Part shown: positions 1-64,000 of the stretch, piece after piece | Layout of the letters: each line of letters starts with the position of its first letter | Position numbering within the stretch: the first letter of the stretch is position 1 | Assembly: GCA_002402995.1 (NCBI GenBank) | Contig: DHGX01000001.1 | Location: 85,625-149,624, forward strand | Direction: 5' to 3' | Length of the DNA stretch: 64,000 bases | From: Patescibacteria group bacterium UBA4787 | GTDB lineage: Bacteria; Patescibacteriota; Patescibacteriia; UBA2591; UBA4787 | The notes under the pieces: model-generated | Seen by the model: only the letters and a program-made list of their open reading frames with translations | Told to the model about the DNA's origin: nothing | The model's database searches: none | Program-made: the position numbers and the translations under genes

Positions 1-644
1 ATTTTAAAGAAGAAAACGGGTGTTTCGTAAAGAATAAAGTTATTTTTTATCGCCACAACGGAAAAGAGAATAAAGTTATTAGTCTTAAAGATATCAAAAT
101 ATTGGGTCAACATAATTTAGAAAATATTTTAGCAGCCACAACAACATCTTTAGTGGACGGTATTAAAAGCAAAGACATTAAAGAAGCGATTAAAAATTTT
201 TCCGGCGTGCCAGATCGTTTTGAGTTAACCAGAACGTGGCATGGTGTTAAATTCATCAATGACACAACCGCTACAACACCGGAAGCTTCAATCAATGCTA
301 TTAAAATTTGTCGATCATTTTCGTATAAAAATATATTTTTGATCGCTGGCGGCGCGGACAAAAAATTGAATTATACTTCCTGGGCGGGCGCGGTTAAAAA
401 ATATTCCGCTCAACCCTTTTTATTAGAAGGAACAGCTACTCCTAAGATTTATCAATCTCTTGGCAAGAGAGGCATAAAAGCGGTTATTTTCGATGACCTC
501 AAAAAATGCTTTAATCAAATTATTAGTTTGGTTAAAAGGGGCGACACCGTTCTTTTGTCTCCAGCCGCGGCTAGTTTCGGGATGTTCAAAAATGAATTTG
601 ATCGCGGCCGCCAGTTTACTCAATTAGCGAAATTGTTAAAATAG
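1..644 (+). CDS. murD: UDP-N-acetylmuramoyl-L-alanine--D-glutamate ligase, 5'-truncated by window edge
   Basis: Frame is open from the window start; GxHNxEN, FINDTTATTP, LIAGGADK, LLSPAAASFGMFKNEFDRGRQF match the MurD C-terminal half; directly upstream of ftsW. Confidence 0.92.
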   Translation, partial: FKEENGCFVKNKVIFYRHNGKENKVISLKDIKILGQHNLENILAATTTSLVDGIKSKDIKEAIKNFSGVPDRFELTRTWHGVKFINDTTATTPEASINAIKICRSFSYKNIFLIAGGADKKLNYTSWAGAVKKYSAQPFLLEGTATPKIYQSLGKRGIKAVIFDDLKKCFNQIISLVKRGDTVLLSPAAASFGMFKNEFDRGRQFTQLAKLLK

Positions 645-694
645 AATAGAACAGAACCATAGAAAATAGAAAGTAGAATTATCAACGAATTTAC

Positions 695-710
695 TCCGCC
701 AACTGGCGGA
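695..710. repeat. Short GC-rich REP-like palindrome TCCRCC-N4-GGYGGA (also at 5175-5190, 50307-50322, 55789-55804)
   Basis: tccgccaactggcgga, tccgccggtcggcgga, tccaccagctggtgga and tccgccagctggcgga read directly from the sequence. Confidence 0.75.
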
Positions 711-756
711 ACAAATTTACGAATTATGAGTTTAGAAATTAGAATTTTTTAATATT

Positions 757-1857
757 ATGTTCAAATCAGAGCATCAGCCGGATTATATTCTTATCGTCAT
801 TACTGTAATTATTTTATTTTTAGGTTTAGTGGTTTTGTCTTCAGCTTCTTCGGTGGTTGGTTTCCAAAAATTCGGCGACAGCTATTATTTTTTAAAACAT
901 CAATTATTAGTCGGAGTTCTGCCAGGACTTATTTTATTTTATTTAGCCAGTAAACTAGACTATCAAATTTTAAAAAAGATCGCTTTGCCATTTTTAATAA
1001 TAAGCGTTATTTTAAATTTTTTGGTTTTTGCTCCGGTAATTGGTTTCTCAAGCGGTGGAGCCCATCGTTGGATTAGAATATTCGGTTTTATTTTTCAGCC
1101 CAGTGAATTATTAAAATTAAGTTTCTTATTATATTTGGCCAGCTGGCTTGATGCCAGACCCAACAGGGTAAAATCATTATATGAAGGGTTTTTGCCCTTT
1201 GTCGCGGTTCTGGTTCTGGTTTCTATCCCGGTTGTTTTACAACCAGATCTGGGAAGCTTGATTATTATTTTTATTATTGCCGTGTCAGTCTATTTTATGG
1301 CCGGCGCAAAAGCCAGTCATTTTTTGATTTTAATTAGCGCTATTTTGGCTATAGTTTTTTTGGCTATTTTATTAGAGCCTTATCGTTTGACTAGATTAAC
1401 CACTTTTCTTCATCCGAGTCTAGATCCGCAGGGAATCGGTTATCACATCAAACAATCTTTGATAGCTGTTGGCTCGGGCGGATTTTTCGGTTTGGGTCTC
1501 GGGCATTCACGCCAAAAATATCTTTATTTGCCGGAGGCTCATAGTGATTCCATTTTCGCGGTGATGGCCGAAGAATTGGGCTTTTTTATGATTCTGGCTT
1601 TTCTCGGGATAATTTTACTTTTAGCCTATCGTTGTCTTAAGATTGCCAGAAAAGCGCCGGATCACTTTGGTAAAATTTTGGTTAGCGGGGTTATGGTTTG
1701 GTTCATCTTGCAAGCTTTTATAAATATCGGAGCAATGATCAATCTTTTTCCTTTGACTGGTATTCCTCTACCCCTGATTAGTTCTGGAGGAACGGCGATG
1801 ATTGTTTTTTTGGCTGCCTTGGGTATAGTAGTTAATATTTCAAAAGAGACAATCTAA
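757..1857 (+). CDS. ftsW: SEDS family peptidoglycan glycosyltransferase FtsW
   Basis: GAHRWI, FQPSELLK, LQPDLG, YLPEAHSDSIF, GIPLPLISSGGT motifs; about 10 TM segments; follows murD. Confidence 0.93.
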   Translation: MFKSEHQPDYILIVITVIILFLGLVVLSSASSVVGFQKFGDSYYFLKHQLLVGVLPGLILFYLASKLDYQILKKIALPFLIISVILNFLVFAPVIGFSSGGAHRWIRIFGFIFQPSELLKLSFLLYLASWLDARPNRVKSLYEGFLPFVAVLVLVSIPVVLQPDLGSLIIIFIIAVSVYFMAGAKASHFLILISAILAIVFLAILLEPYRLTRLTTFLHPSLDPQGIGYHIKQSLIAVGSGGFFGLGLGHSRQKYLYLPEAHSDSIFAVMAEELGFFMILAFLGIILLLAYRCLKIARKAPDHFGKILVSGVMVWFILQAFINIGAMINLFPLTGIPLPLISSGGTAMIVFLAALGIVVNISKETI

Positions 1858-1866
1858 AATAGACAT

Positions 1867-2277
1867 ATGAGTGGTTCGCGCCTCAAACAAAAATTGCCGT
1901 TCATTCATTCGCCGGCTTTTACTCTGGTTTTGTTATTTCTTTTTTTGTTTTTGACAATCGCTTTGATCAAAGAGACTGCAAAATTTATTAATATTTCCCG
2001 TCAACTTTCTTCGGCCAGAAAAGGCATCGTAAAATTAGAAGAAAAAAATCAGAATATGGCAAGCGAGCTGAATTATTTACAGGATGATTTTTCTAAAGAA
2101 AAGGAGGCGCGCGAAAAATTAAATATGCTTAAACCTGGCGAAAAGAAAATTATTATTCAAGCGTCTGGCAAAAATTTTAAAAATAATGACTGGGTTGCCG
2201 GATTGACGCTGAAAAAAGAATCTCTATGGCAAAAAATTTATCAGTGGGTAAGTTCCTTGTTTCATCTTTATAATTGA
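1867..2277 (+). CDS. Septum formation initiator (DivIC/FtsB/FtsL-like)
   Basis: One TM segment, a coiled coil, then EKEAREKLNMLKPGEK, typical of DivIC; follows ftsW. Confidence 0.75.
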   Translation: MSGSRLKQKLPFIHSPAFTLVLLFLFLFLTIALIKETAKFINISRQLSSARKGIVKLEEKNQNMASELNYLQDDFSKEKEAREKLNMLKPGEKKIIIQASGKNFKNNDWVAGLTLKKESLWQKIYQWVSSLFHLYN

Positions 2278-2636
2278 TTGTTTATCCAGGTTTCAATATC
2301 GTTGCGCCATACCGGTTCTAATATTATCTTCGCTAAATTTTATATCAAATTAAATACTCTACATTTCCTCAAACAGGTTTTAATATCGTCCTATCCGGAG
2401 AGCCAAGCGGGATTTGCAGAGCCGAAAGCTCCGCTTTTCTCTTTGTTAGAGCCTATCTGGGCAGGTTCTAACCGTCCAATCTTTTGTTTTATTGTAAGAA
2501 AAATTGAAAGCCACTCCGCTGTTTTTTATACCGCCACCGGACGCGACGAGATATTCAATTTATTTATAAACGTAAATATTACTGATAAAGATGTGCGTAA
2601 ATTACATAATAAAGAAGTTAAAGAATTAAAAAAATT

Positions 2637-3107
2637 ATGAATAATACACTCAAACTCATCGTCGCCATCGTAGTTTCTGAGCTGGCCGGTATTATCGGCT
2701 CGGTATTTACGACTCCGTCCATTGCCGGCTGGTACGCAGGACTGGTTAAGCCTGCCCTAAATCCGCCGGCATGGGTGTTTGGTCCGGTCTGGACGACGTT
2801 ATTCGTTCTTATGGGCATCGCGGCATTCCTGATCTGGAAGAAAGGATTGGATCGTAGGGATATTAAGATAGCTCTCGGTATATTTCTCGGTCAGCTAGTT
2901 TTAAACACGCTTTGGTCGATTATCTTTTTCGGCTTGCATTCTCCGGGCGGTGCGTTCATTGAGATTATATTCCTCTGGCTTGCCATCCTCGCTACGATCG
3001 CTACTTTCGCAAGAATTTCTAAACCGGCTGCATGGCTTTTGGTGCCCTACGTTCTTTGGGTGAGTTTCGCCTCGTATTTAAACTTTGCCATCTGGTCGTT
3101 GAATTAA
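2637..3107 (+). CDS. tspO: TspO/MBR tryptophan-rich sensory protein
   Basis: WYAGLVKPALNPPAWVFGPVWTTL, QLVLNTLWSIIFF, LLVPYVLWVSFASYLN. Confidence 0.93.
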   Translation: MNNTLKLIVAIVVSELAGIIGSVFTTPSIAGWYAGLVKPALNPPAWVFGPVWTTLFVLMGIAAFLIWKKGLDRRDIKIALGIFLGQLVLNTLWSIIFFGLHSPGGAFIEIIFLWLAILATIATFARISKPAAWLLVPYVLWVSFASYLNFAIWSLN

Positions 3108-3493
3108 ATCCATTAAGCAAATATGACTCGCTGTAATTTGCTTAATATCGCGTAAGTTAAGCAAATCGTCCCGTCCCAAGCTCGCAATTTTGGGCAACGC
3201 GCCGGGTCAGATTCTCAATCGGTATCCAACTACCCCGGGGACAAAGCTCGCCTCCGGGGCAAACAGGTGGCAAATTCGAATCAATCCTCTTTGTATTCGG
3301 CCAGCAGTTGATTCATTTGGGAGAGAACGACGGTCAGATGCTTGTATTCATCCGCCCAATCAAACGTTCGGAAATCGTTGAGCAGGGCGAGCTCACAAGA
3401 GAGTCAACTTTGGCTGGTTTTTATTCGTGATTATTTTCAGATTCGCATTGCTCTAGCTGGCGAATATTTATAAAGATGCTAAACTGAATATAT

Positions 3494-4072
3494 ATGTGGT
3501 GGGATTATTTCATTTTCCAAAAACTGAATTATTTGATTAATCATAAAACCATGACCGGTTTTTATTTTGATACAGCTACAATCTTTTTGGCTGATATTTT
3601 GATATTTTTTATTCCAGCTTTAATTTTAATCTTTTATTTTTTAGCCCCCAAAATAAAGAAAATAATTTATCAACAAGCTATAATAGTGGCCGCTTTATCG
3701 GCCGCATTTGCTTTTTCAGTAAGCCAGATTATTGGAAAGATTTATTTTCGCCCCAGACCATTCGTATCGCATCAGGAAACGATTCGTTTAATCAAGGCAT
3801 TAGAGACTATATCCGACAAATCTTTCCCTTCGGACCATACTACTGTGTCCTTTGCTATTGCTTTTGCCGTATTTTTTTATAATCGTTATTTGGGGTGGAT
3901 CTTATTGATTATGAGTCTTTTGATCGGCGCGGCGAGAATTATCGCCGGGGTTCATTATCCTTTAGATGTTTTAGGCGGTATAGTTCTTGGTTTATTAAGC
4001 GCGCTATTGGTTAAATTTCTTTTTGAGACTAAAATAAAGAATAAAATATGGCCGACCTCGTCGAACAATTAA
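3494..4072 (+). CDS. PAP2 family phosphatase (BcrC-like undecaprenyl-diphosphatase)
   Basis: RPRPF, SFPSDH, ARIIAGVHYPLDVLGG motifs. Confidence 0.88.
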   Translation: MWWDYFIFQKLNYLINHKTMTGFYFDTATIFLADILIFFIPALILIFYFLAPKIKKIIYQQAIIVAALSAAFAFSVSQIIGKIYFRPRPFVSHQETIRLIKALETISDKSFPSDHTTVSFAIAFAVFFYNRYLGWILLIMSLLIGAARIIAGVHYPLDVLGGIVLGLLSALLVKFLFETKIKNKIWPTSSNN

Positions 4073-4686
4073 TCGCCAGCAAATATCTTAAAGCACCTCA
4101 CTTGATTAAAGCGTTTAAAAAAATTAAACGCGAAGATTTCGTTTTACCTGGAGCGAAAGAAGAAGCAGGGCTAAACGTTCCTTTAAATATAGGATTCGGC
4201 CAAACAATTTCTCAACCCTTAACCGTGGCCTTTATGTTAGAACTATTAGAACCAAGAAAAACCGAAAAAGTCTTAGATATTGGTTCGGGATCGGGTTGGG
4301 TGTCGGCTTTATTGACAGAGATAGTCGGCGAAAGTGGCAGAGTCTACGCCATTGAACGAATCGAGGAATTAAAAAGTTTCGGTGAACAAAATACGGAAAA
4401 ATATAGATTTGTTTCCGACGGGCGGTTGAAATTTTTTGTAGGCGATGGCGCAAAAGGACTGCCGGAATACGCGCCTTTTGACGTGATTCACGTGGCTGCT
4501 AGCGCTGCGACAATTCCGTCAGCCTTATTGGATCAACTGGCAATTGGCGGGCGCTTGATCATACCTGAGGGTGTGGACACCCAAGAATTAGTTTTAATTG
4601 AACGTAAAAGCGAAAATGAATATACTCAGCGCCGTTTTAGTGGTTTTGTCTTCGTACCCCTAATCTCCAAAACAATAAATAGATAG
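4048..4686 (+). CDS. pcm: Protein-L-isoaspartate O-methyltransferase
   Basis: GFGQTISQP, VLDIGSGSGW, APFDVIHVAA, FVFVPL. Confidence 0.93.
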   Translation: MADLVEQLIASKYLKAPHLIKAFKKIKREDFVLPGAKEEAGLNVPLNIGFGQTISQPLTVAFMLELLEPRKTEKVLDIGSGSGWVSALLTEIVGESGRVYAIERIEELKSFGEQNTEKYRFVSDGRLKFFVGDGAKGLPEYAPFDVIHVAASAATIPSALLDQLAIGGRLIIPEGVDTQELVLIERKSENEYTQRRFSGFVFVPLISKTINR

Positions 4687-4719
4687 GTTCGTAAAATTAA
4701 ATTATAAATTTTTAAAATT

Positions 4720-5118
4720 ATGGCCGAACCAAAATTAAGCCCTAAATGGTTAAGGCTTGTTATTTTCTGGATAGGTATTATCGCGACTGTAACATATAGG
4801 GCGATTATTATTTTTAATCATTATAAAATTTATTTTTGGTCGGATGTTCTATGGTATGTCGGCACCATAGGTTTCGTGATTTATTTCTGGCATCGCTCCC
4901 AAATTTCTGAACGCCGCATCAAAGTTATTCAAGAACAAAATCTGGGAGAAAAAATCAGACAGTCGTCCCTCGATTCCGAAACTAAAGAATCGGTTAATTA
5001 TGTGATTGGGGGCTTGTCTTCTTCTATGGAAAAATGGAATTATACCGCAATTTTTATTACTTCTGGACTAGCCTTGTTTTTTATGGTCGCTTTGAATTTA
5101 TTCAAATTAAGTAAATAG
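4720..5118 (+). CDS. Hypothetical membrane protein (3 TM)
   Basis: 132-aa ORF with three hydrophobic segments, co-oriented with neighbours. Confidence 0.65.
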   Translation: MAEPKLSPKWLRLVIFWIGIIATVTYRAIIIFNHYKIYFWSDVLWYVGTIGFVIYFWHRSQISERRIKVIQEQNLGEKIRQSSLDSETKESVNYVIGGLSSSMEKWNYTAIFITSGLALFFMVALNLFKLSK

Positions 5119-5154
5119 AAGGTGCTTTACTTAAATTTCACCGGCTTTATAATA

Positions 5155-5206
5155 GAGGGTGTTAATCCTGTGTTTCCGCCGGTCGGCGGATCGTTCGCTT
5201 GATAAT
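5155..5206. repeat. Dispersed intergenic repeat family C (about 8 copies: ~5155, 5818, 22481, 29712, 36428, 39864, 40434, 58152)
   Basis: Shared blocks AAGGTRTTAA(A)CCCTGTGTT...CGCTCGC...GGAAAAG hairpin...CTCGCTTRATAATA in either orientation. Confidence 0.7.
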
Positions 5207-5252
5207 AAATTATTGAACCAAATGAATCTAAAATTATTTATTTTATAAAATT

Positions 5253-5819
5253 ATGCCACTTAATATTGATACAATTCCCGGGGGTAAGGAATTAATTGAT
5301 GCTCAAAAAACTCTCGAGACCGCTGGTATTATTGAAGGTATGCGCGTAGGAGATTTAGGCTGTGGCGCTCGCGGACTTTTTGCTCTACAAACAGCCAAAT
5401 TGGTTGGTCGCAAAGGATTGGTTTATGCTATAGATATTTTAAAAAATATTTTACATGGCATTGAAATAAACGCCAAAGAATATGGACTGAGTAACATCAA
5501 AACCGTTTGGTCGGATTTAGAAATTTATGGCGCTACAAAAATTCAGGAAAATTCTTTGGATATGTGTTTGTTGATCAATGTGCTTTTTCAAACCAAAGAC
5601 GATAAAACCGTAATTAGAGAGGCGGCGCGATTATTAAAAAACGGCGGCCGATTGTTGGTGGTTGATTGGGAAAAAACCGGCGCTCCTTTTGGTCCGAAAG
5701 TTGAAGAGAGGGTTAATGTTGATGCTCTGAAGAAATTCGCGCAAGAAATTGATATGATATTGGAAAAAGAATTTGAGCCAGGGCCTTATCACTTTGCGAC
5801 AGTTTTTATTAAAAAATAG
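5253..5819 (+). CDS. Class I SAM-dependent methyltransferase
   Basis: VGDLGCGARG, YAIDI, LLKNGGRLLVVDW, GPYHF. Confidence 0.85.
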   Translation: MPLNIDTIPGGKELIDAQKTLETAGIIEGMRVGDLGCGARGLFALQTAKLVGRKGLVYAIDILKNILHGIEINAKEYGLSNIKTVWSDLEIYGATKIQENSLDMCLLINVLFQTKDDKTVIREAARLLKNGGRLLVVDWEKTGAPFGPKVEERVNVDALKKFAQEIDMILEKEFEPGPYHFATVFIKK

Positions 5820-5876
5820 AAGGTGTTAAACCTTTTGTTGTTGCGTTCGCTCGCTTAATAATAAATTATTCATATA

Positions 5877-6236
5877 ATGGGACTAACCCAAGAAATCGGC
5901 CGTCGTGGGGAAAACGAGGCGGTTGATTTTTTAAAAAAGAAAAAATATAAAATAATTGGACGCAACTTCCGCACGTCTAAATTTGGCGAAATTGATATTA
6001 TTGCCGAAAACAATAACCAGCTGATTTTCGTGGAAGTTAAAGCGAAAACAAATTATAACTTCGGGGCCCCAGAAGAAGAATTCACGCGATATAAAAAGAA
6101 AAAAATGCGACGCGCTATTCAAGATTATTTTTGGGCCAAAAAGTTAGAAACCGAAAATTGGCGTATTGATTTGGTTGCCGTCGATTTTCTACGAGATAGA
6201 ACGGAAATTCGCCAACATACTATTTATCAAGATTAA
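5877..6236 (+). CDS. YraN/UPF0102 family PD-(D/E)xK protein
   Basis: GRRGENEA, RNFR, GEIDIIA, FVEVK, RIDLVAV. Confidence 0.9.
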   Translation: MGLTQEIGRRGENEAVDFLKKKKYKIIGRNFRTSKFGEIDIIAENNNQLIFVEVKAKTNYNFGAPEEEFTRYKKKKMRRAIQDYFWAKKLETENWRIDLVAVDFLRDRTEIRQHTIYQD

Positions 6237-6257
6237 GATTTTATTTTCCATCGCCAC

Positions 6258-6362
6258 TTGACAAAAAGCCTTAATTTTAAGTAAAATTAGATTGTCTTCT
6301 ATTTTAAGACAGAATAAAAATAAAATAGTTCTTTAAATAAAAAATCAAAATGGGAAAGGAGG
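6258..6362 (+). promoter_or_regulatory. Sigma70-type promoter, boxA-like motif and SD upstream of arc
   Basis: TTGACA 6258-6263, 18-bp spacer, TAAAAT 6282-6287; GTTCTTTAAA 6328-6337; AGGAGG 6357-6362. Confidence 0.65.
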
Positions 6363-6369
6363 GTGTAAA

Positions 6370-8094
6370 ATGCCCGAAACCTTGAAACAGCGTCTGCAGA
6401 AGTGGATTCGCGACGAGGGTAGTTCAATCGATAAACTGGTCGAGTTTATTCAGCAGGAAATCAACGCGGTTATCCAGGAAAAGATCAAGCAGGTCGGAGC
6501 TTTAGTCGAGAAACTAAAGAATAGCGAAAATGCGCGACTCGATTTATTTGAGAAGTTCCAGGAACTAGTGAAGCGCTACAAGAATCTGAAAGAGCCGCCT
6601 TCAAGCTATGGCCGTGTTTTAGACAAACAGAGCGAACACGATCGTCTATTAAATCAAGACACTAAAACCGTAACCATTATCACTGCCGAAGGACGGATTA
6701 TGAAGGTTTTAGCCGAATCCGATGAGCTGTATAACAGGTTAAAATTCGGCGACAGCGTAGTAATAAACGCTAACGGCAACATTACGGCCTGCGGCTCGTT
6801 CCTCGGTAATGGTAGAACTGCGACCATCGAAATTGTCCTTGATGCGCGCCGGGCCCTGATCAATACGGGTACGGATCACAAAGAGGAGGTTTATTTGGTC
6901 CCTGGTTTCGCCAGTTTGAAATCTGGTGACGTGGTGGTTTACGATCCGTATTCGCACTTCGTTCTGGAGAAGATTCCGAAGGACGCCAATTTGAGCGAAC
7001 TGGAGCTGGAAAAGGTTCCGAACATTTCTTTGGACGACATCGGCGGTTTGCCGGAACAGAAAAGCACTATTGCTTTTAATATCTTGTCGCCGTTGGTTTA
7101 TCCCGAGATTTTCCAGAAACAGAAGCTCGAAATGTCCAAGGGCGCGATTTTGATCGGCCCTCCGGGCTGCGGCAAGACCATGATGGCCAAAGCGATCGCT
7201 CACGAACTGACGATGCATATGCGGGAAAAGCTCAAGAACCCAACGGCTATGGGCTGCTTCCTTTATGTGCGCGGTCCGGAACTTTCCGCCTGGTTGGTCG
7301 GTATGACCGAGTACAAGCTGCGCGAATTGTTCAAGAAAGCGGTGGAGAAAGCCAAGGAAACTGGTATTCCAACCGTCATTTACATTGACGAGGTGGAATC
7401 TTTTTTGAGGACGCGTGGAACAGGGATCTCTTCTGATGTGAAGGACGATTACGTGACCCAATTTAACTCTTTGGTTGACGGCCTTGACGAGACCGGCGGT
7501 CTGGTGTTTGTGCTGGCAGCCTCTAATCGTCCGGACATGATCGACCCGGCTGTGATGCGCGAAGGCCGACTTGACCTGAAGGTGATGGTCAGCCGTCCGA
7601 CACGCACAGAGCATGCCGAGGACATCCTGCGCAAGTATTTGACTTCGGATCTTTATTTCGACAAGTGTCACGAGAATGACGATAAGACGGTCTTGGTCAA
7701 CGAGTGGATCAAGAAAATCGCCAACTTCATTTTCGCGGACACGGAAGAGACGGAGTTCATGCGAGTGGACTATGTTGACGGCACAAACGAGGTTCTGTAT
7801 TTCCGGCATTTCGTTTCCGGCGCATTACTGAAAGCAATCGTCGATGAGGCGAAGCGCAAAGCTATCCGGCGGGAAATGGAAAAGCGCGGTGACTGTGGCT
7901 TAACGATAGACGACTTCTTGTCGGCTACAACGGAAAAGTTCTGCCAGAATAAACATCTGATTGACAAAGATGCTCTGCGGCAGGAATTCATTCTGCGGCC
8001 GGGCAAGACCGTTGAGAAGGTCATCAGCCTCGTGGAAACCAAGGAGGTGGAGAAGGAGCGCGGTGGTCTGAATGTTGACAGTGATGCTGTGTAA
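6370..8094 (+). CDS. arc: Proteasome-associated AAA ATPase (ARC/Mpa)
   Basis: N-terminal coiled coil, EPPSSYG, OB region, LELEKVPNISLDDIGGL, Walker A GPPGCGKT, VRGPEL pore loop, Walker B IYIDEVE, SRH ASNRPDMIDPAVMREGRLD, EVLYFRHFVSGA. Confidence 0.92.
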   Translation: MPETLKQRLQKWIRDEGSSIDKLVEFIQQEINAVIQEKIKQVGALVEKLKNSENARLDLFEKFQELVKRYKNLKEPPSSYGRVLDKQSEHDRLLNQDTKTVTIITAEGRIMKVLAESDELYNRLKFGDSVVINANGNITACGSFLGNGRTATIEIVLDARRALINTGTDHKEEVYLVPGFASLKSGDVVVYDPYSHFVLEKIPKDANLSELELEKVPNISLDDIGGLPEQKSTIAFNILSPLVYPEIFQKQKLEMSKGAILIGPPGCGKTMMAKAIAHELTMHMREKLKNPTAMGCFLYVRGPELSAWLVGMTEYKLRELFKKAVEKAKETGIPTVIYIDEVESFLRTRGTGISSDVKDDYVTQFNSLVDGLDETGGLVFVLAASNRPDMIDPAVMREGRLDLKVMVSRPTRTEHAEDILRKYLTSDLYFDKCHENDDKTVLVNEWIKKIANFIFADTEETEFMRVDYVDGTNEVLYFRHFVSGALLKAIVDEAKRKAIRREMEKRGDCGLTIDDFLSATTEKFCQNKHLIDKDALRQEFILRPGKTVEKVISLVETKEVEKERGGLNVDSDAV

Positions 8095-8102
8095 ATCAAT
8101 CC

Positions 8103-8133
8103 AGAGGGGAGCTCAAGCTTCCCTCTTTTATTT
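8103..8133 (+). terminator. Intrinsic terminator after arc
   Basis: AGAGGG.GAGC-TCAA-GCTT.CCCTCT followed by a T-rich tail. Confidence 0.65.
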
Positions 8134-8216
8134 ATTTAATTAATTTTTTATTGACCAATGCACCTCGGCTTATTTTATCAAAAATAACGACTGTTGATAA
8201 AAACTTCTAAATGGGG

Positions 8217-8291
8217 TTGACAAATTGGGTTTTTTACAACTATAATTAAGTATTAAAAAATTAAATATCGTTCTTTAAAAAGAAAGGGGGT
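8217..8291 (+). promoter_or_regulatory. Consensus sigma70 promoter and boxA-like motif upstream of dop
   Basis: TTGACA 8217-8222, 18-bp spacer, TATAAT 8241-8246; GTTCTTTAAAA 8270-8280; G-rich SD. Confidence 0.75.
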
Positions 8292-8297
8292 AACTCA

Positions 8298-9869
8298 ATG
8301 AGAATCCCAAAAGTTTTTGGCATAGAAACCGAATGGTCTGTTCGTGTTCGAACGCGCAATAGCGTCAGGTTAGCTAACGCCAAAGAATTCGGCGTATTAA
8401 TAAAATTTATACGCGAATTTTTTACTTTGACCAACACCAGACAAGATTCCCAATGGGAGGCTTGTTCGGTTGATGCTGACCGCGAGTTAGAGCAAGAAAT
8501 AGATCTGCGGCATATCGAGAGTGTTGGTTATCTACCGAACGGCGCTCGTTTATATGTCGACTGGCCGCATTTGGAATATTCAACGCCCGAATGTCAGACG
8601 ATTCGTGATTTAATCGCCGCTGACCAAGCTGGCAATTGGCTGCTTAATATGGCCGCCAAAAAAGCCAGTCAACTCTTGAAAAGAGAGATTATAATTATCA
8701 AAGATAATTCCGATCGCAAAGGCGTTTCTTATGCCAGCCACGAGAATTATTCTTTGCAGCCCAGAACATTTAAGGCCATGATCGACCGACAGAACAGCGA
8801 AGCTCGCGATTTGATTTTGCCGTTTTTGGTAACGCGTCAAATTTTGGCCGGAGCCGGCAAAGTTGGTTCCGAAGCTAATAATTTGAGATCTGCAGATTAC
8901 GGCGAAACAAATTTTCAGATTTCGCAACGCGCAGATTTTATCAATGAAATTATCGGTATCGCCACTACGTCGCCGCGCAATCTGATCAACAGGCGCGATG
9001 AACCACATGCTGATTCTGATCTCTGCCGGCGATTGCATGTTATTATTGGTGATGCCAATTTCTGCGATTGGTCTTATTTTTTGCGCGTTGGAACCTACGC
9101 TCTGGTTTTGCGCATGCTGGAAGATTGCTTTATCGGCAATTCGCCAGTTTGTGTCGACAACCACTGGCTCGAAGCGCTTTATCAGACCTCGCGAGATTTG
9201 ACATGCAAGAAGAAGTTGCAGATTGGCACGGCTAGTCAATCACAGATGAATCCGATCGAGATTCAGCGTTGGTATCTTGGCTTAGTCAAGGAATATCTTG
9301 CCGAGTTTAAAGGCAGCGCCGAAGATCATGAGGTTTGTGAAAAATGGGAATATGTTTTAAACGCTCTGGACAACGACCCGAACCAATTGTTCGGCGTCTT
9401 GGACTGGGTAACAAAGAAATGTATTCTTGATCAATATCTTCAACACCAAGGCTTGCTTTGGCAGGATTCTCGGCTCCGTGTAATCGACATAGCTTACCAC
9501 AATATTAGCGATGAGGCTGGTCTTTATTATCAATTTTTAAAAAAAGGGAAAATCCAGAAATTGATTAATAACGAGTTGTTAATGGATAGGGTTCATAATC
9601 CTCCCGTTGACACACGCGCCTATTTGCGCGGAAAGATCGCTCGGCTTTATCCTGAGTTTGTGGAAGATTGGGAGATAATTTCCAATCGCATGCCAAGTAG
9701 ATTTCGTAAGGAACAGTTGGATTCGTTAAGGGTTATCCTAGAAGAAAAACACATTATTACTTTGGGTAACCCGGTTTTAACGCGAGAAGAGAGCGAAGAA
9801 ATTTTCAAACAAATTATTAATCTTTTGAAATCATGGAAAGGAGGAAGCGAAGATGTTAACACGACTTGA
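8298..9869 (+). CDS. dop: Pup deamidase/depupylase Dop-like (PafA/Dop family)
   Basis: FGIETEW, Trp-containing Dop-loop-like insert, NGARLYVDWPHLEYSTPEC, KDNSDRKGVSYASHENY (Dop type), ISQRADF, RDEPHAD, RRLHVIIGDAN, PPVDTRAYLRG. Confidence 0.85.
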   Translation: MRIPKVFGIETEWSVRVRTRNSVRLANAKEFGVLIKFIREFFTLTNTRQDSQWEACSVDADRELEQEIDLRHIESVGYLPNGARLYVDWPHLEYSTPECQTIRDLIAADQAGNWLLNMAAKKASQLLKREIIIIKDNSDRKGVSYASHENYSLQPRTFKAMIDRQNSEARDLILPFLVTRQILAGAGKVGSEANNLRSADYGETNFQISQRADFINEIIGIATTSPRNLINRRDEPHADSDLCRRLHVIIGDANFCDWSYFLRVGTYALVLRMLEDCFIGNSPVCVDNHWLEALYQTSRDLTCKKKLQIGTASQSQMNPIEIQRWYLGLVKEYLAEFKGSAEDHEVCEKWEYVLNALDNDPNQLFGVLDWVTKKCILDQYLQHQGLLWQDSRLRVIDIAYHNISDEAGLYYQFLKKGKIQKLINNELLMDRVHNPPVDTRAYLRGKIARLYPEFVEDWEIISNRMPSRFRKEQLDSLRVILEEKHIITLGNPVLTREESEEIFKQIINLLKSWKGGSEDVNTT

Positions 9870-10602
9870 GTTGACTTGGCGATTAATGGATGAGCTAATC
9901 GCTCAATTCCTGAAATTGCCGAGCGCGATAGGACAGAGCGACTTTAAACTGGAAGAGTATTTACAGCAATCCCATCTTCACGGTACCACCGTCCTCGCTC
10001 TGAAATATCAGGGTGGAGTGCTGTTAGGTGGAGACGGTCGGGCTTCCGGCATGGATTTCCGTATTTTTACGGACAAAACTCCGAAGGTTTATCCGGTTTC
10101 CGAGTCGACTGCTTACGGTCTTTCTGGGGACGCTCATCTGGGTATTGAGGTGGGAAAGATCTTGGCTTTGACGCTTAAGAATTACGAGAAGAAAGAGTTT
10201 CGAGCCATGAGTTTTGTCGCTCAAACCAAGATGTTGGCTAAAATGATCGAGCGTTTACTGCCAATGGCTATGCAGGGCCGTATCGTGATGCCGATTTTCG
10301 TGTCATGTCAGGAAATCTGCACGATTTATCCGAATGGCATGGTGGTAAGGGGAGATGAAGGTTATGGTGGAATTGGTTCGGGTAGTCCTCACGCCATTCA
10401 TCGCATCAAGGCTCGTTTGGCTGATAACCCCAATCCAGATAAAACCAGGGCGATAGAAATTATACTCGAAGCTTTTGCGGAAGCTCATAAGAGTGATGCC
10501 GCAACCGGCTCTAATTTGCTGATTTATAGTCTGGAAGAGTCGGGAATCGCTATCGTTCGCAACGATGTCGGAAACGGACCGTTTTCGATGAACCTGTTGT
10601 AA
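9853..10602 (+). CDS. prcB: 20S proteasome beta subunit with propeptide
   Basis: Autocleavage site HG|TTVLAL, GDGRAS (Asp17), Lys33 in TPKVY, GIGSGS, SDAATG. Confidence 0.9.
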   Translation: MLTRLELTWRLMDELIAQFLKLPSAIGQSDFKLEEYLQQSHLHGTTVLALKYQGGVLLGGDGRASGMDFRIFTDKTPKVYPVSESTAYGLSGDAHLGIEVGKILALTLKNYEKKEFRAMSFVAQTKMLAKMIERLLPMAMQGRIVMPIFVSCQEICTIYPNGMVVRGDEGYGGIGSGSPHAIHRIKARLADNPNPDKTRAIEIILEAFAEAHKSDAATGSNLLIYSLEESGIAIVRNDVGNGPFSMNLL

Positions 10603-10617
10603 TCGTGAGGTGAAATA

Positions 10618-11322
10618 ATGGCTGATAAATTGGATCTCATTGCCAACGACAAAGATAATGCCTTGCCGGTTATCGCAGTCAGCACCAAAGACGGCATACT
10701 TCTTGTCGCAATTAATTTTTCCATTAGTCCGGAGGATTCCGATACCTACATCCACAAACTTTCAGAGATCCATGACAATATCGGCATGGGCGCTTGTGGC
10801 AATAGCAGCGAGTATGATCCGCTGCGCAGGCAGTTTATCGACGTCGTTGATAGGCTTGCCTACGAGTTGTCCAAGGACGATATTGTCTTGAAGAGTCTGG
10901 CCAATAGTTTGGCCGGAGAGTTGCGCGATGTATATCGCAATCCCCGTCTGGTTCCTCGTGTGGTCTTCTTCGTCTTGGTGGAATGTCAGGAAGATTCGAA
11001 GCGGGATCGTTTCGTCCGGATCGGTCTCGACGGCAAGTTCAAGATCTTTAATAATTTCACGGTGATCGGCGGCAACGACAAAGAGGTTGGCGCTCTAATG
11101 GATAACCTCAGGTCCGTCGAATTTTTGGAGATGGACTGGCCGACCGCTTTAACCGCGATCAAGGAAGCGATAAAGAAAACCAACATCGCCCGGATCGCTG
11201 GCGCAAAGAAATCGGACAAGACCGTCGAACCGTTCCCATCCCTGGAGCTGGCAATTCTCTGGCGTGGAAGAACTGGCAGAAAATGGCAGCTTTTGCCGCA
11301 TCAAATTAAGGAGGTGAAATAA
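10618..11322 (+). CDS. prcA: 20S proteasome alpha subunit, divergent with short N-terminus
   Basis: VIAVSTKDGILLVA, HKLSEIHDNIGMGACG..SEYDPLR, LELAILWR; directly after prcB. Confidence 0.82.
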   Translation: MADKLDLIANDKDNALPVIAVSTKDGILLVAINFSISPEDSDTYIHKLSEIHDNIGMGACGNSSEYDPLRRQFIDVVDRLAYELSKDDIVLKSLANSLAGELRDVYRNPRLVPRVVFFVLVECQEDSKRDRFVRIGLDGKFKIFNNFTVIGGNDKEVGALMDNLRSVEFLEMDWPTALTAIKEAIKKTNIARIAGAKKSDKTVEPFPSLELAILWRGRTGRKWQLLPHQIKEVK

Positions 11323-11323
11323 A

Positions 11324-11527
11324 ATGCTTAAAAAGCAGTTTCTATTCTTAACCCCAGACGAGCAAGAAAAAAAGGAGACTGAAAAACATCCTCTGGGGCC
11401 CAAGCCCGGCGGACCTGGCTCCGGTAAGAAGGCAGACAAAAATGATGATAACATCGATGACATCCTTGATGACATCATCGAACGGAATAAGCGGGTTAAT
11501 GAAACTGACGAGCGAGAGGGTCAGTAA
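11324..11527 (+). CDS. Prokaryotic ubiquitin-like modifier (Pup/UBact-like), 67 aa, C-terminus REGQ
   Basis: Strong SD AAGGAGGTG; small, acidic, disorder-prone; IDDILDDI helix; terminal G-Q; lies between prcA and pafA. Confidence 0.85.
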   Translation: MLKKQFLFLTPDEQEKKETEKHPLGPKPGGPGSGKKADKNDDNIDDILDDIIERNKRVNETDEREGQ

Positions 11528-11532
11528 TATTT

Positions 11533-11568
11533 AATCCCCGCACTTTAAAATAGTGCGGGGATTTTTTT
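11533..11568 (+). terminator. Intrinsic terminator after dop-prcB-prcA-modifier
   Basis: AATCCCCGCACT-loop-AGTGCGGGGATT followed by a T run. Confidence 0.85.
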
Positions 11569-11672
11569 ATAATCGCAATGAGCGAGGCAGCAGAAATTTT
11601 ATTTTTAGATTGCCGGACAGGTCAGATTATATATTGAAGAGAGGCATAGTTCTCCTCTTCTTCTATTTTAAT

Positions 11673-11747
11673 TTGACAAATCATCAAAAAAAGATAAGAT
11701 TTATATAAGAAAAATAATAATGTTGTTCCTTAAAATTATTCAAGGAG
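11673..11747 (+). promoter_or_regulatory. Promoter, boxA-like motif and SD upstream of pafA copy 1
   Basis: TTGACA 11673-11678, TAAGAT 11695-11700 (16-bp spacer), GTTCCTTAAAA 11725-11735, AAGGAG 11742-11747. Confidence 0.6.
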
Positions 11748-11755
11748 AGAATAAA

Positions 11756-13285
11756 ATGAAGAAGAGAATTATTGGGATAGAGAATGAATATCGGATTCAG
11801 GCTCTGCCCGGATTCGATAAAAGCAGATACAAGGTTTATTTTCGGGGATTGAAAATAAGCTTGAATCAGTTTCTATCCAACGGAGCGAGGTTTTATTTGG
11901 ATTTTCCGAGCGAACTGCCGGAGTATTGCACGCCGGAAGTTACGACCATCCGTGAAGTTCTGGCGCATGAACGCGCCGGAGATTATATTGTCTGGGAGAG
12001 CCTGAAAGACATGATGGAAATTTTTAGGCGGAATACCAGTCAGCCAGGTCTCTTTTACAAATATCTGGCAAGTGGTTGTCATGAGAACTATCTTTTTTAT
12101 CTTGATGAAGCTATCAAGTCAACTGCGAATATCTACCCGCAGATGAGCGGCCACATCTTGGCAAGATTGGTGGCTTTTTTGGGGCCCTTCTTGGTCTCTC
12201 GACAGATTTTTTGCGGCGCTGGTTGGTGGTTAACAAATGAAGATGGGCGAAGTTATTTTAATATTTCGCAGCGCGCCCATTTTATGAAGCGTGATTACGG
12301 CGGAGACACGATGCAGAATAGGGCGATTATCAATTCTCGGAATGAATCATTGTGTTCGTCGAGCAATTATTCTCGTCTTCATCTCATTGTTGGCGACTCC
12401 AATATGAGCGATCTCTCTGGTTTTCTCAAGCTCGGCACCACGTCTATCGTTTTAAGGATGATCGAAGCAGGCTTCTTTGATCCACAAGACATTGTTCTAG
12501 TTGATCCGGTTGCGGCTATCGCTGTCATTTCCGATGATTTGAGCTGTAAGGCGACTGTCCAGGCCGGCGGTTTGCATCGTTCGCTTTCAGCCATTGACAT
12601 CCAAGAGTGGTATCTTAATAAAGCTCGTGAATTTTTTGAATGTCGAGAAGTATCCGAAGAGGAGAAGGAGGTTATAAAATATTGGCAGGAAGTTTTGGAC
12701 AAACTGCGCCGAGACCCCATGCTTCTCAAAGAGGAGATCGACTGGGTGATCAAATATAATTTGATTTGCCGTTATGCTGAAAAACACGGTGTTGATCTCG
12801 ATCATTGTTCGGACGAGGAGAGTGAAGCGCTGAGAGTCATTGACACTCATTATCATTCTCTAAATCCGGAGAGAGGTTTGTACCACAAGCTTCTCGGCGC
12901 TGGGAAGATCGCCAAGCTTATTAGTGATAAAGAGGTGGCTTTGGCAATAAAATCTCCACCGACTGATACGCGAGCCAAAGTCCGTGGTGACTTCATTTCT
13001 TTCATCCTGAAAAATCATGCGGATTTGGTTAGGTATTTCATCGTCAATTGGGACGCTATTCGTTATAATTATCGTGCTAATGGATTTTCTAGGCTGATCC
13101 ACGAATTTCAACCTAATCAAGACGATGAATCGGTGAAAGCCTGTGTTTTCAATCTCGGCGATCCGTTTCTTTCAACAGAAACTTGCAACAACTTCCAAGT
13201 ATTGGTTGAAGAGATTGAGTCTCACCAAGAATTTTTCAAATCTATGATACCAACTCCGTCTCCTGACCATCGCGATTATGAATAG
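11756..13285 (+). CDS. pafA: Pup--protein ligase PafA-like, copy 1 (start moved to the SD-preceded ATG at 11756)
   Basis: KRIIGIENEY, FLSNGARFYLD, GCHENY, FLVSRQIFCGAG, ISQRA, RLHLIVGDSNMS, LKLGTT, EIDWVIK, PPTDTRAKVRG; no Dop loop. Confidence 0.85.
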   Translation: MKKRIIGIENEYRIQALPGFDKSRYKVYFRGLKISLNQFLSNGARFYLDFPSELPEYCTPEVTTIREVLAHERAGDYIVWESLKDMMEIFRRNTSQPGLFYKYLASGCHENYLFYLDEAIKSTANIYPQMSGHILARLVAFLGPFLVSRQIFCGAGWWLTNEDGRSYFNISQRAHFMKRDYGGDTMQNRAIINSRNESLCSSSNYSRLHLIVGDSNMSDLSGFLKLGTTSIVLRMIEAGFFDPQDIVLVDPVAAIAVISDDLSCKATVQAGGLHRSLSAIDIQEWYLNKAREFFECREVSEEEKEVIKYWQEVLDKLRRDPMLLKEEIDWVIKYNLICRYAEKHGVDLDHCSDEESEALRVIDTHYHSLNPERGLYHKLLGAGKIAKLISDKEVALAIKSPPTDTRAKVRGDFISFILKNHADLVRYFIVNWDAIRYNYRANGFSRLIHEFQPNQDDESVKACVFNLGDPFLSTETCNNFQVLVEEIESHQEFFKSMIPTPSPDHRDYE

Positions 13286-13325
13286 TCCCGTTCTGGCTGA
13301 TTGAAATCCCCATTTTATTTTTATT

Positions 13326-13353
13326 AACGCTCCTAAATAATTAGGAGCGTTTT
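13326..13353 (+). terminator. Intrinsic terminator after pafA copy 1
   Basis: AACGCTCCTA-AATAAT-TAGGAGCGTT followed by T. Confidence 0.8.
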
Positions 13354-13357
13354 AAAT

Positions 13358-13416
13358 TTGACAAATTATCAAAAAACGCTAAGCTTTAAATAATAAAATT
13401 AAAATCGTTCTTTACA
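13358..13416 (+). promoter_or_regulatory. Promoter and boxA-like motif upstream of pafA copy 2, near-duplicate of the copy 1 promoter
   Basis: TTGACAAATTATCAAAAAACGCTAAGCT versus TTGACAAATCATCAAAAAAAGATAAGAT; GTTCTTTACA 13407-13416. Confidence 0.6.
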
Positions 13417-13430
13417 AAGAAGGGAATAAA

Positions 13431-14900
13431 ATGCAAAAACGCATTTATGGTTTGGAGACTGAGTATAGGTGGTGGAGTTCCTTGCCGGAGAAAAACCCCG
13501 ATAATCCGAGTCAGGTTTTTTCCGGATATCATTTGAATACTATAGTCAATTACTATCCGGGTAATTATTCTGGCTTTTTGCCAAACGGCGCTAGGTTTTA
13601 TGTGGACATGGTTCGGTTTCCAGAGTTCTCAACTCCGGAATGTGCGAGTGTTAGAGATGCCGTGATTTGGGATAAGGCAGGGGAAAAAATAGTTTTCGAT
13701 TGTTTGGGCGGCGCTGTTGTCATCCGAAAAAGAAATTTAGGCAGCAACGGAAAAGTACAGGGTTGCCACGAGAATTATTTGATCGATCGCCAGGTCTTAT
13801 TGAAAGATCGCGACATCTCTCTCGGTCATGTCCATTTGGTCGAACGAGACTTTAATTATTTGGCCGATCGTCTAATTCCTTTTTTGGTGACGCGCCAGGT
13901 TTTCTGCGGCACCGGCGCCATTATGGAGTTCCCACAAATTCAGATAGGGGAAAATCCTTCAACTCAGTGTTTATATCGCTATGTCATTTCACAGCGAGCT
14001 TTCAGAATCGAGCATTTAATCCACGCCGAGACTACTAATAATCGGCCGATCATTAACATGCGCAATGAGCCTCTGTGCGGTGGCGACGAGAGATATTTCC
14101 GCCTGCATCTGATTCTGGGTGATTCTAATCTTTCAGAGTTTTCGACTTTCTTGAAATTGGGTACTACTGGCATAATCTTGCGGATGATTGAGGCTGATTT
14201 TTTAGACACAACCAGTATTGCTCTGCTTGATCCATTAGCAGCTCTTCGGCAAGTCGCGATAGATCCGACTTGCAAAAAAAGGCTAGACTTGGTTGATCAA
14301 CGTCAGTTTTCAGCTATCGACATTCAACAGTGGTATCTCGACAAAGCCAATAAGTTCTTCCAGCGCAACGAAGCTTCAGAAGAGGAAAAAGAAGTGATTG
14401 AGCGTTGGCAAGAAACGTTGGACAAACTGCGCCGAGACCCCATGCTTCTCAAAGAGGAGATCGACTGGGTGATCAAGCTCAACGCTTTGATAAGATATTG
14501 CGAATCTCGCAATTTATCTTTTGACAGCGAAGAAGCAAGGCGTCTTGACGTGGCTTATCATGATCTTGATCCGGATAATTCTCTCTACTTAAAACTTCTT
14601 AAACGTGGTCGCGTCAAGAGGTTAGTTGCCGAGGAAGAGATCGAGAACGCCATTGTTAATCCGCCCGATACGCGCGCCAAAATTAGAGGTTCTGTTATAC
14701 TGGCAATCAACGATTATATTAATCGTTCGTCTATTGGCCGTGATCGCGGCATCTTAATAAACTGGGATTTGGTTTCTGTGTATGCTTCTACGATTCCTCC
14801 TACCACTACTTCTGATAAGATAATAACACTAAGCGATCCTTTCGCGGTGGAAAATTCGGAAATCCAGGCTCTAGTCAACCAATTAAATGCTACACTTTAA
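13431..14900 (+). CDS. pafA: Pup--protein ligase PafA-like, copy 2
   Basis: MQKRIYGLETEY, FLPNGARFYVD, PEFSTPEC, QGCHENY, FLVTRQVFCGTG, TTNNRPIIN, RLHLILGDSN, PPDTRAKIRG. Confidence 0.85.
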   Translation: MQKRIYGLETEYRWWSSLPEKNPDNPSQVFSGYHLNTIVNYYPGNYSGFLPNGARFYVDMVRFPEFSTPECASVRDAVIWDKAGEKIVFDCLGGAVVIRKRNLGSNGKVQGCHENYLIDRQVLLKDRDISLGHVHLVERDFNYLADRLIPFLVTRQVFCGTGAIMEFPQIQIGENPSTQCLYRYVISQRAFRIEHLIHAETTNNRPIINMRNEPLCGGDERYFRLHLILGDSNLSEFSTFLKLGTTGIILRMIEADFLDTTSIALLDPLAALRQVAIDPTCKKRLDLVDQRQFSAIDIQQWYLDKANKFFQRNEASEEEKEVIERWQETLDKLRRDPMLLKEEIDWVIKLNALIRYCESRNLSFDSEEARRLDVAYHDLDPDNSLYLKLLKRGRVKRLVAEEEIENAIVNPPDTRAKIRGSVILAINDYINRSSIGRDRGILINWDLVSVYASTIPPTTTSDKIITLSDPFAVENSEIQALVNQLNATL

Positions 14901-14929
14901 CCCCTACTATAAAACAGTAGGGGTTTTTA
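14899..14929 (+). terminator. Intrinsic terminator ending the proteasome locus
   Basis: AACCCCTACT-loop-AGTAGGGGTT followed by a T run. Confidence 0.8.
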
Positions 14930-15041
14930 TTTTAATTATCCCCACTTACAACTTGATTTTTTCGCCATTTTATATTATAATGTATTTAACGTGACTAATT
15001 AGTGATGATTAGTCATTTTTAATTTTCTAAATTTTTGAGAT

Positions 15042-16415
15042 ATGGAAATGTCAATTATTGAGGCGATTGAGCAAATTTGCTTAGAGAAAAGTCTTTCCAA
15101 AGAAAAAGTTTTAGAAGCAATTGAACAGGCTTTAGCTGCTGCTTATCGCAAAGACTTTGGAGAAAAAAACCAAAATATAAAAGTTGAGTTCAATCCGGTG
15201 AACGGAGCGATGAAAATCTTCGACATAAAAACGGTTGTCGAAGATTCTTTATTGGAAGAATTTCAGAAAGAGATGGAAGAAGGCGAATCTGAAGAAGCGC
15301 CCAGTTCGGAAATTGCATCTGAAGGAGAAAAAGAGAAGAAGCGTTTTAATCCTAGAACAGACATCGCCTTAACTGAAGCGCGCAGAATTAAAAAAAGCAT
15401 GAAACAGGGAGATGAAATAAAAATAGAGCTGTCTTTACCTGAGGATTTCGGACGCGTGGCTGCGCAAACCGCCAAGCAAGTTATTATTCAGAGATTGCGA
15501 GAAGCCGAGCGGCAGAATATTTTTGACACATTTAAAGATCAGGAAGGTAAGGTTCTTAACGGGGTTATCCAGCGTCGAGAAAACAATAATTTATTTGTCG
15601 TTGACTTGAACGGTACGGCAGCGGTTTTGCCTCCGTCTGAACAGGTGCGCGAAGAGAAATATTATCCTGGGCAGAAATTAAGATTTTATATCGCAACGGT
15701 AAATATGACGCCACGCGGTCCGGAGATTATAACATCTCGTCGACACAGCGAAATCGTGAAAGAACTTTTCCGTTTGGAAATACCGGAAATTAACAGTGGC
15801 GTCGTAGAGATAAAAGGCATCGCCCGCGAGGCTGGTTTACGTAGTAAGGTGGCAGTTATTAGCAATGACGAAAATATTGACCCGATTGGTTCTTGTATTG
15901 GGCAAAAAGGCGTTCGCATTCAAACAATTATTAACGAATTAAACGGCGAAAAAATAGATATTATCGAATACTCGGAAGACGCAGCTAAATTTATCGGCAA
16001 TGCTCTATCTCCGGCCAAGGTTACCTCGGTTGTTTTAAATGAACAAGAAAAAAAGACTATTGTTTCTGTTAAAGAAAATCAATTTTCTTTAGCTATCGGT
16101 CGTGATGGCCAGAATGTCCGCTTGGCAGCCCGTTTAACTGGTTGGGCTATTGAAGTTGTTAAAGATGGCGAAACGTTTGGCGAAGGCGTAAGCGCCAATC
16201 AAGAAGGAGAATTACAGGGTGGAGAAACCGGCGAACCGATAACAGAAATTGAAGCTGAACAACTCGGTGAAGAGGAAAAAACCAAAGAAGAATCTGTTCC
16301 GGAATTAGTCGAAGAATTAAAAGAAGAAATGTCTTCAGAAACGATAGGCGGAGAAATAGTGGCCGGCGCTGGCGAAGAGGTTGTTGAAGAAACCCCCGGA
16401 AAATTAGAAGAATAA
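15042..16415 (+). CDS. nusA: Transcription termination/antitermination factor NusA with acidic C-terminal tail
   Basis: FGRVAAQTAKQVIIQRLREAER, IAREAGLRSKVAV, DPIGSCIGQKG, LAIGRDGQNVRLAARLTGW. Confidence 0.97.
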   Translation: MEMSIIEAIEQICLEKSLSKEKVLEAIEQALAAAYRKDFGEKNQNIKVEFNPVNGAMKIFDIKTVVEDSLLEEFQKEMEEGESEEAPSSEIASEGEKEKKRFNPRTDIALTEARRIKKSMKQGDEIKIELSLPEDFGRVAAQTAKQVIIQRLREAERQNIFDTFKDQEGKVLNGVIQRRENNNLFVVDLNGTAAVLPPSEQVREEKYYPGQKLRFYIATVNMTPRGPEIITSRRHSEIVKELFRLEIPEINSGVVEIKGIAREAGLRSKVAVISNDENIDPIGSCIGQKGVRIQTIINELNGEKIDIIEYSEDAAKFIGNALSPAKVTSVVLNEQEKKTIVSVKENQFSLAIGRDGQNVRLAARLTGWAIEVVKDGETFGEGVSANQEGELQGGETGEPITEIEAEQLGEEEKTKEESVPELVEELKEEMSSETIGGEIVAGAGEEVVEETPGKLEE

Positions 16416-16542
16416 TCGTTTTTTATTTATAGACATATTTAAAAGCCGAAAATAATATCTCGGTTTTTTAATATAATTAGTTGGAATTGATTTTTTTCTC
16501 AAAAATACTAAGATTAGAACAATAATACAATAAAATAAATAT

Positions 16543-17769
16543 ATGCCTCAGGAAAAGAAAATAGAAAAATTTTCCAAAGACAATGAAGCTTTAATTAAGC
16601 TAGAAGTTTTTGATCCCGTCGTAGAATTGCAGAATATCAAAAAATTGTCCAAGGATGAACGACTAAAAGTTTTTCAAGAATACAAAGAAAAACTCATCGA
16701 GCAAAAAGAAAATTTAGCCAAAACGCAAGAAGCGCTTACGGCTTTAGTTCGATTCAATCCGGACAGGCCGCTGGAGGAATTGATAGAAAAAGCGCAACAA
16801 TTGGGCGACAAATTCGGTTTTTCTGAAGAACAAATGGAAACGATTAAATCAAATTTAAGACAATATTCTAAAAGACATAGTTTGGTCAAAGAGTTAAGAC
16901 AAAAATTTCCCAAAGACAACGAATTATTCAAGGCTTTATTTGGCCGTGAACCAAAAGGACGAATTGAAGTAATCGCCGGGCCGATAACTTTATATTTCCG
17001 TTGCCATGACATTAATGATTACGCCTATCTTTATATATATGGCTTTCTTAGAAAAGAAGAACCAACCATTGAACAAATAAATTTAGTTCAAAAAACCGGT
17101 GGTGCTAAATTAACTTTTGTTATCGGGATAAAAGATGAAATTAAGCAGCAACTTGCTTCTACAGATTTAATTGGCATTGAAAATGCTTCGATAAGACACG
17201 AATTTACTGATAAACAGAAAGGAATATTAGCTCACGAAGAGCAACACGCCATAAATTCTTTATTGTTCCCGTCAGAATATAATACTTATTATGTTTATTT
17301 GGATCTATTGGAAGCAAAAACCAAAACAGAGAAAGAGCTGGCGCTTAAAAGATATTTTAGGTTTTTGCGGGAAACCTACGACACTAGAGCCAAAAGCGAG
17401 ATTGTTGCTTATTTTAAAGAGGGCCGTCCCGTGGACCACGTATATGATTCATTAATTCGTCCGATTGAGGACGATGGTTTTTATGACTATTTTCCAAAAA
17501 ATCAACAAAAAGAATTAGTAGAACAAATTTTTAAAGGTTCGGTGGAACAAACCCCGGAGCTGAAACAAATGATCAATGATATGGTCCAAGAAATTTTCGC
17601 GAGAGAATATCACCAGACTATTAAAAGTGGTCTTAATGCTTTTGCGTCTTTACGCGATATGGGATATTCTTTGGAACAAACTATCGCTTTGTTCCAACAA
17701 GAGCCATTAACTAAGTGGCCCAAATTAGCTAAACGATTTATGGATCAATATGGTGGACAAAATAAATAA
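16543..17769 (+). CDS. Hypothetical protein with HEExH motif, paralog of the next gene
   Basis: LAHEEQHAI; shares FDPVxEL, PxGxIE..xGPITL and EPLxKWPK with 17750-18955. Confidence 0.75.
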   Translation: MPQEKKIEKFSKDNEALIKLEVFDPVVELQNIKKLSKDERLKVFQEYKEKLIEQKENLAKTQEALTALVRFNPDRPLEELIEKAQQLGDKFGFSEEQMETIKSNLRQYSKRHSLVKELRQKFPKDNELFKALFGREPKGRIEVIAGPITLYFRCHDINDYAYLYIYGFLRKEEPTIEQINLVQKTGGAKLTFVIGIKDEIKQQLASTDLIGIENASIRHEFTDKQKGILAHEEQHAINSLLFPSEYNTYYVYLDLLEAKTKTEKELALKRYFRFLRETYDTRAKSEIVAYFKEGRPVDHVYDSLIRPIEDDGFYDYFPKNQQKELVEQIFKGSVEQTPELKQMINDMVQEIFAREYHQTIKSGLNAFASLRDMGYSLEQTIALFQQEPLTKWPKLAKRFMDQYGGQNK

Positions 17770-18955
17770 AAATTTCGAGACATCGGGAAAAGAGAAAAAT
17801 GAATCAAAAATCTTTGATCCGGTTTTAGAGTTGGAAAATATTAAACAAATCGAGGATCACGCTGAACGCCATGAGAAAATTAAAGAATACAAAGCAAAAT
17901 TAACGGAGCAAAAAGAGAGAATAGCCACCATGCAAGATTTGTTAATTAATTTTATTCGCCAAAACCCCGATATTCCACTCGACGAATTGTTGCAAAAATT
18001 AGAAAAAATGGGCAAAAATCTTAATTTAGCGGATTGGCAGACTGAGATCGGCAGAAAAATTTTGACTGAATACAATCGCCGTCATAATTTAATCAAAGAA
18101 TTGAAAGGGCAATATCCGGACGAACAAGAATTATTTTATTTTCTATTCGGCTGGAAACCGGAAGGAAAAATTGAATTTGTTGAAGGCCCCATAACCTTAA
18201 GTATTATTTGCCACGGATCTCGTGATTACGATAAGCTTCATTTCACTAACGGCGAATACCAAATAGGAGAAATTGAAATTACGAAGGAAGGATTAAAAGA
18301 AAGCACGAAGTCAGGGGGCTGTCATCTACACGGCTTAAAAGAACCATATAATGACTTAGTAAACATATTGAGGACAGATGTCGATAATTTTGACAACCTT
18401 CTAAATCACGAGGAACGGCATGCTATTTATAGTTTGTTCTCAGAAGTTTTCATAAAAGAAATAAACTGTTTATTCTTTGAGAAAGATTCTTCGCTTGAAG
18501 AAAATTTCGGTATCATAAGGAAATATGTGCGCGAACGCTGTTCTTTAGAAGAGGATGGGGCGGCAGACGAGATATTGGCATTTTTAAATGAGAGCGGGTG
18601 GTTCCCGCCAGAAGAAATTTTTGAATTATTAATTGAACCAGACGGTTTATATAATTTCACTGATTTAAGCAATATAGATCTGGTTAAGGAATGTTATGAT
18701 GAACTTAGAGGGAGTCTTAAATTGCCGCCGTCAGAAGATTTAAAAAGGAAGATTGAGAATATAGTTACAGAAATTTGGGTAAATGATTTTCAGAAACATA
18801 TTCAGGAGGGTATAAGGGCCTTTATGCTTTTAAAAGATTTGAATTTTTCTAACGAAGAAACGATGGCTTTTTTGTCAATCGAACCATTAGCCAAATGGCC
18901 CAAGGCGGTTAATCGTTTAATTGAACAGCGTCAGCTTAAGGGTAAATTAAATTAA
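17750..18955 (+). CDS. Hypothetical protein with HEExH motif, paralog of the previous gene
   Basis: LNHEERHAI, later DEILAF; tandem paralog. Confidence 0.75.
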   Translation: MVDKINKNFETSGKEKNESKIFDPVLELENIKQIEDHAERHEKIKEYKAKLTEQKERIATMQDLLINFIRQNPDIPLDELLQKLEKMGKNLNLADWQTEIGRKILTEYNRRHNLIKELKGQYPDEQELFYFLFGWKPEGKIEFVEGPITLSIICHGSRDYDKLHFTNGEYQIGEIEITKEGLKESTKSGGCHLHGLKEPYNDLVNILRTDVDNFDNLLNHEERHAIYSLFSEVFIKEINCLFFEKDSSLEENFGIIRKYVRERCSLEEDGAADEILAFLNESGWFPPEEIFELLIEPDGLYNFTDLSNIDLVKECYDELRGSLKLPPSEDLKRKIENIVTEIWVNDFQKHIQEGIRAFMLLKDLNFSNEETMAFLSIEPLAKWPKAVNRLIEQRQLKGKLN

Positions 18956-18978
18956 AATTAATTAATGATAATTTAATC

Positions 18979-20271
18979 ATGAAAAAAGAGAGCAAAAAAT
19001 TACCGCAAGGCTTACTTGAATACACAGTCGAGCTTTCAGCTGAAGAAATGAAGCCATATTTTGATCATGTTTTTGAAGAGATGGCAGTTAATCTTAAAAT
19101 TGACGGATTTCGGCCGGGCAAAGTTCCTACGGAAACAGCCAAACGCCATATTAACGAGGCCAAAATTTTGGAAGAGACAGCCGAGCGAGCGATTAACGAA
19201 AAATATCAAGAAATAATGTTGGCTGATAAGATTGTCCCCGCGGGTTTGCCGGAAGTTCACATTCAGAAAATTGCTAAAGATAACCCTTTTATATTTAAAT
19301 TTACCGTCCCTCTTCTTCCTAAAGTTAAACTCGGCGATCATAGGAAAATCAAAATTAAAAAAGAGAAGGTTGAAGTAATGGATGGACAGGTTGAAAAAGT
19401 TCTAAATGATTTGCAGAAAATGCGTCGAACGGAAGTCGTTGTTGATAGGGCTATTGGTCCGACAGACAAAGCCGAAGTGGACATTGAGATGTCTTTAAAC
19501 AAGGTTGTGCTGGAAAATGGTGTAGCTAAAAATACCGCGGTAGTAATGGACGAACCTTTTTATATTCCCGGCTTTGCCGAGAAAATATTAGGAGTTAAAA
19601 AAGGAGAAATTAAGGAATTTTCTCTAAAATATCCGGAGGATCATTACGATAAAAAATTGGCCGGCAGGGAAATTGACTTTAAGGTGAAAATTAACAATGT
19701 TTATGAAATTAAACTACCCGAATTAAATGACGAATTCGTTAAAACTTTGGGGAATTTCCCAGATCTTAGCGCCCTCAAAGAGCAAATTAAGAAAAATTTA
19801 ATCGAAGAGCAAGAATTAAAAGCGGACGAAAAAGCCGAATTAGAAATTCTAAAGCAATTAATAGAGGTTTCTGAATTTGAAGAAGTGCCGGAAATTCTTG
19901 TAAAAAGAGAGACCGAGATAATGCTTAATGAAATAGAATCATTTTTATCCCAGCAAAATTTGCGCTTGAACGATTATCTGGAACATCTCAAGAAAACCAA
20001 AGAATCTATGGGCCAAGAGCTGGCGCCTAAGGCGCTTGAGCGCGTTAAAACATCTTTGGCTTTAAGGGAATTAGCTCAAGCGCAAGAAGTCGTGGTTACC
20101 GACGAAGAGGCTGCTAAAGAAATTGAAAAAAGCGTGGTAATGTATGCCAATGATCCAAAAACATTAGAAAAACTTAATAGCGAATCGTACAAGAATTATG
20201 TTAGACAGATGATGACCACCAGAAAAGTCATAGAAAATCTAAAAAAGGACACCCTTAAAGAGAATAAATAA
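18979..20271 (+). CDS. tig: Trigger factor
   Basis: IDGFRPGKVP ribosome-binding motif, FKBP-like YIPGF..I.G, LPELNDEF. Confidence 0.95.
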   Translation: MKKESKKLPQGLLEYTVELSAEEMKPYFDHVFEEMAVNLKIDGFRPGKVPTETAKRHINEAKILEETAERAINEKYQEIMLADKIVPAGLPEVHIQKIAKDNPFIFKFTVPLLPKVKLGDHRKIKIKKEKVEVMDGQVEKVLNDLQKMRRTEVVVDRAIGPTDKAEVDIEMSLNKVVLENGVAKNTAVVMDEPFYIPGFAEKILGVKKGEIKEFSLKYPEDHYDKKLAGREIDFKVKINNVYEIKLPELNDEFVKTLGNFPDLSALKEQIKKNLIEEQELKADEKAELEILKQLIEVSEFEEVPEILVKRETEIMLNEIESFLSQQNLRLNDYLEHLKKTKESMGQELAPKALERVKTSLALRELAQAQEVVVTDEEAAKEIEKSVVMYANDPKTLEKLNSESYKNYVRQMMTTRKVIENLKKDTLKENK

Positions 20272-20298
20272 TCTTGGTTCTAATTTTAATTATCATTT

Positions 20299-20820
20299 AT
20301 GTTAGTGGCAGTTTTTTCTGATACGCACAACAATTTAACTAATCTCGAGAGAGCTATCAACATTCTCAAAGAATATCCGACGATTAAAGATTTAATCCAT
20401 TGCGGTGATATAGCGAACAAAGAGAGTTTGTTTTACCTCAGTAATAAATTTAAAGGAAATATCTTTATTGTATTTGGCAATATAGATAAAGAATTTGGTT
20501 TAGATGAATTTCTAGATAAACACCCCATAAAAAAAATAAAAATATTTAAAAATTTGGGATCGATAGAATTGAGCGGACGAAAAATATTCTTTATTCATAA
20601 AAAGCAAGATTTACCGCCAGGTTGTCAATTGGCGGATAAAGACGCCGATATAATCTTTTATGGCCATACGCATCGTCCGTGGGAGGAAAATTATGGCGGA
20701 ATTAGATTGATTAACCCCGGTAATCTAGAAGGAACTTTTTGTCGTCCGACTTTCGCTATTTATGATACTGCGAGCCAGGAAGTTAAATTAATCGACTTGG
20801 ACTTTTTTAAGAAATCTTAA
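20299..20820 (+). CDS. YfcE/MJ0936-type metallophosphoesterase
   Basis: SDTH, HCGD, VFGNID, YGHTH, INPG. Confidence 0.9.
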   Translation: MLVAVFSDTHNNLTNLERAINILKEYPTIKDLIHCGDIANKESLFYLSNKFKGNIFIVFGNIDKEFGLDEFLDKHPIKKIKIFKNLGSIELSGRKIFFIHKKQDLPPGCQLADKDADIIFYGHTHRPWEENYGGIRLINPGNLEGTFCRPTFAIYDTASQEVKLIDLDFFKKS

Positions 20821-20979
20821 TTTTATGCGGGGTCTTGCCATTTTTTATATTTGTGTTAGTATTTATATACCTCTAATCGAACGAACATTATATCGATCAG
20901 AGGGCTAATAATAAAATTTTAAGCATTGAATTGTGTTAGTTCGTAAACCCAGTTGTGCTTAAAATGTTAAGGTTTTAAG

Positions 20980-21264
20980 ATGGCAAAGAATTTATTCGTA
21001 GGGAATCTTCCTTACAAAACCACCGGCGACGATTTAAAAAATATGTTCGCCCAAGCTGGAGAAGTCGAATCAGCTAGCGTTATCTCCGACAAATTTTCCG
21101 GTCGTTCACGAGGTTTCGGCTTCGTAGAAATGGCCGACGAAGATGCGGCCCAAGCAGCCATTAAGATGTTTAATGACTATGATATCGAAGGTCGTAAGTT
21201 GTTAGTTAACGAAGCTCGACCCAGGCAAGAAGGTGGTCGACGCAGCAATTTTGACAGAAATTAA
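20980..21264 (+). CDS. RRM (RNP-1) RNA-binding protein
   Basis: LFVGNL (RNP2) and RGFGFVEM (RNP1). Confidence 0.95.
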   Translation: MAKNLFVGNLPYKTTGDDLKNMFAQAGEVESASVISDKFSGRSRGFGFVEMADEDAAQAAIKMFNDYDIEGRKLLVNEARPRQEGGRRSNFDRN

Positions 21265-21290
21265 TTATTTCATATCAAATAACATCTGCG

Positions 21291-21320
21291 AAAAAGCAGC
21301 CCCGTCAGGGGCTGCTTTTA
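21291..21320 (+). terminator. Bidirectional intrinsic terminator
   Basis: AAAAAGCAGCCCC-GTCA-GGGGCTGCTTTT. Confidence 0.85.
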
Positions 21321-21341
21321 TTGTGGAGATAGTATTTATTT

Positions 21342-21553
21342 GGCAAGCAAGGGGAGTTGAACCCCTGTTATCAACTTACTCGTCCTCCGCAGCAGCAGAA
21401 AGCGAGTGAGGGGAATCGAACCCCTGTCATCAGCTTGGAAAGCTGAGGTAATGCCATTATACGACACTCGCACGAACTGTTACGGAGGATGGAGAAAGCT
21501 TCCACCGTCGTTGAAACAACTATGGCGGACAAGGAGGTAATACCGATACCTGC
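21342..21553 (-). pseudogene. Degenerate tRNA-Gly 'shell' interrupted by two palindromic insertions, one carrying the intact tRNA-Gly
   Basis: Minus strand: GCAGGTA TC GGTATTACCTC [ins] AGCTTTC [ins+tRNA] AAGTTGATAAC AGGGGTTCAACTCCCCT TGCTTGC; acceptor stem still pairs; aligns to the inner tRNA-Gly but lacks the 5' D-arm. Confidence 0.7.
21401..21471 (-). tRNA. tRNA-Gly(TCC)
   Basis: GCGAGTGTCGTATAATGGCATTACCTCAGCTTTCCAAGCTGATGACAGGGGTTCGATTCCCCTCACTCGCT folds as a cloverleaf. Confidence 0.95.
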
Positions 21554-21583
21554 CCGTCCAAACTAGAATTCAGAATAAGGAGT

Positions 21584-22375
21584 TTAACGCTCCTTATTCT
21601 TATCAATAATCGATTTATAGTATTTTTCTATATCGAGATCAATTTCATCAATTAAATACGGGCCGCCCACTCCAGCGAGTTTGGGTGCGCGCATCCAATT
21701 ACGAACCCTATCGTCAATACGATATTCACGCAAACCAGAAACCAGATATAAATAGCGTGGATTTTTTTCTCGATAAAGATTTTTATAGGTAGCGGCATAA
21801 AAAGCCATAGGTATATCTTGGTCTCGTTCATCCATTTCTGTACCTATGATATTAAATAGAGAGCCGCCGCCCGCCAAATTCTTTTTAGAAATTTCTTGAT
21901 TAGACGTATGATAACCTAAATATCGTCCGAGTTCTTGCGATATTTCGGCGATGCCCCAAAATATTGCTTCGGCAAATGCCGTTGGATTATTTTTTATTTC
22001 TGGTTTGTTTTCCACGTTTTCTTCAATAACCACTCTGATTACCTTCAAACGATTCTCGATTGGTGTAGCCAGAACAGCATCAACTACATCTCTGTTTTTT
22101 TGTTTTTTGACTAAACTAACAAATTCGTTTACAACTTTTTCTTCTAGGCCGACTTTTTTTAAGTCGTTGATAAAATCTAGCAGGATTTTCGAAAAAGCAA
22201 TTTCTCGAAAAATAATTTCTCTAATTTTTTCGCCCTCTTTCTCACTACCGGGTTCGTGGAATTCGGCCGTCTCCCTGAAAATCGTTTCTTTCTGGTCAAA
22301 GATTTCTGTAATCGGTTTTTCGGATTTTTTACCGACGATTTCTTGTTTGAATGTTGGTTTTTCAAAGGGAGTCAT
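21584..22375 (-). CDS. Hypothetical protein
   Basis: 263-aa ORF with CPR-style charged N-terminus; GYHTS and FYA..YKNLY motifs of unknown function. Confidence 0.7.
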   Translation of the reverse strand: MTPFEKPTFKQEIVGKKSEKPITEIFDQKETIFRETAEFHEPGSEKEGEKIREIIFREIAFSKILLDFINDLKKVGLEEKVVNEFVSLVKKQKNRDVVDAVLATPIENRLKVIRVVIEENVENKPEIKNNPTAFAEAIFWGIAEISQELGRYLGYHTSNQEISKKNLAGGGSLFNIIGTEMDERDQDIPMAFYAATYKNLYREKNPRYLYLVSGLREYRIDDRVRNWMRAPKLAGVGGPYLIDEIDLDIEKYYKSIIDKNKER

Positions 22376-22634
22376 AGTTTTGTGATTATTTATTTAAAAT
22401 AATCCTACTTTAATTATATATCCGAATTAGATAATTAGCAAGATTTTGATTTAAATTGTGACGTATTTGTGGGTTATTTCCGAGCGAACGAAAAAAACGC
22501 ATAGTTAATACCTTTTATTTGACTGTCTTAATAATTATACAATCATCAAAAACGATTTGCTTAAAAATCTAATGACATTTATAATAATATCGTAAGTTGA
22601 TTATTCTAAATAATTTTAATTTTAATTTAAATTT

Positions 22635-23735
22635 ATGCGTAAAAGATTTTTTTATTTTGGACTATTGAGTCTAGCGATAGTTTTGACAGTATTTAGTTCT
22701 GCGGCAAAGGCTCAAGCTGCGCCAGTCAGCGCTCCGACAAAGATTGAATCAACGGTTAACACCGAAGCCCCAGCATTTTTGTCCTTTCTAAAAAATTTAG
22801 TTCAGAATATTAGATTAATTTTGACTACAGACCAAGTTAAAAAAGCTGAAATACAATTAAGATCAGCCGACCAGAACATTGCCGCGCTTAAAAGTTTATG
22901 CGATGAGCAAAAATGCGATTCAATTGAAAAACCCCAAAAATATTTAAATCGATTCGAAGAAAAGTTTCAAAAAAGCATTGATCAACTAGAGAAAGCCGAG
23001 CAGCAAGGAAAAGACGTGGCTAGTATGGTCGAGCAGTTGAAAGAAAATCATTTGCGCCAACAAGATGTTTTAGGCAAGGTTTTAGAAAAAGCTCCGGCAT
23101 TGGCCCAGCCGGCCATTCTTAATGCGATTGAAAAATCCAGCGCCAGTTTAGAAAATGCCATTGGCAAGATTGAAGGCCAGGAGAAAGCCAGCGAATTTAG
23201 GGTAAAATTAAATTTACAATTAAATAATCTAGGAGAAGCGGCGAGAAATAAGATTAAAGAGAAGATTCAATCAAAAATTCAAGAGAAAGCCAATTTAATT
23301 GAACAGGGGTTAAATCAGCCTGACGCCGCGCCGATCAAAGAACTGCGGAATGCCATCAAAAAACAGGGTGAACCGTTGTATCAGCAGGGCGCTCCTATGC
23401 TTAAAGAGCTGGAAAAGCAAGTAGATACCTTAAACAGCCAAGATTCTAAGAGAATAGTTCCCTCAACGTTAATTTTCTTTTACGGCTCAAGTTGTCCCCA
23501 TTGCCAAAATGTGGAAAAATATTTTACGGACAATAAAATCGCGGAGAAAATTAAATTTGATCAAAAAGAGGTATACGCCAATCCTAAAAATTCGGCTTTG
23601 TTGGTCCAATATGCCAAAAAATGCGGTATTAACGAAAACGAAATCGGCGTTCCTTTGCTTTGGGATGGATCAAAATGTTTTGTCGGCGATCAGGCGATTA
23701 TTGTTTATTTTCAAAGTATATTGGGCTTGAAATAG
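22635..23735 (+). CDS. Exported protein: DUF5667-like helical region plus C-terminal glutaredoxin/thioredoxin-like domain
   Basis: Signal peptide; LKNLVQNIRLILTTDQVKKAE; FFYGSSCPHCQNV..GVP...VGD. Confidence 0.75.
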   Translation: MRKRFFYFGLLSLAIVLTVFSSAAKAQAAPVSAPTKIESTVNTEAPAFLSFLKNLVQNIRLILTTDQVKKAEIQLRSADQNIAALKSLCDEQKCDSIEKPQKYLNRFEEKFQKSIDQLEKAEQQGKDVASMVEQLKENHLRQQDVLGKVLEKAPALAQPAILNAIEKSSASLENAIGKIEGQEKASEFRVKLNLQLNNLGEAARNKIKEKIQSKIQEKANLIEQGLNQPDAAPIKELRNAIKKQGEPLYQQGAPMLKELEKQVDTLNSQDSKRIVPSTLIFFYGSSCPHCQNVEKYFTDNKIAEKIKFDQKEVYANPKNSALLVQYAKKCGINENEIGVPLLWDGSKCFVGDQAIIVYFQSILGLK

Positions 23736-23849
23736 GCTTTAATTTGAGAAGTAAGGGTCATTGACGAAAAAATTATCATTGGTAAAATATTAATGCAAAT
23801 AAAATCACGCAGCTTTGATCGAGCCGCGTGATTTTTTATTGAACAAATT

Positions 23850-24797
23850 TTATTTAATGCCGAGCATCTTGTCTATTTCTTTTTTTGATCTAGGCACCTC
23901 GATGCCGCGGCTTCGCAATCCTTCTGTAATTTTCGATTTGGAATTTTTTCCAGAATTTTCGGATATCTGTCGTATATCTGAAATATTTAATTGCGAAGAT
24001 AGTTTTCTGATTAAACGGTCTATTTTATTGCTGTCATCGGTTAAGTCTGCCAAATAATCATACAGAAAATCTTCAACAAAGATTTTAGCCAAAAGTTCGT
24101 CGTTATATTCTTTATCAAAGATTATTCTTCTTATAGTTTCATCGGCTGAGGAATAAATTTGGGGATATTGATTAAAAGAGTGAGAAAGGTTGATGTTGCC
24201 CGCTTTAAGGTCTTTATAAAGATGAGTATGAAGAGAGCCTAAAGAAATTAAGATTTTTAATTCTTTCCTGTTCTTATAATTCGGATTGTTGTCTAAAAAT
24301 TTTTTAATCTCATTTTTTATATTCTCTTTTATTTTTTCCTCTCTGGTAATGTTGGCCTCGGCTTCACCACGAACATATAAACGAATTTTTTCTATAGCCT
24401 CATCAAATTTTCCTTCTGCGAAGAAGCCCAAAGATTTTTCGAATATTTTCCGAGAGCTTCTGAACAATTTTCTTATTTCGGTGGCCTCTTTAGAAATATC
24501 AACAATAATAATGGGTTTTTTTGAATTATAGATTAAGCCATCTAAATAATTTAGAGCGGGATTTTGACAGGCGCTGGGTTTAATTGTGCCTTGGCTTAGA
24601 TCTTCTAAATATTTTTTTTCTTGTTCTCCCCACACATAATTTTCGGGTGCGTAAATGTCTGTTTCTTCAAAGAGCGATTTGATTTCTTTCACGTCTTCTC
24701 TGGTGCCATGTGGACTATAAAAAAAATGATAAGAAATTTTCGGTTCTTTTTCTTGTTGTTCGTCGCCGAGCTCTATCTTGTCGAACGATTTTTCCAT
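23850..24797 (-). CDS. Hypothetical protein, possible TIKI/EreA/ChaN-fold (start revised to MEKSF at 24797)
   Basis: FFYSPH..D, DIYAPE, REEKI, ISLGSLH; paralogous to the domains at 24911-27003. Confidence 0.7.
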   Translation of the reverse strand: MEKSFDKIELGDEQQEKEPKISYHFFYSPHGTREDVKEIKSLFEETDIYAPENYVWGEQEKKYLEDLSQGTIKPSACQNPALNYLDGLIYNSKKPIIIVDISKEATEIRKLFRSSRKIFEKSLGFFAEGKFDEAIEKIRLYVRGEAEANITREEKIKENIKNEIKKFLDNNPNYKNRKELKILISLGSLHTHLYKDLKAGNINLSHSFNQYPQIYSSADETIRRIIFDKEYNDELLAKIFVEDFLYDYLADLTDDSNKIDRLIRKLSSQLNISDIRQISENSGKNSKSKITEGLRSRGIEVPRSKKEIDKMLGIK

Positions 24798-24825
24798 AGA
24801 GATATGGTTAGAACTAAGATATTTT

Positions 24826-24902
24826 TGGTCGGGGTGCGCGGATTCGAACCGCGGACCTTCTGCTCCCAAAGCAGACGCGCTAGCCAGCTGCGCTACACCC
24901 CG
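24826..24902 (-). tRNA. tRNA-Pro(TGG) with encoded CCA
   Basis: CGGGGTGTAGCGCAGCTGGCTAGCGCGTCTGCTTTGGGAGCAGAAGGTCCGCGGTTCGAATCCGCGCACCCCGACCA. Confidence 0.97.
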
Positions 24903-24910
24903 TCTTGAAT

Positions 24911-27003
24911 TTATCTATTATAATCTTGTTTTTCTAATTTTTCAACCAATCTTTTAATACTGTCTTCGTTAGCTTCGTCAACTTCGTCATCAAAAATAAG
25001 TCCTTTTGATTCCAGAAATTTTCCAACTACGAAGATATTATTTGCTCTGATTTGATCTGACATTTTCTTCTCGCCTCTTAAATTTTCTTTTAATTCCACG
25101 GATAGTTTTTTTATCTCATCAAGAGAAATTCTTTTAGAGGCTTGTATAATCAGGCGGCTTATTAACCTTTCGTCTTTTGTTTCTTTGTCGATATGAGTTC
25201 TTATAAATCTTTCTATAAGAGCCTTGGCTAAAATATCTTGGTTAAATTTTTCCGGGCTTATTAATTCTTTTTCTCGTAAGGCAGTGCGATAAGGCTCAAA
25301 AATTATCGGTTTTTCTTGGGGATATTCTCGTTCTACGTTCTGTCCGAATTTTTTAAGATTTATATATGGCAGAGAATGAGATTCGCCCAGAGAAATGAGA
25401 ATATTGATTGCTTCTTTATTTTTTAGGCTGGGCCTATTATTAATAAATCTGGGAAGATATTTTTTCAGAGAATTAATAATATGATGGTCGCGCTTATTCT
25501 GAATATACGCGAAAAGATTCATTTCTTCGTTGATTAATTCTATCGCTTTAGCGAAATTGCCTTTAATGAAATTGTCGAAAACTTTTTGATTATAATTTTG
25601 AAATTTTTCTTCCATTTTTTCTATCTCTTTGTCGCCGCTTGATATATCAGCTAAAAATATTTCTTTGTTTGAGCCAAAAATAAGCTTTACCTCTTCTTTT
25701 TCAAAGTCTTCATAAATAGAGTCGCACCCCCATGTTTCCATAAATTTTTCAGGCGTTAATTCTCCGGCGGAAAGTTTTTTGAGGTCGTTTTTAAAATCCT
25801 CGCTATAGAAAGCAAATTCCGGAATATAAACATCGCAACCTCCAAAGTTTTTTGTAGTGGCGCCACGTTTTCTTTCGAGGTGTGAGGACCTAAGACAAAT
25901 TTAATTTTCATTTTTTCTCTAATCTTCTCTAATTCGTGAGTATCTTCAAGTTCTAAAACTTCAACTAATTCGCGAACCGTTTCGTCGTTAAGTTCGACTC
26001 CTTCTTCGAAAAGCACGCCCTTTGTTTCCAGTAAATCAAAGATTATTTTTATATTTTCTTTCCTGGCTTTTTCGTCTTTTTTATCCTCATAACGAGCCAT
26101 ATTTTCTTTTAATTTTCGGCTCAGGTTCTCAATTTCTTTAATATTTATTCTTTTGTTTATTTCAGAAAGTAGTTTATCTTTAACGCTTTGGTCCTTGATA
26201 AAACCGAACAGGGTGGATAAAAATTCAGTCATTAACGCCCGAGGCAGAAGATCTTTTGATATTTCTTTTTCTGGCATAAATTCTCTTTGCCGTAGCCCTT
26301 GTATTTGCGGTTCAAAGATAAACGGTTTTACCGGAAAGGATCGGCCAACATCATGACTATTTTTTAGTTGAATATAGGCCGGCGTATGGACTGCCCCCAA
26401 AGAAACCAAAACATTGATTTTTGGTTTTTTCTGCAATTTTTTATTTTTGCCAATAATTGCCGGCAAGTCATTTTTTATTTTTTCAGCGATATGTTCGTCT
26501 CGTTTCTTTTCTAAGTCGCTATAAAGATTAATTTCTTGGCTAATTGATTTTATGCCTTCTTCTAAGTCGCCCTCAAGAAATTTATCAAAATTTACCTCTC
26601 GTATTTTTCGGATATTTAGGTATTGATCTAACTCATGTCCATCGTCCGAAACATCAGCTAAGAATATTTCTTTATGCGAGTTGTAGATCATTTTAAGAAT
26701 AGCAAATAAGAAATCAGGAAAATTGCCTCCATGTTTTTCATAAAATTGGCTTGGTGAAAGTTTACCCGCAGAGATATTTTTTAAGTCTTTTTTAACTTCT
26801 GGGCTATAGAAGGCCATTTCCGGAATATAAATATCGCAACTCTCAAATTTTTGTTGAATAAATTTAACGTCTTTGGCAGAGGCATGCCATCCAAATGCAA
26901 ATTCAATTTTCATTTTTTCCCTGATTTCTCGTAAATCTTTTTCCGATAATTCTTTTTTTTTGTTTTGCGGGCGTATTTTCTTTTCTGACGGGGTAGAATT
27001 CAC
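24911..27003 (-). pseudogene. Two-domain tandem-repeat protein split by a 1-nt frameshift at a homopolymer (T6 at 25848-25853)
   Basis: Domain 2 begins in the upstream ORF (KIKFVLGPHTSKENV) and continues in another frame as FGGCDVYIPEFAFYS..KKLSAGELTP into the 24911-25741 ORF, matching domain 1 FESCDIYIPEMAFYS..NISAGKLSP. Confidence 0.75.
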
Positions 27004-27063
27004 GATCAGCCATATTAAAGTTGGTCATAATTATGGATTTGTTTCGTTAAATTTATTTCGCAA

Positions 27064-28668
27064 TTATTTAACGGGGTAAACTTTTTTAATATCCACACCT
27101 GTATAATAATATTTTAAAATTTGCAGATAATTAGCGCCTTGTTGGGCGGCGACAATCGCGCTTCTTTGCGGCATGCCTACGCCGTGTCCTAATAATTTTT
27201 TGCCTACGCCCGGCGGATCATTTTTAGCGATTAAATACGGCACTGGAGCCGTGGTCATCCTGACGTCGTAAGAGCTGCGAGTGCGGCCATCGCTTTGCGC
27301 GAAATAATAAGCGACAATCGGGTCGTTATTGTATAGAATGACTTGTCCGCGAGTTTCTTCCGCTGCCCGGCCGATATTCGGCGCGCGTTTTTCAAAATTA
27401 TAGCCGCGGTAAACCTGGTCGGCCTGCGTAGCTTTTAAGGTGAAAATTGGTTCTTCGTCCGGCGTATCGGTGTATTTTGGATTTAGATATCTGAATATCG
27501 CATAGGTGCGAGCCGCGATTTTTTGCGCTTTTAATAGTTCGTAGGGCGATGAATCTGAAACCTCAGACACACTTTTGAGATATTTCTCCATAGGCAATTC
27601 GTTAATTAACCAACATCTTTCGGTATTCGGGTTATATTGAACTTCTATAAGACCGCGAAATTCATTGTCGTTAACTGGCATACCCCAAAAAGGTCCGTTA
27701 TTCCAACTGACAATTTTGAAAATTGTGTTTTCGTCTCTTGGTAAGAATCTTAATAGTTGGTCGGTCATTAATAATCGTTGGCCGTTAGAATTGATAAAAT
27801 ATCTTTTAAGATTAAAATCAAAATTAATTTCTAACAGGTCGCCACTCGTCGCATTTACGAGAAGGTTGTTATTTTTATCTCTGATTTCATAGGGCGCATT
27901 ATCCAAAGTTTGAATTTTAATAGGAAGATATTTTTCTTGATCTTTGGTGTCAGCGAAAAATAAGGCCACTCTAAGAGTTGGTTCGGTGAAACGAAGATCT
28001 TCAGGAATACTTTGATCCGAAGAAATCACCTGCCAGAAATAAGGAGTTGGAGAATTATTAATCTGTTCGTTGGCTATGGGTGGAGGAGGCGGCGACGGAT
28101 TTTTACCGCCATATACATTCATTATAATTTCAATTGTGCCACCGGGAATCGGGTCTTTGCCTGCGAATAGGCTGAGTTTATTGGAATAAGGGCCGTTGAT
28201 GTCAGGCGCTTTAACTTTGAATTTAAAAGTGCCGACGACATTCGGGTCAACATAATACTTAACGCGATAGGCTTCGTTTTGAGACAGCCACTCTTTGGCG
28301 TAAAAATCACTATTCTCGCCATTAATCATTTTCAAACTGACAGGCTTGTCGATATTTTTGCCGAGCCATTTTTGGGCGCCGATATTTTTAAATTTAACGA
28401 TAAAAGTCGCTTCTTCGCCAGCTTTTAATTTGAGCGGTTCAATCGGATTCTGCTCTACGCGCAAGGCCTTATAGGCTGGTTTGGCGACTTGTTCGGTTGT
28501 AGCGGTTGCCGCGTATGCATAATTCACCCCGAATTTATTTTGCAAAAAATTTCCCAATAAACTAAGCAACATAGAAACGATCACCACAATAATTATGGCG
28601 ATAAATAAGGCGAGCCAAACTTCTTTACTGGAATGACTTTTCTTGTTTTTTAATTCTTTTTCTTCCAT
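27064..28668 (-). CDS. SpoIID/LytB-domain protein with N-terminal TM and Ig-like domain
   Basis: INELPMEKYL, LKAQKIAARTYA, DQVYRG, GHGVGMPQ, YLQILKYYYTG. Confidence 0.88.
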   Translation of the reverse strand: MEEKELKNKKSHSSKEVWLALFIAIIIVVIVSMLLSLLGNFLQNKFGVNYAYAATATTEQVAKPAYKALRVEQNPIEPLKLKAGEEATFIVKFKNIGAQKWLGKNIDKPVSLKMINGENSDFYAKEWLSQNEAYRVKYYVDPNVVGTFKFKVKAPDINGPYSNKLSLFAGKDPIPGGTIEIIMNVYGGKNPSPPPPPIANEQINNSPTPYFWQVISSDQSIPEDLRFTEPTLRVALFFADTKDQEKYLPIKIQTLDNAPYEIRDKNNNLLVNATSGDLLEINFDFNLKRYFINSNGQRLLMTDQLLRFLPRDENTIFKIVSWNNGPFWGMPVNDNEFRGLIEVQYNPNTERCWLINELPMEKYLKSVSEVSDSSPYELLKAQKIAARTYAIFRYLNPKYTDTPDEEPIFTLKATQADQVYRGYNFEKRAPNIGRAAEETRGQVILYNNDPIVAYYFAQSDGRTRSSYDVRMTTAPVPYLIAKNDPPGVGKKLLGHGVGMPQRSAIVAAQQGANYLQILKYYYTGVDIKKVYPVK

Positions 28669-28703
28669 GTTTAAAATTATTTTAGCTGAAAATTATGACT
28701 CAG

Positions 28704-28843
28704 TCAACCCCTCACATGGGAACGATATGTTTTGTCTTAGTTAGGGAAAGACATTTTTATTTTAAATAGATTTTTGGTTCTCGTTTCATGTATTAAAAGA
28801 AAAATATATTAAATTCCTTGATTGTTCCCATGTGAGGGGTTGA
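28704..28843. mobile_element. MITE-like 140-bp element with 20-bp perfect terminal inverted repeats
   Basis: TCAACCCCTCACATGGGAAC (28704-28723) and GTTCCCATGTGAGGGGTTGA (28824-28843). Confidence 0.65.
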
Positions 28844-28934
28844 TTTGACAAAAGGCGATTTTTGTGACTAAATAATTTTAGTCAGAAAAAAGTTCTTTAA
28901 AATAAATTTTCAATCAATAAATAGGAGCCTGGTA

Positions 28935-29654
28935 ATGAGCAAGACAATCTTCTCGGTCGGCTTTGTACTGGTGTTTTTGGTAGGCCTTAGTTTCGCCCAA
29001 GCCGACCTTGATTCTACTACAACGGTTATCTCAGATCCTTCTTTAATTATGGACGACACAGAGAAGGAAATAGCCCATCGGAAATATCAGAGCTGGGACG
29101 AGATCTTTCGTTTAGGAAAGGCCCAGAAATCCTGTCGCGATTCTGGCGTTAATATCCCCGAGGAATATATTGCCTATACTCGCTACAAGATTGAGCAACT
29201 TTTCAGCGACTCAAGCAACTTTGTTTTCAACGAGAAGGAACTCAATTATATTGTTCAGCAAAAGTTGAGTGAGAAAGCAGGCAATCCGTCAGCCGAAAGC
29301 GTGAAAGTTTTTCTAAGAGACGGCCTAATCAAGGCGAGCGGGACGTTGCTGTCGCCTTTTCGCGCTTCAGTAGTTGTTATGATCAAATCAACGATCGATG
29401 ACAGCACCCACGACGCGAGACTAAAGGTAGTTTCTATGAAAATAAAACGCAAGAGCTTCTTCTCTAAATTCCTTCCTGTACCTCGTCCCATCGTCAATAA
29501 TTTAGCCAACCGCGACCTGAAGAAAATACTTGCTTTTATGCGCGAATATGGCTATCAGATGAAAATCGTCATAACGCCATCAGCTATTCGATTGCTCGGC
29601 CACAAGATAGAGCCGACAATATCGACAACGGCTAGTTTCAAAAACAAGAGGTGA
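28935..29654 (+). CDS. Exported hypothetical protein
   Basis: SD AGGAG, signal peptide, 239 aa. Confidence 0.7.
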   Translation: MSKTIFSVGFVLVFLVGLSFAQADLDSTTTVISDPSLIMDDTEKEIAHRKYQSWDEIFRLGKAQKSCRDSGVNIPEEYIAYTRYKIEQLFSDSSNFVFNEKELNYIVQQKLSEKAGNPSAESVKVFLRDGLIKASGTLLSPFRASVVVMIKSTIDDSTHDARLKVVSMKIKRKSFFSKFLPVPRPIVNNLANRDLKKILAFMREYGYQMKIVITPSAIRLLGHKIEPTISTTASFKNKR

Positions 29655-29927
29655 ATTAAATTCACCTCTTTTATTTAGAATATTTAGAAAAAATATGGTA
29701 TACTAATGGAATAAAGGATATTAAGCCCTGTGTTTGTTTCACTCGCTCCAAAAAGCAAATGAATCTGTTTTCCCGCCTGCCAATGCCTTGAGCCGACCTA
29801 AATAAAAACTTTTTATTAAAGATGTCATATTGCTGCCATAAACAAAATAGTTCACGACAACACGGCATAAGGCGAATGGCGGGCAGGTCTCTCGCTTGTC
29901 CACAAATAAAATAACGAATTCTACAAA

Positions 29928-30524
29928 ATGACTTTATTAAAAAATAAACCTATCTTTTCTTGGATAATTGTAGTTGCCTTGCTCGCTCTGGTTATAGGGA
30001 TATTCACGCCCTTGTTATTTAATGATGAATTTTTTGAAAAAGAGCCCGCGTCTCAAAATAAAAAAATTGCAATTTATTTTAATAATAATCAGCTCAATCC
30101 GAACCTTAGCGACTGTAGTAAGACTTATCCAGTTTTTAGAACCATAAACGATGAAATTAATCTGTCGGAAGCGGCACTGAAAGAATTGTTCAAGGGTCCG
30201 ACCGAACAAGAAAAAGAGCAGGGCTATATTTCCTGGTTCTCTCCTCAAACAAAATTTATCTTAAAAAATCTTAAAATAGAAAATAATACAGCCTATGTTG
30301 ATTTAATAGACATTCGGTCTATTATCCCTAATGCTTCTAGTAGCTGTGGTAGCGCGGAATTTTTATCTGAAATAGAAAATACGCTTAAACAATTCCCCGA
30401 AATAGAAAAAATTATCTTTGCTATTAATGAAAAGCCGTCCGATTTTTACGAATGGATACAGATCGGCTGTGATAAGCAGTTGAATAATTGCGACGAAGGG
30501 CCCTTCGCTAATTTTAAAAAATAA
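29928..30524 (+). CDS. GerMN-domain protein
   Basis: AALKELFKGPTEQE, AYVDL, IENTLKQFPEIEKI; N-terminal TM. Confidence 0.85.
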   Translation: MTLLKNKPIFSWIIVVALLALVIGIFTPLLFNDEFFEKEPASQNKKIAIYFNNNQLNPNLSDCSKTYPVFRTINDEINLSEAALKELFKGPTEQEKEQGYISWFSPQTKFILKNLKIENNTAYVDLIDIRSIIPNASSSCGSAEFLSEIENTLKQFPEIEKIIFAINEKPSDFYEWIQIGCDKQLNNCDEGPFANFKK

Positions 30525-30540
30525 TTTATTTTTTACAATT

Positions 30541-30684
30541 ATGAATGTTTATTTCAAAAACATTGGTGTAATGTTGCCGAAAATACTTTTGTCAAACAAA
30601 AAAGTCGACTTAAGGAAGTGGTCGGTAGTGGCCTGCGACCAATATGCTTCAGGGCCGGCCTATTGGCAAAAAGTTTCTATTTAG
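30541..30684 (+). pseudogene. Truncated N-terminal fragment of a DUF1015-family gene
   Basis: Translates MNVYFKNIGVMLPKILLSNKKVDLRKWSVVACDQYASGPAYWQKVSI*; KWxVxACDQY..P.YW matches the DUF1015 N-terminus as recalled. Confidence 0.6.
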
Positions 30685-30717
30685 AGCGTCGGAAGATTAA
30701 ATAAGCCGTTCTAGCAA

Positions 30718-31281
30718 ATGAGCGTTTATACTCCAAAAATTCAAGAAGCATTGGAATTTGCCGCCAAAGTCCATCAGAATCAAAAAAGAAAGATCGGCGG
30801 TTTGCCATATTTAATACATTCTGTGGGTGTAGCCTTGATTTTGACAGGAATAAACACAGAAGAAGATTTGATCGCCGCCGCCTTACTCCATGACACCATA
30901 GAAGACGGCGAAGGAATTAACAAAGAAGTTTTAGCTAAAAAATTTGGTGATAGAGTAGCCGAAATTGTTTATGGGGTTAGTGAAAAAAGTAAATCATTGT
31001 CATGGCAAGAAAGAAAAGTTGAGGCACTTGATCATGTTGTCAGGGCGGGTTATGACGAGATTTTGGTTAAATCGGCCGACGTGGTTTATAATATGAATGA
31101 TGTCGCCACCAGTTATCAGAATGAGGGCGAGGCGATATTTGAGCACTTTAAGGCTGGCAAAGAACAGCAACTAGAGCGTTATCAAAAATTAGTTAAAACT
31201 ATAAAAAACAAATGGCCGCAGAACCCATTAATGCAGGAGTTAGAGGAAAAGCTGAGCAAGCTGGAGAATCTTTGGCAATAA
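30718..31281 (+). CDS. HD-domain protein (Mesh1/small alarmone hydrolase-like)
   Basis: FAAKVHQNQKRK..PYLIH, AALLHDTIED, VKSAD..N. Confidence 0.85.
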   Translation: MSVYTPKIQEALEFAAKVHQNQKRKIGGLPYLIHSVGVALILTGINTEEDLIAAALLHDTIEDGEGINKEVLAKKFGDRVAEIVYGVSEKSKSLSWQERKVEALDHVVRAGYDEILVKSADVVYNMNDVATSYQNEGEAIFEHFKAGKEQQLERYQKLVKTIKNKWPQNPLMQELEEKLSKLENLWQ

Positions 31282-31337
31282 ATTTTAATAATTAATAGAA
31301 CATAATTAATTTCTGGCGCAACGATTTATTTGATATT

Positions 31338-31589
31338 TGCCCCGTAATACAACTTCGATGAGACCGACTCTGGTCGGCCCAAAAATCATGGAAAATTTTG
31401 TTAGTTAGATTGATAAACCCCGTTAGAGATTTAAAATTAAATATATTTAGGAGATTGACAAGAGCCGTGAGGCGGCTTCGCCTTAGTTGGGCGACAAAAG
31501 ATAGTCTCGGCTGAATCTCTAACGGGGTAAACATAAATATTTATTAGGACATAAAAATTATTAAAAATATCGAAGATGATATACGGGGT
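31338..31589. mobile_element. Miniature inverted-repeat element family A, with a second IR element nested at ~31417-31528
   Basis: CCCCGTAATACAACTTCGAT...ATCGAAGATGATATACGGGG, same ends as 35833-35977; nested CCCCGTTAGAGATT...AATCTCTAACGGGG. Confidence 0.75.
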
Positions 31590-31652
31590 TTGCCAAAATC
31601 ATTTTATTTCTATAGAATAATTGAGTATTTTAAAATTAAAAGTCTTTTTAAT

Positions 31653-33050
31653 ATGCTTAAGAGAACTATTGTTTCGGACGCAGTGAATAAAGTAGGGCAA
31701 GAAGTCCGGCTTTGCGGTTGGGTTAATACGCGCCGTAATATGGGCAAAATTGTTTTTATTGATTTCCGCGATCGCAGCGGATTGGTTCAGGTTATTTTGG
31801 CGCCTAAAGAATTAGACGATGATTCACGGGAAGTCATTAAAATCATTCGCCCAGAATTCGTGTTAGAAATTATTGGTATGGTTAATGCGCGACCAGTTGG
31901 TCAAATAAAAGAAGAACAATTAACCGGCGCCGTGGAGATTATGGTCAGGTCGGTGAAAATATTGAATGAATCGGAGACTCCGCCCTTTGAAATTGATAAT
32001 GAAACTTTGCAGGCCAACGAGGAGCTTCGTTTGAAATATCGTTATTTGGATCTTCGTCATGAAAGGATGAAAAATAATATTATTATTCGAGACAAGATTT
32101 TTAAATATTTCCGCGATTATCTTTCTCAAAAAGATTTTTTGGAAATTGAAACCCCGATTTTATGTAAGGGCACACCGGAGGGGGCGCGTGAATATTTGGT
32201 GCCTTCGCGCGTTTATCCCGGCAAATTTTATGTTTTGGCGCAGTCGCCCCAGCAATTTAAGCAGCTGCTTATGGTTAGCGGCATGGAAAGATATTTTCAA
32301 ATCGCCAGGTGTTTCCGTGATGAAGACAGCCGCGGTGATCGCCAGCCTGAATTTACCCAATTAGACTTAGAAATTAGCTTTGTTGAGCGCGAAGACGTAA
32401 TGAATTTGATCGAAGACATGCAGATAGAAACCATTAAAGATTTATTTCCGTATAAGCATATAACCCAAACGCCATTTCCGCGATTTACTTGGAAAGAGGT
32501 GATGGAAAAATACGGCACGGATAAACCCGACATTCGCAAAGACAAAAACGATAAAGATGAACTGGGTTTCTGTTGGGTAGTTGATTTTCATTTCTTCGAG
32601 AAAACAGATGGCGGTAAATGGATTTTCACGCATAATCCTTTTTCCGCGCCAAAGACGGAATTTATGGAAAACCTGATGAAAAAAGAAAATATCGAAGAGA
32701 TCATAACCACCCAATACGATTTAGTTTTGAATGGCGTTGAGGTCGCTGGGGGTAGTATCCGTAATCATCAACCCGAGGCTTTAAGAAGGGTTTTCGAAAT
32801 TATGGATTTGAGCGAGGAACAGATTGAAAGTAACTTCGGTCATATGTTTGAAGCACTTAAATATGGAGCTCCGCCACATGGCGGCATTGCCATAGGGCTT
32901 GATCGTTTGGTTATGATTTTACAAAACGAACCCAGTATTCGCGAAGTTATAGCTTTCCCCAAAACCAGCGATGGCCGCGATCCGATGATGGGCGCGCCCT
33001 CAGAGATACCATCGGAAAAAATTAAAGAAGCCAACATTAATATTTTATAA
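31653..33050 (+). CDS. aspS: Aspartate--tRNA ligase, bacterial type lacking the GAD domain
   Basis: OB-fold, RLKYRYLDLR, TPEGAREYLVPSR, QSPQQFKQLLM, FRDED.RGDRQPEFTQLD, GAPPHGGIAIGLDR. Confidence 0.96.
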   Translation: MLKRTIVSDAVNKVGQEVRLCGWVNTRRNMGKIVFIDFRDRSGLVQVILAPKELDDDSREVIKIIRPEFVLEIIGMVNARPVGQIKEEQLTGAVEIMVRSVKILNESETPPFEIDNETLQANEELRLKYRYLDLRHERMKNNIIIRDKIFKYFRDYLSQKDFLEIETPILCKGTPEGAREYLVPSRVYPGKFYVLAQSPQQFKQLLMVSGMERYFQIARCFRDEDSRGDRQPEFTQLDLEISFVEREDVMNLIEDMQIETIKDLFPYKHITQTPFPRFTWKEVMEKYGTDKPDIRKDKNDKDELGFCWVVDFHFFEKTDGGKWIFTHNPFSAPKTEFMENLMKKENIEEIITTQYDLVLNGVEVAGGSIRNHQPEALRRVFEIMDLSEEQIESNFGHMFEALKYGAPPHGGIAIGLDRLVMILQNEPSIREVIAFPKTSDGRDPMMGAPSEIPSEKIKEANINIL

Positions 33051-33061
33051 TATTAGACTCA

Positions 33062-33961
33062 ATGGCCCGCATTTTTAAATTAGCTTGGCAAAATTTTGTC
33101 CGCAATATTTGGTTGTCGTGCACATTAATTATCATTTTGATATTAATGTTTTTTTCGTTTAGTATCGTCAGCGGCATAAATTTGATAATACGCGAAACAG
33201 TCAATAGCTTACGCAATCGAGTTGATTTGAGCCTTTATTTTAAGCCGAATGCAGGGGAAGAGAAAATAAATGTTTTAAAAAATCAGCTTCAAAAGATGCC
33301 GGAAATTCAAGAGATTAATTATGTATCACCAGAAGAAGCTTTAGTTAAATTTAAAGATCTTCACGTACAGGACAACCTAATCAATAAGTCACTGGAAGAA
33401 TTAGATAAGAATCCTTTTGGCGGCACGATTTTAATTAAAGTGAAATCAATTGAAGATTACGAAGCGGTTCGGGAATTATTAAAGGGCGATGCCTACCAAC
33501 AAATTATTCAAGAAATGAATTTTTATAATTATGAACAAGTAGTTACGCAAATCGATCAATGGGGGACAAAAATTAAATTTACCGGATTTTTGGTCAGCAG
33601 TATCTTTGTTCTAATCGTTGCCTTGGTCGTTTTTAACGCCATTCGATTGAGTATTTATGCTCGCCAGGAAGAAATTAAAATTATGCGACTAGTCGGGGCG
33701 TCAGCTGGATTTATTCGTTGGCCGTTTATTTTGGAAATAACATTTAGTATTTTATTGAGCTGGATTATCGCGGGCGGATGTTTTATTTCTTCTCTGTATT
33801 TTATTCAACCCAAGATTTTTGAATTTTTAAACTTTAATTTCCCGATTTCCACATATGTTTTGAATAATCTCCCGATATTTTTTGGGCCGCAATTAATTTT
33901 TGCTTTTCTGATTTGTATCTTGAGCTCCTCTTTGGCTATGCGCAAATATTTGGAGATTTAA
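33062..33961 (+). CDS. ftsX: Cell division permease FtsX
   Basis: AWQNFVRN, YVSPEEAL, FNAIRLSIYARQEEIKIMRLVGAS..FIRWPF. Confidence 0.92.
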   Translation: MARIFKLAWQNFVRNIWLSCTLIIILILMFFSFSIVSGINLIIRETVNSLRNRVDLSLYFKPNAGEEKINVLKNQLQKMPEIQEINYVSPEEALVKFKDLHVQDNLINKSLEELDKNPFGGTILIKVKSIEDYEAVRELLKGDAYQQIIQEMNFYNYEQVVTQIDQWGTKIKFTGFLVSSIFVLIVALVVFNAIRLSIYARQEEIKIMRLVGASAGFIRWPFILEITFSILLSWIIAGGCFISSLYFIQPKIFEFLNFNFPISTYVLNNLPIFFGPQLIFAFLICILSSSLAMRKYLEI

Positions 33962-33966
33962 TTTTT

Positions 33967-35355
33967 ATGTTAGCTTATTTTAAAACCAAGAGATTTAAAA
34001 TTTATTTGGGTTTAGCCCTGTCTATATTTATTGTTCTGCCGGTTTTGGCAGGGTTTTTTTATTTAGCTACTCCCATAGATAATTTGCGTGATTTAACACC
34101 CAAAGATCAGACGATCTTTTATGCTCATTTTAACGTCAATACGCGTCATCTGATTGGCAATCGCGCCTATCATTTTCTTAAAGATCATTGGCCAGAGAAG
34201 GAATTGACGCAATTATACGCGAGATACCCAATTTATGAGCTTTTTAAGTACAATTTTAATGTCGCAATTTTGGACGCTCTCGATGACTTTTCGTTGGTTC
34301 TTTTAAAAGACGAGAAAGACGGAACCATAAATCCGATTGTGATGTATCATTTTAAATCATCTTTTTCGTCGCCAACAATTGTAACTGGCGAAAAAAGAGA
34401 CAATCAAGTTTATAGTCGGCTACTTGATAATCGAATCGCAGTCATTGGCTTAAAAGAGAATTTATTGAATGAATTCTTGTCGCCGGCCCATTCGCCATTT
34501 TCTAAGATTATTTCGCCGCTTCAATATGTCAGCAATGATTTTTTGAACGGCTACGCGACTAATAATATTCTGCCGAGCAATAATTATTTTTCTTTTTTGG
34601 GGAAAGAAAGCGTACAAAAGATTGGCCAGATAAAATTTAGGGCCCGCAATCTTAAAAATTTAATTTTTTTTGAGGCTAGGGTTTTTGATGTAGGGAATGA
34701 AGAGGTTCGTCTTTTTGAAGATCATTTTTCAAATTTTGTTAACTTTTTATCGCCCCGGCCCGGGCTGGCTAGTTTTTTTAATATTGAAATCGATTCGAGT
34801 ATTAGAATTTTTCTCGGACTCAATAATGCTTCTTTAATTGATGGAGACAACGGGGCGCAAATTTATTTACGTGGTCCGCAATTTTCGCCAAATTTATTTT
34901 GGGAAGATTTTAAAAATAATTTAGCTCGAGCTTTTCCAGAAGAAAAAACGATACTTCTGCCCGATAAAACCAAGACGATCGAATATATTATGAACCTTGA
35001 TCGTTTTTCCGCCGAGAAAGAGCAAGTTGAAGATTTTACTTTAAATAAAATTATTATTAATCGTCCTGACTTATCATCGAAAAATCGAGAGCGCGCATGG
35101 GCTTTTAATGACCATTTCGTAATTTTAGGCAACAATATTAATTTTGTAAAAAATATTATCAACAATTATTATCTTAATTCCCAAGACAAGCGTTTCGTAA
35201 AAGATTTATTAATTCTAAAAACGAGATGTGTTCCTTTAGATAGCAAAAAAATAATTTTTTATAATTTTCCAGCACAAGGATGGTTTAAAAAATTAATTGC
35301 AGGCATGGTTCTTTCCGATAATTCTCTTCTCTGGGGCGGTTGTTTTTCGTACTAG
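33967..35355 (+). CDS. Hypothetical protein with N-terminal TM anchor
   Basis: Long ORF directly after ftsX; ATG at 33967. Confidence 0.65.
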   Translation: MLAYFKTKRFKIYLGLALSIFIVLPVLAGFFYLATPIDNLRDLTPKDQTIFYAHFNVNTRHLIGNRAYHFLKDHWPEKELTQLYARYPIYELFKYNFNVAILDALDDFSLVLLKDEKDGTINPIVMYHFKSSFSSPTIVTGEKRDNQVYSRLLDNRIAVIGLKENLLNEFLSPAHSPFSKIISPLQYVSNDFLNGYATNNILPSNNYFSFLGKESVQKIGQIKFRARNLKNLIFFEARVFDVGNEEVRLFEDHFSNFVNFLSPRPGLASFFNIEIDSSIRIFLGLNNASLIDGDNGAQIYLRGPQFSPNLFWEDFKNNLARAFPEEKTILLPDKTKTIEYIMNLDRFSAEKEQVEDFTLNKIIINRPDLSSKNRERAWAFNDHFVILGNNINFVKNIINNYYLNSQDKRFVKDLLILKTRCVPLDSKKIIFYNFPAQGWFKKLIAGMVLSDNSLLWGGCFSY

Positions 35356-35363
35356 CTTATTTG

Positions 35364-35383
35364 TGGGGATAAGTTGTGGATAA
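35364..35383 (-). promoter_or_regulatory. Tandem DnaA boxes upstream of the TraR/DksA gene
   Basis: TGTGGATAA (perfect reverse complement of TTATCCACA) at 35375-35383 and TGGGGATAA at 35364-35372. Confidence 0.5.
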
Positions 35384-35460
35384 GGCTCTTGCCAGAAACG
35401 GCGATAAGCATAATATATTGTAATTATCTTAATAAATGACTAATCTTTATTTTTTATCTT

Positions 35461-35826
35461 ATGAACAAAAAAGACATGGAATTATTTAAAAATCGTCTGG
35501 AGGAGATGAAAAAGAGCGTAGAGGGCCAGCTAAGCGAAGTGGCTGAAAAAAGCTCGCATGGCGAGAACGTTTACGAAGCTAAATTCCCCGAATTTGGAGA
35601 CACGGAAGATGAAAATATTGACGAGGTAACCACTTTCGTTGATCGTCTCTCCATCGAAGAAAATTTAGAAAATCAATTACAAGAAATTAATTTGGCATTG
35701 GAAAAAATAAAAAAGAATAAATATGGTTTTTGCGAGTCTTGTGATAAAGAAATTCAAGAAAAAAGGCTAGAGGCCATACCAACCGCTCGTTGGTGTTTAG
35801 AATGTAAGGCAAAGATAAGCAAATAA
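35461..35826 (+). CDS. TraR/DksA C4-type zinc finger protein
   Basis: ALEKIKKNKYGFCESCDKEIQEKRLEAIPTARWCLEC. Confidence 0.9.
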   Translation: MNKKDMELFKNRLEEMKKSVEGQLSEVAEKSSHGENVYEAKFPEFGDTEDENIDEVTTFVDRLSIEENLENQLQEINLALEKIKKNKYGFCESCDKEIQEKRLEAIPTARWCLECKAKISK

Positions 35827-35832
35827 TCATTA

Positions 35833-35977
35833 TGCCCCGTAATACAACTTCGATGGGGCCGACGATAGTCGGCCCAGAACCCCCCCAGGAGAATTTTATT
35901 AGTTAGATTTATAAATATAAATAATATTTACCAAGATCCAAAAAATTATTAAAAATATCGAAGATGATATACGGGGT
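35833..35977. mobile_element. Miniature inverted-repeat element family A, copy 2, abutting the lspA start codon
   Basis: TATG-CCCCGTAATACAACTTCGAT...ATCGAAGATGATATACGGGG-TATG. Confidence 0.75.
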
Positions 35978-36427
35978 ATGTCAATTATTTATTTTAGGAT
36001 TAAAAGATGGTCTGCCATCTTATTAGTTCTTATTTTTTTTATTTTTGACCGCGCGCTAAAAGAAATTTATTTTTATTTCAACCATCATAAAAATTTATTT
36101 TATTTTTTTGATAGCGGATTATTTTTAAATAGAAATTTTGTTTTTGGAATGATCGAACCATCCTGTTTGATGATGATCGTCCTTGCTGTATTTTTTATTT
36201 TTTTAATTTGGCAGGCGATTAATTTTTGGCAGAAAAATTCTTGGGTTAACTTTTTTGCTTTTAGTTTAATTATCGCCGGAGCCTTCTCAAATATTTTGGA
36301 CAGATTTTTTTACGAAGCCGTGGTAGATTATTGGCAGATGCGGAATTTAAATATTTTTAATTTTTCCGATATAATGATTATCGGCGGTTTAATTATTTTT
36401 ATAATTAATTTTTTAAAGAAAAAATAA
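35978..36427 (+). CDS. lspA: Lipoprotein signal peptidase II
   Basis: FDRALK, GAFSNILDR, VVDY, IFNFSD. Confidence 0.85.
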   Translation: MSIIYFRIKRWSAILLVLIFFIFDRALKEIYFYFNHHKNLFYFFDSGLFLNRNFVFGMIEPSCLMMIVLAVFFIFLIWQAINFWQKNSWVNFFAFSLIIAGAFSNILDRFFYEAVVDYWQMRNLNIFNFSDIMIIGGLIIFIINFLKKK

Positions 36428-36545
36428 GAGGTATTAAACCCTGTGTTATCTGCGCTCGCCCCGCCTTAACTCGCGTCGGCGAGGCAGCCGGGAAAAGAAA
36501 ATTCATTTGCTTTTCACTCACTCGCTTAATAATAATCAAAATAAA

Positions 36546-38081
36546 ATGATTGCTAAACTTTTATCATCGGTTACCATTGGTTTGGATGCCAAAGCTGTAG
36601 AAATTGAAGTGGATGCCAGTCATGGCTTTCCGTGTTTTAATATTGTCGGCTTAGGCGACAAAGCCGTAGAGGAATCAAAAGAGCGGGTGCGATCCGCTAT
36701 TCATAATTCAGGATTTAAATTTCCTTCTCAAAAAAGATTGGTGATTAATCTGGCGCCAGCGGACATTAAAAAAGAAGGCACGATTTATGACTTGCCAATC
36801 GCGCTGGGCATTTTGATGGCTTCCGGACAGATTGACGAAAAATTATTGCCTAAAAATTCCATTTTCTTGGGAGAATTGGCTTTAAGCGGCGATTTGCGCC
36901 ATACGCGATCTGTTTTACCGATAATTCTTTTTGCTAAACAGCGTAAGATTAAGAACGTTTTTTTGCCCGAAGCCAATTTGAATGAAGCCCGGCTTGTTGA
37001 GGGCTTGAATGTTTATCCTCTAGAATCCCTTAATCATTTATTGGGTCATATTTCAAAAAGCCGATTAATCGAAGTGATCGAAAGCAAGGGGGCAGAAATT
37101 TCTCCGCGAACCGATTTTGAATTTGACTTCGCCTTTATCAAAGGACAAGAACATGTAAAACGAGCCATGGAGATTGCTGCCGCGGGTGGACATAATATTT
37201 TGATGACTGGCGCGCCAGGTTCCGGTAAAACTTTGTTGGCGCGCGCTATACCCTCCATTCTTCCGCTCTTGACCAAAGAAGAAATTCTAGAAATTACAAA
37301 AATTTACAGCATCTCCGGGTTATTGTCTGATGACCAGCCGCTAATTTTGGAGCGCCCGTTTCGCGCTCCGCATCATACGATTTCTGATGTAGCGATGGTG
37401 GGTGGCGGAACAAGTCCGCGTCCTGGTGAAGTGAGTTTGGCGCACCGCGGCGTTTTATTTCTGGACGAATTTCCTGAATTTTCTCGAGCCACGCTAGAAA
37501 GTTTGCGCCAGCCGTTAGAGGACGGTATAATCTCTGTTTCGCGCATTAAATTTAACATCAATTATCCGGCCAGATTTATTTTGGTCGCGGCTCAAAATCC
37601 TTGCCCCTGCGGTTATTTCGGCGATAAAAAGAAAAATTGCATTTGTTCTCCGGCGCAAATTATGCGTTATCGCCAAAAAATTTCCGGACCGCTACTGGAT
37701 CGCATTGATTTGCACGTGGAAGTGCCGCGCTTAGAATACAAAGAAATCGCCCAAGAAGCCGCGACAGAAGGTTCGGTCAGCGTTAGGGAAAGAGCGCAAA
37801 AAGCGCGCGATTTACAGCAAAATCGTTTTGATAAGCTTAATATTTTAACTAACGCGGAGATTAAAGCCGCGCAGATAGAGAAGTTTTGTTCTTTGAGCGC
37901 TGAAGCCAGGGAAATTTTGAAACGGGCGGTCGAAAGTTATGGTTTATCCGGTCGGGCTATTCATCGTTTGATGAAAGTTGGCCGCACTATTGCTGATTTG
38001 GCGCAAAGCGAAGAAATTTTGCCTCAACATTTGGCCGAAGCCATACAATATCGAGCCAAAACAGAAGAAAATAATCTCTAA
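36546..38081 (+). CDS. comM: YifB/ComM Mg-chelatase-like AAA ATPase
   Basis: ESKERVRSAI, NLAPADIKKEG, GAPGSGKT, RPFRAPHH, LAHRGVLFLDE, NPCPCG, SGPLLDRID. Confidence 0.92.
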   Translation: MIAKLLSSVTIGLDAKAVEIEVDASHGFPCFNIVGLGDKAVEESKERVRSAIHNSGFKFPSQKRLVINLAPADIKKEGTIYDLPIALGILMASGQIDEKLLPKNSIFLGELALSGDLRHTRSVLPIILFAKQRKIKNVFLPEANLNEARLVEGLNVYPLESLNHLLGHISKSRLIEVIESKGAEISPRTDFEFDFAFIKGQEHVKRAMEIAAAGGHNILMTGAPGSGKTLLARAIPSILPLLTKEEILEITKIYSISGLLSDDQPLILERPFRAPHHTISDVAMVGGGTSPRPGEVSLAHRGVLFLDEFPEFSRATLESLRQPLEDGIISVSRIKFNINYPARFILVAAQNPCPCGYFGDKKKNCICSPAQIMRYRQKISGPLLDRIDLHVEVPRLEYKEIAQEAATEGSVSVRERAQKARDLQQNRFDKLNILTNAEIKAAQIEKFCSLSAEAREILKRAVESYGLSGRAIHRLMKVGRTIADLAQSEEILPQHLAEAIQYRAKTEENNL

Positions 38082-38113
38082 TTCTATATTCTATATTCTA
38101 AATTCTAACTACT

Positions 38114-38695
38114 ATGATTCGAGAAGAAGCTTTAAAAATTTTAAACGAAAAAGTAAAAACGTCTAATTTAATAAAACATTGTTTAGCGGTGGAAGCCGTG
38201 ATGGTGGAATTGGCGAATTATTTTTCCACCCAAAGCGGATTCGTCACAGACGGAAAGGAAGACAGAGATAAATGGGCCTTGGCTGGTTTGTTGCACGATA
38301 TTGATTATGAAGAAACCAAGGATGAACCGGAACAGCATAGTTTGAAAGGCGCGCAATTTTTAGAATCATTGGGCCTAGAACCAGAAATCGTTTCCGCGGT
38401 GAAAAAACATAATAACGTCCACGGTTTGACGCGTGAAACAAAAATGGAAAAAGCTTTATTCTGCGCGGATCCCATCACAGGTTTGATCGTGGCCGCTACA
38501 TTAGTATTGACGGATAAGAAAATTAGCGTTTTAACCCCGGATAATGTTTTAAATCGTTTTAAGGAAAAGGGTTTTGCCAAAGGCGCGAATCGCGAACATA
38601 TTGCGGCTTGCAGTGAATTGGATTTAAACTTGGAGCAGTTTATCACTCTGTCGCTTTCAGCTATGCAAAAGATTTCCGGCGAAATTGGGTTGTAG
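38114..38695 (+). CDS. HDIG/HD-domain hydrolase
   Basis: LIKHCLAVEAVM, GLLHDIDY, D.ITGLI, KGFAKGANR. Confidence 0.88.
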   Translation: MIREEALKILNEKVKTSNLIKHCLAVEAVMVELANYFSTQSGFVTDGKEDRDKWALAGLLHDIDYEETKDEPEQHSLKGAQFLESLGLEPEIVSAVKKHNNVHGLTRETKMEKALFCADPITGLIVAATLVLTDKKISVLTPDNVLNRFKEKGFAKGANREHIAACSELDLNLEQFITLSLSAMQKISGEIGL

Positions 38696-38850
38696 GCATA
38701 TATAATATCAAATAAATTTTAGAACTTAGGCTTGACAAAAGTCAAAAAATCCGCTACAATCCAATTTAGATCATTAACATTCCTGTTGAATCTGTCGCAA
38801 AAAGCGACGGATTTTTAACAGGGTAAATAAAAACCAAAAGGAGAAAAACG

Positions 38851-39660
38851 ATGAGTAAAGTCATCGGCGCAGACGCGGCCAAATTGGCTGGTTTGCAGAT
38901 CGACACGCTCCAGAAAGCGCGTGACGGCCAGATCACCCTCGAACACTGGGAATGGTTTAATAAGTTAACGAAAACAGAGCGCGATCGGCTTTGCAGAGAC
39001 GGCCATGTCGATACCAGAAGTCAGGCCAGACAAACTATCGAAGCCGTAAATAAAGTGGTATCATCTGCCCAAGAAAGATGGGCCGCTTTTGATGACCTCT
39101 TCGATCGCCAGATTCAAACCCTGCGCGACCGGGGCTGTCCCAGCCAGGTATTGGCCATGCTCATCAGTCAGAAACCCCAGGTGCTGGCCAAAGCTTCGAC
39201 CATGACCTTCAAGGAAGGTCGCATCCCGTTCCTGTCAATCATCCCGTTCTCTGCACTCAATCTCTCGACCCAGATGTCCATGGTCAGAAATGGAAACCAG
39301 TCCGGCATCAGCTGTCTCGACACCAACGAGATCAAGGACATCGTCTCCACGCCTGTCCAGCCCTATTTCATCTTTGACGTGGAAGACGGCGAAGGCATGT
39401 TGGGCCGGTCCGTTCTGAAAGCCACTGAACTCATCAAGAGCCAGAACCGTTCCCCCTTAACCGCTGCCGAGGTCATCAGTCTCGGCATCCAGGCCAAGGC
39501 GCTGTCCAAGCGCTACGTGGACGCCGCTGGCTCCCGCTACAGGAACGACGACCGCGCCCCGTTTCTGTGCCTCGACGTCAGTCGGCCGGGACTCGGCTGG
39601 AACGGCGTCGACAGCTCGTTCAGCGAGTGTGGCTCGGCATCGTGCGGTAGTCGGTCCTAG
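38851..39660 (+). CDS. DUF5701-like protein, candidate DGR variable (target) protein
   Basis: RSPLT..E, GSRY...R.P.L......P.LGW......GSASC C-terminus; GC-rich 3' end with many NNC codons; own promoter (TTGACA 38732, TACAAT 38755) and SD. Confidence 0.7.
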   Translation: MSKVIGADAAKLAGLQIDTLQKARDGQITLEHWEWFNKLTKTERDRLCRDGHVDTRSQARQTIEAVNKVVSSAQERWAAFDDLFDRQIQTLRDRGCPSQVLAMLISQKPQVLAKASTMTFKEGRIPFLSIIPFSALNLSTQMSMVRNGNQSGISCLDTNEIKDIVSTPVQPYFIFDVEDGEGMLGRSVLKATELIKSQNRSPLTAAEVISLGIQAKALSKRYVDAAGSRYRNDDRAPFLCLDVSRPGLGWNGVDSSFSECGSASCGSRS

Positions 39661-39718
39661 GGTTTTGGAGCCTTGGGCCTTTCGGTCTTCTTGGTCTTTG
39701 GTTTTTTGGAAATTCAGA

Positions 39719-39757
39719 AAGCCCCAACACAAAAAAGTGTTGGGGCTTCTTTTTTTG
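39719..39757 (+). terminator. Hairpin after the candidate DGR target (terminator and/or DGR cis hairpin)
   Basis: AAGCCCCAACAC-AAAAAA-GTGTTGGGGCTT followed by a T run. Confidence 0.75.
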
Positions 39758-39999
39758 GCTTCGCCCCGCAGAGAAAATGAATATTTTCAGATAAGCCAAT
39801 CGACTGATTGGCTGATTCATTTTCTTCGGGGTTGACAAAAATATTTTATTTTGTTATTATTTTATTATCAAGCGAGTGAGAGAAGAACAAATCTGTTTGT
39901 TCTTCCGAGCGAGCACGGATAACACAGGGTTAATACCCTTTATTTGCCTTTTTGTTCTTTGCAAAAACTAAAGCCATAAACCCAAAACAGGAGAAAGAG

Positions 40000-40422
40000 A
40001 TGGTGTTTAAAAGCTATCAACAAATCTTGAAAGCCAAAAGTTTTATTCAAAAAATGCGGCTTGAAACAAGATCCGCCTGTTTGCAATATCGCCGCGTTAT
40101 GAAAAAGAAGGCGATTAATGTCTTGTCCTCGCTCAACAACCTAGAGCGCGATTTAATAGCCCGTAGCCAGCACCTGATTCATCAGGAACAGAAATCTCTC
40201 GAACGCATTATCGGACAAACGACAAAAGACAGCGAGGCGCTCAAGAGTAAAAATTGTCCTGATTTCGCGGCTATAGAAAATCGACTGATTAGTCAGGTCG
40301 GTGAATTAACAGTTAAGACCAAGGAACAGCTGTTGCCCATCCAGCGACAAATCGAGGAAATCGAAAGCCTTAAAAGGCAAATCGGGTTTTTAACCGGATT
40401 GAAAAGAATGCGACGCGCTTAA
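40000..40422 (+). CDS. Hypothetical coiled-coil protein
   Basis: SD CAGGAG before ATG 40000; helical composition. Confidence 0.6.
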   Translation: MVFKSYQQILKAKSFIQKMRLETRSACLQYRRVMKKKAINVLSSLNNLERDLIARSQHLIHQEQKSLERIIGQTTKDSEALKSKNCPDFAAIENRLISQVGELTVKTKEQLLPIQRQIEEIESLKRQIGFLTGLKRMRRA

Positions 40423-40782
40423 TCAGCGCGTTTTATTATCAAGCGAGCGAGAGAAACGAGAAACGAAGTTTTTTATTTCCGACCACGCCCGACTTCGCCT
40501 TGAGTGATTTTTAAAAACAGTCTTTCTAAACTAATATTTGCGGGGGGGTTCGGTACTTCGCTATTACTGCGCGGAACGGCGAACTCAAGGCGGGCGGGGC
40601 GAGCGCAGATAACACAGGGTTAATATCCTTTATGCCGCGTCAGAATTTATATTTTGGCGCGGTTTTCATTTAAATTAAATCAGTCCTGGTTTGCGAGATT
40701 TATAATCTTGTTTTTATCATTTAAATCGGCTAAAATATAAGTCTAAGATGTTCAGCTTATCTAACAGTGTAAATATGAATTT

Positions 40783-41034
40783 ATGCAAGATTTTTTGGTT
40801 CAATATTACAACTGGATTATCTTTTTGGTCGGTGTTTGGGTTTTGCCCTGGAAGGGTATGGCTTTATGGAAAGCGGCTCACCGCAACGAAAAGATTTGGT
40901 TCATCATTCTTTTAATTGTTAATACGGTTGGTTTGCTGGAAATTTTTTACATCTTTGTTTGGATTAAATTTTTGGCCAAAGAAGAAAGCGCCTGGCAAAG
41001 ATTTTGGCATAAGGTTTTTCCTAAGAAGTCATAA
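40783..41034 (+). CDS. DUF5652-family small membrane protein
   Basis: WVLPWKGMALWKAA....WFIILLIVNTVGLLEIFYIF. Confidence 0.85.
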   Translation: MQDFLVQYYNWIIFLVGVWVLPWKGMALWKAAHRNEKIWFIILLIVNTVGLLEIFYIFVWIKFLAKEESAWQRFWHKVFPKKS

Positions 41035-41043
41035 AGCGACGAG

Positions 41044-41190
41044 TATGCCAGGTAGTGAAAATTCGATAGTGCTTTTCGCTTCAGCTTACTATCTGGTTCT
41101 ATCATCAATAAAATATTGATTTTTACTACTAGTGCATTTATATTAATAACTGCACTTTTAAGAAACATCGAATTTCTACTACCTGGTATG
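41044..41190. mobile_element. Miniature inverted-repeat element family B, copy 1, at a start codon
   Basis: TATG-CCAGGTAGTGAAAATTCGAT...ATCGAATTTCTACTACCTGG-TATG; second copy at 46583-46729. Confidence 0.8.
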
Positions 41191-42333
41191 AAAACTTCGC
41201 GCCCCAAAATTTATAGTTTTTTCACCTCGAAACTTACGATCAGTGTTTTTTTTATTATCGTCGTTGTCCTTAATATTTTGGTGGCAGTGTCTATCCGTTA
41301 TTCGATTAAAGCGCAAAAATCAAGCGAAGGAGAAAATGAATTTCTTAAACGAAAAATTAATTTCGATCAACCTTTTTATGTTAAAGGAATTTATCTGTCT
41401 TCCTGGACCGCCAGCGAACCTGTTTTGTTAAATAGGCTAATTGATTTAGCAAAAAAGAATAAACTTAACGCTGTAATTATTGATTTAAAAGACTCGCACG
41501 GAATAGTGGCTTATGAAAGTTCGGTGGAAACGGTAAAAAATTTAAAAACCAGCGAACCGCGTATAAAAAATCTAAAGAGCATATTAGAGAATCTGCATAA
41601 AGAAAATTTATATGCTATCGCGCGTTTGTCGGTTTTTCAGGATCCGACTTTAGCTTCCAGTAATCCTTCGGTGGCTTTGAAAAACAAAAATACAGGAAAG
41701 ATTTGGGCCGATAATAAAGGCTTGTTTTGGGTTGATCCGGCCTCTTTAGAGGTTTGGGATTATAATATAGCTCTGGCGAAAGAAGCTTGGCTGATGGGTT
41801 TTGATGAAATTAATTTTGATTACATTCGTTTTCCCTCAGACGGCAATATTTCCAATATTAGTTATCCTATTTGGGATGGCCTGGCGCCCAAAGAGGAGAT
41901 TATTCGGCGTTTTGCCGAGTACCAAAATATCGTTCTAAGTCCGCTTAACATCACGCGTTCCGCAGATTTGTTTGGTTTAACCTTTTGGCGGGATGACGAC
42001 TTGAACATCGGGCAAAATTTATCGTTATTAATTCCTTATTTCAATTATATTTGCCCTATGGTTTATCCTTCTCATTTTCCGCCCGGATTTGAGAATTTCA
42101 CTAATCCGGCCGAACATCCTTACGAGATTGTTTTCCGCAGTTTAGCCAAAGCTAAGGAAAAATTTATTGGCCAAAACGCTTTGCCGAGACCGTGGCTACA
42201 GGCTTTTGATTTGGGCGCGGAATATGACTCGGCTAAATTAGCTAAACAAATTAAGGCTGTGGAAGACGGCAACGGTTACGGTTGGCTATTATGGAACGCC
42301 CAAAATAAATACAATGATATTTTACCCTATTAA
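41188..42333 (+). CDS. Putative glycoside hydrolase (DUF4015 family)
   Basis: VKGIYLS, NAVIIDLKD, IARLSVFQDP, GFDEINFDYIRFPSDG, PMVYPSHF, RPWLQAF, WLLWNA. Confidence 0.88.
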   Translation: MKTSRPKIYSFFTSKLTISVFFIIVVVLNILVAVSIRYSIKAQKSSEGENEFLKRKINFDQPFYVKGIYLSSWTASEPVLLNRLIDLAKKNKLNAVIIDLKDSHGIVAYESSVETVKNLKTSEPRIKNLKSILENLHKENLYAIARLSVFQDPTLASSNPSVALKNKNTGKIWADNKGLFWVDPASLEVWDYNIALAKEAWLMGFDEINFDYIRFPSDGNISNISYPIWDGLAPKEEIIRRFAEYQNIVLSPLNITRSADLFGLTFWRDDDLNIGQNLSLLIPYFNYICPMVYPSHFPPGFENFTNPAEHPYEIVFRSLAKAKEKFIGQNALPRPWLQAFDLGAEYDSAKLAKQIKAVEDGNGYGWLLWNAQNKYNDILPY

Positions 42334-42349
42334 TTTTTAAACTGAATTT

Positions 42350-42697
42350 ATGTCTCAGCGAAGACAAGAACAACTTAACGAATTGATTCAGCAAGAATTG
42401 TCACAAATTATTTTGCGCGAAGTAGAAATGCCCGAGGACTCTCTTTCAACCATTACCAACGTGGAAGTGGATAAAGATTATTTAACCGCCAAGGTGTTTT
42501 TGAGTGTCTTCCCCTTTAAGTATAGTCAACGCGTTTTAGGTAAACTGAGGAAAAAAGCAGGTTATTTGCAGTTTTTACTTAATAGAAAATTGGGCATGCG
42601 CTTGGTGCCAAAAATATTTTTTGAGCTGGATCAAACAGAAGAAAAAGCTTCAGAAATAGAAGACCTGCTTAATAAAATTTCACACTCGCCATCTTAA
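42350..42697 (+). CDS. rbfA: Ribosome-binding factor A
   Basis: RRQEQLNELIQQELS, TITNVEV..D...AKVFLS, MRLVPKIFFELD. Confidence 0.92.
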   Translation: MSQRRQEQLNELIQQELSQIILREVEMPEDSLSTITNVEVDKDYLTAKVFLSVFPFKYSQRVLGKLRKKAGYLQFLLNRKLGMRLVPKIFFELDQTEEKASEIEDLLNKISHSPS

Positions 42698-42864
42698 GCG
42701 GAATTTATTTGAATTTGAGGCATTTTCGGGGCTCGCAACTTAAGAATTGAATATTTATAGTTTTCCGCATGGTGTTTTCTGATAGTTTTGTTAGTATGTT
42801 ATAGTATCGACCAGTCAAAAAGTCGAAGCGAATAATAAATAAAATAACAAAATAATAAAAATTT

Positions 42865-44298
42865 ATGCGCCAAAAATGTAAAAAACACTCTAAAAAGGCC
42901 TTTGTTCAGATTCCGATAATCATGCTTGTTGCTTCTGTGGCTGCCTTGGGAGCTCTTCTCGTGGCTCCGGCGATAGTTAAAGTCGGGAATACGCGCTTAG
43001 CGCAAGTTGATTTGACTCAAGTCGTCGCTCCTGCTAATAATACGGAGTCTATCTCACAGGCTCAATCCATGCAGCCGGAAAAATCAATAATAATGAATCA
43101 AGGCCAGTCCGTCCAAATAGATCAGCCAATAATGCAACCAGGCACAGAACAGACTAATAGGCCGGAGATGAATTTACAAGAAATGAGGTCAGACTTTGAT
43201 CAAGAAAAACCAATTGATCCACAAGAAATTAAAAGCGTAACGCAACAATTGAAAGACATGCAGAAGGAGATTAAAAATCTTTTAACTCAACTTAAGAGTT
43301 TGCCGAAACTCGTTGATGAAGCAGCCCAGTTAAATGAAGCCCTTAGCCAGATTAATACTTTCGAACAGAACTTGAAAGATTCCTCAGTTGACACTTCTCA
43401 GAGAGAGGTGATACAGGAATTTTACGATGCTCGTTTCTGGGATACCATCCATGAGGTCAGGAACAGTTTCGTCAATCCGCGGGAAATAAAAAATGTTTTG
43501 AAACAAGCATCCGACTTGAAACAACAGATCAAAACACTTGCTATACAGGCAAAAAAATTGGCTAATTTGAGCGACGAGGTAAGTAAATTAAACGAACTTT
43601 CCGTTACGTTGGATAAATTTAAACAGGACATCAATAACCCGCCGGAGGATATGACACAGAGAGATGTTTTGCAAGAATTTTACGATGCCAGATATTGGGA
43701 CGATATTAATTCCATAAGAATGAAAATCGAATTCCCGAAACAGGTTAAACAGTTTGAGAAAGAATTATTAAGTGTGGAAAAATTATTAAAAAATAAGACG
43801 TATCAGAAAATCGCCATATTGGATATAGCGTCAATTACGAATACGGTTGCGGGTATGCGAACCACAATAAATGACGCAAAAGCTAAATTTAATAGCGGCG
43901 AAGTAGAAGACGCGATGCAATCCTTGCAGGACATTTACGGTGATTACGGTCCGGGCGACATAAATTGTGTGCTCAATTCTTTCCGTGACATTAATACCAA
44001 TTTACCAAAAGTCAAAGACGTTGAAATAAAGGCTTCGTTGCAAGATGTCATCGATCCTATAATTGAAGCAGTGAAAGACGAAGATTATCGCGGGGCTTGT
44101 CAGGGAGTAAATGAAATTAGAAATGAACTTTCTAAGATTATGCAATCAGCTTCCAGGGTTAAGTCTACGCTCGACACGAAAACTAGGCAGAAATTGGATA
44201 ACTTACAGCAATTAATAGATAAAAAGTTTGGCGGACAAGACAATAATGCGCCTCAAGATCAGATGAAATCACAAGAAATGAAACCGCAAGAGCAATAA
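42865..44298 (+). CDS. Membrane-anchored helical protein with an internal duplication
   Basis: N-terminal TM; repeat of about 80 aa (PQEIKSV..QREVIQEFYDARFWD / PREIKNV..QRDVLQEFYDARYWD). Confidence 0.75.
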   Translation: MRQKCKKHSKKAFVQIPIIMLVASVAALGALLVAPAIVKVGNTRLAQVDLTQVVAPANNTESISQAQSMQPEKSIIMNQGQSVQIDQPIMQPGTEQTNRPEMNLQEMRSDFDQEKPIDPQEIKSVTQQLKDMQKEIKNLLTQLKSLPKLVDEAAQLNEALSQINTFEQNLKDSSVDTSQREVIQEFYDARFWDTIHEVRNSFVNPREIKNVLKQASDLKQQIKTLAIQAKKLANLSDEVSKLNELSVTLDKFKQDINNPPEDMTQRDVLQEFYDARYWDDINSIRMKIEFPKQVKQFEKELLSVEKLLKNKTYQKIAILDIASITNTVAGMRTTINDAKAKFNSGEVEDAMQSLQDIYGDYGPGDINCVLNSFRDINTNLPKVKDVEIKASLQDVIDPIIEAVKDEDYRGACQGVNEIRNELSKIMQSASRVKSTLDTKTRQKLDNLQQLIDKKFGGQDNNAPQDQMKSQEMKPQEQ

Positions 44299-44392
44299 AG
44301 ATGATTAAAAGATATCAAATCCCGGGCACTAAAAATGTCCGGGATTTGTTTTTTGTTGACCTTTTCTCCTTATTTTGTAGAATAAAACAATT

Positions 44393-45778
44393 ATGTCTAA
44401 TGTTATTATTGATAAGCAAAAAATCGAAGAATTATTGACGCGCGGCGTGGAAAATATTTACCCGAACCGTGATTTCTTAGAAAAACTCTTGTATTCCAGA
44501 AAACGTTTAACTCTATATACGGGCTACGATCCAACAGCGCCAACCCTGCATATTGGCCATAGCATTACTATGCTAAAACTACGTCAATTTCAAGGATTGG
44601 GCCATAAAGTAATTATGCTTATTGGAGATTTTACCGGCATGATCGGCGATCCTACGGATAAAACCGCGACTCGCAAGCAGCTCACGCGCAAACAGGTATT
44701 GGAAAATTGTAAGGAATATAAAAAACAAGCGTCTGCAATTTTAGATTTTAAGGGCAAGAATCCGGTTGAATTGAAATATAACAGTAAATGGCTGGCGAAA
44801 ATGAATTTTGCCGAGGTTTTGGAGTTAGCTTCGCATTTTACGGTTCAGCGAATGTTAGAAAGAGATATGTTTGAAAAAAGAATGCTTATAACTTATGCGC
44901 GTTGTCGTAAATGTAATGATTTGTTTAAACCAAAAATTCAATTTAGCACGAAAGAAGCTTTTGATACAGCTCTTCCAATAATTATTTCTACTAATTGTCA
45001 AATTTGCGGAGAAAGAACGGTGGTCGAAAAAAAAGATTTAATTTTAGCGGAGTTGGAGTCGCCAGCCCCAATTTATCTCCATGAATTTTTATATCCTGTC
45101 ATGCAGGCCTACGATTCGGTAATAATGGATGTTGATGGTGAGGTCGGCGGCAACGACCAGACTTTTAATATGTTGGCCGGTCGGACATTAATGAAAGAAT
45201 TAAAAAACAAAGAAAAATTTGTTTTGACTACTAAACTTTTAACTGACACAAGCGGTAAAAAAATGGGCAAAAGCGAAGGCAATATGATTGCTTTGTCTGG
45301 CTCGCCTCAAGAGATGTTCGGTAAGGTAATGAGTTGGTCAGACGATTTGATTGTCAACGGTTTTATTCTATGTACCCGCTTGCCGGAGTCGGAAATTAAA
45401 AAATTAGAACAAGACTTAAAAAGCGGCGTCAATCCAAGAAATCTAAAAATTAAATTAGCCGGAGAAATTGTTAAAATTTACTACGGAGATAAAGCGGCCA
45501 ATTCGGCTGAAGAAAATTTCAATAAAATTTTCAGAGAGCATTTGATACCCGAAGATATAAAAACAGAAAAAATTAATCGAGGTAATCATAAGTTGATTGA
45601 TTTAATCTTTGATTATAGATTGGTTTCCAGCAAAGCAGAAGCGCGAAGATTAATTGAACAGGGAGGTGTGGAAATTAATCAAAATATCATTAAAGATTGG
45701 CAGGCGATTGTAAATATTGAATTACCTCAAATTATAAAGGCGGGGAAAAGAAGGTTTTTAAGACTTGACCCCAAATAA
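44393..45778 (+). CDS. tyrS: Tyrosine--tRNA ligase with an inserted CxxC-CxxC segment
   Basis: GYDPTAPTLHIGH, IGDFTGMIGDP, EFLYPVMQAYD, GGNDQTFN, KMGKS, C-terminal S4 domain. Confidence 0.96.
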   Translation: MSNVIIDKQKIEELLTRGVENIYPNRDFLEKLLYSRKRLTLYTGYDPTAPTLHIGHSITMLKLRQFQGLGHKVIMLIGDFTGMIGDPTDKTATRKQLTRKQVLENCKEYKKQASAILDFKGKNPVELKYNSKWLAKMNFAEVLELASHFTVQRMLERDMFEKRMLITYARCRKCNDLFKPKIQFSTKEAFDTALPIIISTNCQICGERTVVEKKDLILAELESPAPIYLHEFLYPVMQAYDSVIMDVDGEVGGNDQTFNMLAGRTLMKELKNKEKFVLTTKLLTDTSGKKMGKSEGNMIALSGSPQEMFGKVMSWSDDLIVNGFILCTRLPESEIKKLEQDLKSGVNPRNLKIKLAGEIVKIYYGDKAANSAEENFNKIFREHLIPEDIKTEKINRGNHKLIDLIFDYRLVSSKAEARRLIEQGGVEINQNIIKDWQAIVNIELPQIIKAGKRRFLRLDPK

Positions 45779-45802
45779 ATTTTGTGTTAATATGTTGATA
45801 TT

Positions 45803-46114
45803 ATGTTAGCTATTAGATTTTCAAGACACGGGAAAAAAAATCAACCATTTTTTAGGATCGTTGTATCCGAAAAAGCCAAAGATCCAGTGGGAGATTTTTT
45901 AGAAGACTTAGGTTTTTATAACCCTCGTTCCAAAGAAGTTTCTTTTAAAAAAGAAAGAATTTTGCATTGGATCGGTTGTGGCGCTAAACCGAGCGCGACG
46001 GTTCACAATCTTCTGCTTAAACACGGCGTCACTACAGGTGAAAGAATTAAAGTAATGCGTCGTCACAAAAAAGACCAAGAGGAAAAAGAAGCCGCGCCGG
46101 CGCCAGCTGCTTAA
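45803..46114 (+). CDS. rpsP: 30S ribosomal protein S16
   Basis: MLAIRFSRHGKKNQPFFRIVV, LGFYNP, GAKPSATV. Confidence 0.96.
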   Translation: MLAIRFSRHGKKNQPFFRIVVSEKAKDPVGDFLEDLGFYNPRSKEVSFKKERILHWIGCGAKPSATVHNLLLKHGVTTGERIKVMRRHKKDQEEKEAAPAPAA

Positions 46115-46206
46115 TATGCTTTATCTTTAAAATAAAGAAAGGTCGGATGAATTAAAAAATTATACTGGCATACTTTTGCGTGTCAGATAATAAACACAAA
46201 AAGAAT

Positions 46207-46512
46207 ATGGCTGCTAAGAATTCAGATCAAGAGTTTCTTGAGAATCTCGTTACTGCGCTTGTTAACAATCCTAAGGATGTTAAAATTGAGCGCCATGTTG
46301 ACGAGATGGGTGTTTTACTCACCATGAAAGTTAATCCCGCGGATATGGGCCAAATTATTGGCCGCGAGGGACAAACTGCTCGTGCCATTCGTACCCTTTT
46401 AAGATTAGTGGGCATGAAGAATAAAGCTCGCGTTAATCTTAAAATTGAGGAGCCGGAAGGCGGGAGAATGATGAAACCATCTACTTCAATTGACGAAGAT
46501 TTAAAAATTTAA
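46207..46512 (+). CDS. khpA: KH-domain RNA-binding protein KhpA (UPF0109)
   Basis: LVNNPKDV, DMGQIIGREGQTARAIRTLL; rpsP-khpA-trmD synteny. Confidence 0.92.
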   Translation: MAAKNSDQEFLENLVTALVNNPKDVKIERHVDEMGVLLTMKVNPADMGQIIGREGQTARAIRTLLRLVGMKNKARVNLKIEEPEGGRMMKPSTSIDEDLKI

Positions 46513-46582
46513 ACCTTGTTATTTATAATTAAAGGTTAGTAAAATCGCTCCATTGGAGCGATTTTACTTTCCGTTTTAAATA

Positions 46583-46729
46583 TATGCCAGGTAGTGAAAA
46601 TTCGATAGTGCTTTTTGCTTCGGCTCATTACTTGGTTTCGTTGTTAACAAAATAACTAATCTTTGCTTCCAGCGCACTCCTTAATATAATCGCACTTCAA
46701 GAAGCATCGAATTTCTACTACCTGGTATG
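46583..46729. mobile_element. Miniature inverted-repeat element family B, copy 2, at the trmD start codon
   Basis: Same termini as 41044-41190, interior diverged. Confidence 0.8.
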
Positions 46730-47455
46730 ATTAAGTTCGATATTTTGACCATATTCCCCAAAGTTTTCGAAGGATATTTTTCTACTTCTATCATAAATCG
46801 GGCGAAGACAAAGAGACTCGTTAAAATTAGTATTCATAATCTGCGCGATTATACTTTTGATCGGCGCAAGACCATCGATGACCGGCCTTACGGCGGCGGC
46901 GCGGGTATGATTATGAAAGTCGAGCCGATTTATTTGGTTCTTAAAAAATTAACGCACAATTTTAGGAAAGACTCTAAACGAAAAATTATTCTGTTGCGGC
47001 CGTCTAAAAAGATTTTTAATCAAAATATAGCTCGCTCTTATAAAAACTTGAAACATATTATTTTGATTTGCGGTCACTATGAAGGCGTTGATGAACGGGT
47101 TGAACATTTTATTGACGAGTCTTTATCAGTCGGGAATTTCGTATTAACCGGCGGAGAATTGGCAGCGATGATTGTAGTCGATGCGATTACGAGGTTAGTC
47201 GACGGTTCAATTAAAAAAGAATCGCTGGGTGAAGAGTCATTCGATGATGAGGGTTGTCTCAAAATAGAATATCCTCAGTATACTCGTCCGGGAATTTTGA
47301 CAATTAAAGATAAATTCGGTAAAATAAAAGTATTGAAAGCGCCAAGAGTGTTGCTTTCAGGAAGTCATCAAAAGATCAGAGAATGGCGCCATGGCCAAGT
47401 AGCAGAAAAAGTGGCCAGAGCACTCCAAAAAAACAATAGGGGCAAAGATATTTAA
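46727..47455 (+). CDS. trmD: tRNA (guanine-N1)-methyltransferase
   Basis: DDRPYGGGAGM, ICGHYEGVDER, FVLTGGE, EYPQYTRP, LLSGSH. Confidence 0.97.
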   Translation: MIKFDILTIFPKVFEGYFSTSIINRAKTKRLVKISIHNLRDYTFDRRKTIDDRPYGGGAGMIMKVEPIYLVLKKLTHNFRKDSKRKIILLRPSKKIFNQNIARSYKNLKHIILICGHYEGVDERVEHFIDESLSVGNFVLTGGELAAMIVVDAITRLVDGSIKKESLGEESFDDEGCLKIEYPQYTRPGILTIKDKFGKIKVLKAPRVLLSGSHQKIREWRHGQVAEKVARALQKNNRGKDI

Positions 47456-47511
47456 ATCGATACTTTTTGAAGAAAAATACTTCAAAACGTTATCGGCTAA
47501 TATATATGAGC

Positions 47512-47576
47512 TTGACAAATCTCAAAAAAATATTTATATTGAGTATTGTTAATTTATATAGCCAAGTTCTTTAAAA
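47512..47576 (+). promoter_or_regulatory. rRNA promoter and boxA antiterminator
   Basis: TTGACA 47512-47517, 17-bp spacer, TATATT 47535-47540; GTTCTTTAAAA 47566-47576. Confidence 0.75.
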
Positions 47577-47665
47577 ATTTATTTTTTAGTTCAAACCACT
47601 ACAAAAATTCTTAAATTTTTTGTAGTTGCAAATTTTGAGTTTTGTAAATTTTTAGTATCAAATTT

Positions 47666-49192
<1,527 letters not shown>

Positions 49193-49338
49193 TAGAGGAT
49201 ATATCCCGACTATATGTCGGGATGGTCGATACTTTTCTTTTCCCTTGGGAATTAAGAGTATTTTCTCAAATATTTGCAACTACAAAAAGCTTAGGAATTT
49301 TTTTATTTAAATTAAAAATTTTAATAATTTTTAACAAA

Positions 49339-49365
49339 AAAACTGCCGACTCAAGGCAGTATTTT
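49339..49365 (+). terminator. Terminator after the 16S gene
   Basis: ACTGCC-GACTCAA-GGCAGT followed by a T-rich tail. Confidence 0.6.
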
Positions 49366-49577
49366 GTATTATTTGACTTTGATTGACCGTGTTTTAGCTA
49401 CAATCAAAACATAACTATTTATATAAATCACGTTGCGATCATAATAATTTTAAAAAGAATCAGAGAAAATTCAGTATCTTTTAATATAATTACATATTGA
49501 CAAAAGACGGGTTTCTGCTATGTTTATATGAACATAATTTGTTCATTAAATAAAAATTAAAAAGGAGGTATCAGGTC

Positions 49578-50111
49578 ATGTACTCCGTGTTGATCGTTGT
49601 TGGTCTTTTTGCAATCATCGGTGTAGCTTCTGCTCTTGCTTCCCGTTCTTTGGAGATGGTTGTCCCTGTGACCATAGCCCTTGCAATCGTCGGTTTATTC
49701 GTCGGCTTGGCCGCCGTTTTGATAATTAGCTTTTTTCTGCCTATTACAACCGACATGATTTTGGTAGATTGTAAGACTTTGGCCGGCGTACAGGATGTTA
49801 ACGGAGTGTATGGTTCTTTTTTTCTCGGTTGTGGCGAAGTGAACGGTGAATTGGTTTATCGATATTTTGAGAAAATCGGAGCCAATTCTTATCGTCCCGC
49901 CGAGATAAGAACGCCATGCGACAGCCGCGTCGAAATCGTGGAAAAAGACGATCTCAAAATCGGCTTCTTAGAAATTTGGCAAACGACTACTTCGCTCCAT
50001 AACCCCAAACTGAAAAATTGGTTTTTTAATCTTGGGGGGGGTTCTAAGTTAGTAAAATTTATCGTGCCCAAGGGCTCAGTCGTCCGCCAATTCCGATTCG
50101 ATTTGCAATAA
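49578..50111 (+). CDS. Hypothetical membrane protein
   Basis: SD AGGAGGT, two TM segments, GSFFLGCG motif; own promoter and terminator. Confidence 0.7.
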   Translation: MYSVLIVVGLFAIIGVASALASRSLEMVVPVTIALAIVGLFVGLAAVLIISFFLPITTDMILVDCKTLAGVQDVNGVYGSFFLGCGEVNGELVYRYFEKIGANSYRPAEIRTPCDSRVEIVEKDDLKIGFLEIWQTTTSLHNPKLKNWFFNLGGGSKLVKFIVPKGSVVRQFRFDLQ

Positions 50112-50201
50112 ATCGCATCAGTTAACCTGCTGTTAATCAACGGCAGGTTTTTATTAATGGTTGATAATCTTGATTTATAAATAATTTATGAAATTAAAAA
50201 A

Positions 50202-50273
50202 TGCCGGAGGTCAGAATCGAACTGACAACGCAAGGATTTTCAGTCCTTCGCTCTACCACTGAGCTACTCCGGC
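50202..50273 (-). tRNA. tRNA-Phe(GAA)
   Basis: GCCGGAGTAGCTCAGTGGTAGAGCGAAGGACTGAAAATCCTTGCGTTGTCAGTTCGATTCTGACCTCCGGCA. Confidence 0.97.
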
Positions 50274-50295
50274 AAATAAATATGTATTTTGTTAA

Positions 50296-50486
50296 TGGGC
50301 ATTTAGTCCACCAGCTGGTGGAGAACCCTAGTCCTCTTCCGCCTGCCCCGTTAAATTTCTGAATGGGCGACCAAGGAATCGAACCCTGTTCTCTTCCGTG
50401 TAAAGGAAATGTTTTACCATTAAACTAGTCGCCCAAGATTAATTTAACGGGGTGGATAAAGGAAGCTTAATCCCTTTATAATACCC
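50296..50486 (-). pseudogene. Degenerate tRNA-Val 'shell' interrupted by an IR element carrying the intact tRNA-Val and by a REP-like palindrome in the T-arm
   Basis: Minus strand: GGGTATT..CTTCCTTTA [ins+tRNA] CGGAAGAGGACTAGGGTTC [TCCACCAGCTGGTGGA] CTA AATGCCCA; acceptor and anticodon stems still pair. Confidence 0.7.
50364..50434 (-). tRNA. tRNA-Val(TAC)
   Basis: GGGCGACTAGTTTAATGGTAAAACATTTCCTTTACACGGAAGAGAACAGGGTTCGATTCCTTGGTCGCCCA. Confidence 0.95.
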
Positions 50487-50501
50487 ATTATTTTTTTAAA
50501 G

Positions 50502-50574
50502 TGGACCCTAGGGGGCTCGAACCCCTCACCTCTTCCATGCCATGGAAGCGCTCTACCAACTGAGCTAAGGGCCC
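50502..50574 (-). tRNA. tRNA-Ala(GGC)
   Basis: GGGCCCTTAGCTCAGTTGGTAGAGCGCTTCCATGGCATGGAAGAGGTGAGGGGTTCGAGCCCCCTAGGGTCCA; G3:U70 pair. Confidence 0.97.
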
Positions 50575-50595
50575 ACACGTTTAACAATTTATAGT

Positions 50596-50678
50596 ATATT
50601 CGTCATGCTTCGTGAAATTGGTTCGCTACGGAATCAGACAAAAAGATTTTTGTCTGTCCCCCTGTTTGCCAATTATAT
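50596..50678. repeat. Dispersed repeat family D (also 55681-55760, degenerate 55757-55850, and 63535-63615)
   Basis: TTATAATTGGCGARCGGAGGAAYAGACAA-Tn-GTCTRATTCYGTAGCGAGYCAATTTCAC...AAGCAAGTATA; this copy is inverted. Confidence 0.8.
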
Positions 50679-50703
50679 AACTTTTGAGATAAAAATCAAG
50701 AGC

Positions 50704-51003
50704 TTAATAACCCTTTTGGTGTCTTTTTTGAATTTTTCTTTTGGTTTTTAAAAAAGCTTTTTCCAAATCAACGTGATGCCTGTTGGCGATGCTGGCCAAA
50801 CAAACTAATAAATCGCCAATTTCTTTTTCCAGATCAATTTTAACTTTTTTGCGATTTTTATTCCCGTCAATTTTCCTAATCATTTCCGCTACTTCGCCGA
50901 ATTCTTCTATTAAAAAAAGAATTTCGGTTTTTTCGTCAACTGGTTTGGAATTTTCTTCCCAATCTTCCCTAACCCAATCTTGAGCTTCTTTTAATTTAGT
51001 CAT
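50704..51003 (-). CDS. MazG-like nucleotide pyrophosphohydrolase
   Basis: LIEEFGEVAE, EKEIGDLL, VDLEKAF. Confidence 0.88.
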   Translation of the reverse strand: MTKLKEAQDWVREDWEENSKPVDEKTEILFLIEEFGEVAEMIRKIDGNKNRKKVKIDLEKEIGDLLVCLASIANRHHVDLEKAFLKTKRKIQKRHQKGY

Positions 51004-51016
51004 AAGAGATAATATT

Positions 51017-53281
51017 TTAATTTTCTAATTTGAGAGATAGAAGCTTGGAAACCTTGTCTTCGCCCATAGTTACGCCGTAGAGTATATTGGCAAAAGACAT
51101 TACGCGGCGATTGTGAGTGATAATCAAGAATTGTGTTTTGTCGTCTAACTCTCGTAAAATTTCGCCAAAACGTTCCGAGTTTTCTTCGTCCAAAGCCGCA
51201 TCCACTTCATCTAAAACAACAAACGGTGGTTTATTAATGGCAATAATTGCACAAATTAAAGCAATGGAGGTTAGGGTTTTCTCTCCACCCGACAAAACTT
51301 CAATGTGTTGGACTTTTTTGCCTGGCGGCGTGGCTAGAATTTCCACGTCATAATTTTGTTTTTTTTCTTTTTCCAGTTCTTCTTCGGCATTAATTTCCCT
51401 TTCTTGGTTATTTTTTTCTTCTCCATCCGCGGCTTCTTTTTGCTCTTCGTTTTCTTTTTCGTCCTCTGATTTTTTAAATATTAATTTCGCTTTGCCACCG
51501 CTAAAAAATATCTTAAAGTATTGATCAAATTTTTCATTAATTTTATTGAACGAAGCATGAAATTGATCTTCTATGATTTTGTCTAATTCGTTGACAATCT
51601 TGTTTAGTGTCTGCATAGCTTGTTTAAGGTCGGATGTTTGATTTGTTAGAAATTCATAACGGTTTTTGCATTCTGGATATTCTTTGGTTATTTCCGGATC
51701 AATTCCACCTATTAACTCCATTTGTCTTTTAAGGTGTTGGATGGTTTCAGTCAGGTCTTGGTTATTCTCAAGATTAATTTTTTCGATGTTAGTTATTTGT
51801 ATAATAGATAAGTCTGAAACACCAGTTTCTCTTTTTATCTCTTCACGTAAAGATTCCATTTTGGTTTCTATGCGCGCGCGTTCAATTTTCATTTCGTTTT
51901 CTTTGGACGATAATTTATCGAGTTCTAATTGTTCGTCATGGAGGATTCTTTGTGTGTCGATTATTTTGCTCATTTTTTCGCTCTCCAGGCGATTTTCTTC
52001 GGCCAGTTTTTTATCTAAGTCGTTCATCTGGTTGTCTAGACCACTGACCAATCCATCCAGCTTATTAAGCTTTTCTTCTAATTTGTTCGGTTCGCTTTCT
52101 ATGTCTTCCTTGTCTTGCGGTTCTTCGATTAAAGCTAAAATTTCTTTAATCTTTTTTATTTTGTCATTCAGGCTGGCTGATAGTTCGTCGCGATCAAATT
52201 TAGTTTTAACTTTCTCGAGTAAATTACAGTGAAGAGATATCAACTCTTTCAAGCGTTCTGCTACTAGCACCAAATTAACATCTGTTTTTATGCGTTGGTT
52301 TGTTTTTTCTCTTAGGGCTATCTTTAAGTCAATTAATTTTTCTTTGATGTCCATTCGTTCTTTAAGGCGCTCGTCTTTTAAGTGTTGGATTTTGCTATAT
52401 TCTTCCCTTAAATTTTTAAAAGTATTTTCTGCGGTTGGGGAGAAGGCATTGGCAAATTGTTTTTGTAGCCCACTAAAATTATATTTAGTTGAATCGTATT
52501 CTTGACTGATTTTTAATAATTCGTTGTTGATGTTTTTGAGCTGGCGGTCCAGATCGTTTAAAAATTCTTCATAATATTTTTTCTGGAAGAAGTGCAGGCG
52601 ATTTTCTATCTCTTGGCGTTGTTCGAGTTTTTTAATTTGGCGCGCCAGCGAACGCATACGCGGTTCAATTTCTTGCAAAACAATTTCTGCCTGGTTTAAG
52701 TTTTCCTGGGTTTTAGCTAATTTTCTTAAAGCCGAGTCTTTTTTTATCTGATGTTGGCGAACGCCAGTTGCTTCGTCAAAGAACAATTTTTTTTCATTAG
52801 CCGAGCTGTGCAGAATGGCATCAATCATGCCTTGTCCGATAATGCTGTAGCTTCTCTGTCCGACGTTGGCTTTAGCTAAGAGCATTACAATGTCTTGCAA
52901 CCTTGTTTGACTATTATTAATAAAATATTCACTCTCGCCGTTGCGATAAACGCGGCGCGTAATGTTAAACTGTTTAAAGTCGATGGGCGCCCAACCGTCT
53001 TCATTGTTGAAGGTTATAGAAACCTCCGCCAAACTAAGGCGCGACTTTTTTTCTGAACCGGAGAAAATAATATCTTCGGATTTTTTTCCGCGCAGAGATT
53101 TCAGACTCTGCTCACCCAAGCCCCAGCGAATAGCTTCTAATATATTAGATTTACCCGAACCGTTCGGACCGACAATAGCGGTAATGCCGCGACTTAAATC
53201 GTCGATCGGTTTGGGGAATTCTAATATAGTTTTATTGGCAAAAGATTTAAAGCCGTTAATTTCCAGTCTTTCTAAATGCAT
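51017..53281 (-). CDS. smc: Chromosome segregation ATPase SMC, short form (754 aa)
   Basis: GFKSFA, GPNGSGKSNI, SLRG, GESEYFIN, IIGQG, LSGGEK, VVLDEVDAALD, IITH. Confidence 0.92.
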   Translation of the reverse strand: MHLERLEINGFKSFANKTILEFPKPIDDLSRGITAIVGPNGSGKSNILEAIRWGLGEQSLKSLRGKKSEDIIFSGSEKKSRLSLAEVSITFNNEDGWAPIDFKQFNITRRVYRNGESEYFINNSQTRLQDIVMLLAKANVGQRSYSIIGQGMIDAILHSSANEKKLFFDEATGVRQHQIKKDSALRKLAKTQENLNQAEIVLQEIEPRMRSLARQIKKLEQRQEIENRLHFFQKKYYEEFLNDLDRQLKNINNELLKISQEYDSTKYNFSGLQKQFANAFSPTAENTFKNLREEYSKIQHLKDERLKERMDIKEKLIDLKIALREKTNQRIKTDVNLVLVAERLKELISLHCNLLEKVKTKFDRDELSASLNDKIKKIKEILALIEEPQDKEDIESEPNKLEEKLNKLDGLVSGLDNQMNDLDKKLAEENRLESEKMSKIIDTQRILHDEQLELDKLSSKENEMKIERARIETKMESLREEIKRETGVSDLSIIQITNIEKINLENNQDLTETIQHLKRQMELIGGIDPEITKEYPECKNRYEFLTNQTSDLKQAMQTLNKIVNELDKIIEDQFHASFNKINEKFDQYFKIFFSGGKAKLIFKKSEDEKENEEQKEAADGEEKNNQEREINAEEELEKEKKQNYDVEILATPPGKKVQHIEVLSGGEKTLTSIALICAIIAINKPPFVVLDEVDAALDEENSERFGEILRELDDKTQFLIITHNRRVMSFANILYGVTMGEDKVSKLLSLKLEN

Positions 53282-53392
53282 TGATTAAGATTAGATGAAT
53301 TGATAAACGCATCTATTATACTATTTTAAAATAAAAATAAAAGAGGCTCTTTTTTGAGAGCCTCTAAGGGTTTTTGGGTTGACTAGCAAAGC

Positions 53393-54052
53393 TTAGTCTT
53401 CTTGCTCAAGCGCACCACCTGTGGCGCCGGCGACGATTTGACCGTTTTTGGCTTCTTCGATGACCAGATTATCAATGTTGTCCTTCGGGGTGGTTGGTCC
53501 GGTCGGTCCAGCCGGAGGATGGGGCGACCAGTCAGACTTGATGATTCTGATCACTTCTTGGATGTCGGCATTTTTGAAGATTAGGCGCCAGGCAGCTTCA
53601 TTGGGTTCTCGGTTGACGCAGATAAAAAATTCTTTGCCTCCCCCAAGTCCTATCTTTTCTTCCAGCGCTCTTAAGACCGCGATGATCTCTCTGGGCTTGC
53701 GATTGATAAAGAGACGGTGCCAAGCATCGTGGATTTTGTGGAGTATTTTTTTCTTATTCCATGATTCGCTGGTGCCGCCGCGGGAACGCGGAATTAGATG
53801 ATGGACGGTCAGTTCATTGGGGTTGCGAGGTTGTACGGGGACGCGCGATTTTTTATCTTTTGTTCCCGTGGGGATCGCTGTTTTTTTACTCTTATGCCCG
53901 ATAACGGTTTTTATCTTGTCTACGTTTTTGACGGTGAGCCGGCTTCCGATTCTTTTTTCAAACAAGCGCAGTTGTTTTCTCCGTCTGCGTTTAACCGCGC
54001 TTTGTCTGATGCTAATCAGCTTCTTGCTTTTCTGGATTTTTTTACGTGCCAA
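53393..54052 (-). CDS. HNH-like protein with basic N-terminus
   Basis: TVHHLIPRSRGGTSESWN......HDAWHRLF; G-rich SD with TTG start. Confidence 0.65.
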   Translation of the reverse strand: MARKKIQKSKKLISIRQSAVKRRRRKQLRLFEKRIGSRLTVKNVDKIKTVIGHKSKKTAIPTGTKDKKSRVPVQPRNPNELTVHHLIPRSRGGTSESWNKKKILHKIHDAWHRLFINRKPREIIAVLRALEEKIGLGGGKEFFICVNREPNEAAWRLIFKNADIQEVIRIIKSDWSPHPPAGPTGPTTPKDNIDNLVIEEAKNGQIVAGATGGALEQED

Positions 54053-54100
54053 CTTATGACACCCCCTTTCTTTCTATTTTTATTTTAAAAGTGCGATTAA

Positions 54101-54826
54101 TTACTTTTTATTGAGATCTTTTTGAAATTTCACAAGAGCTTTCTTGGCTGCTTCGGTTTCGGCTTCTTGTTTATTGGTGCCTCTTCCCCGGGCGATAGGT
54201 TTGCCATCAACGACAGATATGGCTACAAATAATCTTTCGTGGGCTGGTCCGGTCTCGGAAACGATTTCATATCGGGGAGTCTTTTTTAGTTGAGCTTGTA
54301 CAATTTCTTGTAAAAGTGTTTTGGGGTCTTTGTCTTGGATAATTTTTACCGCCGATTTGGGAATACCAGTAATAATAAATTTGTTAACAAATTCTTTAGT
54401 CTTGATAAAACCTTGATCTAAGTAAATAGCGCCGATAAGAGCTTCTGTGGCATCGGCTAAAATTACTTTTTTAGCCTTGGGTTCTCCGATTAATTCGCCG
54501 CGGCCAAGGAATAGAAATTTTTCTAAATTTATTTTTTCAGCCGTATCTGATAGATTATTGGTATTAACAATAGCAGACCTTAAAAGTGTTAATTCGCCCT
54601 CCGGTTTGCGGAACATTTTAAATAGATATTCCGTAACAATCAATTCGAGGACTGCGTCGCCTAGAAATTCTAGTCTTTCGTTATGGTCCCACCTAACGAG
54701 TCGATTCTCATTTTTGAAAGATCGATGAGTAAGCGCTTCTCTGAGCAAATTGAAATGTCTGAATTTAATATTAATAAACTTTTCTAGTTTCTCAAGATTT
54801 TGATTGTTCGTTTTTATTTTCTGCAT
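54101..54826 (-). CDS. rnc: Ribonuclease III
   Basis: [32 protein letters not shown], ds[15 protein letters not shown]. Confidence 0.97.
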
Positions 54827-55259
54827 CTTCTTTGCCTTTTATTTTTTCATAAATAGCTCCTAGCACGCCATTAACGAATTTACCGGAACTAATGCCACTG
54901 AACGCTTTGGCCACTTCAATAGCTTCATTTATGGCTACTTTAGGCGGCGTATTTTTAGACACGGCCAATTCATAAACGCCAATACGTAAAATATTGCGAT
55001 CAATCGAGGTGATTTGTTCAAGCGGCCATTGGGGCGCATATTCTTTAATATAGTTATCTATTTTGTCTAGATTGTCGATTATGCCAAAGACTAATTCTTC
55101 ACTGAATTTATTATCTCCATCCAGCATGCCGAATTCTTCAGAGTTTCTTTTAACAATTTCTATTAGTTCATTTTTGTCTAATTCTTTTTCCGCGCGCGAA
55201 AAATCCCATTCATAAAGGGTTTGCAGGGCGATAGTTCTACTCAAATGACGCGAGGCCAT
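54792..55259 (-). CDS. nusB: Transcription antitermination factor NusB
   Basis: [47 protein letters not shown]. Confidence 0.97.
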
Positions 55260-55281
55260 ATGATTTTTATTAAAAATCTAA

Positions 55282-55494
55282 TTATTTGCTCTTTTTATCT
55301 TTTTTGTCTTTTTTTGTTTTCTCGAGATTAACAACGATTTTTCCTTTATAGTTTCCGCAATGAATGCAGGCTTTATGCGGTAGGGTTTGTTTTTTGCACT
55401 GCGGACAAGTGGTAAGATTAATTTTTTTGAGTCTATATTGATATTCTCTCCTTTTTTGGCGACTTCTTGATCTTTTTTGAGTTGGTAGAGCCAT
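55282..55494 (-). CDS. rpmF: 50S ribosomal protein L32
   Basis: MALPTQKRSRSR, CPQC..LPHKACIHCGNYKG. Confidence 0.95.
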   Translation of the reverse strand: MALPTQKRSRSRQKRREYQYRLKKINLTTCPQCKKQTLPHKACIHCGNYKGKIVVNLEKTKKDKKDKKSK

Positions 55495-55609
55495 AAGATT
55501 AATCTACATTTAAATTTATTAATTATTAAAGCTATAAATAAATATATCATTTTTTATAATTTTTGGCAAGTTGATACCGAGAAGATTTTTAAAATTTAAT
55601 ATTTCGGCG

Positions 55610-55629
55610 CTATCCACACTTTATCCCCA
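55610..55629 (+). promoter_or_regulatory. DnaA-box-like sites in the rpmF-dnaA intergenic region
   Basis: CTATCCACA and TTATCCCCA, each one mismatch from TTATCCACA. Confidence 0.45.
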
Positions 55630-55890
55630 TTTTATCCTCGAAACTCCAAAAAATTTCGTTTCAATTATAAACGATCGATGTTATAATTGGCGAACGGAGG
55701 AACAGACAATTTTTTGTCTAATTCTGTAGCGAGCCAATTTCACAGAGCGAAGCAAGTATAATTGGCAGCAGGGATAAAACAAAAATTTTCCGCCAGCTGG
55801 CGGATTGATTTTATCCGAAGCGCTCAAATTTCAGAAGCGAGGCGACTATATTTTTTTTGTTGATCAAGCTAATAAAAATAAAATAAATTT

Positions 55891-57252
55891 ATGGAGATAA
55901 ATCGGGAACAATTGTGGCAGGCTGTTATGGCAGAATTAGAGTTAATTATTCCCCGAGTAAATTTTTTAACATGGTTCCAGAGCACGCATTTATTGACGGC
56001 TAATTGTGAGAGCGGCGAAGCGGTGGTCGGTGTGCCGAACAATTTTACCAAAGAATGGTTAGAGAAAAAATACCATAAATCTATACTTAATATTTTACAA
56101 AATTTAACTGACAACAAGGTTAAAATAATAATTTATCAAGTAGAGGGAACGCCAATCACTATTTCCAAAACTATCCCCAAGGTTGATTTAGCGCGCCTGG
56201 AAAAAATGATGCCGACAGAAGAGCCGAACATTTCTGAGCTTAATCCACGTTATACTTTCGAAATGTTTGTCGTGGGTAAAGGGAACGAGTTGGCTTATGC
56301 TGCCGCGCAAGCAGCCGCCGAAGCTCCCGGGGAAAAATATAACCCACTTTTTATCTACGGTGGTGTTGGTTTGGGTAAAACTCATCTTTTGCAAGCAATC
56401 GGCGGCGCCGTTTTAAAAAGAAATGGCCGTCTAAAAGTTATGTATACAAATGCCGAGAAATTTACCAATGAATTCGTCAGGGCTATTCGCGACGGCAACG
56501 TGGAAAAGTTTAAAAGAATTTATCGCAACCTGGACGTATTTTTAATCGACGATATACAATTTATCGCCGGCAAAGAAAGCACACAAGAAGAATTTTTCCA
56601 TACCTTTAATGCTTTGCATCAAAAAGACAAACAGATTGTAATAACATCCGATCGCTTGCCCAAAATTATTCCGGCTCTAGAAGAAAGGTTAATGTCCCGT
56701 TTTGAATGGGGCTTGATCGCCGATGTTTCTTCGCCAGACTTAGAAACCAGAATGGCTATTTTGAATAGCAAATGTAAAGAAAGGAATTATGAATTAAGCC
56801 AGGAAATTATCCAATATCTTGCCAGTCATATCCAGAAGAATGTGCGCGAATTAGAGGGCGCTTTAAGTAAAATTATGGCTTATCATGAGATGAATAGAAC
56901 GATTCCGACTATAGATTCAGTGAAACAAATAATGTCTAGTTTAGCCGCACAACCCAAGAAGTCTTTGATTAATTCAAAGCAGCTTATTAACGCAGTGGCA
57001 GAATTTTATGGGATCAAGCTTCCCGACTTGGTCGGCGATTCTCGAAAAAAAGAATTGGTTGGTCCGCGTCAAGTAGCTATGTTTTTATTGCGTGAAGAGT
57101 TAAACGTTTCGTTCCCATTCATCGGCCAAGAATTGGGTAATCGCGATCATACTACGGCTATGCACGCTCACGATAAAATCAAAAAAGAATTGGAGGGTGA
57201 TGGCCGCGTTAAACAAGAGATTGATTATATTAAACAAAGGCTTTATAATTAA
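55891..57252 (+). CDS. dnaA: Chromosomal replication initiator DnaA
   Basis: LNPRYTF, YNPLFIYGGVGLGKTHLL, IDDIQF, QEEFFHTFN, NVRELEGAL, RDHTTAMHA. Confidence 0.98.
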   Translation: MEINREQLWQAVMAELELIIPRVNFLTWFQSTHLLTANCESGEAVVGVPNNFTKEWLEKKYHKSILNILQNLTDNKVKIIIYQVEGTPITISKTIPKVDLARLEKMMPTEEPNISELNPRYTFEMFVVGKGNELAYAAAQAAAEAPGEKYNPLFIYGGVGLGKTHLLQAIGGAVLKRNGRLKVMYTNAEKFTNEFVRAIRDGNVEKFKRIYRNLDVFLIDDIQFIAGKESTQEEFFHTFNALHQKDKQIVITSDRLPKIIPALEERLMSRFEWGLIADVSSPDLETRMAILNSKCKERNYELSQEIIQYLASHIQKNVRELEGALSKIMAYHEMNRTIPTIDSVKQIMSSLAAQPKKSLINSKQLINAVAEFYGIKLPDLVGDSRKKELVGPRQVAMFLLREELNVSFPFIGQELGNRDHTTAMHAHDKIKKELEGDGRVKQEIDYIKQRLYN

Positions 57253-57293
57253 TATTGTCGTCAATTTCTGATTTTTAGTTTTGAGCCAATTGT

Positions 57294-58130
57294 ATGTATA
57301 TTATTAAGGCCGATGGAAAACGTGAACGTTTTAATGCGAGAAAAATTCTGCGCACTTGTTTGCGTGCCGGCGCTGATCGAATATCGGCCAACGAGGTAAC
57401 GAATCGCATTAACCAAGAGGTGCGTGAAGGAATGACCACGCGCGAGATTTTACAACGCACGCTTTCTTATTTGAACGCAATTAATCCTGCGGTGGCTGCT
57501 AAATATTCTTTAAAAGATTCTATGTTCAAATTGGGTCCGGCTGGTTTCCAGTTCGAACAATTTTTATTAAGGATTTTTCAGGAATACGGATACCGAACAA
57601 AACATTCTCAAATTATTCAAGGCGCTTGCGTTAAACACGAAATAGATATTGTATTATTCTCAAAAAATATTTATTCAACAGTGGAATGCAAATATCATAA
57701 CTCTCCCGGCGTTTATACCGGCATTAAAGATGTACTTTATGTTTGGGCCAGATTTTTAGACCTGCGCGACGGTTACAAGAAAGGACTGTGCGCTAATTTT
57801 AAAGAAGCGTGGCTGGCTTCTAATACCAAGTTTTCCGACTGGACGATTCAATATGCTGAGTGTAAAAAAATGAAGCTTTTGGGTTGGAATTGGCCGGTCG
57901 AAGGAGGCCTGGAGAAATTAATTGAAAACAAAAAACTTTATCCAATCACAATTATCCCTAATTTGGAACCCGATCTTCGGGCAAGGTTCGTTAAAGCAAA
58001 TATTATATTGTGTCGTGACTTGGTTTCTTATGATTCAACTCGCCTATTATCTGTGGCCAAAGTTAAAGCCAGTCGTCTAAAAGATATAATTTCGTTGGCC
58101 GATCAGATATTGAATCATTCTAATTATTAA
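57294..58130 (+). CDS. ATP-cone plus Mrr-like restriction endonuclease domain protein
   Basis: IIKADGKRERF (ATP-cone), LGPAGFQFE, HEIDIV, VECKYH, TNTKF-like motif, LYPIT. Confidence 0.85.
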   Translation: MYIIKADGKRERFNARKILRTCLRAGADRISANEVTNRINQEVREGMTTREILQRTLSYLNAINPAVAAKYSLKDSMFKLGPAGFQFEQFLLRIFQEYGYRTKHSQIIQGACVKHEIDIVLFSKNIYSTVECKYHNSPGVYTGIKDVLYVWARFLDLRDGYKKGLCANFKEAWLASNTKFSDWTIQYAECKKMKLLGWNWPVEGGLEKLIENKKLYPITIIPNLEPDLRARFVKANIILCRDLVSYDSTRLLSVAKVKASRLKDIISLADQILNHSNY

Positions 58131-58298
58131 AAATTTGAATAAATTTATTTGTGAGCAAGCGAGGGAAAAGCAAATGAATTTGCTTTTCCGAGCGAGCGAA
58201 ACAAACACAGGGTTAATAGTTTGACGTTTGCATAAGTTGACGCATAGAGCACGCTCTGTGCGGGCATCAAGCTTGCCCCGTGGTAAACACCTTTATAT

Positions 58299-59981
58299 AT
58301 GGATAATTCAACAAGCAAAATTAAATTAACCGAGGAAGAGGGAGCGGCAAAATTACAGGAAAAATTAAAAACAATTAGTAGTAAGGGCGAAGAAGAGGAA
58401 GTAGAAGAAAAAGCCCGTTTTGCCGGTTTAAGTTATGTCAACTTGGTTCGTTTTCCGATTGCGCCGGAAGCCCTATCTCTATTGACCCCAGAAGACGCTT
58501 TAAAATATCACGCCATTTGTTTTTATGCCGGCGAGCGAGACGCCAAGATTGGTTTTGTAAAAGCCGAAGACCAGACTGTCAAAGAAGTTAAAGAAATGAT
58601 TGAATCCATTTACCGCCTTAAATTAGAAGTTTTTTTAATTTCTCAGACAAGTTTCGATTACGGATATAAATTATACGCTTCTTTGCCCAAGGTTAGTAAA
58701 TTTGCTACAGGCGTGGAAATCACCGAAGAGAATTTGAAAAAATACCAAGTTGCCATCAAAACTTTCCGCGACTTGGACCAAAAAATTAAAGAAGTTTCTA
58801 TTTCCGACATTATTATTTTAATAATGGCTGCTTCTTTGCAATCTAGAAGCTCGGATATCCATATTGAGGCTGAAGAAGCAGACATTAAAATTAGATTTCG
58901 CGTAGACGGTGTTTTAATTGACGTAGCTTCTTTGCCGAAATCTTTTTGGAAACAAGTAGTCACTAGAATCAAATTGCTTTCCGGATTGAAAATCAATATT
59001 ATTGATAAACCGCAAGATGGCCGTTTTACGATTCATTTGTCTAACGAGAGTATTGATGTTCGTGTTTCTTGTTTGCCGACTGCTTTCGGGGAAAGCGTGG
59101 TGATGAGAATCTTGCGTTCGTCTTCAACCGGGCTTTCTTTTGACAATTTAGGTCTTCGCGGTACGGTTTACGAAAAATTGAAACAAGAAGTAGAGCGACC
59201 AAACGGCATGGTTATTACTACTGGCCCCACAGGTTCAGGTAAAACTACAACGCTATACGCGATTTTGAATAAAATTAATGATCCGGAGACAAAAATTATC
59301 ACACTAGAAGATCCCGTGGAATATCAACTGAAGGGTATTAATCAAAGTCAGGTTGATCCCAGTCGCAATTATACTTTCGCCGCGGGCTTAAGATCTATTT
59401 TGCGCCAAGATCCGGACGTAGTAATGGTTGGAGAAATTCGCGACCTAGAAACAGCAGAGATTGCTATCCAGGCGGCTCTAACTGGCCACTTAGTAATTTC
59501 GACTTTACATACTAATGATGCGGCTGGCGCTCTTCCGCGTTTTTTGTCTATGGGGGTCAAGCCATATCTATTAGCGCCGGCGATTAACGCGATTATTGGT
59601 CAGCGTTTGGTGCGGCGTATTTGCGAACACTGCAAAGAAGAAATGATTTTGTCGCCAGAAGTTTTAGAAAAAGCTAAAAAAACACTTTCAGACATTCCTT
59701 TTGTGTCCGGCGTGAAAGTTGATTTAAACACTCTTAAATTTTATCATGGTTTGGGTTGCGACGAATGCCAGGGTTTGGGTTATAAAGGACGTATAGGCAT
59801 TTATGAAGTTTTTAATATGAACGCGGAAATCGAAAAAGTGATTGTTGGCGGAGAAGTAAGCGAGTATTTAATACGCGATTTAGCTAAAAAACAGGGTATG
59901 TTGACTATGGCGCAAGACGGTATTCTAAAAGCCATAGAAGGTATCACCACCGTAGAAGAAGTTTTCCGTGTTACCGAGTAA
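58299..59981 (+). CDS. GspE/PilB family type IV pilus assembly ATPase
   Basis: SDIHIE, PQDGRF, GPTGSGKTTTLY, LEDPVEY, LRQDPD, TGHLVISTLHTN, CxxC..CxxC. Confidence 0.93.
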   Translation: MDNSTSKIKLTEEEGAAKLQEKLKTISSKGEEEEVEEKARFAGLSYVNLVRFPIAPEALSLLTPEDALKYHAICFYAGERDAKIGFVKAEDQTVKEVKEMIESIYRLKLEVFLISQTSFDYGYKLYASLPKVSKFATGVEITEENLKKYQVAIKTFRDLDQKIKEVSISDIIILIMAASLQSRSSDIHIEAEEADIKIRFRVDGVLIDVASLPKSFWKQVVTRIKLLSGLKINIIDKPQDGRFTIHLSNESIDVRVSCLPTAFGESVVMRILRSSSTGLSFDNLGLRGTVYEKLKQEVERPNGMVITTGPTGSGKTTTLYAILNKINDPETKIITLEDPVEYQLKGINQSQVDPSRNYTFAAGLRSILRQDPDVVMVGEIRDLETAEIAIQAALTGHLVISTLHTNDAAGALPRFLSMGVKPYLLAPAINAIIGQRLVRRICEHCKEEMILSPEVLEKAKKTLSDIPFVSGVKVDLNTLKFYHGLGCDECQGLGYKGRIGIYEVFNMNAEIEKVIVGGEVSEYLIRDLAKKQGMLTMAQDGILKAIEGITTVEEVFRVTE

Positions 59982-60143
59982 CGCACTTGACTCTTCAATA
60001 AGAAATAGGATAGAATTATCTTATTGATAAATAGCACTTTTAAAAATTCACCCCGTTAAATCCTATAGAGTAGGAATTCCGACTAAAGTCGCAATTATTT
60101 AACAAGGGTAAATAAAAATTCTCAAAAAAAGGAGGATTCTAAA

Positions 60144-61008
60144 ATGAGGCGTAAAGACTGTGACAGCAAGAATGGTCTGCTTCTGCCATCAGAAGAGCTT
60201 ATTAAGGATAACATCTATCTGATCCAGGGTGTTTTGGAAATCGACATGTTCGGCTATCCTGATGAAGATGGTAATTATGTTCGCTACGACGAATGCTCGT
60301 TGCATTATGTCCGCGACAAGCTTCTACTCTACTGGATGAAGTTGATGAAAGGTGAGCTCAAGCTCGAGGACGAGGAAAGGCGTCCGCTTGTTATCGTCAT
60401 CGATTCACCTGGTGGTAACGTGGCCAGCATGTTCCAGGTTTACGACATCATGCAGAATTTGATAGGCATGGGTATCAAGATTTATACTGTCGGTTTGAGC
60501 CTGTGTGCTTCCGGCGGCGCTTTTCTTCTGATGTCAGGCACTAAGGGTTGCCGCTTTGTTCTGCCGCATACTCGCGTGATGTTGCATCTGGCCCGTCAGT
60601 CTTCCTCCGCAACGCCCGAAGGGGCCTCTGCCTCTCCCGCCGACCCCGTCCGTATCCCAGGGAGAAGCTTTAGAGGAAGACCAGGAAGATCGACTAAGAT
60701 TGTATGAAGAGCAGAAGCGAGTGTATGAAGAGACACTAAAAATAGCCGCTCGTAAGCGTAAACAGAAGGAAGAAGCGGACAAAGAAGCTTTGGCTGAATT
60801 CAGGCGCGTTCAAGAGAAGCTGGTAGATCTCATCATGAAGCACTGCAAAAACGGCGATCAGTCAAGTCGGTCGATCGTTCGGAGCGAGATGGCCAAAAAG
60901 GATTTTTGGTTCGAAGATCAGAAAACAGTTGACTACGGAATCGTCGACCATATCCTTTCGCCAGAAAACGCTCAAGAAATAACCGGATTGCCTCCGAAGG
61001 CTTCCTAG
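60144..61008 (+). pseudogene. clpP: Divergent ClpP protease split by a 1-nt frameshift near 60590 (pseudogene, recoding or sequencing error)
   Basis: IDSPGG, LCASGGAFLL (Ser), RVMLH (His) in ORF 1; KKDFWF..YGIVDHIL (Asp) in ORF 2; ORF 2 frame is open from ~60580. Confidence 0.8.
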
Positions 61009-61052
61009 CCTAAATCTGTTCCTGACCCAACTTTTCCGAAAAAGTAACAAAA

Positions 61053-61088
61053 TAAAATCACCGATTTATAATAAATCGGTGATTTTTC
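61053..61088. terminator. Bidirectional terminator between clpP and valS
   Basis: AAAATCACCGATTTAT-A-ATAAATCGGTGATTTT. Confidence 0.8.
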
Positions 61089-61102
61089 TGTTAAATTTAA
61101 TT

Positions 61103-63523
61103 TTATTCACGGATTTTGATTTTGACATTTTCAATCTCAATTTCTTCTCTGGTTTGCTCTGCTACTTCTGACGAGATATTTACTTTGGCCAATTTATTGA
61201 TAATTTTCGCATATTCTAGGACATCTCTATCTTCGATAGAGATGTTTAATATTTTATTGTTTTCTATCTTATTGGTTGTGCGATAATTTCTGATACCGGC
61301 GATGATATTTTTTAATTTTTCAAATTCCGAAACAATTTTTTCGTTAATAAATCTTTTCTCGATTTTCGGCCACCTATCGATCATCAATAAATTTTCTGAC
61401 TTTTCTAAATTTATTTTATCTTTTAGGTTTTGGTAAATAGTTTCCGTCACAAAAGGCGCGAACGGATGGATTAAGCACAGTATATTTTTTAAAAGATATT
61501 TCAAAATGACCAAAGTATTGGCTTTCATCTCCGGCGTTGCGTCTTCAGCCACCTGAGTTTTGCTGATTTCCAAATACCAATCGGCAAATTCGTGCCAGAC
61601 AAAATCGTAAATTTTATGGCCAGCTTCTCCGAATTCGCAATTGTCTATATTTTTAGTTACTTCGCTAATAATTTCATTTAGGCGAGAGAGTATCCATTCG
61701 TCAACCAAGGTAATGGGTTCTATTTTTGTTTTGGGCAGATTGGCGTTATTGTCAATGTTCATTTCTATGAAGCGGGCGATATTCCAAAGTTTATTGATAA
61801 AATTGCGGCAGGCCAAAATTGTTTGTTCGTCGAATTTAATGGCCTGTTGGTCGCGGTTAGTCATATACATCAAACCAAAACGCGTGGCGTCGGATCCGTA
61901 TTTATTGATTAGTTCCAATGGATCAATGCCCGTACCTAAAGATTTGCTCATTCGCCGGCCCTCAACATTCAAAACAGTGGCATGAATGTAAACAGTTTCA
62001 AAAGGAATTTCTTTCATAAATTCCAAAGAAGAAAAAATCATTCTAGCTACCCACAAGAAAATAATATCCTTGGCCGTGGTTAAAAATGACGTAGGATAAA
62101 ATTCTTTTAGGTTTTTGGTTTTTTCCGGCCAGCCTAAAGCGGCGAACGGCCATAAAGCGGAAGAAAACCAAGTGTCCAACGTGTCTTCGTCTTGAATAAT
62201 ATTATTTGAGTCGCAATGCGGGCACTTATTCGGTTTGGTTTGGGAAACAATAGCTTCGCTTTTACAATCGCTACAATAATAAACTGGAATCCTGTGTCCC
62301 CACCATAATTGACGCGAGATGCACCAATCATCAATATTTTCCATCCAATTAATTAAAATATCGTGATAGCGTTCAGGCACGACTTTAACTTTGCCAGATT
62401 TAACCGCTTTAATGGCCGGTTTGATCAATTCGTCCATGCGCACAAACCATTGCTCGGAAATAATTGGCTCAATCGTCGTGCTGCAGCGGTCGCAATATCC
62501 GATTGAATGTTCGTAGTCTTCTATTTTATCCAACAATCCTTGTTGTTCTAAGAGTTTTACTATTTTTTCGCGCGCTTCTATGGTGGTTAGGCCTTCAAAG
62601 TCTTCGCCCGCTTCCTTGGTCATTTTCGCATCAGTGCCAATCACGTTAATAATGTCCAATTTATTAGTTTTTCCAATCTGCCAATCAACTTTATCGTGAG
62701 CCGGCGTTATTTTTACTGCGCCGGTGCCGAAAGTCATATCAATCTTATGGTCAGCCACAAATTTTATTTTGCGGTTAACGACAGGTAAGATAATGGTTTT
62801 GTCTAATAAATTTTTATATCTTTCGTCGTTGGGATTAATTGCCACGGCTGTATCGCCGAGCATGGTTTCCGGTCGGGTGGTGGCAACTGTCACATAACCA
62901 GAGTCATCTTCATAAGGATATTTGATATACCAAAGTTTAGTTTTTTCGGGTTTATATTTTACTTCTAAGTCGGAAATAGCGCTGTTGCAACGCGGGCACC
63001 AATTAACGATGCGTGGCCCTTTATAGATATAGCCCTTTTTCCAATAATTAACGAAAGCCTCAAAAACTGCTTGCGAATATTTTTCATCAAGCGTGAATCT
63101 CTGGCGCGACCAATCGCAAGAGCAGCCTAAAAGTTTGAGCTGGCTAACAATCAAACCGCCATATTCTTTAACCCATTGCCAAACTCGTTCAATAAATTTC
63201 TCTCGGCCCAACTGATGTCGGTTAGTTCCCTCTTTGACAAGCTGTTTTTCCACTACATTTTGCGTGGCAATACCCGCATGATCGGTGCCGGGCATCCAAA
63301 GCGTTTGGAAGCCCTGCATTCTTTTGAATCTGATTAATAAATCTTGAATCGTGTTATCCAGAGCGTGTCCCATATGCAGAGATCCGGTAACATTTGGCGG
63401 GGGGATCATAACCACATATTTTTTTTTGCAATTTTTTAAATTATCCGGGTTAAAAAATCCACTTTCTTCCCAAAGCTTATAGATTTTTTCTTCATTTTGT
63501 TTCGGCTCGTAAATTTTATCCAT
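61103..63523 (-). CDS. valS: Valine--tRNA ligase, C-terminal arm shortened
   Basis: PPPNVTGSLHMGH, GTDHAGIATQ, ATTRPET, DWCISRQLWWGHRIP, DTWFSS, RMSKS. Confidence 0.97.
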   Translation of the reverse strand: MDKIYEPKQNEEKIYKLWEESGFFNPDNLKNCKKKYVVMIPPPNVTGSLHMGHALDNTIQDLLIRFKRMQGFQTLWMPGTDHAGIATQNVVEKQLVKEGTNRHQLGREKFIERVWQWVKEYGGLIVSQLKLLGCSCDWSRQRFTLDEKYSQAVFEAFVNYWKKGYIYKGPRIVNWCPRCNSAISDLEVKYKPEKTKLWYIKYPYEDDSGYVTVATTRPETMLGDTAVAINPNDERYKNLLDKTIILPVVNRKIKFVADHKIDMTFGTGAVKITPAHDKVDWQIGKTNKLDIINVIGTDAKMTKEAGEDFEGLTTIEAREKIVKLLEQQGLLDKIEDYEHSIGYCDRCSTTIEPIISEQWFVRMDELIKPAIKAVKSGKVKVVPERYHDILINWMENIDDWCISRQLWWGHRIPVYYCSDCKSEAIVSQTKPNKCPHCDSNNIIQDEDTLDTWFSSALWPFAALGWPEKTKNLKEFYPTSFLTTAKDIIFLWVARMIFSSLEFMKEIPFETVYIHATVLNVEGRRMSKSLGTGIDPLELINKYGSDATRFGLMYMTNRDQQAIKFDEQTILACRNFINKLWNIARFIEMNIDNNANLPKTKIEPITLVDEWILSRLNEIISEVTKNIDNCEFGEAGHKIYDFVWHEFADWYLEISKTQVAEDATPEMKANTLVILKYLLKNILCLIHPFAPFVTETIYQNLKDKINLEKSENLLMIDRWPKIEKRFINEKIVSEFEKLKNIIAGIRNYRTTNKIENNKILNISIEDRDVLEYAKIINKLAKVNISSEVAEQTREEIEIENVKIKIRE

Positions 63524-63911
63524 ATTTATAGATTTTATAATTGGCGAGCGGAGGAATAGACAAATTTTTTTGTCTGATTCCGTAGCGAGTCAATTTCACG
63601 CGCAAAGCAAGTATATTCTATATTACTTTTTTTGGTTTGACAATTCTTCATGTCACTCCTTCAGAGATTGACAAATGGCAAATTTTTTGATTTAATCTTA
63701 TCAGCAAAAAGAAAATTTAAAATTATTTATTGATGTGGCGACCGCGCCCGATACGTATTCGTCAACTTGTGTAATCACCACCCAATAGATTTTGGTGGTT
63801 TGAGCTGTTTGTTTAAAAATAAGACGCCTCTCCAAAAGTGGAGAGATGTTTTTTATTTGATTTAATTCTTTGAAGCTTCGCTTTGTCAGTTGGCGAATCA
63901 AACTCCAAGAT

Positions 63912-64000
63912 TTACTTCAGTAATTCCAACGCCTTGTCCAGTTGCGGGTCTTTCTTTTCTTCTAAGTCTTTATCGGTTATTTTAACTTCAATGTCCGGCT
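63912..64000 (-). CDS. C-terminus of an S41 family carboxy-terminal protease (CtpA-like), truncated by window edge
   Basis: Translates PDIEVKITDKDLEEKKDPQLDKALELLK*. Confidence 0.75.
   Translation of the reverse strand, partial: PDIEVKITDKDLEEKKDPQLDKALELLK

Follow-up and report, generated by a model that had tools for sequence, protein, structure and literature searches.

A boxA-like motif between predicted promoters and strong SDs in about 40 genes of a Patescibacteria genome: a candidate NusB-S10 site on mRNA leaders

A motif of the form (T)AG[T/A/C]TC[T/A]TTAAA occurs in sense orientation in about 40 genes of this Patescibacteria genome, downstream of the predicted promoter and ahead of a strong SD. 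In the best explanation, to which we assign a probability of roughly one half, the motif is boxA reused on about 40 mRNA leaders, where it would form a predicted RNA site for NusB-S10 and gate elongation or the 30S subunit. Judging from sequence, the motif likely recruits NusB-S10 to the messages of accessory genes.

An earlier note on this DNA (the 64-kb stretch analysed here, further called the window) had pointed to boxA-like motifs in the leaders of several genes, and 11/11 of the sites that it cited are indeed present. The 16S rRNA leader has boxA GTTCTTTAAAAA at 47566..47577 (+), 25 nt past the -10 of the predicted promoter TTGACA-17-TATATT (47512..47540, +) and 100 nt ahead of 16S. BoxA-like motifs are located in the leaders of arc (6328..6339, +; promoter 6258-6287, ATG 6370), of dop-prcB-prcA (8270..8281, +; promoter 8217-8246, ATG 8298) and of two pafA-like genes, the first with the variant GTTCCTTAAAAT (11725..11736, +; promoter 11673-11700, ATG 11756) and the second at 13407..13418 (+; promoter 13358-13385, ATG 13431). 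Further sites precede a 239-aa gene with a hydrophobic N-terminus and no Pfam family (28892..28903, +; ATG 28935), a 140-aa gene without a Pfam family (variant GTTCTTTGCAAA, 39954..39965, +; ATG 40000) and a 177-aa membrane-like gene (GTTCATTAAATA, 49541..49552, +; promoter 49497-49524, ATG 49578). The leader of a DUF5701 gene carries the GATC variant GATCATTAACAT (38769..38780, +; ATG 38851), 8 nt past the -10 and followed by a conserved 18-bp hairpin; the DUF5701 leaders (n = 4) are paralogous copies in which the hairpin is kept, about 7 nt past the motif. A search of Rfam (E<=1) gave no match for these leaders, for the C1:138100-138320 stretch or for the leader of tuf. Overall, TTGACN-16..18-TANNNT is found 8-93 nt upstream in nine of the ten plus-strand motif sites. 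The weak motif claimed ahead of the clpP and HNH genes is also there, GCACTTTTAAAA occurring in the same slot, 17 nt past a -10, in the leader of the ClpP-like gene (60034..60045, +) and ahead of the HNH-like gene (54084..54095, -), but these two copies are the only ones in the whole genome; thus the weak form has no support on its own, and the membership of both sites is doubtful.

The genome scan comprised 765,527 bp and 713 genes from our own crude ORF calls. Within the upstream intergenic regions, 71,182 nt in all, GTTC[ACT]TT[AG][AC]A occurs 19 times in the sense and twice in the antisense orientation, the chance level from 300 dinucleotide shuffles being 1.56 on average and 5 at most, so that the enrichment over a shuffled AT-matched background, suggested as a check in the earlier note, is observed. 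In an 8-mer count run without a boxA prior, AGTTCTTT took the second rank. A consensus sigma-70 promoter precedes 71 genes, and in 30 of these the predicted leader contains the core G[ACT]TC[AT]TT, compared with one occurrence in the antisense orientation and with a mean of 1.09 and a maximum of 7 in 1000 shuffles. Scores of the PWM scan, whose matrix was derived from the sites later scored, are excluded as evidence of enrichment.

A strong SD is present in 34 of 38 motif genes and in 88 of the 461 genes that lack the motif (Fisher p 1e-18), the start codons for this comparison being chosen by an SD-favouring rule applied equally to every gene. The motif accompanies long leaders and is absent in 21/21 leaderless or short-leader genes. 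Both the association with strong SDs and the genome-wide promoter-boxA-SD grammar had been proposed beforehand; both hold, and the layout, as predicted from sequence, is supported throughout the genome. We found no published description of it.

Could the motif have no function of its own, being either an artefact of AT-rich composition or a passenger of copied promoter cassettes or mobile elements? The promoter spacers are unusually similar (TTGACAAAAGnCGATTTTTnTGCTATATT at several loci), and the four paralogous DUF5701 leaders are an evident case of copying. Nevertheless, we consider this explanation very improbable: dinucleotide and mononucleotide shuffles yield one or two matches against the 19-30 seen, and the layout is kept in 33/55 genomes of the order with unrelated genes downstream. 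Moreover, the stretches from the -10 to the motif and from the motif to the SD are not conserved among loci, hence the sites, DUF5701 excepted, are not copies of one cassette. A MITE or a copied cassette was rejected for this lack of conservation in the flanks.

The motif lies 6-40 nt past predicted sigma-70 -10 elements, with one outlier at 71 nt and a sense:antisense ratio of 30:1, the starts being predicted only; thus it would fall within roughly the 5'-most 35 nt of the predicted transcript. A search for sequencing runs covering positions 6000-15000 of the window gave four DNA runs of the probable source sample and one run with a small share, and no RNA run. The distance from the motif to the SD-led start codon has a median of 38 nt and an interquartile range of 33-45 nt, and varies no less than the promoter distance does. 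As the promoter spacing is variable and the strand is fixed, an RNA element fits these data, and a part of the promoter does not; a promoter element was ruled out by the 6-40 nt range of distances to the -10.

The same geometry bears on the possibility that the signal is read on DNA, as the operator of a global repressor, a NusG pause signal on the non-template strand, or an ops-like system. The NusG pause motif is of the TTNTTT type. This sequence is contained in GTTCTTT, and NusG-dependent pauses have been reported to be frequent in B. subtilis leaders (PMC11602163, cited in part). In addition, several motif genes encode proteases or proteasome parts, which first hinted at a stress regulon. 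We nevertheless regard a DNA-level signal as quite unlikely. The strand bias and the variable promoter distance are unlike those of an ordinary operator, and the motif has no dyad symmetry; TTNTTT is lost in the common variants GTTCATT, GATCATT and GCTCATT, in which the invariant G and C are retained; and only a single NusG was identified, no RfaH/LoaP-like paralogue being found in the genome. Finally, the downstream genes are mixed in function both here and in relatives, where 15/27 have no Pfam family, and thus do not form a coherent regulon.

The motif matches boxA of the organism's own rRNA leaders, as had been claimed for the 16S leader. The 16S leader carries GTTCTTTAAAAATT and the 23S leader carries GATCTTTAACAATT (near G000:C3:2830(-)), and G[TC]TC[TAG]TT[AG]A[CA]A is present in 28-29 of 30 16S leaders of the order. 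Sequence comparison supports the view that the leader motif and the rRNA-leader boxA of this organism are the same element. The search rule fixes G, T3, C4, T6 and T7, which are hence invariant in the 42 mRNA sites, whereas positions 8-11 were left free and have A in 27-36 of the sites. The invariant bases, with the A-rich stretch that follows, coincide with the base-specific contacts to boxA in the crystal structure of NusB-NusE-BoxA (PMC3177189, cited in part). The T-variants fit the E. coli consensus GYTCTTTAANA, whereas the variants with A at the fifth position do not (PMC5725501, as far as the available text gives the consensus). Such an A (GTTCATT, GCTCATT) occurs in mRNA leaders here and in rRNA leaders of relatives. 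In E. coli, the T/A position is described as tolerating no transversions (PMC3177189, in part), an observation that counts against reading the motif as boxA.

The arrangement is conserved in the order, GTTCWTTRAM-SD-ATG having 87 matches in 33/55 genomes compared with 12 for the backward and 16 for the permuted control; a TTGAC promoter is situated just upstream in 23 of the 28 sites inspected in relatives. By hand count of the mRNA matches, these sites prefer A (~78/87) at a position where rRNA boxAs mostly have C (14/21), and thus the mRNA and rRNA sets are not under identical constraint.

This difference is one reason to consider a site for another factor that merely resembles boxA, that is, a 30S/S1 enhancer or standby site, or a target of an RRM protein (20980-21264) or KhpA (46180-46512), both of which are candidate binders encoded within the window. 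A site of this kind would account for the tight association with SD-led starts, the fairly narrow range of start-codon distances, the A-rich spacer between the motif and the SD, and the preference for an AAAA tail over the rRNA-type ACAA. On the other hand, complementarity to 16S rRNA is unremarkable, the best duplexes (-7.9 to -8.7 kcal/mol) being within ~1.5 sd of shuffled motifs and falling at a different location for each motif variant, and the start-codon distance does not outdo the promoter distance in tightness. Further, the invariant G/C and the tolerated positions mirror the variation of rRNA boxA in the order, with which an unrelated site would agree only through coincidence. On balance, we hold another factor's site to be rather unlikely. 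An epsilon-like base-pairing enhancer was discarded, as there is no 16S complement with <=2 mismatches and the duplex energies are near those of shuffled motifs. The motif is predicted to be unpaired with a probability of 0.50, which does not exceed the 0.55 of the remaining leader, a comparison that is uninformative in such AT-rich leaders.

The reading of the motif as a reused boxA calls for the cognate factors, and NusB, S10, NusA and NusG are all encoded. The nusB gene, whose product is the predicted reader of the motif, is located at 54792..55259 (-) and adjoins rnc (54101-54826); nusA is at 15042..16415 (+), and NusG is represented by one NusG_N match only. In one family (f34), NusB is present in 0/15 genomes and boxA is missing in 3/5 16S leaders. 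The motif-SD pattern is at the background level in the 24 genomes identified as NusB-negative, 15 of them from f34 (6 vs 10 in the control, hand count). Across the phylum, the contrast by NusB presence has the expected direction (Fisher p 0.003, from hand-summed counts with 15/24 from one lineage), although it is confounded because f34 shows no SD excess at all (641 vs 602). Two genomes from one genus of the order have no NusB match, and one of them still has the 16S boxA.

Concerning the genes that carry the motif, the earlier note had contrasted accessory genes with core ones. Their accessory character finds support, as 23/45 motif genes have no Pfam family compared with 11/44 other window genes, and Dop is present in only 4/55 genomes of the order; a Dop-based search for related loci retrieved only two near-identical MAG contigs. 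The contrast itself stands in part. The identities of ftsW, nusA, tig, tyrS, rpsP and dnaA are confirmed, and their AT-rich leaders have neither the motif nor an SD, but motif variants are found on the tuf-rpsJ operon and on a thymidylate-kinase-like gene; the absence of the motif in core genes is a strong tendency and no rule. That the motif tags mostly lineage-specific genes is supported. The motif genes include arc, dop, pafA, ClpP-like, AAA_2, S41 and M16 genes. A stress/proteostasis regulon was dropped, since the majority of the other genes with the motif, here as in relatives, either have no connection with these functions or belong to no family.

What the motif would do is a separate question, and here the earlier proposal of Nus antitermination as the means of expressing accessory genes is not supported. 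According to this proposal, the motif loads Nus factors, and a termination-resistant polymerase then completes the accessory genes. The role of boxA in antitermination extends to CRISPR arrays. It is classical in rrn operons and lambda nut (PMC5725501, PMC3177189, both cited in part), and the sequence evidence for boxA identity applies to this reading equally. Rho, whose presence was to be checked, was found neither here, the genome being 99% complete, nor across the order (0/55 genomes); hence suppression of Rho-dependent termination, the classical role of boxA, would have no target in this lineage. The motif genes are short (80-710 aa). A terminator scan that covered the Pup-proteasome cluster showed that 4/4 of its short units close with their own strong intrinsic terminator (the arc unit at 8103..8126, +; the others at 11533-11563, 13326-13351 and 14899-14925) and restart from a new promoter and boxA; a polymerase that passes through terminators would have no need of such restarts. 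None of the leaders inspected has, past the motif and ahead of the start codon, a hairpin and U-run resembling a terminator. Given the absence of Rho and the terminators of the scanned units, the output is probably not antitermination, which we consider unlikely as the role of the motif.

By analogy, gating of translation or elongation as at suhB is more likely than antitermination. In E. coli, boxA in the mRNA leader represses suhB translation whatever the spacing between boxA and the SD (PMC5725501, cited in part). If boxA acts similarly in the leaders considered here, it would be captured by NusB-S10 as the leader RNA emerges, and NusB-S10 would be held to RNA polymerase through S10-NusG and NusA, as on rRNA. 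The likely output would be elongation or 30S loading gated on the SD-bearing leader, and the expression of accessory SD-dependent genes would become tied to the free NusB-S10 pool. SuhB, which is needed for this type of repression in E. coli, was not found in the genome; its absence counts against a suhB-like reading.

A broader and more tentative suggestion is that in Rho-less Patescibacteria the boxA/NusB-S10 module may have become a genome-wide mRNA tag. It would define a second expression class (strong promoter, boxA, long leader, SD) for lineage-specific genes beside core genes that are leaderless or SD-less, and accessory output would be set by free S10/NusB, i.e. by the state of ribosome assembly. 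If true, the Nus regulon of this Rho-less lineage, which keeps NusB, would be unusually large, with ~5% of all genes in a minimal genome; it would reveal a role of the Nus complex where antitermination is unneeded, and would explain the split between core and accessory expression in uncultured ultra-small bacteria. Standard gene callers relying on SDs perform poorly on Patescibacteria genomes, and the promoter-boxA-SD layout offers a practical signature of gene starts, transcription units and expressed orphan genes.

To our knowledge, Nus factors are seen as serving rRNA, apart from a few mRNA targets per species at most. The system described here shares with rrn boxA and NusB-NusE(S10)-NusA-NusG(-SuhB) the core sequence of the E. 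coli-derived consensus (PMC5725501, in part), the sense-strand position in a transcribed leader (here predicted), the presence in the own 16S and 23S leaders, and the encoded NusB, S10, NusA and NusG. It differs in occupying the leaders of ~40 mRNAs from short units that encode proteins, in that Rho and SuhB were not detected in the lineage, and in tolerating A at the fifth position and having an AAAA tail rather than the ACAA of rRNA sites.

The boxA of the suhB 5' UTR (Baniulyte et al. 2017, PMC5725501, cited in part) is likewise situated at most ~50 nt ahead of an SD-led start, and its spacing-independent Nus effect on translation would provide a ready mechanism for the leaders considered here. 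In gamma-proteobacteria, the available text of that study gives 0-7 perfect boxA matches per genome and expects few regulatory targets per species, mostly Nus/translation genes. Here, in contrast, there are 30-42 sites, mostly with orphan genes, and the Rho that takes part in the mechanism at suhB is missing. The gamma-proteobacterial genomes are about six times larger than this one.

In lambda nut, boxA is followed by the boxB hairpin, and the four DUF5701 leaders have the same order of motif and hairpin; unlike nut, they have an 18-bp hairpin instead of the 5-bp boxB, and most sites here have no hairpin. We know of no N-like protein in this organism. Finally, RfaH-ops and LoaP leaders resemble the present ones in being strand-specific signals on accessory rather than core genes, but they depend on a NusG paralogue and act on long operons, whereas here one NusG is accompanied by short SD-led units.

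The source genome comprises 765,527 bp in four contigs (about 38% G+C) and is 99% complete by marker genes. Our gene set consists of crude calls (longest non-overlapping ORFs, n = 713) with starts refined by a rule favouring the Shine-Dalgarno sequence (SD); promoters and transcription starts are predictions from sequence, and several totals from large tables are hand sums. All boxA-like sites cited in the earlier note were found at their coordinates, and its gene labels were correct, both for the Pup cluster (arc, dop, prcB, prcA and another two genes of the Pup ligase family) and for the core genes ftsW, nusA, tig, tyrS, rpsP and dnaA.

The pattern GTTC[ACT]TT[AG][AC]A has 40 matches genome-wide. 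Intergenic sequence 5' of called genes amounts to 71,182 nt and holds 19 sense versus 2 antisense matches, and the 19 stand well above the shuffled background (mean 1.56, maximum 5; 300 dinucleotide-preserving shuffles). When 8-mers were counted at positions -70 to -12 without a boxA prior, AGTTCTTT ranked second, and TTCATTAA, TCATTAAA and TCTTTAAA were also enriched. The motif is therefore real, but its initial description was too narrow, since GATC and GCTC variants fill the same slot; the consensus from 42 SD-led genes is (T)AG[T/A/C]TC[T/A]TTAAA(A/T), approximately 4 of the 42 being chance matches as judged by eye.

A promoter of the form TTGACN-16..18-TANNNT lies within 160 nt upstream of 71 genes. 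The distance between the -10 box and the start codon is bimodal in these genes, with a class at 6–9 nt (7 genes including rpsP, predicted to be leaderless) and a broad peak at 40–65 nt. The 7-mer core G[ACT]TC[AT]TT is found between the -10 box and the start codon in 30 of these 71 genes (antisense, 1; shuffle expectation, mean 1.09, maximum 7 in 1000 shuffles): in 27 of 38 long leaders with an SD, 3 of 12 long leaders without one, and none of the short (n = 14) or leaderless (n = 7) ones. The motif starts at a median of 17.5 nt past the -10 box (interquartile range 10–22) and 38 nt 5' of the ATG (33–45); therefore, it is not a part of the promoter, and is predicted to sit near the 5' end of the transcript. 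As proposed earlier, it is associated with the SD: when the comparison is limited to the 499 genes preceded by 50 nt or more of intergenic sequence, a strong SD is present in 34 of 38 motif genes versus 88 of 461 others. The genome is SD-poor overall, as just 217 of 598 genes have an SD of even four nucleotides or more, and the core genes of the window indeed have AT-rich leaders with neither signal.

The segments at rpsP (45760–45805) and tyrS (44350–44395) have a consensus promoter close to the start codon and are predicted to be leaderless; in many other core genes the leader is short, AT-rich and devoid of an SD. The 3' end of 16S rRNA (49170–49193) is GGATCACCTCTTTT, so the anti-SD is CCUCU; its usual form is CCUCC. 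The common AAGGAGG still pairs with CCUCU via one G-U.

The same element is present in the leaders of the unlinked 16S (47666–49193) and 23S (contig C3, 20–2730, minus strand) genes. The former has, in order, a promoter (47512–47540), GTTCTTTAAAAATT and a processing-stem arm pairing with sequence 3' of 16S, and the latter has AAGATCTTTAACAATTT approximately 86 nt before 23S, 3' of a hairpin. In a search of 55 genomes of the order, 16S matches were obtained in 36, and 30 loci were fetched; G[TC]TC[TAG]TT[AG]A[CA]A lies 36–230 nt before 16S in 28 of the 30, one genome (G012) being doubtful and another (G034) having no boxA-like element in its 16S leader. The relatives' rRNA sites include GTTCATTAACAA and GCTCATTAAAAT, with A at the fifth position, as is common in mRNA leaders here. 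At the tenth position A is found in about 78 of 87 mRNA sites (hand count among the listed order-wide matches) and C in 14 of 21 rRNA sites of the order. The invariant positions of the mRNA sites correspond to bases that are contacted in a base-specific manner in the Aquifex NusB-NusE-BoxA structure (PMC3177189). In the same paper, lambda boxA is reported not to tolerate mutation of the G, the C or the U that follows the C, and this last position is the one where A occurs in mRNA sites of the source genome. Directly 5' of the 16S gene lies trmD, both here (46727–47455 / 47512–47666) and in many relatives (loci L040–L069); in several relatives boxA starts a few bases from the trmD coding end, with no space for a separate promoter.

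That the motif is strand-biased, lies at a variable distance from the promoter and is identical with the rRNA element points to an RNA site for NusB-S10. The first two observations weigh against a rival explanation, in which the motif is a DNA or non-template-strand signal, and the third against another, in which the site belongs to a different RNA-binding factor. The window encodes a 94-aa RRM_1 protein (20980–21264) and a KhpA-type KH protein (46180–46512), either of which might bind the leader RNA instead. The source genome encodes NusB (54792–55259, minus strand, within the window and adjoining rnc), S10 (downstream of tuf), one NusG and NusA; NusB matches solved NusBs with E from 3e-20 to 1e-12 and retains the C-terminal KFVNGVL stretch. 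NusB is found in 49 of 55 genomes of the order, and in 40 of 42 high-quality ones.

The pattern GTTCWTTRAM-N8-35-GGAG-N4-12-ATG was matched 87 times in the order, across 33 of 55 genomes, the source genome having the most (11), versus 12 for the backward pattern and 16, in 13 genomes, for a permuted one (CTTG...). A TTGAC-type promoter lies within 60 nt upstream of 23 of 28 sites (by eye; 30 loci examined). A further rival, in which the motif is a part of copied cassettes, is unlikely; the downstream proteins of the relatives lack a Pfam family in 15 of 27 cases, and the remainder are mutually unrelated. Of 301 genomes sampled evenly from the phylum, at least one match is found in 110 (191 matches versus about 72 for the backward control, hand count), none having more than the source genome. 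NusB is present in 275 of the 301, a tally that takes in a genome flagged as unpublished (G208), which was used for no other claim.

One family, f34 (e.g. G221, G061, G255, G270, G114), has NusB in none of its 15 genomes, and in the 16S leaders of five f34 genomes boxA is absent (n = 3) or degenerate (n = 2). The 24 identified NusB-negative genomes have 6 motif matches versus 10 in the control, and the remaining genomes about 185 versus 62, but this contrast comes mostly from one lineage and is confounded, as f34 has no excess of SD before ATG (641 versus 602 in the control; source genome, 98 versus 37). The family has apparently lost NusB, the rRNA boxA and SD-led initiation jointly.

Downstream genes of strict and weaker motif variants (n = 45) include arc, dop and the two pafA-like genes; genes for a ClpP-like and an AAA_2 protein, S41 and M16 peptidases, an aminopeptidase-like protein, GH57 and GH2 glycosyl hydrolases, a DEAH helicase and a thymidylate-kinase-like protein; four DUF5701 paralogues; and genes for DUF218, ASCH, DUF2284 and DUF5658 proteins. 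No Pfam family was assigned to 23 of the 45, compared with 11 of 44 other window genes (Fisher p 0.016, with unequal thresholds, looser for motif genes). Since so many lack a family and Dop is found in just 4 of the 55 genomes searched in the order, the label "accessory" is fair, although the opposition to core genes has exceptions, e.g. the tuf-rpsJ operon.

The four DUF5701 paralogues share a leader of about 85 nt (38755–38853; contig C1, 79159–79255, 142631–142735 and 180854–180958) in which a boxA variant follows the -10 box by 8 nt and is succeeded by an 18-bp hairpin with a few compensatory changes and then by CAAATAACAAACCAAAAGGAGG; these leaders have no Rfam match. The ClpP-like leader (60034–60143) has the same TTAACA.GGGTAAATAAAAA tail. 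The element CCAGGTAGT.GAAA(A)TTCGAT occurs in the leader of a DUF4015 gene (~41040–41070) and on C1 (138190–138215, minus strand), where it follows a promoter and boxA and no ORF is close by; it may represent a small RNA or a type of riboswitch-like element, and Rfam at E<=1 gave nothing for the C1 copy. Hairpins of the CCGCCAnCTGGCGG type precede the unrelated ftsW (~700–730), methyltransferase (5180–5200) and dnaA (55790–55810) genes, and a repeat GAGCGAGC...ACACAGGGTTAATA lies at ~36430–36470 (minus sense), 39895–39925 and 58190–58225, near comM, the 40000 gene and the T2SSE gene.

The motif had been read as Nus antitermination, yet protection from termination has no target here: Rho (PF07497, TIGR00767) was found neither in the source genome nor in any of the 55 genomes of the order, and units of the Pup cluster end at their own intrinsic terminators, each consisting of a promoter, boxA, SD, gene(s) and a strong terminator, followed by a fresh promoter. 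A documented alternative is suhB, where, according to Baniulyte et al. (PMC5725501), the Nus complex represses translation through a boxA in the 5'-UTR; the effect requires the host polymerase and does not depend on the boxA-SD spacing, for spacings up to 100 nt. Hence we favour, by analogy, a reading in which a Nus complex on SD-bearing leaders would gate 30S loading or early elongation.

Full-text literature, with subscription journals outside its coverage, gave no account of boxA or NusB use in Patescibacteria/Candidate Phyla Radiation, nor of genome-wide boxA-like mRNA leaders. The system differs from that of suhB in that SuhB (PF00459) was not found in the source genome. In the tuf-rpsJ leader (contig C2, 329235–329390, minus strand), GATCTTTTTAAAAA is contained in a perfect palindrome of 22 nt and lies 27 nt past a TTGACA-17-TATAAT promoter; the operon encodes S10 (NusE), and the site, which may serve as a boxA for autoregulation or be a hairpin or operator of another kind, recalls the rpsJ autoregulation predicted by Baniulyte et al. 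(PMC5725501). The same paper reports, for each gamma-proteobacterial genome, 0–7 perfect boxA matches at up to 50 bp from a start, and expects few boxA targets per species, in contrast to 30–42 leaders with the motif in this 0.77-Mb genome.

Follow-up and report, generated by a model that had tools for sequence, protein, structure and literature searches.

A putative Pup-type tagging and degradation cassette with tandem ligase-like paralogues in a patescibacterial genome

Gene content and organization

The window, by which the whole analysed stretch of 64,000 nucleotides is meant, comes from the 765 kb genome of a member of the Patescibacteria (UBA4787, contig DHGX01000001.1). On its forward strand, in a slot whose host sides are a SAM methyltransferase gene with a yraN-like gene (5253..6236) and nusA (15042..16415), lies a cassette of seven uninterrupted ORFs (7/7 in an ORF check of the window) in the order arc-dop-prcB-prcA-tag-ligase-ligase. 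The first unit opens with a leader (6258..6365) that contains a sigma70-like promoter (6258-6287), the boxA-like motif GTTCTTTA (6328-6335) and an SD, and encodes an ARC/Mpa-type AAA+ ATPase of 574 residues (arc, 6370..8094), behind which an intrinsic-terminator-like hairpin is found (8103..8126). The leader of the second unit (8217..8297), with a promoter matching 12/12 consensus positions, a boxA-like motif (8270-8277) and an SD, precedes the genes for a Dop-like deamidase/depupylase of 523 residues (dop, 8298..9869), the 20S beta subunit (prcB, 9853..10602), the 20S alpha subunit of 234 residues (prcA, 10618..11322) and a putative Pup-like tag of 67 residues (11324..11527), and this unit is likewise closed by a terminator-like hairpin (11533..11563). 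The third leader (11673..11755; promoter 11673-11700, boxA-like GTTCCTTA at 11725-11732, SD) leads into ligase-like paralogue 1 (509 residues, 11756..13285), whose start was taken at the SD-led position 11756, the ORF finder's start at 11720 being without an SD. The adjoining segment (13326..13430) combines a terminator (13326-13351) with the leader of unit 4 (TTGACA at 13358, boxA-like motif at 13407-13414, SD); ligase-like paralogue 2 (489 residues, 13431..14900) follows, and a last intrinsic-terminator-like hairpin (14899..14925) marks the end of the cassette.

Pfam matches comprise AAA, three times Pup_ligase and twice Proteasome, with the proteasomal OB domain in arc scoring below the cut-off. 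The best NCBIfam matches are ARC, Dop/PafA and 20S models, none of the six enzymes reaching an equivalog cut-off (0/6; TIGR03686/88/89/90/91; for example, 366.7 vs 504.75 for ARC and 107 vs 191.9 for PrcB), and since all scores fall under these cut-offs the enzymes are regarded as strongly diverged, as a preliminary description of this DNA had supposed and as the HMM search that it proposed bears out. The complete, rearranged Pup-type gene set that it had described also holds, as the seven intact ORFs encode six functions together, with homologues of ARC, Dop, a PafA-type enzyme, PrcB and PrcA co-located as in a Pup-proteasome system (PPS), and the modifier gene lies 3′ of prcA, not 5′ of prcB. 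Against close relatives, dN/dS ranges from 0.04 to 0.27 across the cassette genes (tag, 0.06-0.27; ligases, 0.04-0.16), which indicates purifying selection on all of them; positive selection on whole ligase genes is ruled out by values of at most 0.16.

Expression signals, base composition and assembly

The division into four promoter- and terminator-bounded units stands as far as the four strong terminators (8103, 11533, 13326 and 14899) and the TTGACA promoters at 6258, 8217 and 11673 are concerned, which score 11, 12 and 10 of 12, but in the fourth promoter the TTGACA at 13358 is combined with a weak -10, and the scan did not list it. The leader of unit 4 matches that of the relatives' middle ligase. 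For each of the seven cassette genes the pairing energy with the host anti-SD lies between -5.6 and -14.0 kcal/mol, while values of -5 or lower occur in 8.5% of 620 genome ORFs, a baseline that is low because the genome starts are uncurated first ATGs. For the boxA-SD architecture, the Markov control is a weak one because random sequence seldom contains ORFs of 100 codons.

With a gene GC of 43-50%, the cassette occupies the 88th-98th percentile of 582 ORFs, so that the block is indeed GC-rich and SD-led (7/7), but these traits do not support a recent acquisition: in the host genome, GC is higher in the SD-led genes generally, the GC excess is absent in the relatives G014 and G450, and the cassette occupies the same site in three families at host-congruent distances.

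In two read runs that are possibly the source of the assembly, one contig spans the host flank into the cassette at flat depth (5000-12724). The same runs cover 14477-16500 by a 37-base scrap only, and the junction of the second ligase with nusA is present in relatives. Both ligase genes share a 59-bp tract (12695..12753, identical to 14418-14476), situated within a segment homogenised among the paralogues (residues ~280-335); its depth in these runs is twice that of the contig, hence two copies, and a third ligase collapsed in the assembly is thereby ruled out.

ATPase and 20S core

In ARC, the Walker A (263) and Walker B (338) motifs and the arginine-finger region are intact, and the pore loop reads WLVG. 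The C-terminus is SDAV, lacking the GQYL with its penultimate Tyr in which the Nonomuraea control ends. Across the order the tails are SDAV/SEAV, SGII or PTVI, all without the penultimate Tyr and all still finishing in two small or aliphatic residues. The GQYL of ARC/Mpa mediates docking to the proteasome, and for the mycobacterial complex, stability in vitro required an engineered open gate (PMC8755798).

PrcB carries an HG|T site after a propeptide of 44 residues, and T1, D17 and K34 are present; the site, Thr1 and Asp17 are as first described, but the catalytic Lys is residue 34 and not 33, owing to a one-residue insertion. PrcA matches Rhodococcus and mycobacterial PrcA structures and keeps the aligned pocket Lys (K47), which is found in 5/5 alpha subunits of the order. 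Its N-terminus is 11-12 residues shorter than that of actinobacterial PrcA, and a longer start is barred by an in-frame TGA at 10606. The short form is a feature of the window's genus, the alpha N-termini of G014 and G450 being near full length.

The putative tag

The 67-residue modifier described earlier is borne out as an ORF (11324-11527) with a P/G-rich middle, an acidic segment and the C-terminus REGQ. An ORF of 54-67 residues ending in G[Q/E] lies directly after prcA in 6/6 sets assembled at this region (the window, G001, L058, G014 and two in G450), and one of the G450 tags ends in EGGE. None of five tags of the order (0/5) matches the Pup model PF05639 at E ≤ 10, for which the Nonomuraea Pup control gives 106 bits. 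The UBact model PF20513 has no match at the tag in G000, G001, G014 or G450, its only weak match in these four genomes lying elsewhere in G000, and none of them exceeds the cut-off (0/4); the designation "UBact-type" finds no support in this model. Among 177,635 PDB sequences, the top match of the tag profile is Pup, over the acidic segment, with an E of 0.41 that alone is not significant, and hhalign of the tag against actinobacterial Pup returns a probability of 6% and an E of 0.006. As a query, the single tag matched only itself, and an Atlas search gave no usable match. The 67-residue protein is likely the tag.

Dop and the ligase-like paralogues

Dop (8298-9869) has an insertion of Dop-loop length that contains the aligned Trp, matches actinobacterial references at 19/19 scored conserved positions and groups with canonical Dop (IQ-TREE, SH-aLRT 99); its alpha-loop is mixed, with two Dop-type and two PafA-type residues. 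The Dop loop, which is absent from PafA (PMC7947786, PMC8599861), is missing from both ligase-like paralogues, in which catalytic residues are largely kept (16/19 scored positions in paralogue 1, among them E9, E11, R45, D49, E56, H109, T185, R189, R195, R207, H209 and W432; 17/19 in paralogue 2). The His of the PafA/Dop HPEY motif is replaced in both copies; at the scored positions two His are replaced in both, and in paralogue 1 the second Thr as well. Where PafA has F47/F54, both carry the PafA-type Phe, and of the PafA-specific alpha-loop residues (positions 25-33 of Table 1 in PMC7947786) each has 0/9, with 2/9 of the Dop type. Against solved structures in the PDB, both score higher with Dop than with PafA. 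An AlphaFold model of paralogue 2 (pLDDT 88.9) contains no long helix across the alpha-loop, the alignment there being mixed between Dop and PafA.

In an IQ-TREE analysis of 52 hand-picked rows, one side of the tree holds the order's Dops and canonical Dop and the other side its ligases and canonical PafA (SH-aLRT 99); a FastTree run on 164 rows shows this split too, with a support of about 0.8. In both trees the ligases fall on the PafA side but not within the canonical PafA clade. The alternative in which the order's ligases and Dops form one clade together is not rejected by the AU test (p = 0.135).

The paralogues occur in tandem, 2-3 per set, and are ~45-58% identical. Between those of the window, 12/14 alpha-loop residues differ, vs 55% elsewhere (uncorrected p 0.018), an excess that is not significant in one of three paralogue pairs; in comparisons of orthologues, paralogue 1 alone shows it at p < 0.05 (6/14; paralogue 2, 4/14; middle copy, 2/14). 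The alpha-loop and the beta3/4 loop are named as substrate contacts in passages of a preprint (bioRxiv 10.64898/2026.04.10.717840), and the passages on PafA/Dop in the literature consulted name no tag-binding groove residues at the homogenised tract (~280-335). Of the claim of two pafA-like ligases, then, the two intact Pup_ligase paralogues without a Dop loop are confirmed; judged by sequence, both are likely ligases.

Distribution and history

The cassette, with this gene order and between the SAM-methyltransferase gene and nusA, is present in 4/55 genomes of the order, belonging to three families, and in 2/401 genomes of a sample of the class, both of the window's genus, in agreement with the lineage-restricted system envisaged earlier. 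In one relative the slot is empty, and in another it holds PrkA-DUF444-SpoVR plus LonC. The number of ligase-like copies is two in the window, three in G001 and L058 and at least two in G014, and one of the G450 sets has a single such gene between the tag and nusA. The order's cassette Dops form one clade, as do its cassette ligases, and because cassette distances track those of the host NusA, methyltransferase and trigger factor, the acquisition appears to be old and mostly lost and not a recent island. We infer a single old entry into the ancestor of the order at the methyltransferase-nusA slot, followed by loss in most lineages, and a lineage-specific amplification of the ligases through the shared leader repeats. 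A role as replacement for a missing ClpP is ruled out, ClpP being present in 5/5 genomes tested; Lon_C matches in these five are only weak.

Interpretation

The intact cassette probably constitutes a tag-and-degrade system of the Pup type, with the 67-residue protein as its likely tag and the two paralogues without a Dop loop as its likely ligases, each with a target range of its own. Dop would deamidate the C-terminal Gln of the tag to Glu and also strip tags from targets, and each ligase, using ATP, would link this Glu to target lysines, the differing alpha-loops and beta3/4 loops shifting the target preference of each. The acidic segment of the tag would then bind the N-terminal coiled coil of ARC, which would thread the target and may dock on the 20S core by its non-GQYL hydrophobic tail, the gate being predicted to be largely open from the shortened alpha N-terminus. 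A more far-reaching proposal, in which single-ligase pupylation has turned into a multi-ligase system by separately promoted tandem paralogues acting with one tag, recombination at boxA-SD leaders and a possible Dop origin, combined with a GQYL-less ATPase and an open-gated proteasome, is put forward tentatively and may well prove wrong in this full form.

Two alternatives concern what the components do. The extra copies may not all be ligases but loop-less descendants of the local Dop, at least one of them acting as a depupylase/deamidase or tag-transferase, so that one ligase (or a re-invented one) would stand beside several editors. The better PDB scores to Dop, the alpha-loop with G/E residues of the Dop type and none of the PafA type, its Dop-like secondary structure in the predicted model of paralogue 2, the AU result and the finding that loop deletion together with an alpha-loop change makes Dop a ligase (PMC7947786) are all consistent with it; yet the best trees and the gene order put the extra copies on the side and in the position of PafA, and the system requires at least one ligase, for which the G450 set with a single gene offers just one candidate, so we regard this reading as unlikely. 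Tagging may also be uncoupled from proteolysis, the tag driving unfolding or remodelling by ARC while a gate-less 20S degrades unfolded proteins without an ATPase. Such a division would fit the missing penultimate Tyr, the truncated PrcA N-terminus in the window's genus, the placement of arc in a transcription unit of its own (from predicted signals) and the proteasome-less pupylation of about half of actinobacteria (PMC6466877), but the conserved pocket Lys, the small or aliphatic tail residues, the near full-length alpha N-termini of G014 and G450 and the unit that prcB, prcA and the tag share with dop make it quite unlikely.

Very unlikely is an anti-phage or host-directed weapon with ligases diversifying in an arms race, to which patchy presence, changing ligase copy number, variable substrate loops and strong stand-alone expression signals might point; against it, the ligase dN/dS stays low, the slot is fixed between housekeeping genes with another protease/AAA set as its alternative cargo, and 50,697 phage records are without a Pup-ligase match except for one unannotated record. 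The GC percentile and the rarity in the order would suit an island without maintained function, either recently acquired or in decay, or a chimera of the assembly, but purifying selection, the site shared by three families, host-congruent distances, the absence of a GC excess in G014 and G450 and the left junction on one contig at flat depth render this extremely improbable; a recent horizontal island in particular is rejected, being largely refuted by the selection, the shared site and the distances.

Comparison with known systems and implications

With the PPS of Actinobacteria and Nitrospirota, the cassette shares all six components, the arc-dop front, the prcB-prcA order and the final position of the ligase, as well as the catalytic residues of Dop/PafA, ARC and PrcB and a small acidic tag ending in G[Q/E]; the ARC, Dop, PrcB, PrcA and PafA of Nonomuraea gerenzanensis are 32-41% identical to their counterparts. 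In contrast to the canonical PPS, where pup is 5′ of prcB, the tag gene is 3′ of prcA in all six sets, the window tag ends in EGQ instead of GG[Q/E] and misses PF05639, the ligases are 2-3 deeply diverged paralogues whereas the two PafA copies of Nonomuraea are near-identical, ARC lacks GQYL, PrcA has a short N-terminus, all enzymes stay under their NCBIfam cut-offs, and the clade of the cassette falls outside canonical PafA and Dop. The canonical gene order is called rigidly conserved in passages of PMC3511204.

As for the UBact system, compared here by its Pfam model PF20513, the likeness is that, outside Actinobacteria, a small protein resembling Pup occurs together with homologues of ARC, Dop, PafA and 20S, and the difference in the lack of a match of the cassette tags in the four genomes scanned. 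UBact has a single Gly before the terminal Q/E, as does the window tag. For the system, PMC5751360 cites Lehmann et al. 2017 (doi 10.1016/j.bbrc.2017.01.037). No work on pupylation or a UBact proteasome in Patescibacteria, Parcubacteria or CPR was found by a literature search that covered chiefly the main text of freely accessible papers, and no Patescibacteria or CPR term occurs in the excerpts of the pupylation-related matches listed.

In Actinobacteria, the group in which pupylation is studied, PafA is described as the only ligase acting on hundreds of targets, and the literature asks how it selects them; paralogues with one tag but different substrate-contact loops would make this question directly testable. 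If the proposal is true, they would correspond in function to E3 ligases that divide specificity among themselves, here within a symbiont genome of 765 kb, and ligase cassettes would be gained and lost by recombination between rRNA-type boxA-SD leaders. The combination of Dop-type with PafA-type features in the paralogues puts the published hydrolase-vs-ligase rules to the test, and a naturally gate-truncated 20S with a GQYL-less ATPase tests how docking works. The locus also shows that so small a genome maintains, under selection, about 8.7 kb of genes for a proteolysis that is costly in ATP. Current Pup and UBact models miss the tags of such cassettes. Among metagenome contigs, a degenerate ARC-motif scan gave ten loci, two of them ARC loci (L054, L058) and eight unrelated, and among genome contigs a PrcB scan gave 291 pattern matches with one confirmed locus.

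Gene content of the cassette

The proteasome cassette of UBA4787 (window 6258..14929) is real, and it differs from the known Pup-proteasome systems as a variant of that kind, most likely working as such a system would. As the preliminary description had held, the gene set is intact and divided into four expression units (arc; dop-prcB-prcA-tag; paralogue 1; paralogue 2): all seven ORFs are genuine and uninterrupted, and the units are bounded by TTGACA leaders and terminator-like hairpins, four of each; the fourth leader has a weak -10 box. Paralogue 1, the first of two loop-less ligase-like genes, starts at 11756, the site of its SD. The genome itself (G000) comprises 765,527 bases in four contigs and is 99% complete. 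In contigs of two runs, a possible source of the assembly, the left flank and the block lie on one contig at flat depth, and a 59-bp repeat common to both paralogues has twice the depth of the block.

The family assignments made earlier were borne out by profile searches, in which Pfam and NCBIfam recover ARC, two 20S subunits and three members of the Pup_ligase family, every one falling short of its NCBIfam equivalog cut-off; the 67-aa ORF has no match in either database. Measured against a strictly defined Pup-proteasome system, the cassette departs in the tag model, the gene order, the GQYL terminus, the PafA alpha-loop and all cut-offs. Some Parcubacteria are reportedly among the carriers listed in the UBact paper. 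Duplication of parts of the system has precedents in actinobacteria and Leptospirillum (PMC3511204), and the accessible text of PMC7947786 notes scattered homologues in further phyla, with no mention of CPR. A literature search, thin on subscription journals, found no publication on such loci in Patescibacteria.

Putative tag, ATPase and core particle

The 67-aa ORF is regarded as a putative tag by its position, its ending and its conservation. Its middle is P/G-rich, it contains an acidic segment, and it ends in REGQ. The Pup and UBact models miss it (the Pup of the actinobacterial control, Nonomuraea gerenzanensis, scores 106 bits), and a profile built from six tags ranks Pup first of 177,635 PDB sequences at a non-significant E value of 0.41. 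ARC has intact Walker motifs and ends in SDAV, and its relatives end in SEAV, SGII or PTVI; the Nonomuraea ARC ends in GQYL. The aligned pocket Lys of PrcA, which we take to have a docking role, is kept in five of five alpha subunits. The PrcA N-terminus is 11-12 residues shorter than in actinobacterial PrcA, exceeding the seven residues cut in the open-gate variant described in PMC8755798; longer N-termini are kept in G014 and G450, two related genomes of the order.

Dop and ligase-like proteins

The gene at 8298 has an insertion of Dop-loop length with an aligned Trp, and keeps 19 of 19 scored residues (the Dop loop is described in PMC7947786 and PMC8599861). This loop is missing from paralogues 1 and 2, in which 16 and 17 of the 19 positions, respectively, are conserved, among them the catalytic Asp, D49 and D59, and the Arg equivalents of PafA R201/R207. 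Each has none of the nine PafA alpha-loop residues and two of the Dop type (compared with Table 1 of PMC7947786), and for both the better match among solved structures is Dop, ahead of PafA. An AlphaFold prediction for paralogue 2 (pLDDT 88.9, from a 56-row mixed alignment) gives a four-residue helix, a strand and a loop in the alpha-loop region and no long helix, and a joint clade of the ligase-like proteins with the local Dops is unrejected (p-AU 0.135). All four points count against a plain PafA label.

Substrate is contacted by the alpha-loop and the beta3/4 loop, according to a preprint (bioRxiv 10.64898/2026.04.10.717840). Within the alpha-loop, 12 of 14 residues differ between the two window paralogues vs 55% elsewhere (p 0.018), and 6 of 14 among paralogue-1 orthologues vs 19% elsewhere (p 0.033); the excess is not significant in the other orthologue pairs nor in one paralogue pair, all p-values being uncorrected.

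Selection and turnover of ligase-like copies

Nei-Gojobori dN/dS between the window and G001, a relative in the order, and the metagenome loci L058 and L054 is 0.06-0.09 for arc, 0.11 for dop, 0.07-0.11 for prcB, 0.13-0.15 for prcA, 0.06-0.27 for the tag and 0.04-0.16 for the ligase-like genes, compared with 0.04-0.08 for nusA. The ligase-like paralogues are mutually 45-58% identical, and aa ~280-335 reach 87-100% DNA identity in G001 and L058. Exact tracts common to paralogues measure 59 bp in the window and reach 140 bp in L058, and the near-identical segment would be consistent with gene conversion among paralogues. Three ligase-like genes are present in both G001 and L058, and at least two in G014, in pieces on three contigs. 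The window paralogue 2 leader matches that of the relatives' middle ligase up to the common boxA-SD stretch and then continues into paralogue 2, a switch which suggests that the middle gene was lost from the window by a crossover in that repeat. The L058 ligase leaders contain small insertions of about 40 and 80 bases (2884-3119 and 4602-4815). Downstream of nusA lie two tandem ~400-aa paralogues (window 16543-18955) with no significant Pfam match, which evolve more rapidly than the genes around them (60-75% identity to G001, dN/dS ~0.2).

Expression signals

All seven cassette genes pair with the host anti-SD, unlike most host genes, as had been claimed; the SD-led style is, though, the mark of a wider gene class in the genome, since boxA-like/SD leaders also occur at other genes, and it is not peculiar to the cassette. 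The 16S rRNA 3' tail reads GGATCACCTCTTT (window 49180-49193), which departs from the usual anti-SD by one base. Pairing with this tail at <= -5 kcal/mol occurs in only 8.5% of 620 ORFs. The motif GTTC(T/C)TTA, which we take to be boxA-like, is found in all four unit leaders and in the rRNA leader (window ~47566). A TTGAC-gap-motif pattern, defined post hoc and judged against a weak null, occurs 64 times in the genome vs 22-44 times in five Markov genomes, and 20 occurrences are followed by an SD and an ORF of 100 aa or longer. NusB is present, and a domain search of the genome did not find the Rho RNA-binding domain.

About 20 genes combine a TTGAC promoter, a boxA-like motif resembling that of the rRNA leader, an SD and higher GC (window 47512-47573, 28935-29651, 49578-50108; L064-L078). 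Nine of 17 scanned box/SD-led proteins have no Pfam match; one is an extra ClpP paralogue.

Distribution and history

With G000 counted and partly incomplete genomes among the samples, PF03136 is matched in 3 of 41 relatives and, within the order, in 4 of 55 genomes (G000, G001, G014 and G450, from three families); the class and phylum samples, with 401 genomes each, have 2 and 8 matching genomes. The seven other phylum-sample matches are weaker, and none of these genomes has a PF00227 match. These seven, among the 400 Patescibacteria genomes other than G000, are long-branched Pup_ligase-family genes that stand alone, without proteasome matches (L035-L040, L019-L021), and the six loci inspected are lone genes. 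In another Patescibacteria genome (G340), without a Pup_ligase match, a very divergent gene resembling proteasome beta precedes one that may be alpha-like (L079:561-2175).

As far as assembled, the carriers of the order and L058 have the order arc-dop-prcB-prcA-tag-ligase(s), with an ORF of 54-67 aa ending in G[Q/E] 3' of prcA in six of six sets. G450 has two dop-prcB-prcA-tag-ligase sets, on separate contigs that may or may not be neighbours. Both are complete and mutually 36-51% identical (L033:4913-10730 and L034:6240-10816), one tag being acidic (KQGE) and the other basic (EGGE), and the second beta subunit has TV after Gly in place of TT.

The G000 cassette lies between a SAM-methyltransferase gene (plus yraN) and nusA; the nusA side is visible in G001 and L058, and in G014 and G450 the methyltransferase is joined to one contig end and nusA to another. 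In G003, of the same family as G000, methyltransferase, yraN and nusA are adjacent and the slot is empty; in G449, of the genus of G450, it is filled by PrkA, DUF444, SpoVR and, in convergent orientation, a LonC-like gene, with a TTGACA/SD leader (L049:2685-10130), which gives this site a second AAA/protease cargo. Host and cassette proteins alike place G014 and G450 nearer to one another than to the window: the two share 68% identity in NusA, 48% in ARC and 52% in Dop, and the window shares with these two 59/56%, 40/38% and 48/45%, respectively. FastTree (164 rows, after removal of three near-duplicates and of database rows shorter than 400 aa) groups the Dops of the order in one clade and its ligase-like proteins in a second, and IQ-TREE agrees, with supports of 100 and 99 (LG+G4, quick search, 52 hand-picked rows). 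For tree labels, 96 of 150 representatives were scanned with NCBIfam, the Dop cut-off being passed by seven and the PafA cut-off by six. The GC richness attributed to the block is real in the window cassette but absent from those of G014 and G450. From these sequence comparisons, we infer one old acquisition followed by many losses; a possible alternative is repeated transfer into one hotspot within the order.

Extra ClpP paralogues are present in G000 (C2:193936-194577), G001, G014 (C10) and G449 (C21, C63), and ClpP is single in G003, the empty-slot genome.

Follow-up and report, generated by a model that had tools for sequence, protein, structure and literature searches.

Layout of the nested tRNA-Gly locus

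The window (the whole stretch of DNA that was analysed, 64,000 nucleotides) belongs to a genome of 765,527 bases that is 99% complete and has 47 called tRNA genes. All parts of the nested tRNA-Gly locus are on the minus strand. On that strand the order is outer 5′ half, 22-nt arm, intact tRNA, complementary 22-nt arm and outer 3′ half. The features of the locus and of its neighbourhood are as follows.

20980 to 21264, plus strand: ORF of 94 amino acids, convergent with the tRNA locus, a synteny marker; presumably an RNA-binding, RRM-type sequence.
21292 to 21319, no strand assigned: terminator-like hairpin (putative function) that separates the convergent RRM gene from the tRNA locus.
21342 to 21378, minus strand: outer 3′ half, from position 36 to the acceptor end; the T-arm still pairs and CCA is lost.
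21379 to 21400, minus strand: right arm of the cassette, 22 nt, delimited by comparison with copies elsewhere.
21401 to 21471, minus strand: cargo tRNA-Gly(TCC), intact, no encoded CCA; called by ARAGORN and Rfam (63.5 bits), with the same 71 nt in genome G001.
21472 to 21493, minus strand: left arm of the cassette, 22 nt, matching the left arms of empty and loaded copies elsewhere.
21494 to 21553, minus strand: outer 5′ half of the former resident tRNA-Gly(TCC), positions 1 to 35 with a 7-nt deletion, from alignment to the intact 5′ half in G001.
21501 to 21533, no strand assigned: second palindrome, 33 nt, empty, of a related family, between shell positions 28 and 29; absent from G001.
21584 to 22375, minus strand: ORF of 263 amino acids upstream of the tRNA, a synteny marker.

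The insert (21379 to 21493, 115 nt) is made up of a hairpin arm, the tRNA-Gly(TCC) and a second hairpin arm, and has no ORF. It is called the cassette here, its tRNA the cargo and the interrupted outer copy the shell; insertion points are written with a slash between the flanking positions. The cassette lies at 35/36 and the two halves of the shell are contiguous, in line with the original prediction of an interruption after position 35 of a second tRNA-Gly. The intact inner tRNA of that prediction is called alike by ARAGORN and Rfam, the inverted repeats flanking it are present as the 22-nt arms, and the T-arm of the outer copy is indeed intact. Four details were corrected. The insert spans the 115 nt given above. 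The outer D-arm, described as lacking, is missing in part, through the 7-nt deletion relative to G001; the palindrome placed at 21501 to 21529 exists but extends to 21533; and outer position 36 has changed, as described below.

The cargo is the sole Gly(TCC) gene among the 47 tRNA genes called in the genome. The 226-nt region has a folding energy of −87.3 kcal/mol (z = −4.8), a value equalled by 0 of 200 shuffles. The 64-nt shell, rejoined after removal of both inserts, was scored against a profile built from 27 other Gly(TCC) genes. In this comparison with shuffled sequence, which had been set in advance, it reached 35.0 bits, and the best of 500 dinucleotide shuffles 7.4. A single contig of run X2 covers the stretch with zero differences, so the junctions are spanned at the level of contigs, not reads, by an assembly that may itself be the source of this DNA. 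The same nesting is found in the independent genome G001 (locus L002, same genus). Rfam returned the tRNA plus chance-level matches only at the locus, and no intron family matched. The nested layout of the tRNA-Gly locus is confirmed.

The outer copy as the former resident gene

Beyond the tRNA itself, only G001 matched the locus among 41 genomes searched. Its inner gene is identical over 71 nt and the second palindrome is absent. The G001 shell rejoins to a tRNA-Gly(TCC) with CCA, scoring 111.1 as compared with 111.3 for the inner gene. Because the G001 shell and the cargo differ by three compensatory acceptor pairs, they represent two working alleles and not a local duplicate. The start of the cargo is not shared by any of 20 plain Gly(TCC) genes from relatives.

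Contigs of runs X5 and X6, from another study, belong to a close relative, whose 94-amino-acid ORF has 6 differences over 289 nt. On a contig of X6 the 263-amino-acid ORF is linked to a tRNA-Gly with only 80 letters between them. On a contig of X5 the RRM end is joined directly to the tRNA, and the outer 3′ half and right arm are skipped. At the loose contig ends of this relative, the start of the gene resembles the shell allele. We read its locus as a plain tRNA-Gly of the outer type, probably the pre-insertion state. Uninterrupted alleles join L002 position 1507 to 1623, with 115 letters skipped and 0 ambiguous; therefore no target duplication is present. By these allele comparisons the outer copy was shown to be the older, former resident gene.

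The shell has since changed at a pace that the cargo does not share. Relative to G001 it carries 12 substitutions in 67 aligned nt, the 7-nt deletion and the 33-nt insertion, and CCA is lost. The change of G3-C70 to A3-U70 retains pairing. At outer position 36, C has become T and the rejoined shell no longer reads TCC. The cargo shows no change in this comparison, against differences at 20 of 60 fourfold sites in the neighbouring ORF. The second palindrome, with a related copy at C3:34935 of the same genome, was inserted later, when the shell was already dead. For its distance from the genome analysed here, G001 has a surprisingly intact shell; one shared insertion or two separate ones may lie behind the two loci.

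On another contig of the same-genus assembly (L201 1490-1655, compared with L002 1600-1663), the right arm and outer 3′ half are duplicated beside the RRM gene, which suggests that an island was inserted together with a repeat of about 60 nt, the cassette arm being part of the repeat. A contig of run X9, placed on L002 1524/1604, has the left arm joined to the right arm with unknown sequence between; the site may hold either an empty hairpin or another cargo there.

Empty and loaded copies of the cassette hairpin

Searches with the hairpin ends only, unbiased as to content, gave 16 matches (8 in 6 of 401 phylum genomes and 8 in 7 of 401 class genomes), of which 11 were empty and 5 loaded. The empty hairpins measure 36-43 nt; ten lie outside tRNA sequence and one is in the T-loop of a tRNA pseudogene (L323). 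All five loaded copies hold a tRNA-Gly within a Gly shell, as listed below.

TCC at 35/36: L251, L322.
CCC at 35/36: L252, L318.
CCC at 55/56: L248.

The element had been described beforehand as tRNA-targeting. The hairpin family is not specific to tRNA genes, most empty copies lying outside them, but the loaded copies are in cognate shells. No gene-carrying version of this family occurred among the 16 matches, and the right end had no match in viral contigs. The base after the right end is C in 14 of 15 cases, and the two bases ahead of the left end are pyrimidines in 15 of 16. These positions define a weak insertion target, YY/CR, which is present in both the anticodon loop and the T-loop of tRNA-Gly.

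Junction-specific scans added further Gly(TCC) cases, namely 6 of 14 metagenome matches (the other 8 being chance) and L188, L205 and L216 from genome contigs. The right-junction pattern gave 74 genome-contig matches. Eight were read by eye, four of them proving relevant, and a T-loop test applied to the whole set of 74 singled out two; the remaining matches look like chance. The Gly(TCC) insertion at 35/36 is found at ten distinct loci, L160, L188 and L322 being repeats of L002 that were counted once. The ten Gly cargos share 41-70 identical positions in pairwise comparison and their spacers differ. This diversity of cargos and spacers suggests, therefore, that loading happened several times. 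Remnants of different empty-loop variants are seen beside the cargo in the loaded copies L163, L248 and L318.

A sister hairpin family across the class

A sister hairpin family nests many different tRNAs in the same manner across the class. A search for a tRNA T-loop with the right end of this family behind it, blind to the downstream sequence, gave 71 places in 59 of 401 class genomes. For classification, 72 loaded sister cassettes were used: 67 of the 71 (four without a tRNA above the score cut were dropped) and five loci from an earlier search. The 3′ flank belonged to the anticodon class of the cargo in 44, to the same amino acid in 5 and to another amino acid in 5, and was left unassigned in 18; shuffled flanks reached the threshold in 7 of 72. 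By eye, the five flanks of another amino acid are decayed or re-interrupted cognate shells. Both flanks were unassigned in 10 of 72, and no clear loaded cassette was seen at a neutral site. The junctions are contiguous (k/k+1) and lie within the D, anticodon and T loops or adjoin them. Both ends were available for 60 sister cassettes; a tRNA was called in 32 of their shells, and 28 of these had the anticodon of the cargo. Of the remaining four, one is a 4-nt call, two are weak calls and one has a single-base change. A pattern of two T-loops was present in 12 of 55 order genomes and 99 of 401 class genomes (reversed control, 0), figures that include plain 3′ duplications and are not a count of nested genes.

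Rejoining the shells by brute force with ARAGORN let too much through, passing 91 of 138 candidates as against 87 of 276 shuffled controls, and was rejected. The counts given here rest on fixed element ends instead.

Individual cases were also noted. Within the window, tRNA-Val(TAC) at 50363-50435 is nested, by a different hairpin, in a decayed Val shell (50296-50486, minus strand) that has another small palindrome in its T-loop. Elsewhere in the same genome (G000, C1:84900-85120), tRNA-Arg(TCG) (at C1:84953) is nested at 33/34 of an older Arg(TCG), and a second hairpin adjoins the right arm. The left arms in L128, L137, L142 and L059 contain an inverted copy of the 3′ end of the cargo, some with CCA, hinting at templated fill-in during capture.

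Probable movement and retention of the cassette

Sister cassettes that are 91-95% identical, arms and spacers included, occur at different positions in different host families. The pairs are listed below.

L267 at 35/36 and L286 at 23/24.
L285 at 23/24 and L133 at 34/35.
L255 at 33/34 and L257 at 17/18.

It follows from the occurrence of near-identical cassettes at different sites that the loaded cassette moves as a unit. Cargo and shell are identical at a fraction of 0.55-0.96 of positions. Thr cargos of different anticodon are 0.80-0.87 alike, and still the anticodon match is exact. Sequence pairing alone would therefore be insufficient, and selection for decoding would give the precision. 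Cargo resembles its shell somewhat more than random cognate alleles do (median percentile 0.79, n = 28).

The interpretation that we favour, with reasonable though not full confidence, is that a hairpin-ended, gene-less cassette was probably transposed as a unit into the anticodon loop of the resident tRNA gene and was probably kept as its replacement. A miniature element carrying a replacement tRNA had been proposed at the outset, and the hairpin ends found both empty and loaded, the pre-insertion allele, the cognate cargo and the lack of target duplication all agree with it. On several independent occasions, an empty hairpin would have taken up a tRNA gene in its loop. A putative helper enzyme, acting in trans, would then move the cassette into single-stranded loops at YY/CR sites. 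Non-cognate insertions into tRNA genes would be lethal and redundant copies elsewhere would be lost, so that only self-complementing insertions persist. Judging from the layout and from general knowledge of tRNA genes, the cargo could be transcribed from the promoter of the old gene and released by ordinary tRNA processing, and the shell would decay afterward and accumulate further empty hairpins.

Several observations go against this interpretation. With no gene-carrying version of the hairpin family among the 16 matches or in viral contigs, mobility is deduced by comparison between copies. The closeness of cargo to shell and the pristine G001 shell, both noted above, count against it too. 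Pure selection predicts loaded cassettes at neutral sites as well, and none was clear among the 72 examined. Many of the cases concern C34 isoacceptors, which may be dispensable by wobble, yet the cargo is cognate. The empty-loop remnants in loaded copies also fit loading after insertion.

Alternative explanations

Insertion might be guided by the cargo itself, if the tRNA gene as single-stranded DNA, or its RNA, paired with the cognate gene. Such guidance would suit the confinement of clear loaded cassettes to cognate shells in the set of 72, though empty hairpins land widely, as well as the cognate cargo even at generic sites such as 23/24 and 55/56 and the median percentile of 0.79. We consider it unlikely. 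Cargo-shell identity falls to 45 of 74 positions in L251 and 50 of 72 in L159, and isoacceptors of the same amino acid are as alike as cargo and shell while the anticodon match remains exact. In L297 the cognate cargo is inverted, though a later inversion between the arms could explain this. The order of events could also be the reverse, the empty hairpin entering the tRNA gene first and its loop capturing a cognate tRNA from incoming DNA later. Many cargo alleles and spacers at the same site within the same ends, remnants of different empty loops adjoining cargo, the empty copy in a tRNA pseudogene (L323) and the left-to-right arm joint of X9 would all fit. The cell, however, would have to survive the loss of a single-copy tRNA, all six true junctions among the 14 metagenome matches are loaded, and near-identical loaded cassettes at different sites indicate that loaded units move; this order is held to be quite improbable.

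A functional, intron-like or processing architecture, with excision at the RNA level and outer halves that yield a second tRNA or a regulatory RNA, could draw on the fold of the region into one long stable helix, on the still perfect G001 shell and on the pairing kept by A3-U70. The shell of the genome analysed here has nevertheless lost 7 nt, CCA and its anticodon, and gained a second insert; insertion sites are spread over all three loops, and the insert is too short for, and unlike, any Rfam intron family. The tRNA splicing endonuclease (PF01974) and RtcB (PF01139) had no match in this 99%-complete genome, and tRNA splicing at the locus is unlikely. A repair or processing architecture, the other option of the original prediction, is not supported, in view of the decay of the shell beside an identical inner gene, its mutated anticodon and these missing enzyme matches, and is regarded as very improbable. 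Least credible is an assembly artefact or the chance meeting of two ordinary att-site duplications. A few related loci with looped identical repeats do resemble assembly errors (L042; tandem matches in G108), but the inner and outer genes here are different alleles, the layout recurs in independent assemblies and the junctions are contiguous. G001 and the other loci refute this explanation.

Candidate mobilising enzymes

Under the favoured reading, transposition of the cassette as a unit, a helper enzyme would be encoded elsewhere. A search of the same 99%-complete genome gave no match to the Y1 transposase PF01797 and nine GIY-YIG matches, some of them at tRNA shells. Small GIY-YIG nucleases are the best candidate helper. 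GIY-YIG ORFs occur inside sister hairpins or tRNA shells, and none was found inside the ends of the Gly-cassette family. It is tentatively conceivable, though doubtful, that the elements form a new class of single-strand mobile element, in which GIY-YIG enzymes would move the hairpin ends and the cargo gene or its RNA would act as both guide and addiction module.

Several arrangements of these genes were noted. In G000, the Gln(TTG) and Arg(CCT) shells are each interrupted several times, and small GIY-YIG genes lie inside them or next to them (C2:22050-22850 and C1:166150-166950); the one at C2:22257-22502 is hairpin-flanked. In L059 (G257:C18), a single Val shell is interrupted twice: its D-loop hairpin contains a GIY-YIG ORF, which has an internal stop, and its anticodon-loop hairpin contains a tRNA-Val. 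At L297 (G302:C6:138050-138750), the tRNA-Gly(CCC) cargo is inverted in the T-loop of a Gly(CCC) shell and is followed by a GIY-YIG ORF. A CCCCGTTA-ended repeat is spread over all three large contigs of G000, where it numbers more than 40 copies, and some of the copies open GIY-YIG genes.

Comparison with known systems

MITEs normally leave a target duplication. The cassette resembles them in being short and non-coding with terminal inverted repeats, and differs in the lack of a target-site duplication. REP/REPIN sequences with RAYT, IS200/IS605, IS91-type elements and MITEs have short imperfect palindromes, intergenic empty copies and a weak short target motif, and include non-autonomous forms. 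The cassette is like REP/REPIN-RAYT or IS200/IS605 elements in its dispersed imperfect palindrome, its 11 empty copies and the lack of duplication; unlike them, it has no matching Y1 HUH transposase (PF01797) in its own genome. No REP/REPIN, IS200/IS605, IS91-type or MITE family is known to carry a tRNA gene and nothing else.

When integrative elements enter a tRNA att site, a partial duplicate makes the gene whole again, and tRNA introns are spliced out of a conserved host gene. The cassette shares with introns, split tRNAs and att elements the interruption of the anticodon loop and complementary flanks that bring the halves together. Unlike tRNA introns (BHB or group I), it sits in a host tRNA that decays, and no splicing enzymes or ribozyme fold were found.

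The closest functional parallel in the sources compared is tRNA-dependent lysogeny of actinobacteriophages. In the part of the report considered here, integration into an essential tRNA gene occurs without its rebuilding, and the element provides an entire tRNA of that isotype, which is needed for survival (Guerrero-Bustamante and Hatfull 2024, PMC10865867). At the present locus too, the tRNA gene is not rebuilt, its halves being 115 nt apart and the shell decayed, and the cassette carries a full tRNA of the same isotype. The lysogenic element, as described in that part of the report, is a whole prophage with a tyrosine integrase and an attP/attB core of about 10 bp (PMC10865867). In contrast, the cassette is gene-less, 115 nt long and hairpin-ended, with no shared core and many insertion positions.

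Small single-domain GIY-YIG genes, termed Ssn, are flanked by NTS/SRM hairpins, and the authors, in the portion of their paper drawn on here, propose a likeness to insertion sequences (Chenal et al. 2025, PMC11893778). The present genome has nine GIY-YIG matches, some at tRNA shells, and the GIY-YIG ORFs inside sister hairpins or tRNA shells may be of the class of the flanked Ssn genes, CDD cd10448. The SRM pattern as given there was, however, unmatched in L247, L249, the second palindrome and the locus. The main text of that report has no mention of tRNA, CPR or Patescibacteria and does not show transposition by Ssn (PMC11893778). Nesting of a whole tRNA in its cognate gene on hairpin arms is undescribed in the literature searched, which comprised texts other than subscription papers and supplements.

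The cassette points to an insertion chemistry without target duplication, and this can be tested thanks to its defined ends, its target motif and the existence of both empty and loaded forms. It offers a possible route for replacing single-copy essential tRNA genes with foreign alleles in ultra-small bacteria and would be among the smallest conceivable selfish units. The nested pattern is common, the right end of one sister family alone marking it in 59 of 401 class genomes, with consequences for tRNA phylogeny and annotation in Patescibacteria.

Other observations in the genome

At window positions 9853-14900, two ORFs resemble what we take to be proteasome subunits and two others presumably Pup ligase/deamidase proteins, an unusual set for so small a genome. 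In G000, about 100 nt upstream of tRNA-Ile(GAT) (C1:59799) and of tRNA-Ala(TGC) (C3:152470) lies a 10-11-nt copy of the 5′ end of the respective gene, in each case bracketing a common inverted-repeat element.

Follow-up and report, generated by a model that had tools for sequence, protein, structure and literature searches.

The only tRNA-Val(UAC) gene of the Patescibacteria genome UBA4787 lies within a 115-bp unit that interrupts the anticodon loop of a second, decayed tRNA-Val gene. We consider it highly probable that this unit is a non-autonomous mobile cassette which killed the resident tRNA-Val(UAC) gene and is now the sole supplier of this tRNA. The cassette is likely self-perpetuating, in that its clean loss is likely impossible for the host. 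The window analyzed here, a stretch of 64,000 nucleotides at C3:85625-149624, belongs to a genome of 765,527 bp in 4 contigs (99% complete), in which 47 tRNAs were called and the cargo of the cassette, at 50364-50434 on the minus strand, is the only one with anticodon TAC. Standard wobble rules leave GTA unread by the GAC and CAC Val isoacceptors; as the predicted sole reader of GTA codons, the cargo is therefore likely essential. The same genome encodes ComEC, the RNA of RNase P and an enzyme of the PolyA_pol family that is of CCA-adding type.

Unless otherwise indicated, features of the locus are given in window positions on the minus strand. Three tRNA genes form a run, with tRNA-Ala(GGC) upstream (50501..50574), the cassette-borne Val(TAC) in the middle and tRNA-Phe(GAA) downstream (50201..50274), both neighbors being probable co-transcripts. 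The insert spans 50456-50342 and consists of a left end reading TCCA (50453..50456), a 12-bp left arm of the CCCCGTTA family (50441..50452), a 6-nt spacer, the tRNA, a second 6-nt spacer, the complementary 12-bp right arm (50346..50357) and a right end reading CAGG (50342..50345), which along with CAAG is a common right end in this orientation. The unit measures 107 bp from arm to arm, and no ORF was found within its 115 bp. In its terminal inverted repeats, small size and lack of a protein gene it resembles a MITE. The cargo is intact (64.7 bits against RF00005 and also called by ARAGORN), and its CCA is not encoded. Around the insert, the 5′ half of the dead resident tRNA-Val (50457..50486) retains the acceptor 5′ strand (50486-50480), a decayed D arm, the anticodon stem 5′ strand CTTCC (50465-50461) and loop bases 32-35, TTTA (50460-50457). 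The 3′ half (50296..50341) extends from base 38 (50341) through the anticodon stem 3′ strand GGAAG (50340-50336), the variable loop, the T arm and the acceptor 3′ strand (50303-50297) to the discriminator. The insert stands in place of anticodon-loop bases 36-37 (CA) of this shell; these target bases are lost, and no duplicated core was found at the ends. A 16-nt palindrome (50307..50322, unstranded) occupies the shell T loop as a later hit on the dead gene, and related palindromes number 18 copies in the genome when both strands are counted. In the predicted fold of a 203-nt region, the arms pair with each other and the outer acceptor also pairs (z of -6.4 relative to 200 shuffles). An earlier note, made from the letters alone, had described a tRNA-Val nested in a tRNA-Val-like shell, and every part that it named was found in its place. 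A promoter scan at the locus returned 2 sites against 1.4 expected, which is no evidence of a promoter. A 16S rRNA gene lies at 47666-49193 (plus strand) of the window, which has no 23S match; next come a 177-aa ORF and the tRNA run in convergent orientation.

With the insert removed and the neighbors masked, the Val shell scored 41.5 against tRNA-Val(TAC) and 23.0 against the best non-Val tRNA, compared with a mean of 8.9 (sd 4.6, maximum 29.9) for 300 sets of shuffled flanks. Val was thus the best match, but the margin shrinks under looser gap settings, where the shell scored only 33 versus 29 (non-Val) and 31 (antisense). ARAGORN called no tRNA in the joined shell halves at -ps80. The significance of the Val shell taken alone is moderate; its identity is settled, despite this score, by contigs from related strains.

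Two sequencing runs of the probable source sample, which are not independent, span 1 kb of the locus (49900-50900) with zero differences. The nest was also present in four contigs from three other studies: run X5 (50311-50507, depth 2), run X7 (record 3; 50285-50479, depth 3.3), run X8 (record 4; 50288-50520, depth 24) and run X9 (record 6; 50323-50461, depth 3). Three of these supporting contigs thus have depths of 2-3.3, and partial matches in runs X6 and X10 were left out. Given the source runs and these four contigs, an assembly artefact is unlikely. The X7 and X8 contigs include the palindrome region, whereas the X9 contig has an intact shell T loop, and the palindrome therefore arrived after the cassette. 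All four nested contigs read A at 50455 (G>A), giving a left end of TTCA, so the TCCA of the window represents decay; the earlier statement that the insert begins TCCA is correct for the letters here but does not generalize. In record 5 of run X8 (140 nt, depth 37), the end of tRNA-Ala and the spacer lead into a tRNA-Val without interruption. Its anticodon arm agrees with 50391-50408, its T arm and acceptor are shell-type, and the 3′ half of the shell matches this allele. It is likely the pre-insertion allele, tied to the locus by 28 bases that are mostly tRNA-Ala. An un-nested, shell-type gene behind tRNA-Ala, the kind of allele that the earlier note had thought worth seeking, is present in this one short contig, and together with the nested contigs it identifies the shell as the resident gene and the inner tRNA as the later arrival.

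Of the variable sites listed between 50296 and 50486, 11 in number, none lies in the 71-nt cargo (P about 0.006, assuming independent sites). In genome G003, shell-type 3′ remnants lie behind the same Val cargo type, and in G036 a different Val allele occupies the same arms within a shell that is itself of this cargo type. Four relatives in which there are no clear arms (L002-L005; genomes including G002, G005 and G054) have a tRNA-Val(TAC) of 94-97% identity to the cargo, and we therefore regard the cargo as a local allele.

In order to look beyond this locus, GTDB was scanned with a pattern of arm, T-loop motif and arm that selects one arm family. At least 121 loci matched, and at least 84 of them carry a tRNA between the arms, besides the UBA4787 Val locus. 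The listed matches together with the Val locus (85 cassettes) comprise 20 anticodon types. Of 80 loci with a named source, the 58 that carry a tRNA are assigned to CPR lineages (50), to “bacterium” (6) and to other phyla (2). Among 401 genomes from the phylum, 9 contain a strict cassette pattern, that of UBA4787 included, with 0 control matches; this fraction is a floor because other arm families exist. Cassettes measure 96-122 bp from arm to arm (median 107), a range restricted by the search pattern, and three-layer nests were recognized by eye in 6 of the 85.

With neighbors masked, a shell scoring at least 35 surrounds 76 of the 85 cassettes (at L099, on a contig edge, it was scored from the 3′ flank only). 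The best match was to the cargo's amino acid in 74 of these 76 and to its anticodon in 57, whereas permutation of the same-amino-acid labels gave a mean of 14.5 and a maximum of 28 in 10,000 trials. Only 2 shells had a top match to another amino acid, one of them a tie and the other weak. Antisense shells were nearly absent, with 1 scoring at least 35 and none at least 40. The claim that inner and outer tRNAs are co-oriented and of the same type, made for the window, thus extends to the CPR genomes in which the earlier note had proposed to survey cognate split shells. Among control tRNAs, 15 of 151 reached 35, and the ones looked at were, for the most part, tRNA nests or remnants bearing other arms.

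In the UBA4787 genome itself, two-sided shells of the same amino acid with scores of 52-99 enclose Arg-TCG (C1:84953), Arg-CCT (C1:166342), Gln-TTG (C2:22568), Glu-CTC (C2:202532), Val-CAC (C2:295245) and Gly-TCC; weaker cases are Val-TAC, Arg-GCG and Ala-TGC. The Gly-TCC nest lies in the window, where tRNA-Gly(TCC) at 21401-21471 sits in a Gly shell on the minus strand (21341..21557, ends approximate). Its arms belong to a different family, in agreement with the earlier observation that the inverted repeats of the Gly and Val loci are unrelated. The Gly(TCC) shell additionally holds an extra hairpin insert. Other arrangements were seen alongside these nests. Ile-GAT (C1:59799) and Ala-TGC (C3:152470) are each preceded by their own first ~11 bases and a common insert of another repeat family. 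Ser-CGA (C1:50234), Asp-GTC (C2:216197) and Ser-GGA (C3:23924) are followed by duplicates of their 3′ ends that have an insert in the T loop; at Ser-GGA this insert contains a GIY-YIG gene. Candidates for a permuted tmRNA at C1:170691-171026 and C2:214490-214867 were reported by ARAGORN at a lowered threshold only, with none at default.

The cargos are foreign to the genes that they interrupt. Stem pairs were tallied wherever the acceptor and T stems of the shell could be read, which was so for 36 of 85, a sample biased towards well-paired shells and in which an arm was taken as the acceptor at L120. Of 432 pairs compared between shell and cargo, 265 were equal, 147 compensatory, 12 one-sided and 8 broken; every one of the 36 shells had at least two compensatory differences, and none was identical to its cargo. 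Cis duplication of the resident gene as the source of the cargo was rejected on the compensatory differences in these 36 shells. By the rule applied here, CCA is encoded in 19 of 85 cargos versus 68 of 173 other tRNAs, and this low share argues against copying from mature tRNA. Cassettes that are 94-97% identical occupy shells only 49-72% alike, as with Arg-TCT cassettes of 94-97% identity that lie in the D loop (L044, L120) or the variable loop (L082) of shells 49-54% alike.

Turnover is visible within the genus. In the same-genus genome G001, 19 of 36 recovered tRNAs are 92-100% identical to their UBA4787 orthologues and 17 are less than 90% identical. Six of these 17 (Arg-TCT, Ser-GCT, Ser-GGA, Ser-TGA, Thr-CGT and Val-GAC) are flanked by remains of the UBA4787 allele, in the sense that the flanks fit the intact UBA4787 allele better than their own cargo; the other 11 are unflagged, and several of them have arms by eye. 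Val-TAC is absent among the 36 tRNAs recovered from the fragmented G001 assembly. At Thr-CGT of G001 (L263, G001:C61), a resident of UBA4787 type is split by two adjacent cognate cassettes with different arm families. Both cargos are only 62-64% identical to the resident, and one appears decayed, with non-canonical bases at several positions. In G003, Gly-TCC and Glu-CTC alleles without a nest match the shells of the UBA4787 genome and G001, and the Gly-TCC cargo is identical in the latter two genomes. Mobility of the cassette and replacement of the resident tRNA are well supported. Of the explanations offered in the earlier note, tRNA-replacing mobile hairpins fit best, given the near-identical cassettes in unlike shells and loops, the foreign cargo and the un-nested alleles in relatives.

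The ends of the cassettes are conserved as TTCA..CA(A/G)G or the reverse complement CTTG..TGAA, with TTCA the commonest left end and the cargo in sense in both. Among 34 cassettes in the TTCA orientation, 11 lose bases 36-37, 6 lose bases 34-35, 11 lose four bases and 6 show other outcomes. The break after position 35, which the earlier note had emphasized, thus applies here but is one class among several (11 of 34 in this orientation). Because this class was defined by match to the cargo, it provides no independent test of cognacy, and alignment gap positions were too noisy for a junction rule to be derived. Other insertions follow base 33 or lie in the D, variable or T loop.

The same arms also bound elements that carry no tRNA. 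In the UBA4787 genome, 12 of 14 free elements with these arms are flanked by a 4-bp duplication, and none of the 14 contains a tRNA. The arms further bound an element of approximately 283 bp with an 86-aa GIY-YIG gene; this gene is broken by an internal stop in the UBA4787 copy, and another copy is truncated. Among the best 80 metagenome relatives of the GIY-YIG element, some of which repeat one site, both arms were present in 69 and a 4-bp duplication in 51 of these 69, most commonly TGAA (18). The shared arms tie the cassette to this family of elements, though integration differs: among the listed matches of the GTDB scan, a 4-bp duplication flanks 27 of 37 non-tRNA matches versus 1 of 85 tRNA cassettes, so the route of movement may differ from that of the GIY-YIG elements.

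Nine GIY-YIG matches occur in the UBA4787 genome, and two are inside tRNA shells, namely those of Gln-TTG and Arg-CCT, which enclose a small GIY-YIG gene beside the cargo and are possibly an autonomous form of the cassette. In a sequence search of the PDB, the only match to the 86-aa protein was 1zg2 (UPF0213). A strict DNA pattern of arms and GIY-YIG gene, too strict to measure co-occurrence, was found in the UBA4787 genome only (1 of 151 genomes of the class). No match to the Y1 HUH transposase family (PF01797) was found in this genome, which is 99% complete in 4 contigs, and a RAYT or IS200 mobilizer was accordingly rejected. Several families of arm-bounded GIY-YIG elements with 4-bp duplications are present (C2:12605-12887, or L163; C1:152153; C1:125233; C1:26470). 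In those flanked by TATG, the duplication seems to include the start codon of the gene that follows. In L166-L245, the 4-bp flank seems tied to the element sub-lineage (e.g., TGAA with one inner-arm variant), which suggests either a carried core or lineage-specific target choice. A 110-bp element with the same arms lies between two PF01743 matches at C1:44777-44886, within the frame of a 558-aa enzyme of CCA-adding type.

Resemblance between cargo and target is detectable but loose. Anticodon-stem identity to the shell averages 0.74 for the cargo versus 0.64 for other tRNAs of the same anticodon (n=51, p=4e-4), while acceptor-stem identity is 0.69 versus 0.70. The longest exact tract shared by cargo and shell has a mean of 13.2 nt, versus 9.9 nt for other same-anticodon tRNAs (n=66, p=0.006); these p-values are overstated because the genomes are related. 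Exact tracts of at least 20 nt occur in 14 cases, and the cargo is strictly the best match in 15 cases versus 6.5 expected, although shared tracts could stem from later gene conversion in cis, in view of L080 and L152, which have a duplicated arm plus 5′ half. At least one compensatory stem-pair difference from the cargo is present in 24 of 31 anticodon-loop cases. As far as these comparisons indicate, homology appears to aid targeting only loosely, and tight homology does not appear to be required. Second hits on one gene remain cognate, both in the three-layer nests and at the G001 Thr-CGT double hit. That the cassette is directed by its sequence to the tRNA gene of its own kind has, in our estimation, slightly better than an even chance of being correct.

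We propose the following route. The cassette would start from arms that belong to the family of free elements and of the approximately 283-bp GIY-YIG element. The GIY-YIG protein, acting in trans, would free the cassette with its 4-nt ends and cut a tRNA loop at CA/TG, a step that is somewhat likelier to hold than to fail. Joining would not be ordinary transposition, because the duplication is absent and 2-4 target bases are often lost. The cassette would then be steered to a tRNA gene of its own kind, a pattern evident in the shells, and the guide, in which the cargo or donor tRNA halves would likely base-pair loosely with the target, is by a small measure the probable mechanism. The co-oriented cargo would be transcribed within the old Ala-Val-Phe transcript and released by RNase P and 3′ trimming, after which CCA would be added. 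Clean loss of the cassette would be lethal, since it would leave a shell without bases 36-37. Around a cargo that does not change, shell and arms would subsequently decay and gather palindromes, and the cargo could turn into the next shell, both as seen in relatives.

Other histories could in principle produce a tRNA nested in a tRNA. It is quite unlikely that rescue took place at the site itself, with an empty arm element breaking the gene, a foreign cognate tRNA later captured or swapped in by means of the arms as recombination handles, and selection retaining only cognate, co-oriented captures. The earlier note had raised rescue by insertion of a fresh copy, of which only this form is kept as a rival, the cargo being a foreign allele and not a copy of the shell. 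Empty arm elements do occur inside shells (L041 and the UBA4787 Glu shell), the cargo is always in sense although the TTCA/CAAG polarity flips among cassettes, and different Thr-CGT alleles lie at the same arms and site in G001 and G003. Yet the intermediate would be without an essential tRNA, near-identical units of arm, spacer and tRNA are found at different loops and in different genomes, and the 14 other UBA4787 arm pairs are free of tRNA. Homing by homologous recombination, in which rare nests spread by natural transformation and the donor shell halves recombine with an intact cognate gene, possibly aided by a SegB-like cut, is unlikely as the main route and may act as a secondary one. 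It would account for cognacy, orientation, shared junctions, three-layer nests and the long exact tracts between cargo and shell (13.2 versus 9.9 nt); ComEC is present in the genome, and tRNA genes are spread by T4 SegB, which cuts at motifs of tRNAs (PMC2330249, available text). The same cassette is nevertheless found at different loops, and the cassettes of L035 and L130 are 94% identical while the anticodon stems that flank them match neither one another nor the cargo, which means that the flanks did not travel. The origin of nests at 20 anticodon types would also be left unexplained.

Untargeted insertion into any tRNA loop, followed by the persistence of only those cassettes that replace what they kill, is likewise improbable. 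It agrees with the cargo being the sole reader of GTA here, with the low cargo-target identity that is tolerated (62-64%) and with L071 (near 401-510), where a Thr-GGT cargo lies in the T loop of an apparent Thr-TGT remnant beside another nested Thr-TGT. Survival alone, however, predicts landings of other amino acids in dead shells, which are neutral and common (6-9 of the 47 UBA4787 tRNAs); their near absence (2 of 76 non-cognate) points to targeting beyond survival, and the G001 Thr-CGT double hit is cognate though one cassette entered a dead gene. We regard as very unlikely that the unit is the remnant of a larger integrative element, such as a prophage or island with tRNA-dependent integration, that eroded to its essential tRNA. 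Mycobacteriophages follow the same logic (PMC10865867, available text), and GIY-YIG genes lie beside the cargo in the Gln-TTG and Arg-CCT shells. Against such erosion stand the tight length (96-122 bp, though limited by the pattern), ends made of inverted arms instead of an att core, the lack of a duplicated core, and a cassette scan of viral contigs that gave 2 matches, neither with a tRNA. It is barely credible that the insert is an intron which is spliced out to yield a working outer tRNA. The break after base 35 resembles the tRNA intron site of Patescibacteria group I introns, which favors such a reading. So does the predicted intron of Lak phage tRNA-Thr, which may encode a tRNA (PMC6784885, available text). 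An Rfam search up to E = 1 nevertheless turned up no intron in the insert, bases 36-37 are missing, the D and T arms of the shell are decayed, its joined halves give no ARAGORN call, and variation is concentrated in the shell rather than the cargo. A spliced tRNA intron was rejected, given no Rfam match to a ribozyme core and joined exons that did not give a full tRNA.

The mobile cassette that we favor resembles several known systems in part. Bacterial MITEs are short elements without a protein gene that share terminal inverted repeats with an autonomous transposase partner and generate a target-site duplication. In outline the cassette corresponds to a cargo-bearing MITE: it is short and shares inverted arms with a probable autonomous partner, and free members of the arm family duplicate 4 bp. 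Unlike MITEs, tRNA cassettes are without a duplication (1 of 85; TCCA/CAGG at this locus), have constant 4-nt ends, delete target bases and are confined to cognate tRNA genes, and the candidate partner is a GIY-YIG protein and not a DDE transposase.

For mycobacteriophages with tRNA-dependent lysogeny (Guerrero-Bustamante and Hatfull 2024, PMC10865867), the available text describes a host tRNA gene that is disrupted without being rebuilt while a tRNA of matching isotype is carried by the phage. The cassette similarly breaks a tRNA gene of its host and brings along one of like isotype that the host likely needs for survival. As far as that text goes, however, lysogeny involves a whole phage, a tyrosine integrase and a shared core of ~10 bp, whereas the cassette has ~115 bp, a tRNA as its only gene, inverted arms, loss of target bases and a range of many tRNAs and loops. 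The Ssn nucleases (Chenal et al. 2025, PMC11893778) are lone GIY-YIG domains that, in the text available, cut single-stranded DNA beside their own NTS/SRM repeat; SsnA lowers integration of flanked DNA, mobility is only proposed, and the authors liken the repeat-flanked arrangement to an insertion sequence. In like manner, the GIY-YIG protein of the partner element is under 100 aa, single-domain and flanked by repeats on both sides, and the host has ComEC. In contrast, the SRM motif was present in 1 of 80 GIY-YIG loci and absent at the Val locus, and neither tRNA nor Patescibacteria is mentioned in the available portion of that paper. T4 SegB, according to the available text of PMC2330249, is a GIY-YIG enzyme by which tRNA genes are spread; it cuts on recognition of a tRNA motif, the overhangs being mostly 3′ and of 2 nt, and a 2-nt target loss would fit such a cut. 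It differs in that a whole gene region homes from phage to phage, with no nested tRNA and no inverted arms in that text. SegB and SsnA are analogies for the proposed role of the GIY-YIG protein.

In the Lak megaphages, a predicted intron of tRNA-Thr(TGT) may encode a tRNA (PMC6784885), which would also place tRNA-like sequence inside another tRNA gene. In the available part of that report, though, it is a conserved putative phage intron, and the text reports neither arms nor loss of target bases, nor that the outer gene has decayed. The literature covered, mostly main texts open to non-subscribers, held no published description of a tRNA cassette nested in a cognate tRNA, and the nested design is apparently undescribed, this Lak phage tRNA “intron” being the nearest case in the text consulted (PMC6784885). 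The design lacks a defining feature of each of these: tRNA-dependent integrative elements, MITEs, introns, REP/RAYT and the SRM system.

We tentatively hypothesize, as a proposal somewhat likelier to be wrong than right in its full form, that these units are “homing tRNA cassettes”, a Patescibacteria class of minimal addictive elements in which a tRNA gene lies between two arms. A tiny GIY-YIG protein, as a novel type of transposase, would mobilize them in trans, and their own tRNA would guide them to the cognate host gene, which they would destroy and supplant, so that tRNA genes circulate horizontally. If this is true, many tRNA genes, even among members of one genus, would be exchanged in repeated rounds. 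The 86-residue GIY-YIG protein is a possible mobilizer with integration that finds the cognate gene, and could give a compact tool for targeted insertion. A selfish DNA of ~115 bases likely makes itself indispensable without a protein of its own. The nests offer a visible mechanism for tRNA gene turnover in the genus, in which 17 of 36 tRNAs are divergent and 6 of them lie in the remains of old alleles. The nests also caution against the use of tRNA genes as lineage markers in Patescibacteria, where they are poorly suited to this purpose, and nests in these genomes are at risk of being mis-called as introns or split tRNAs.
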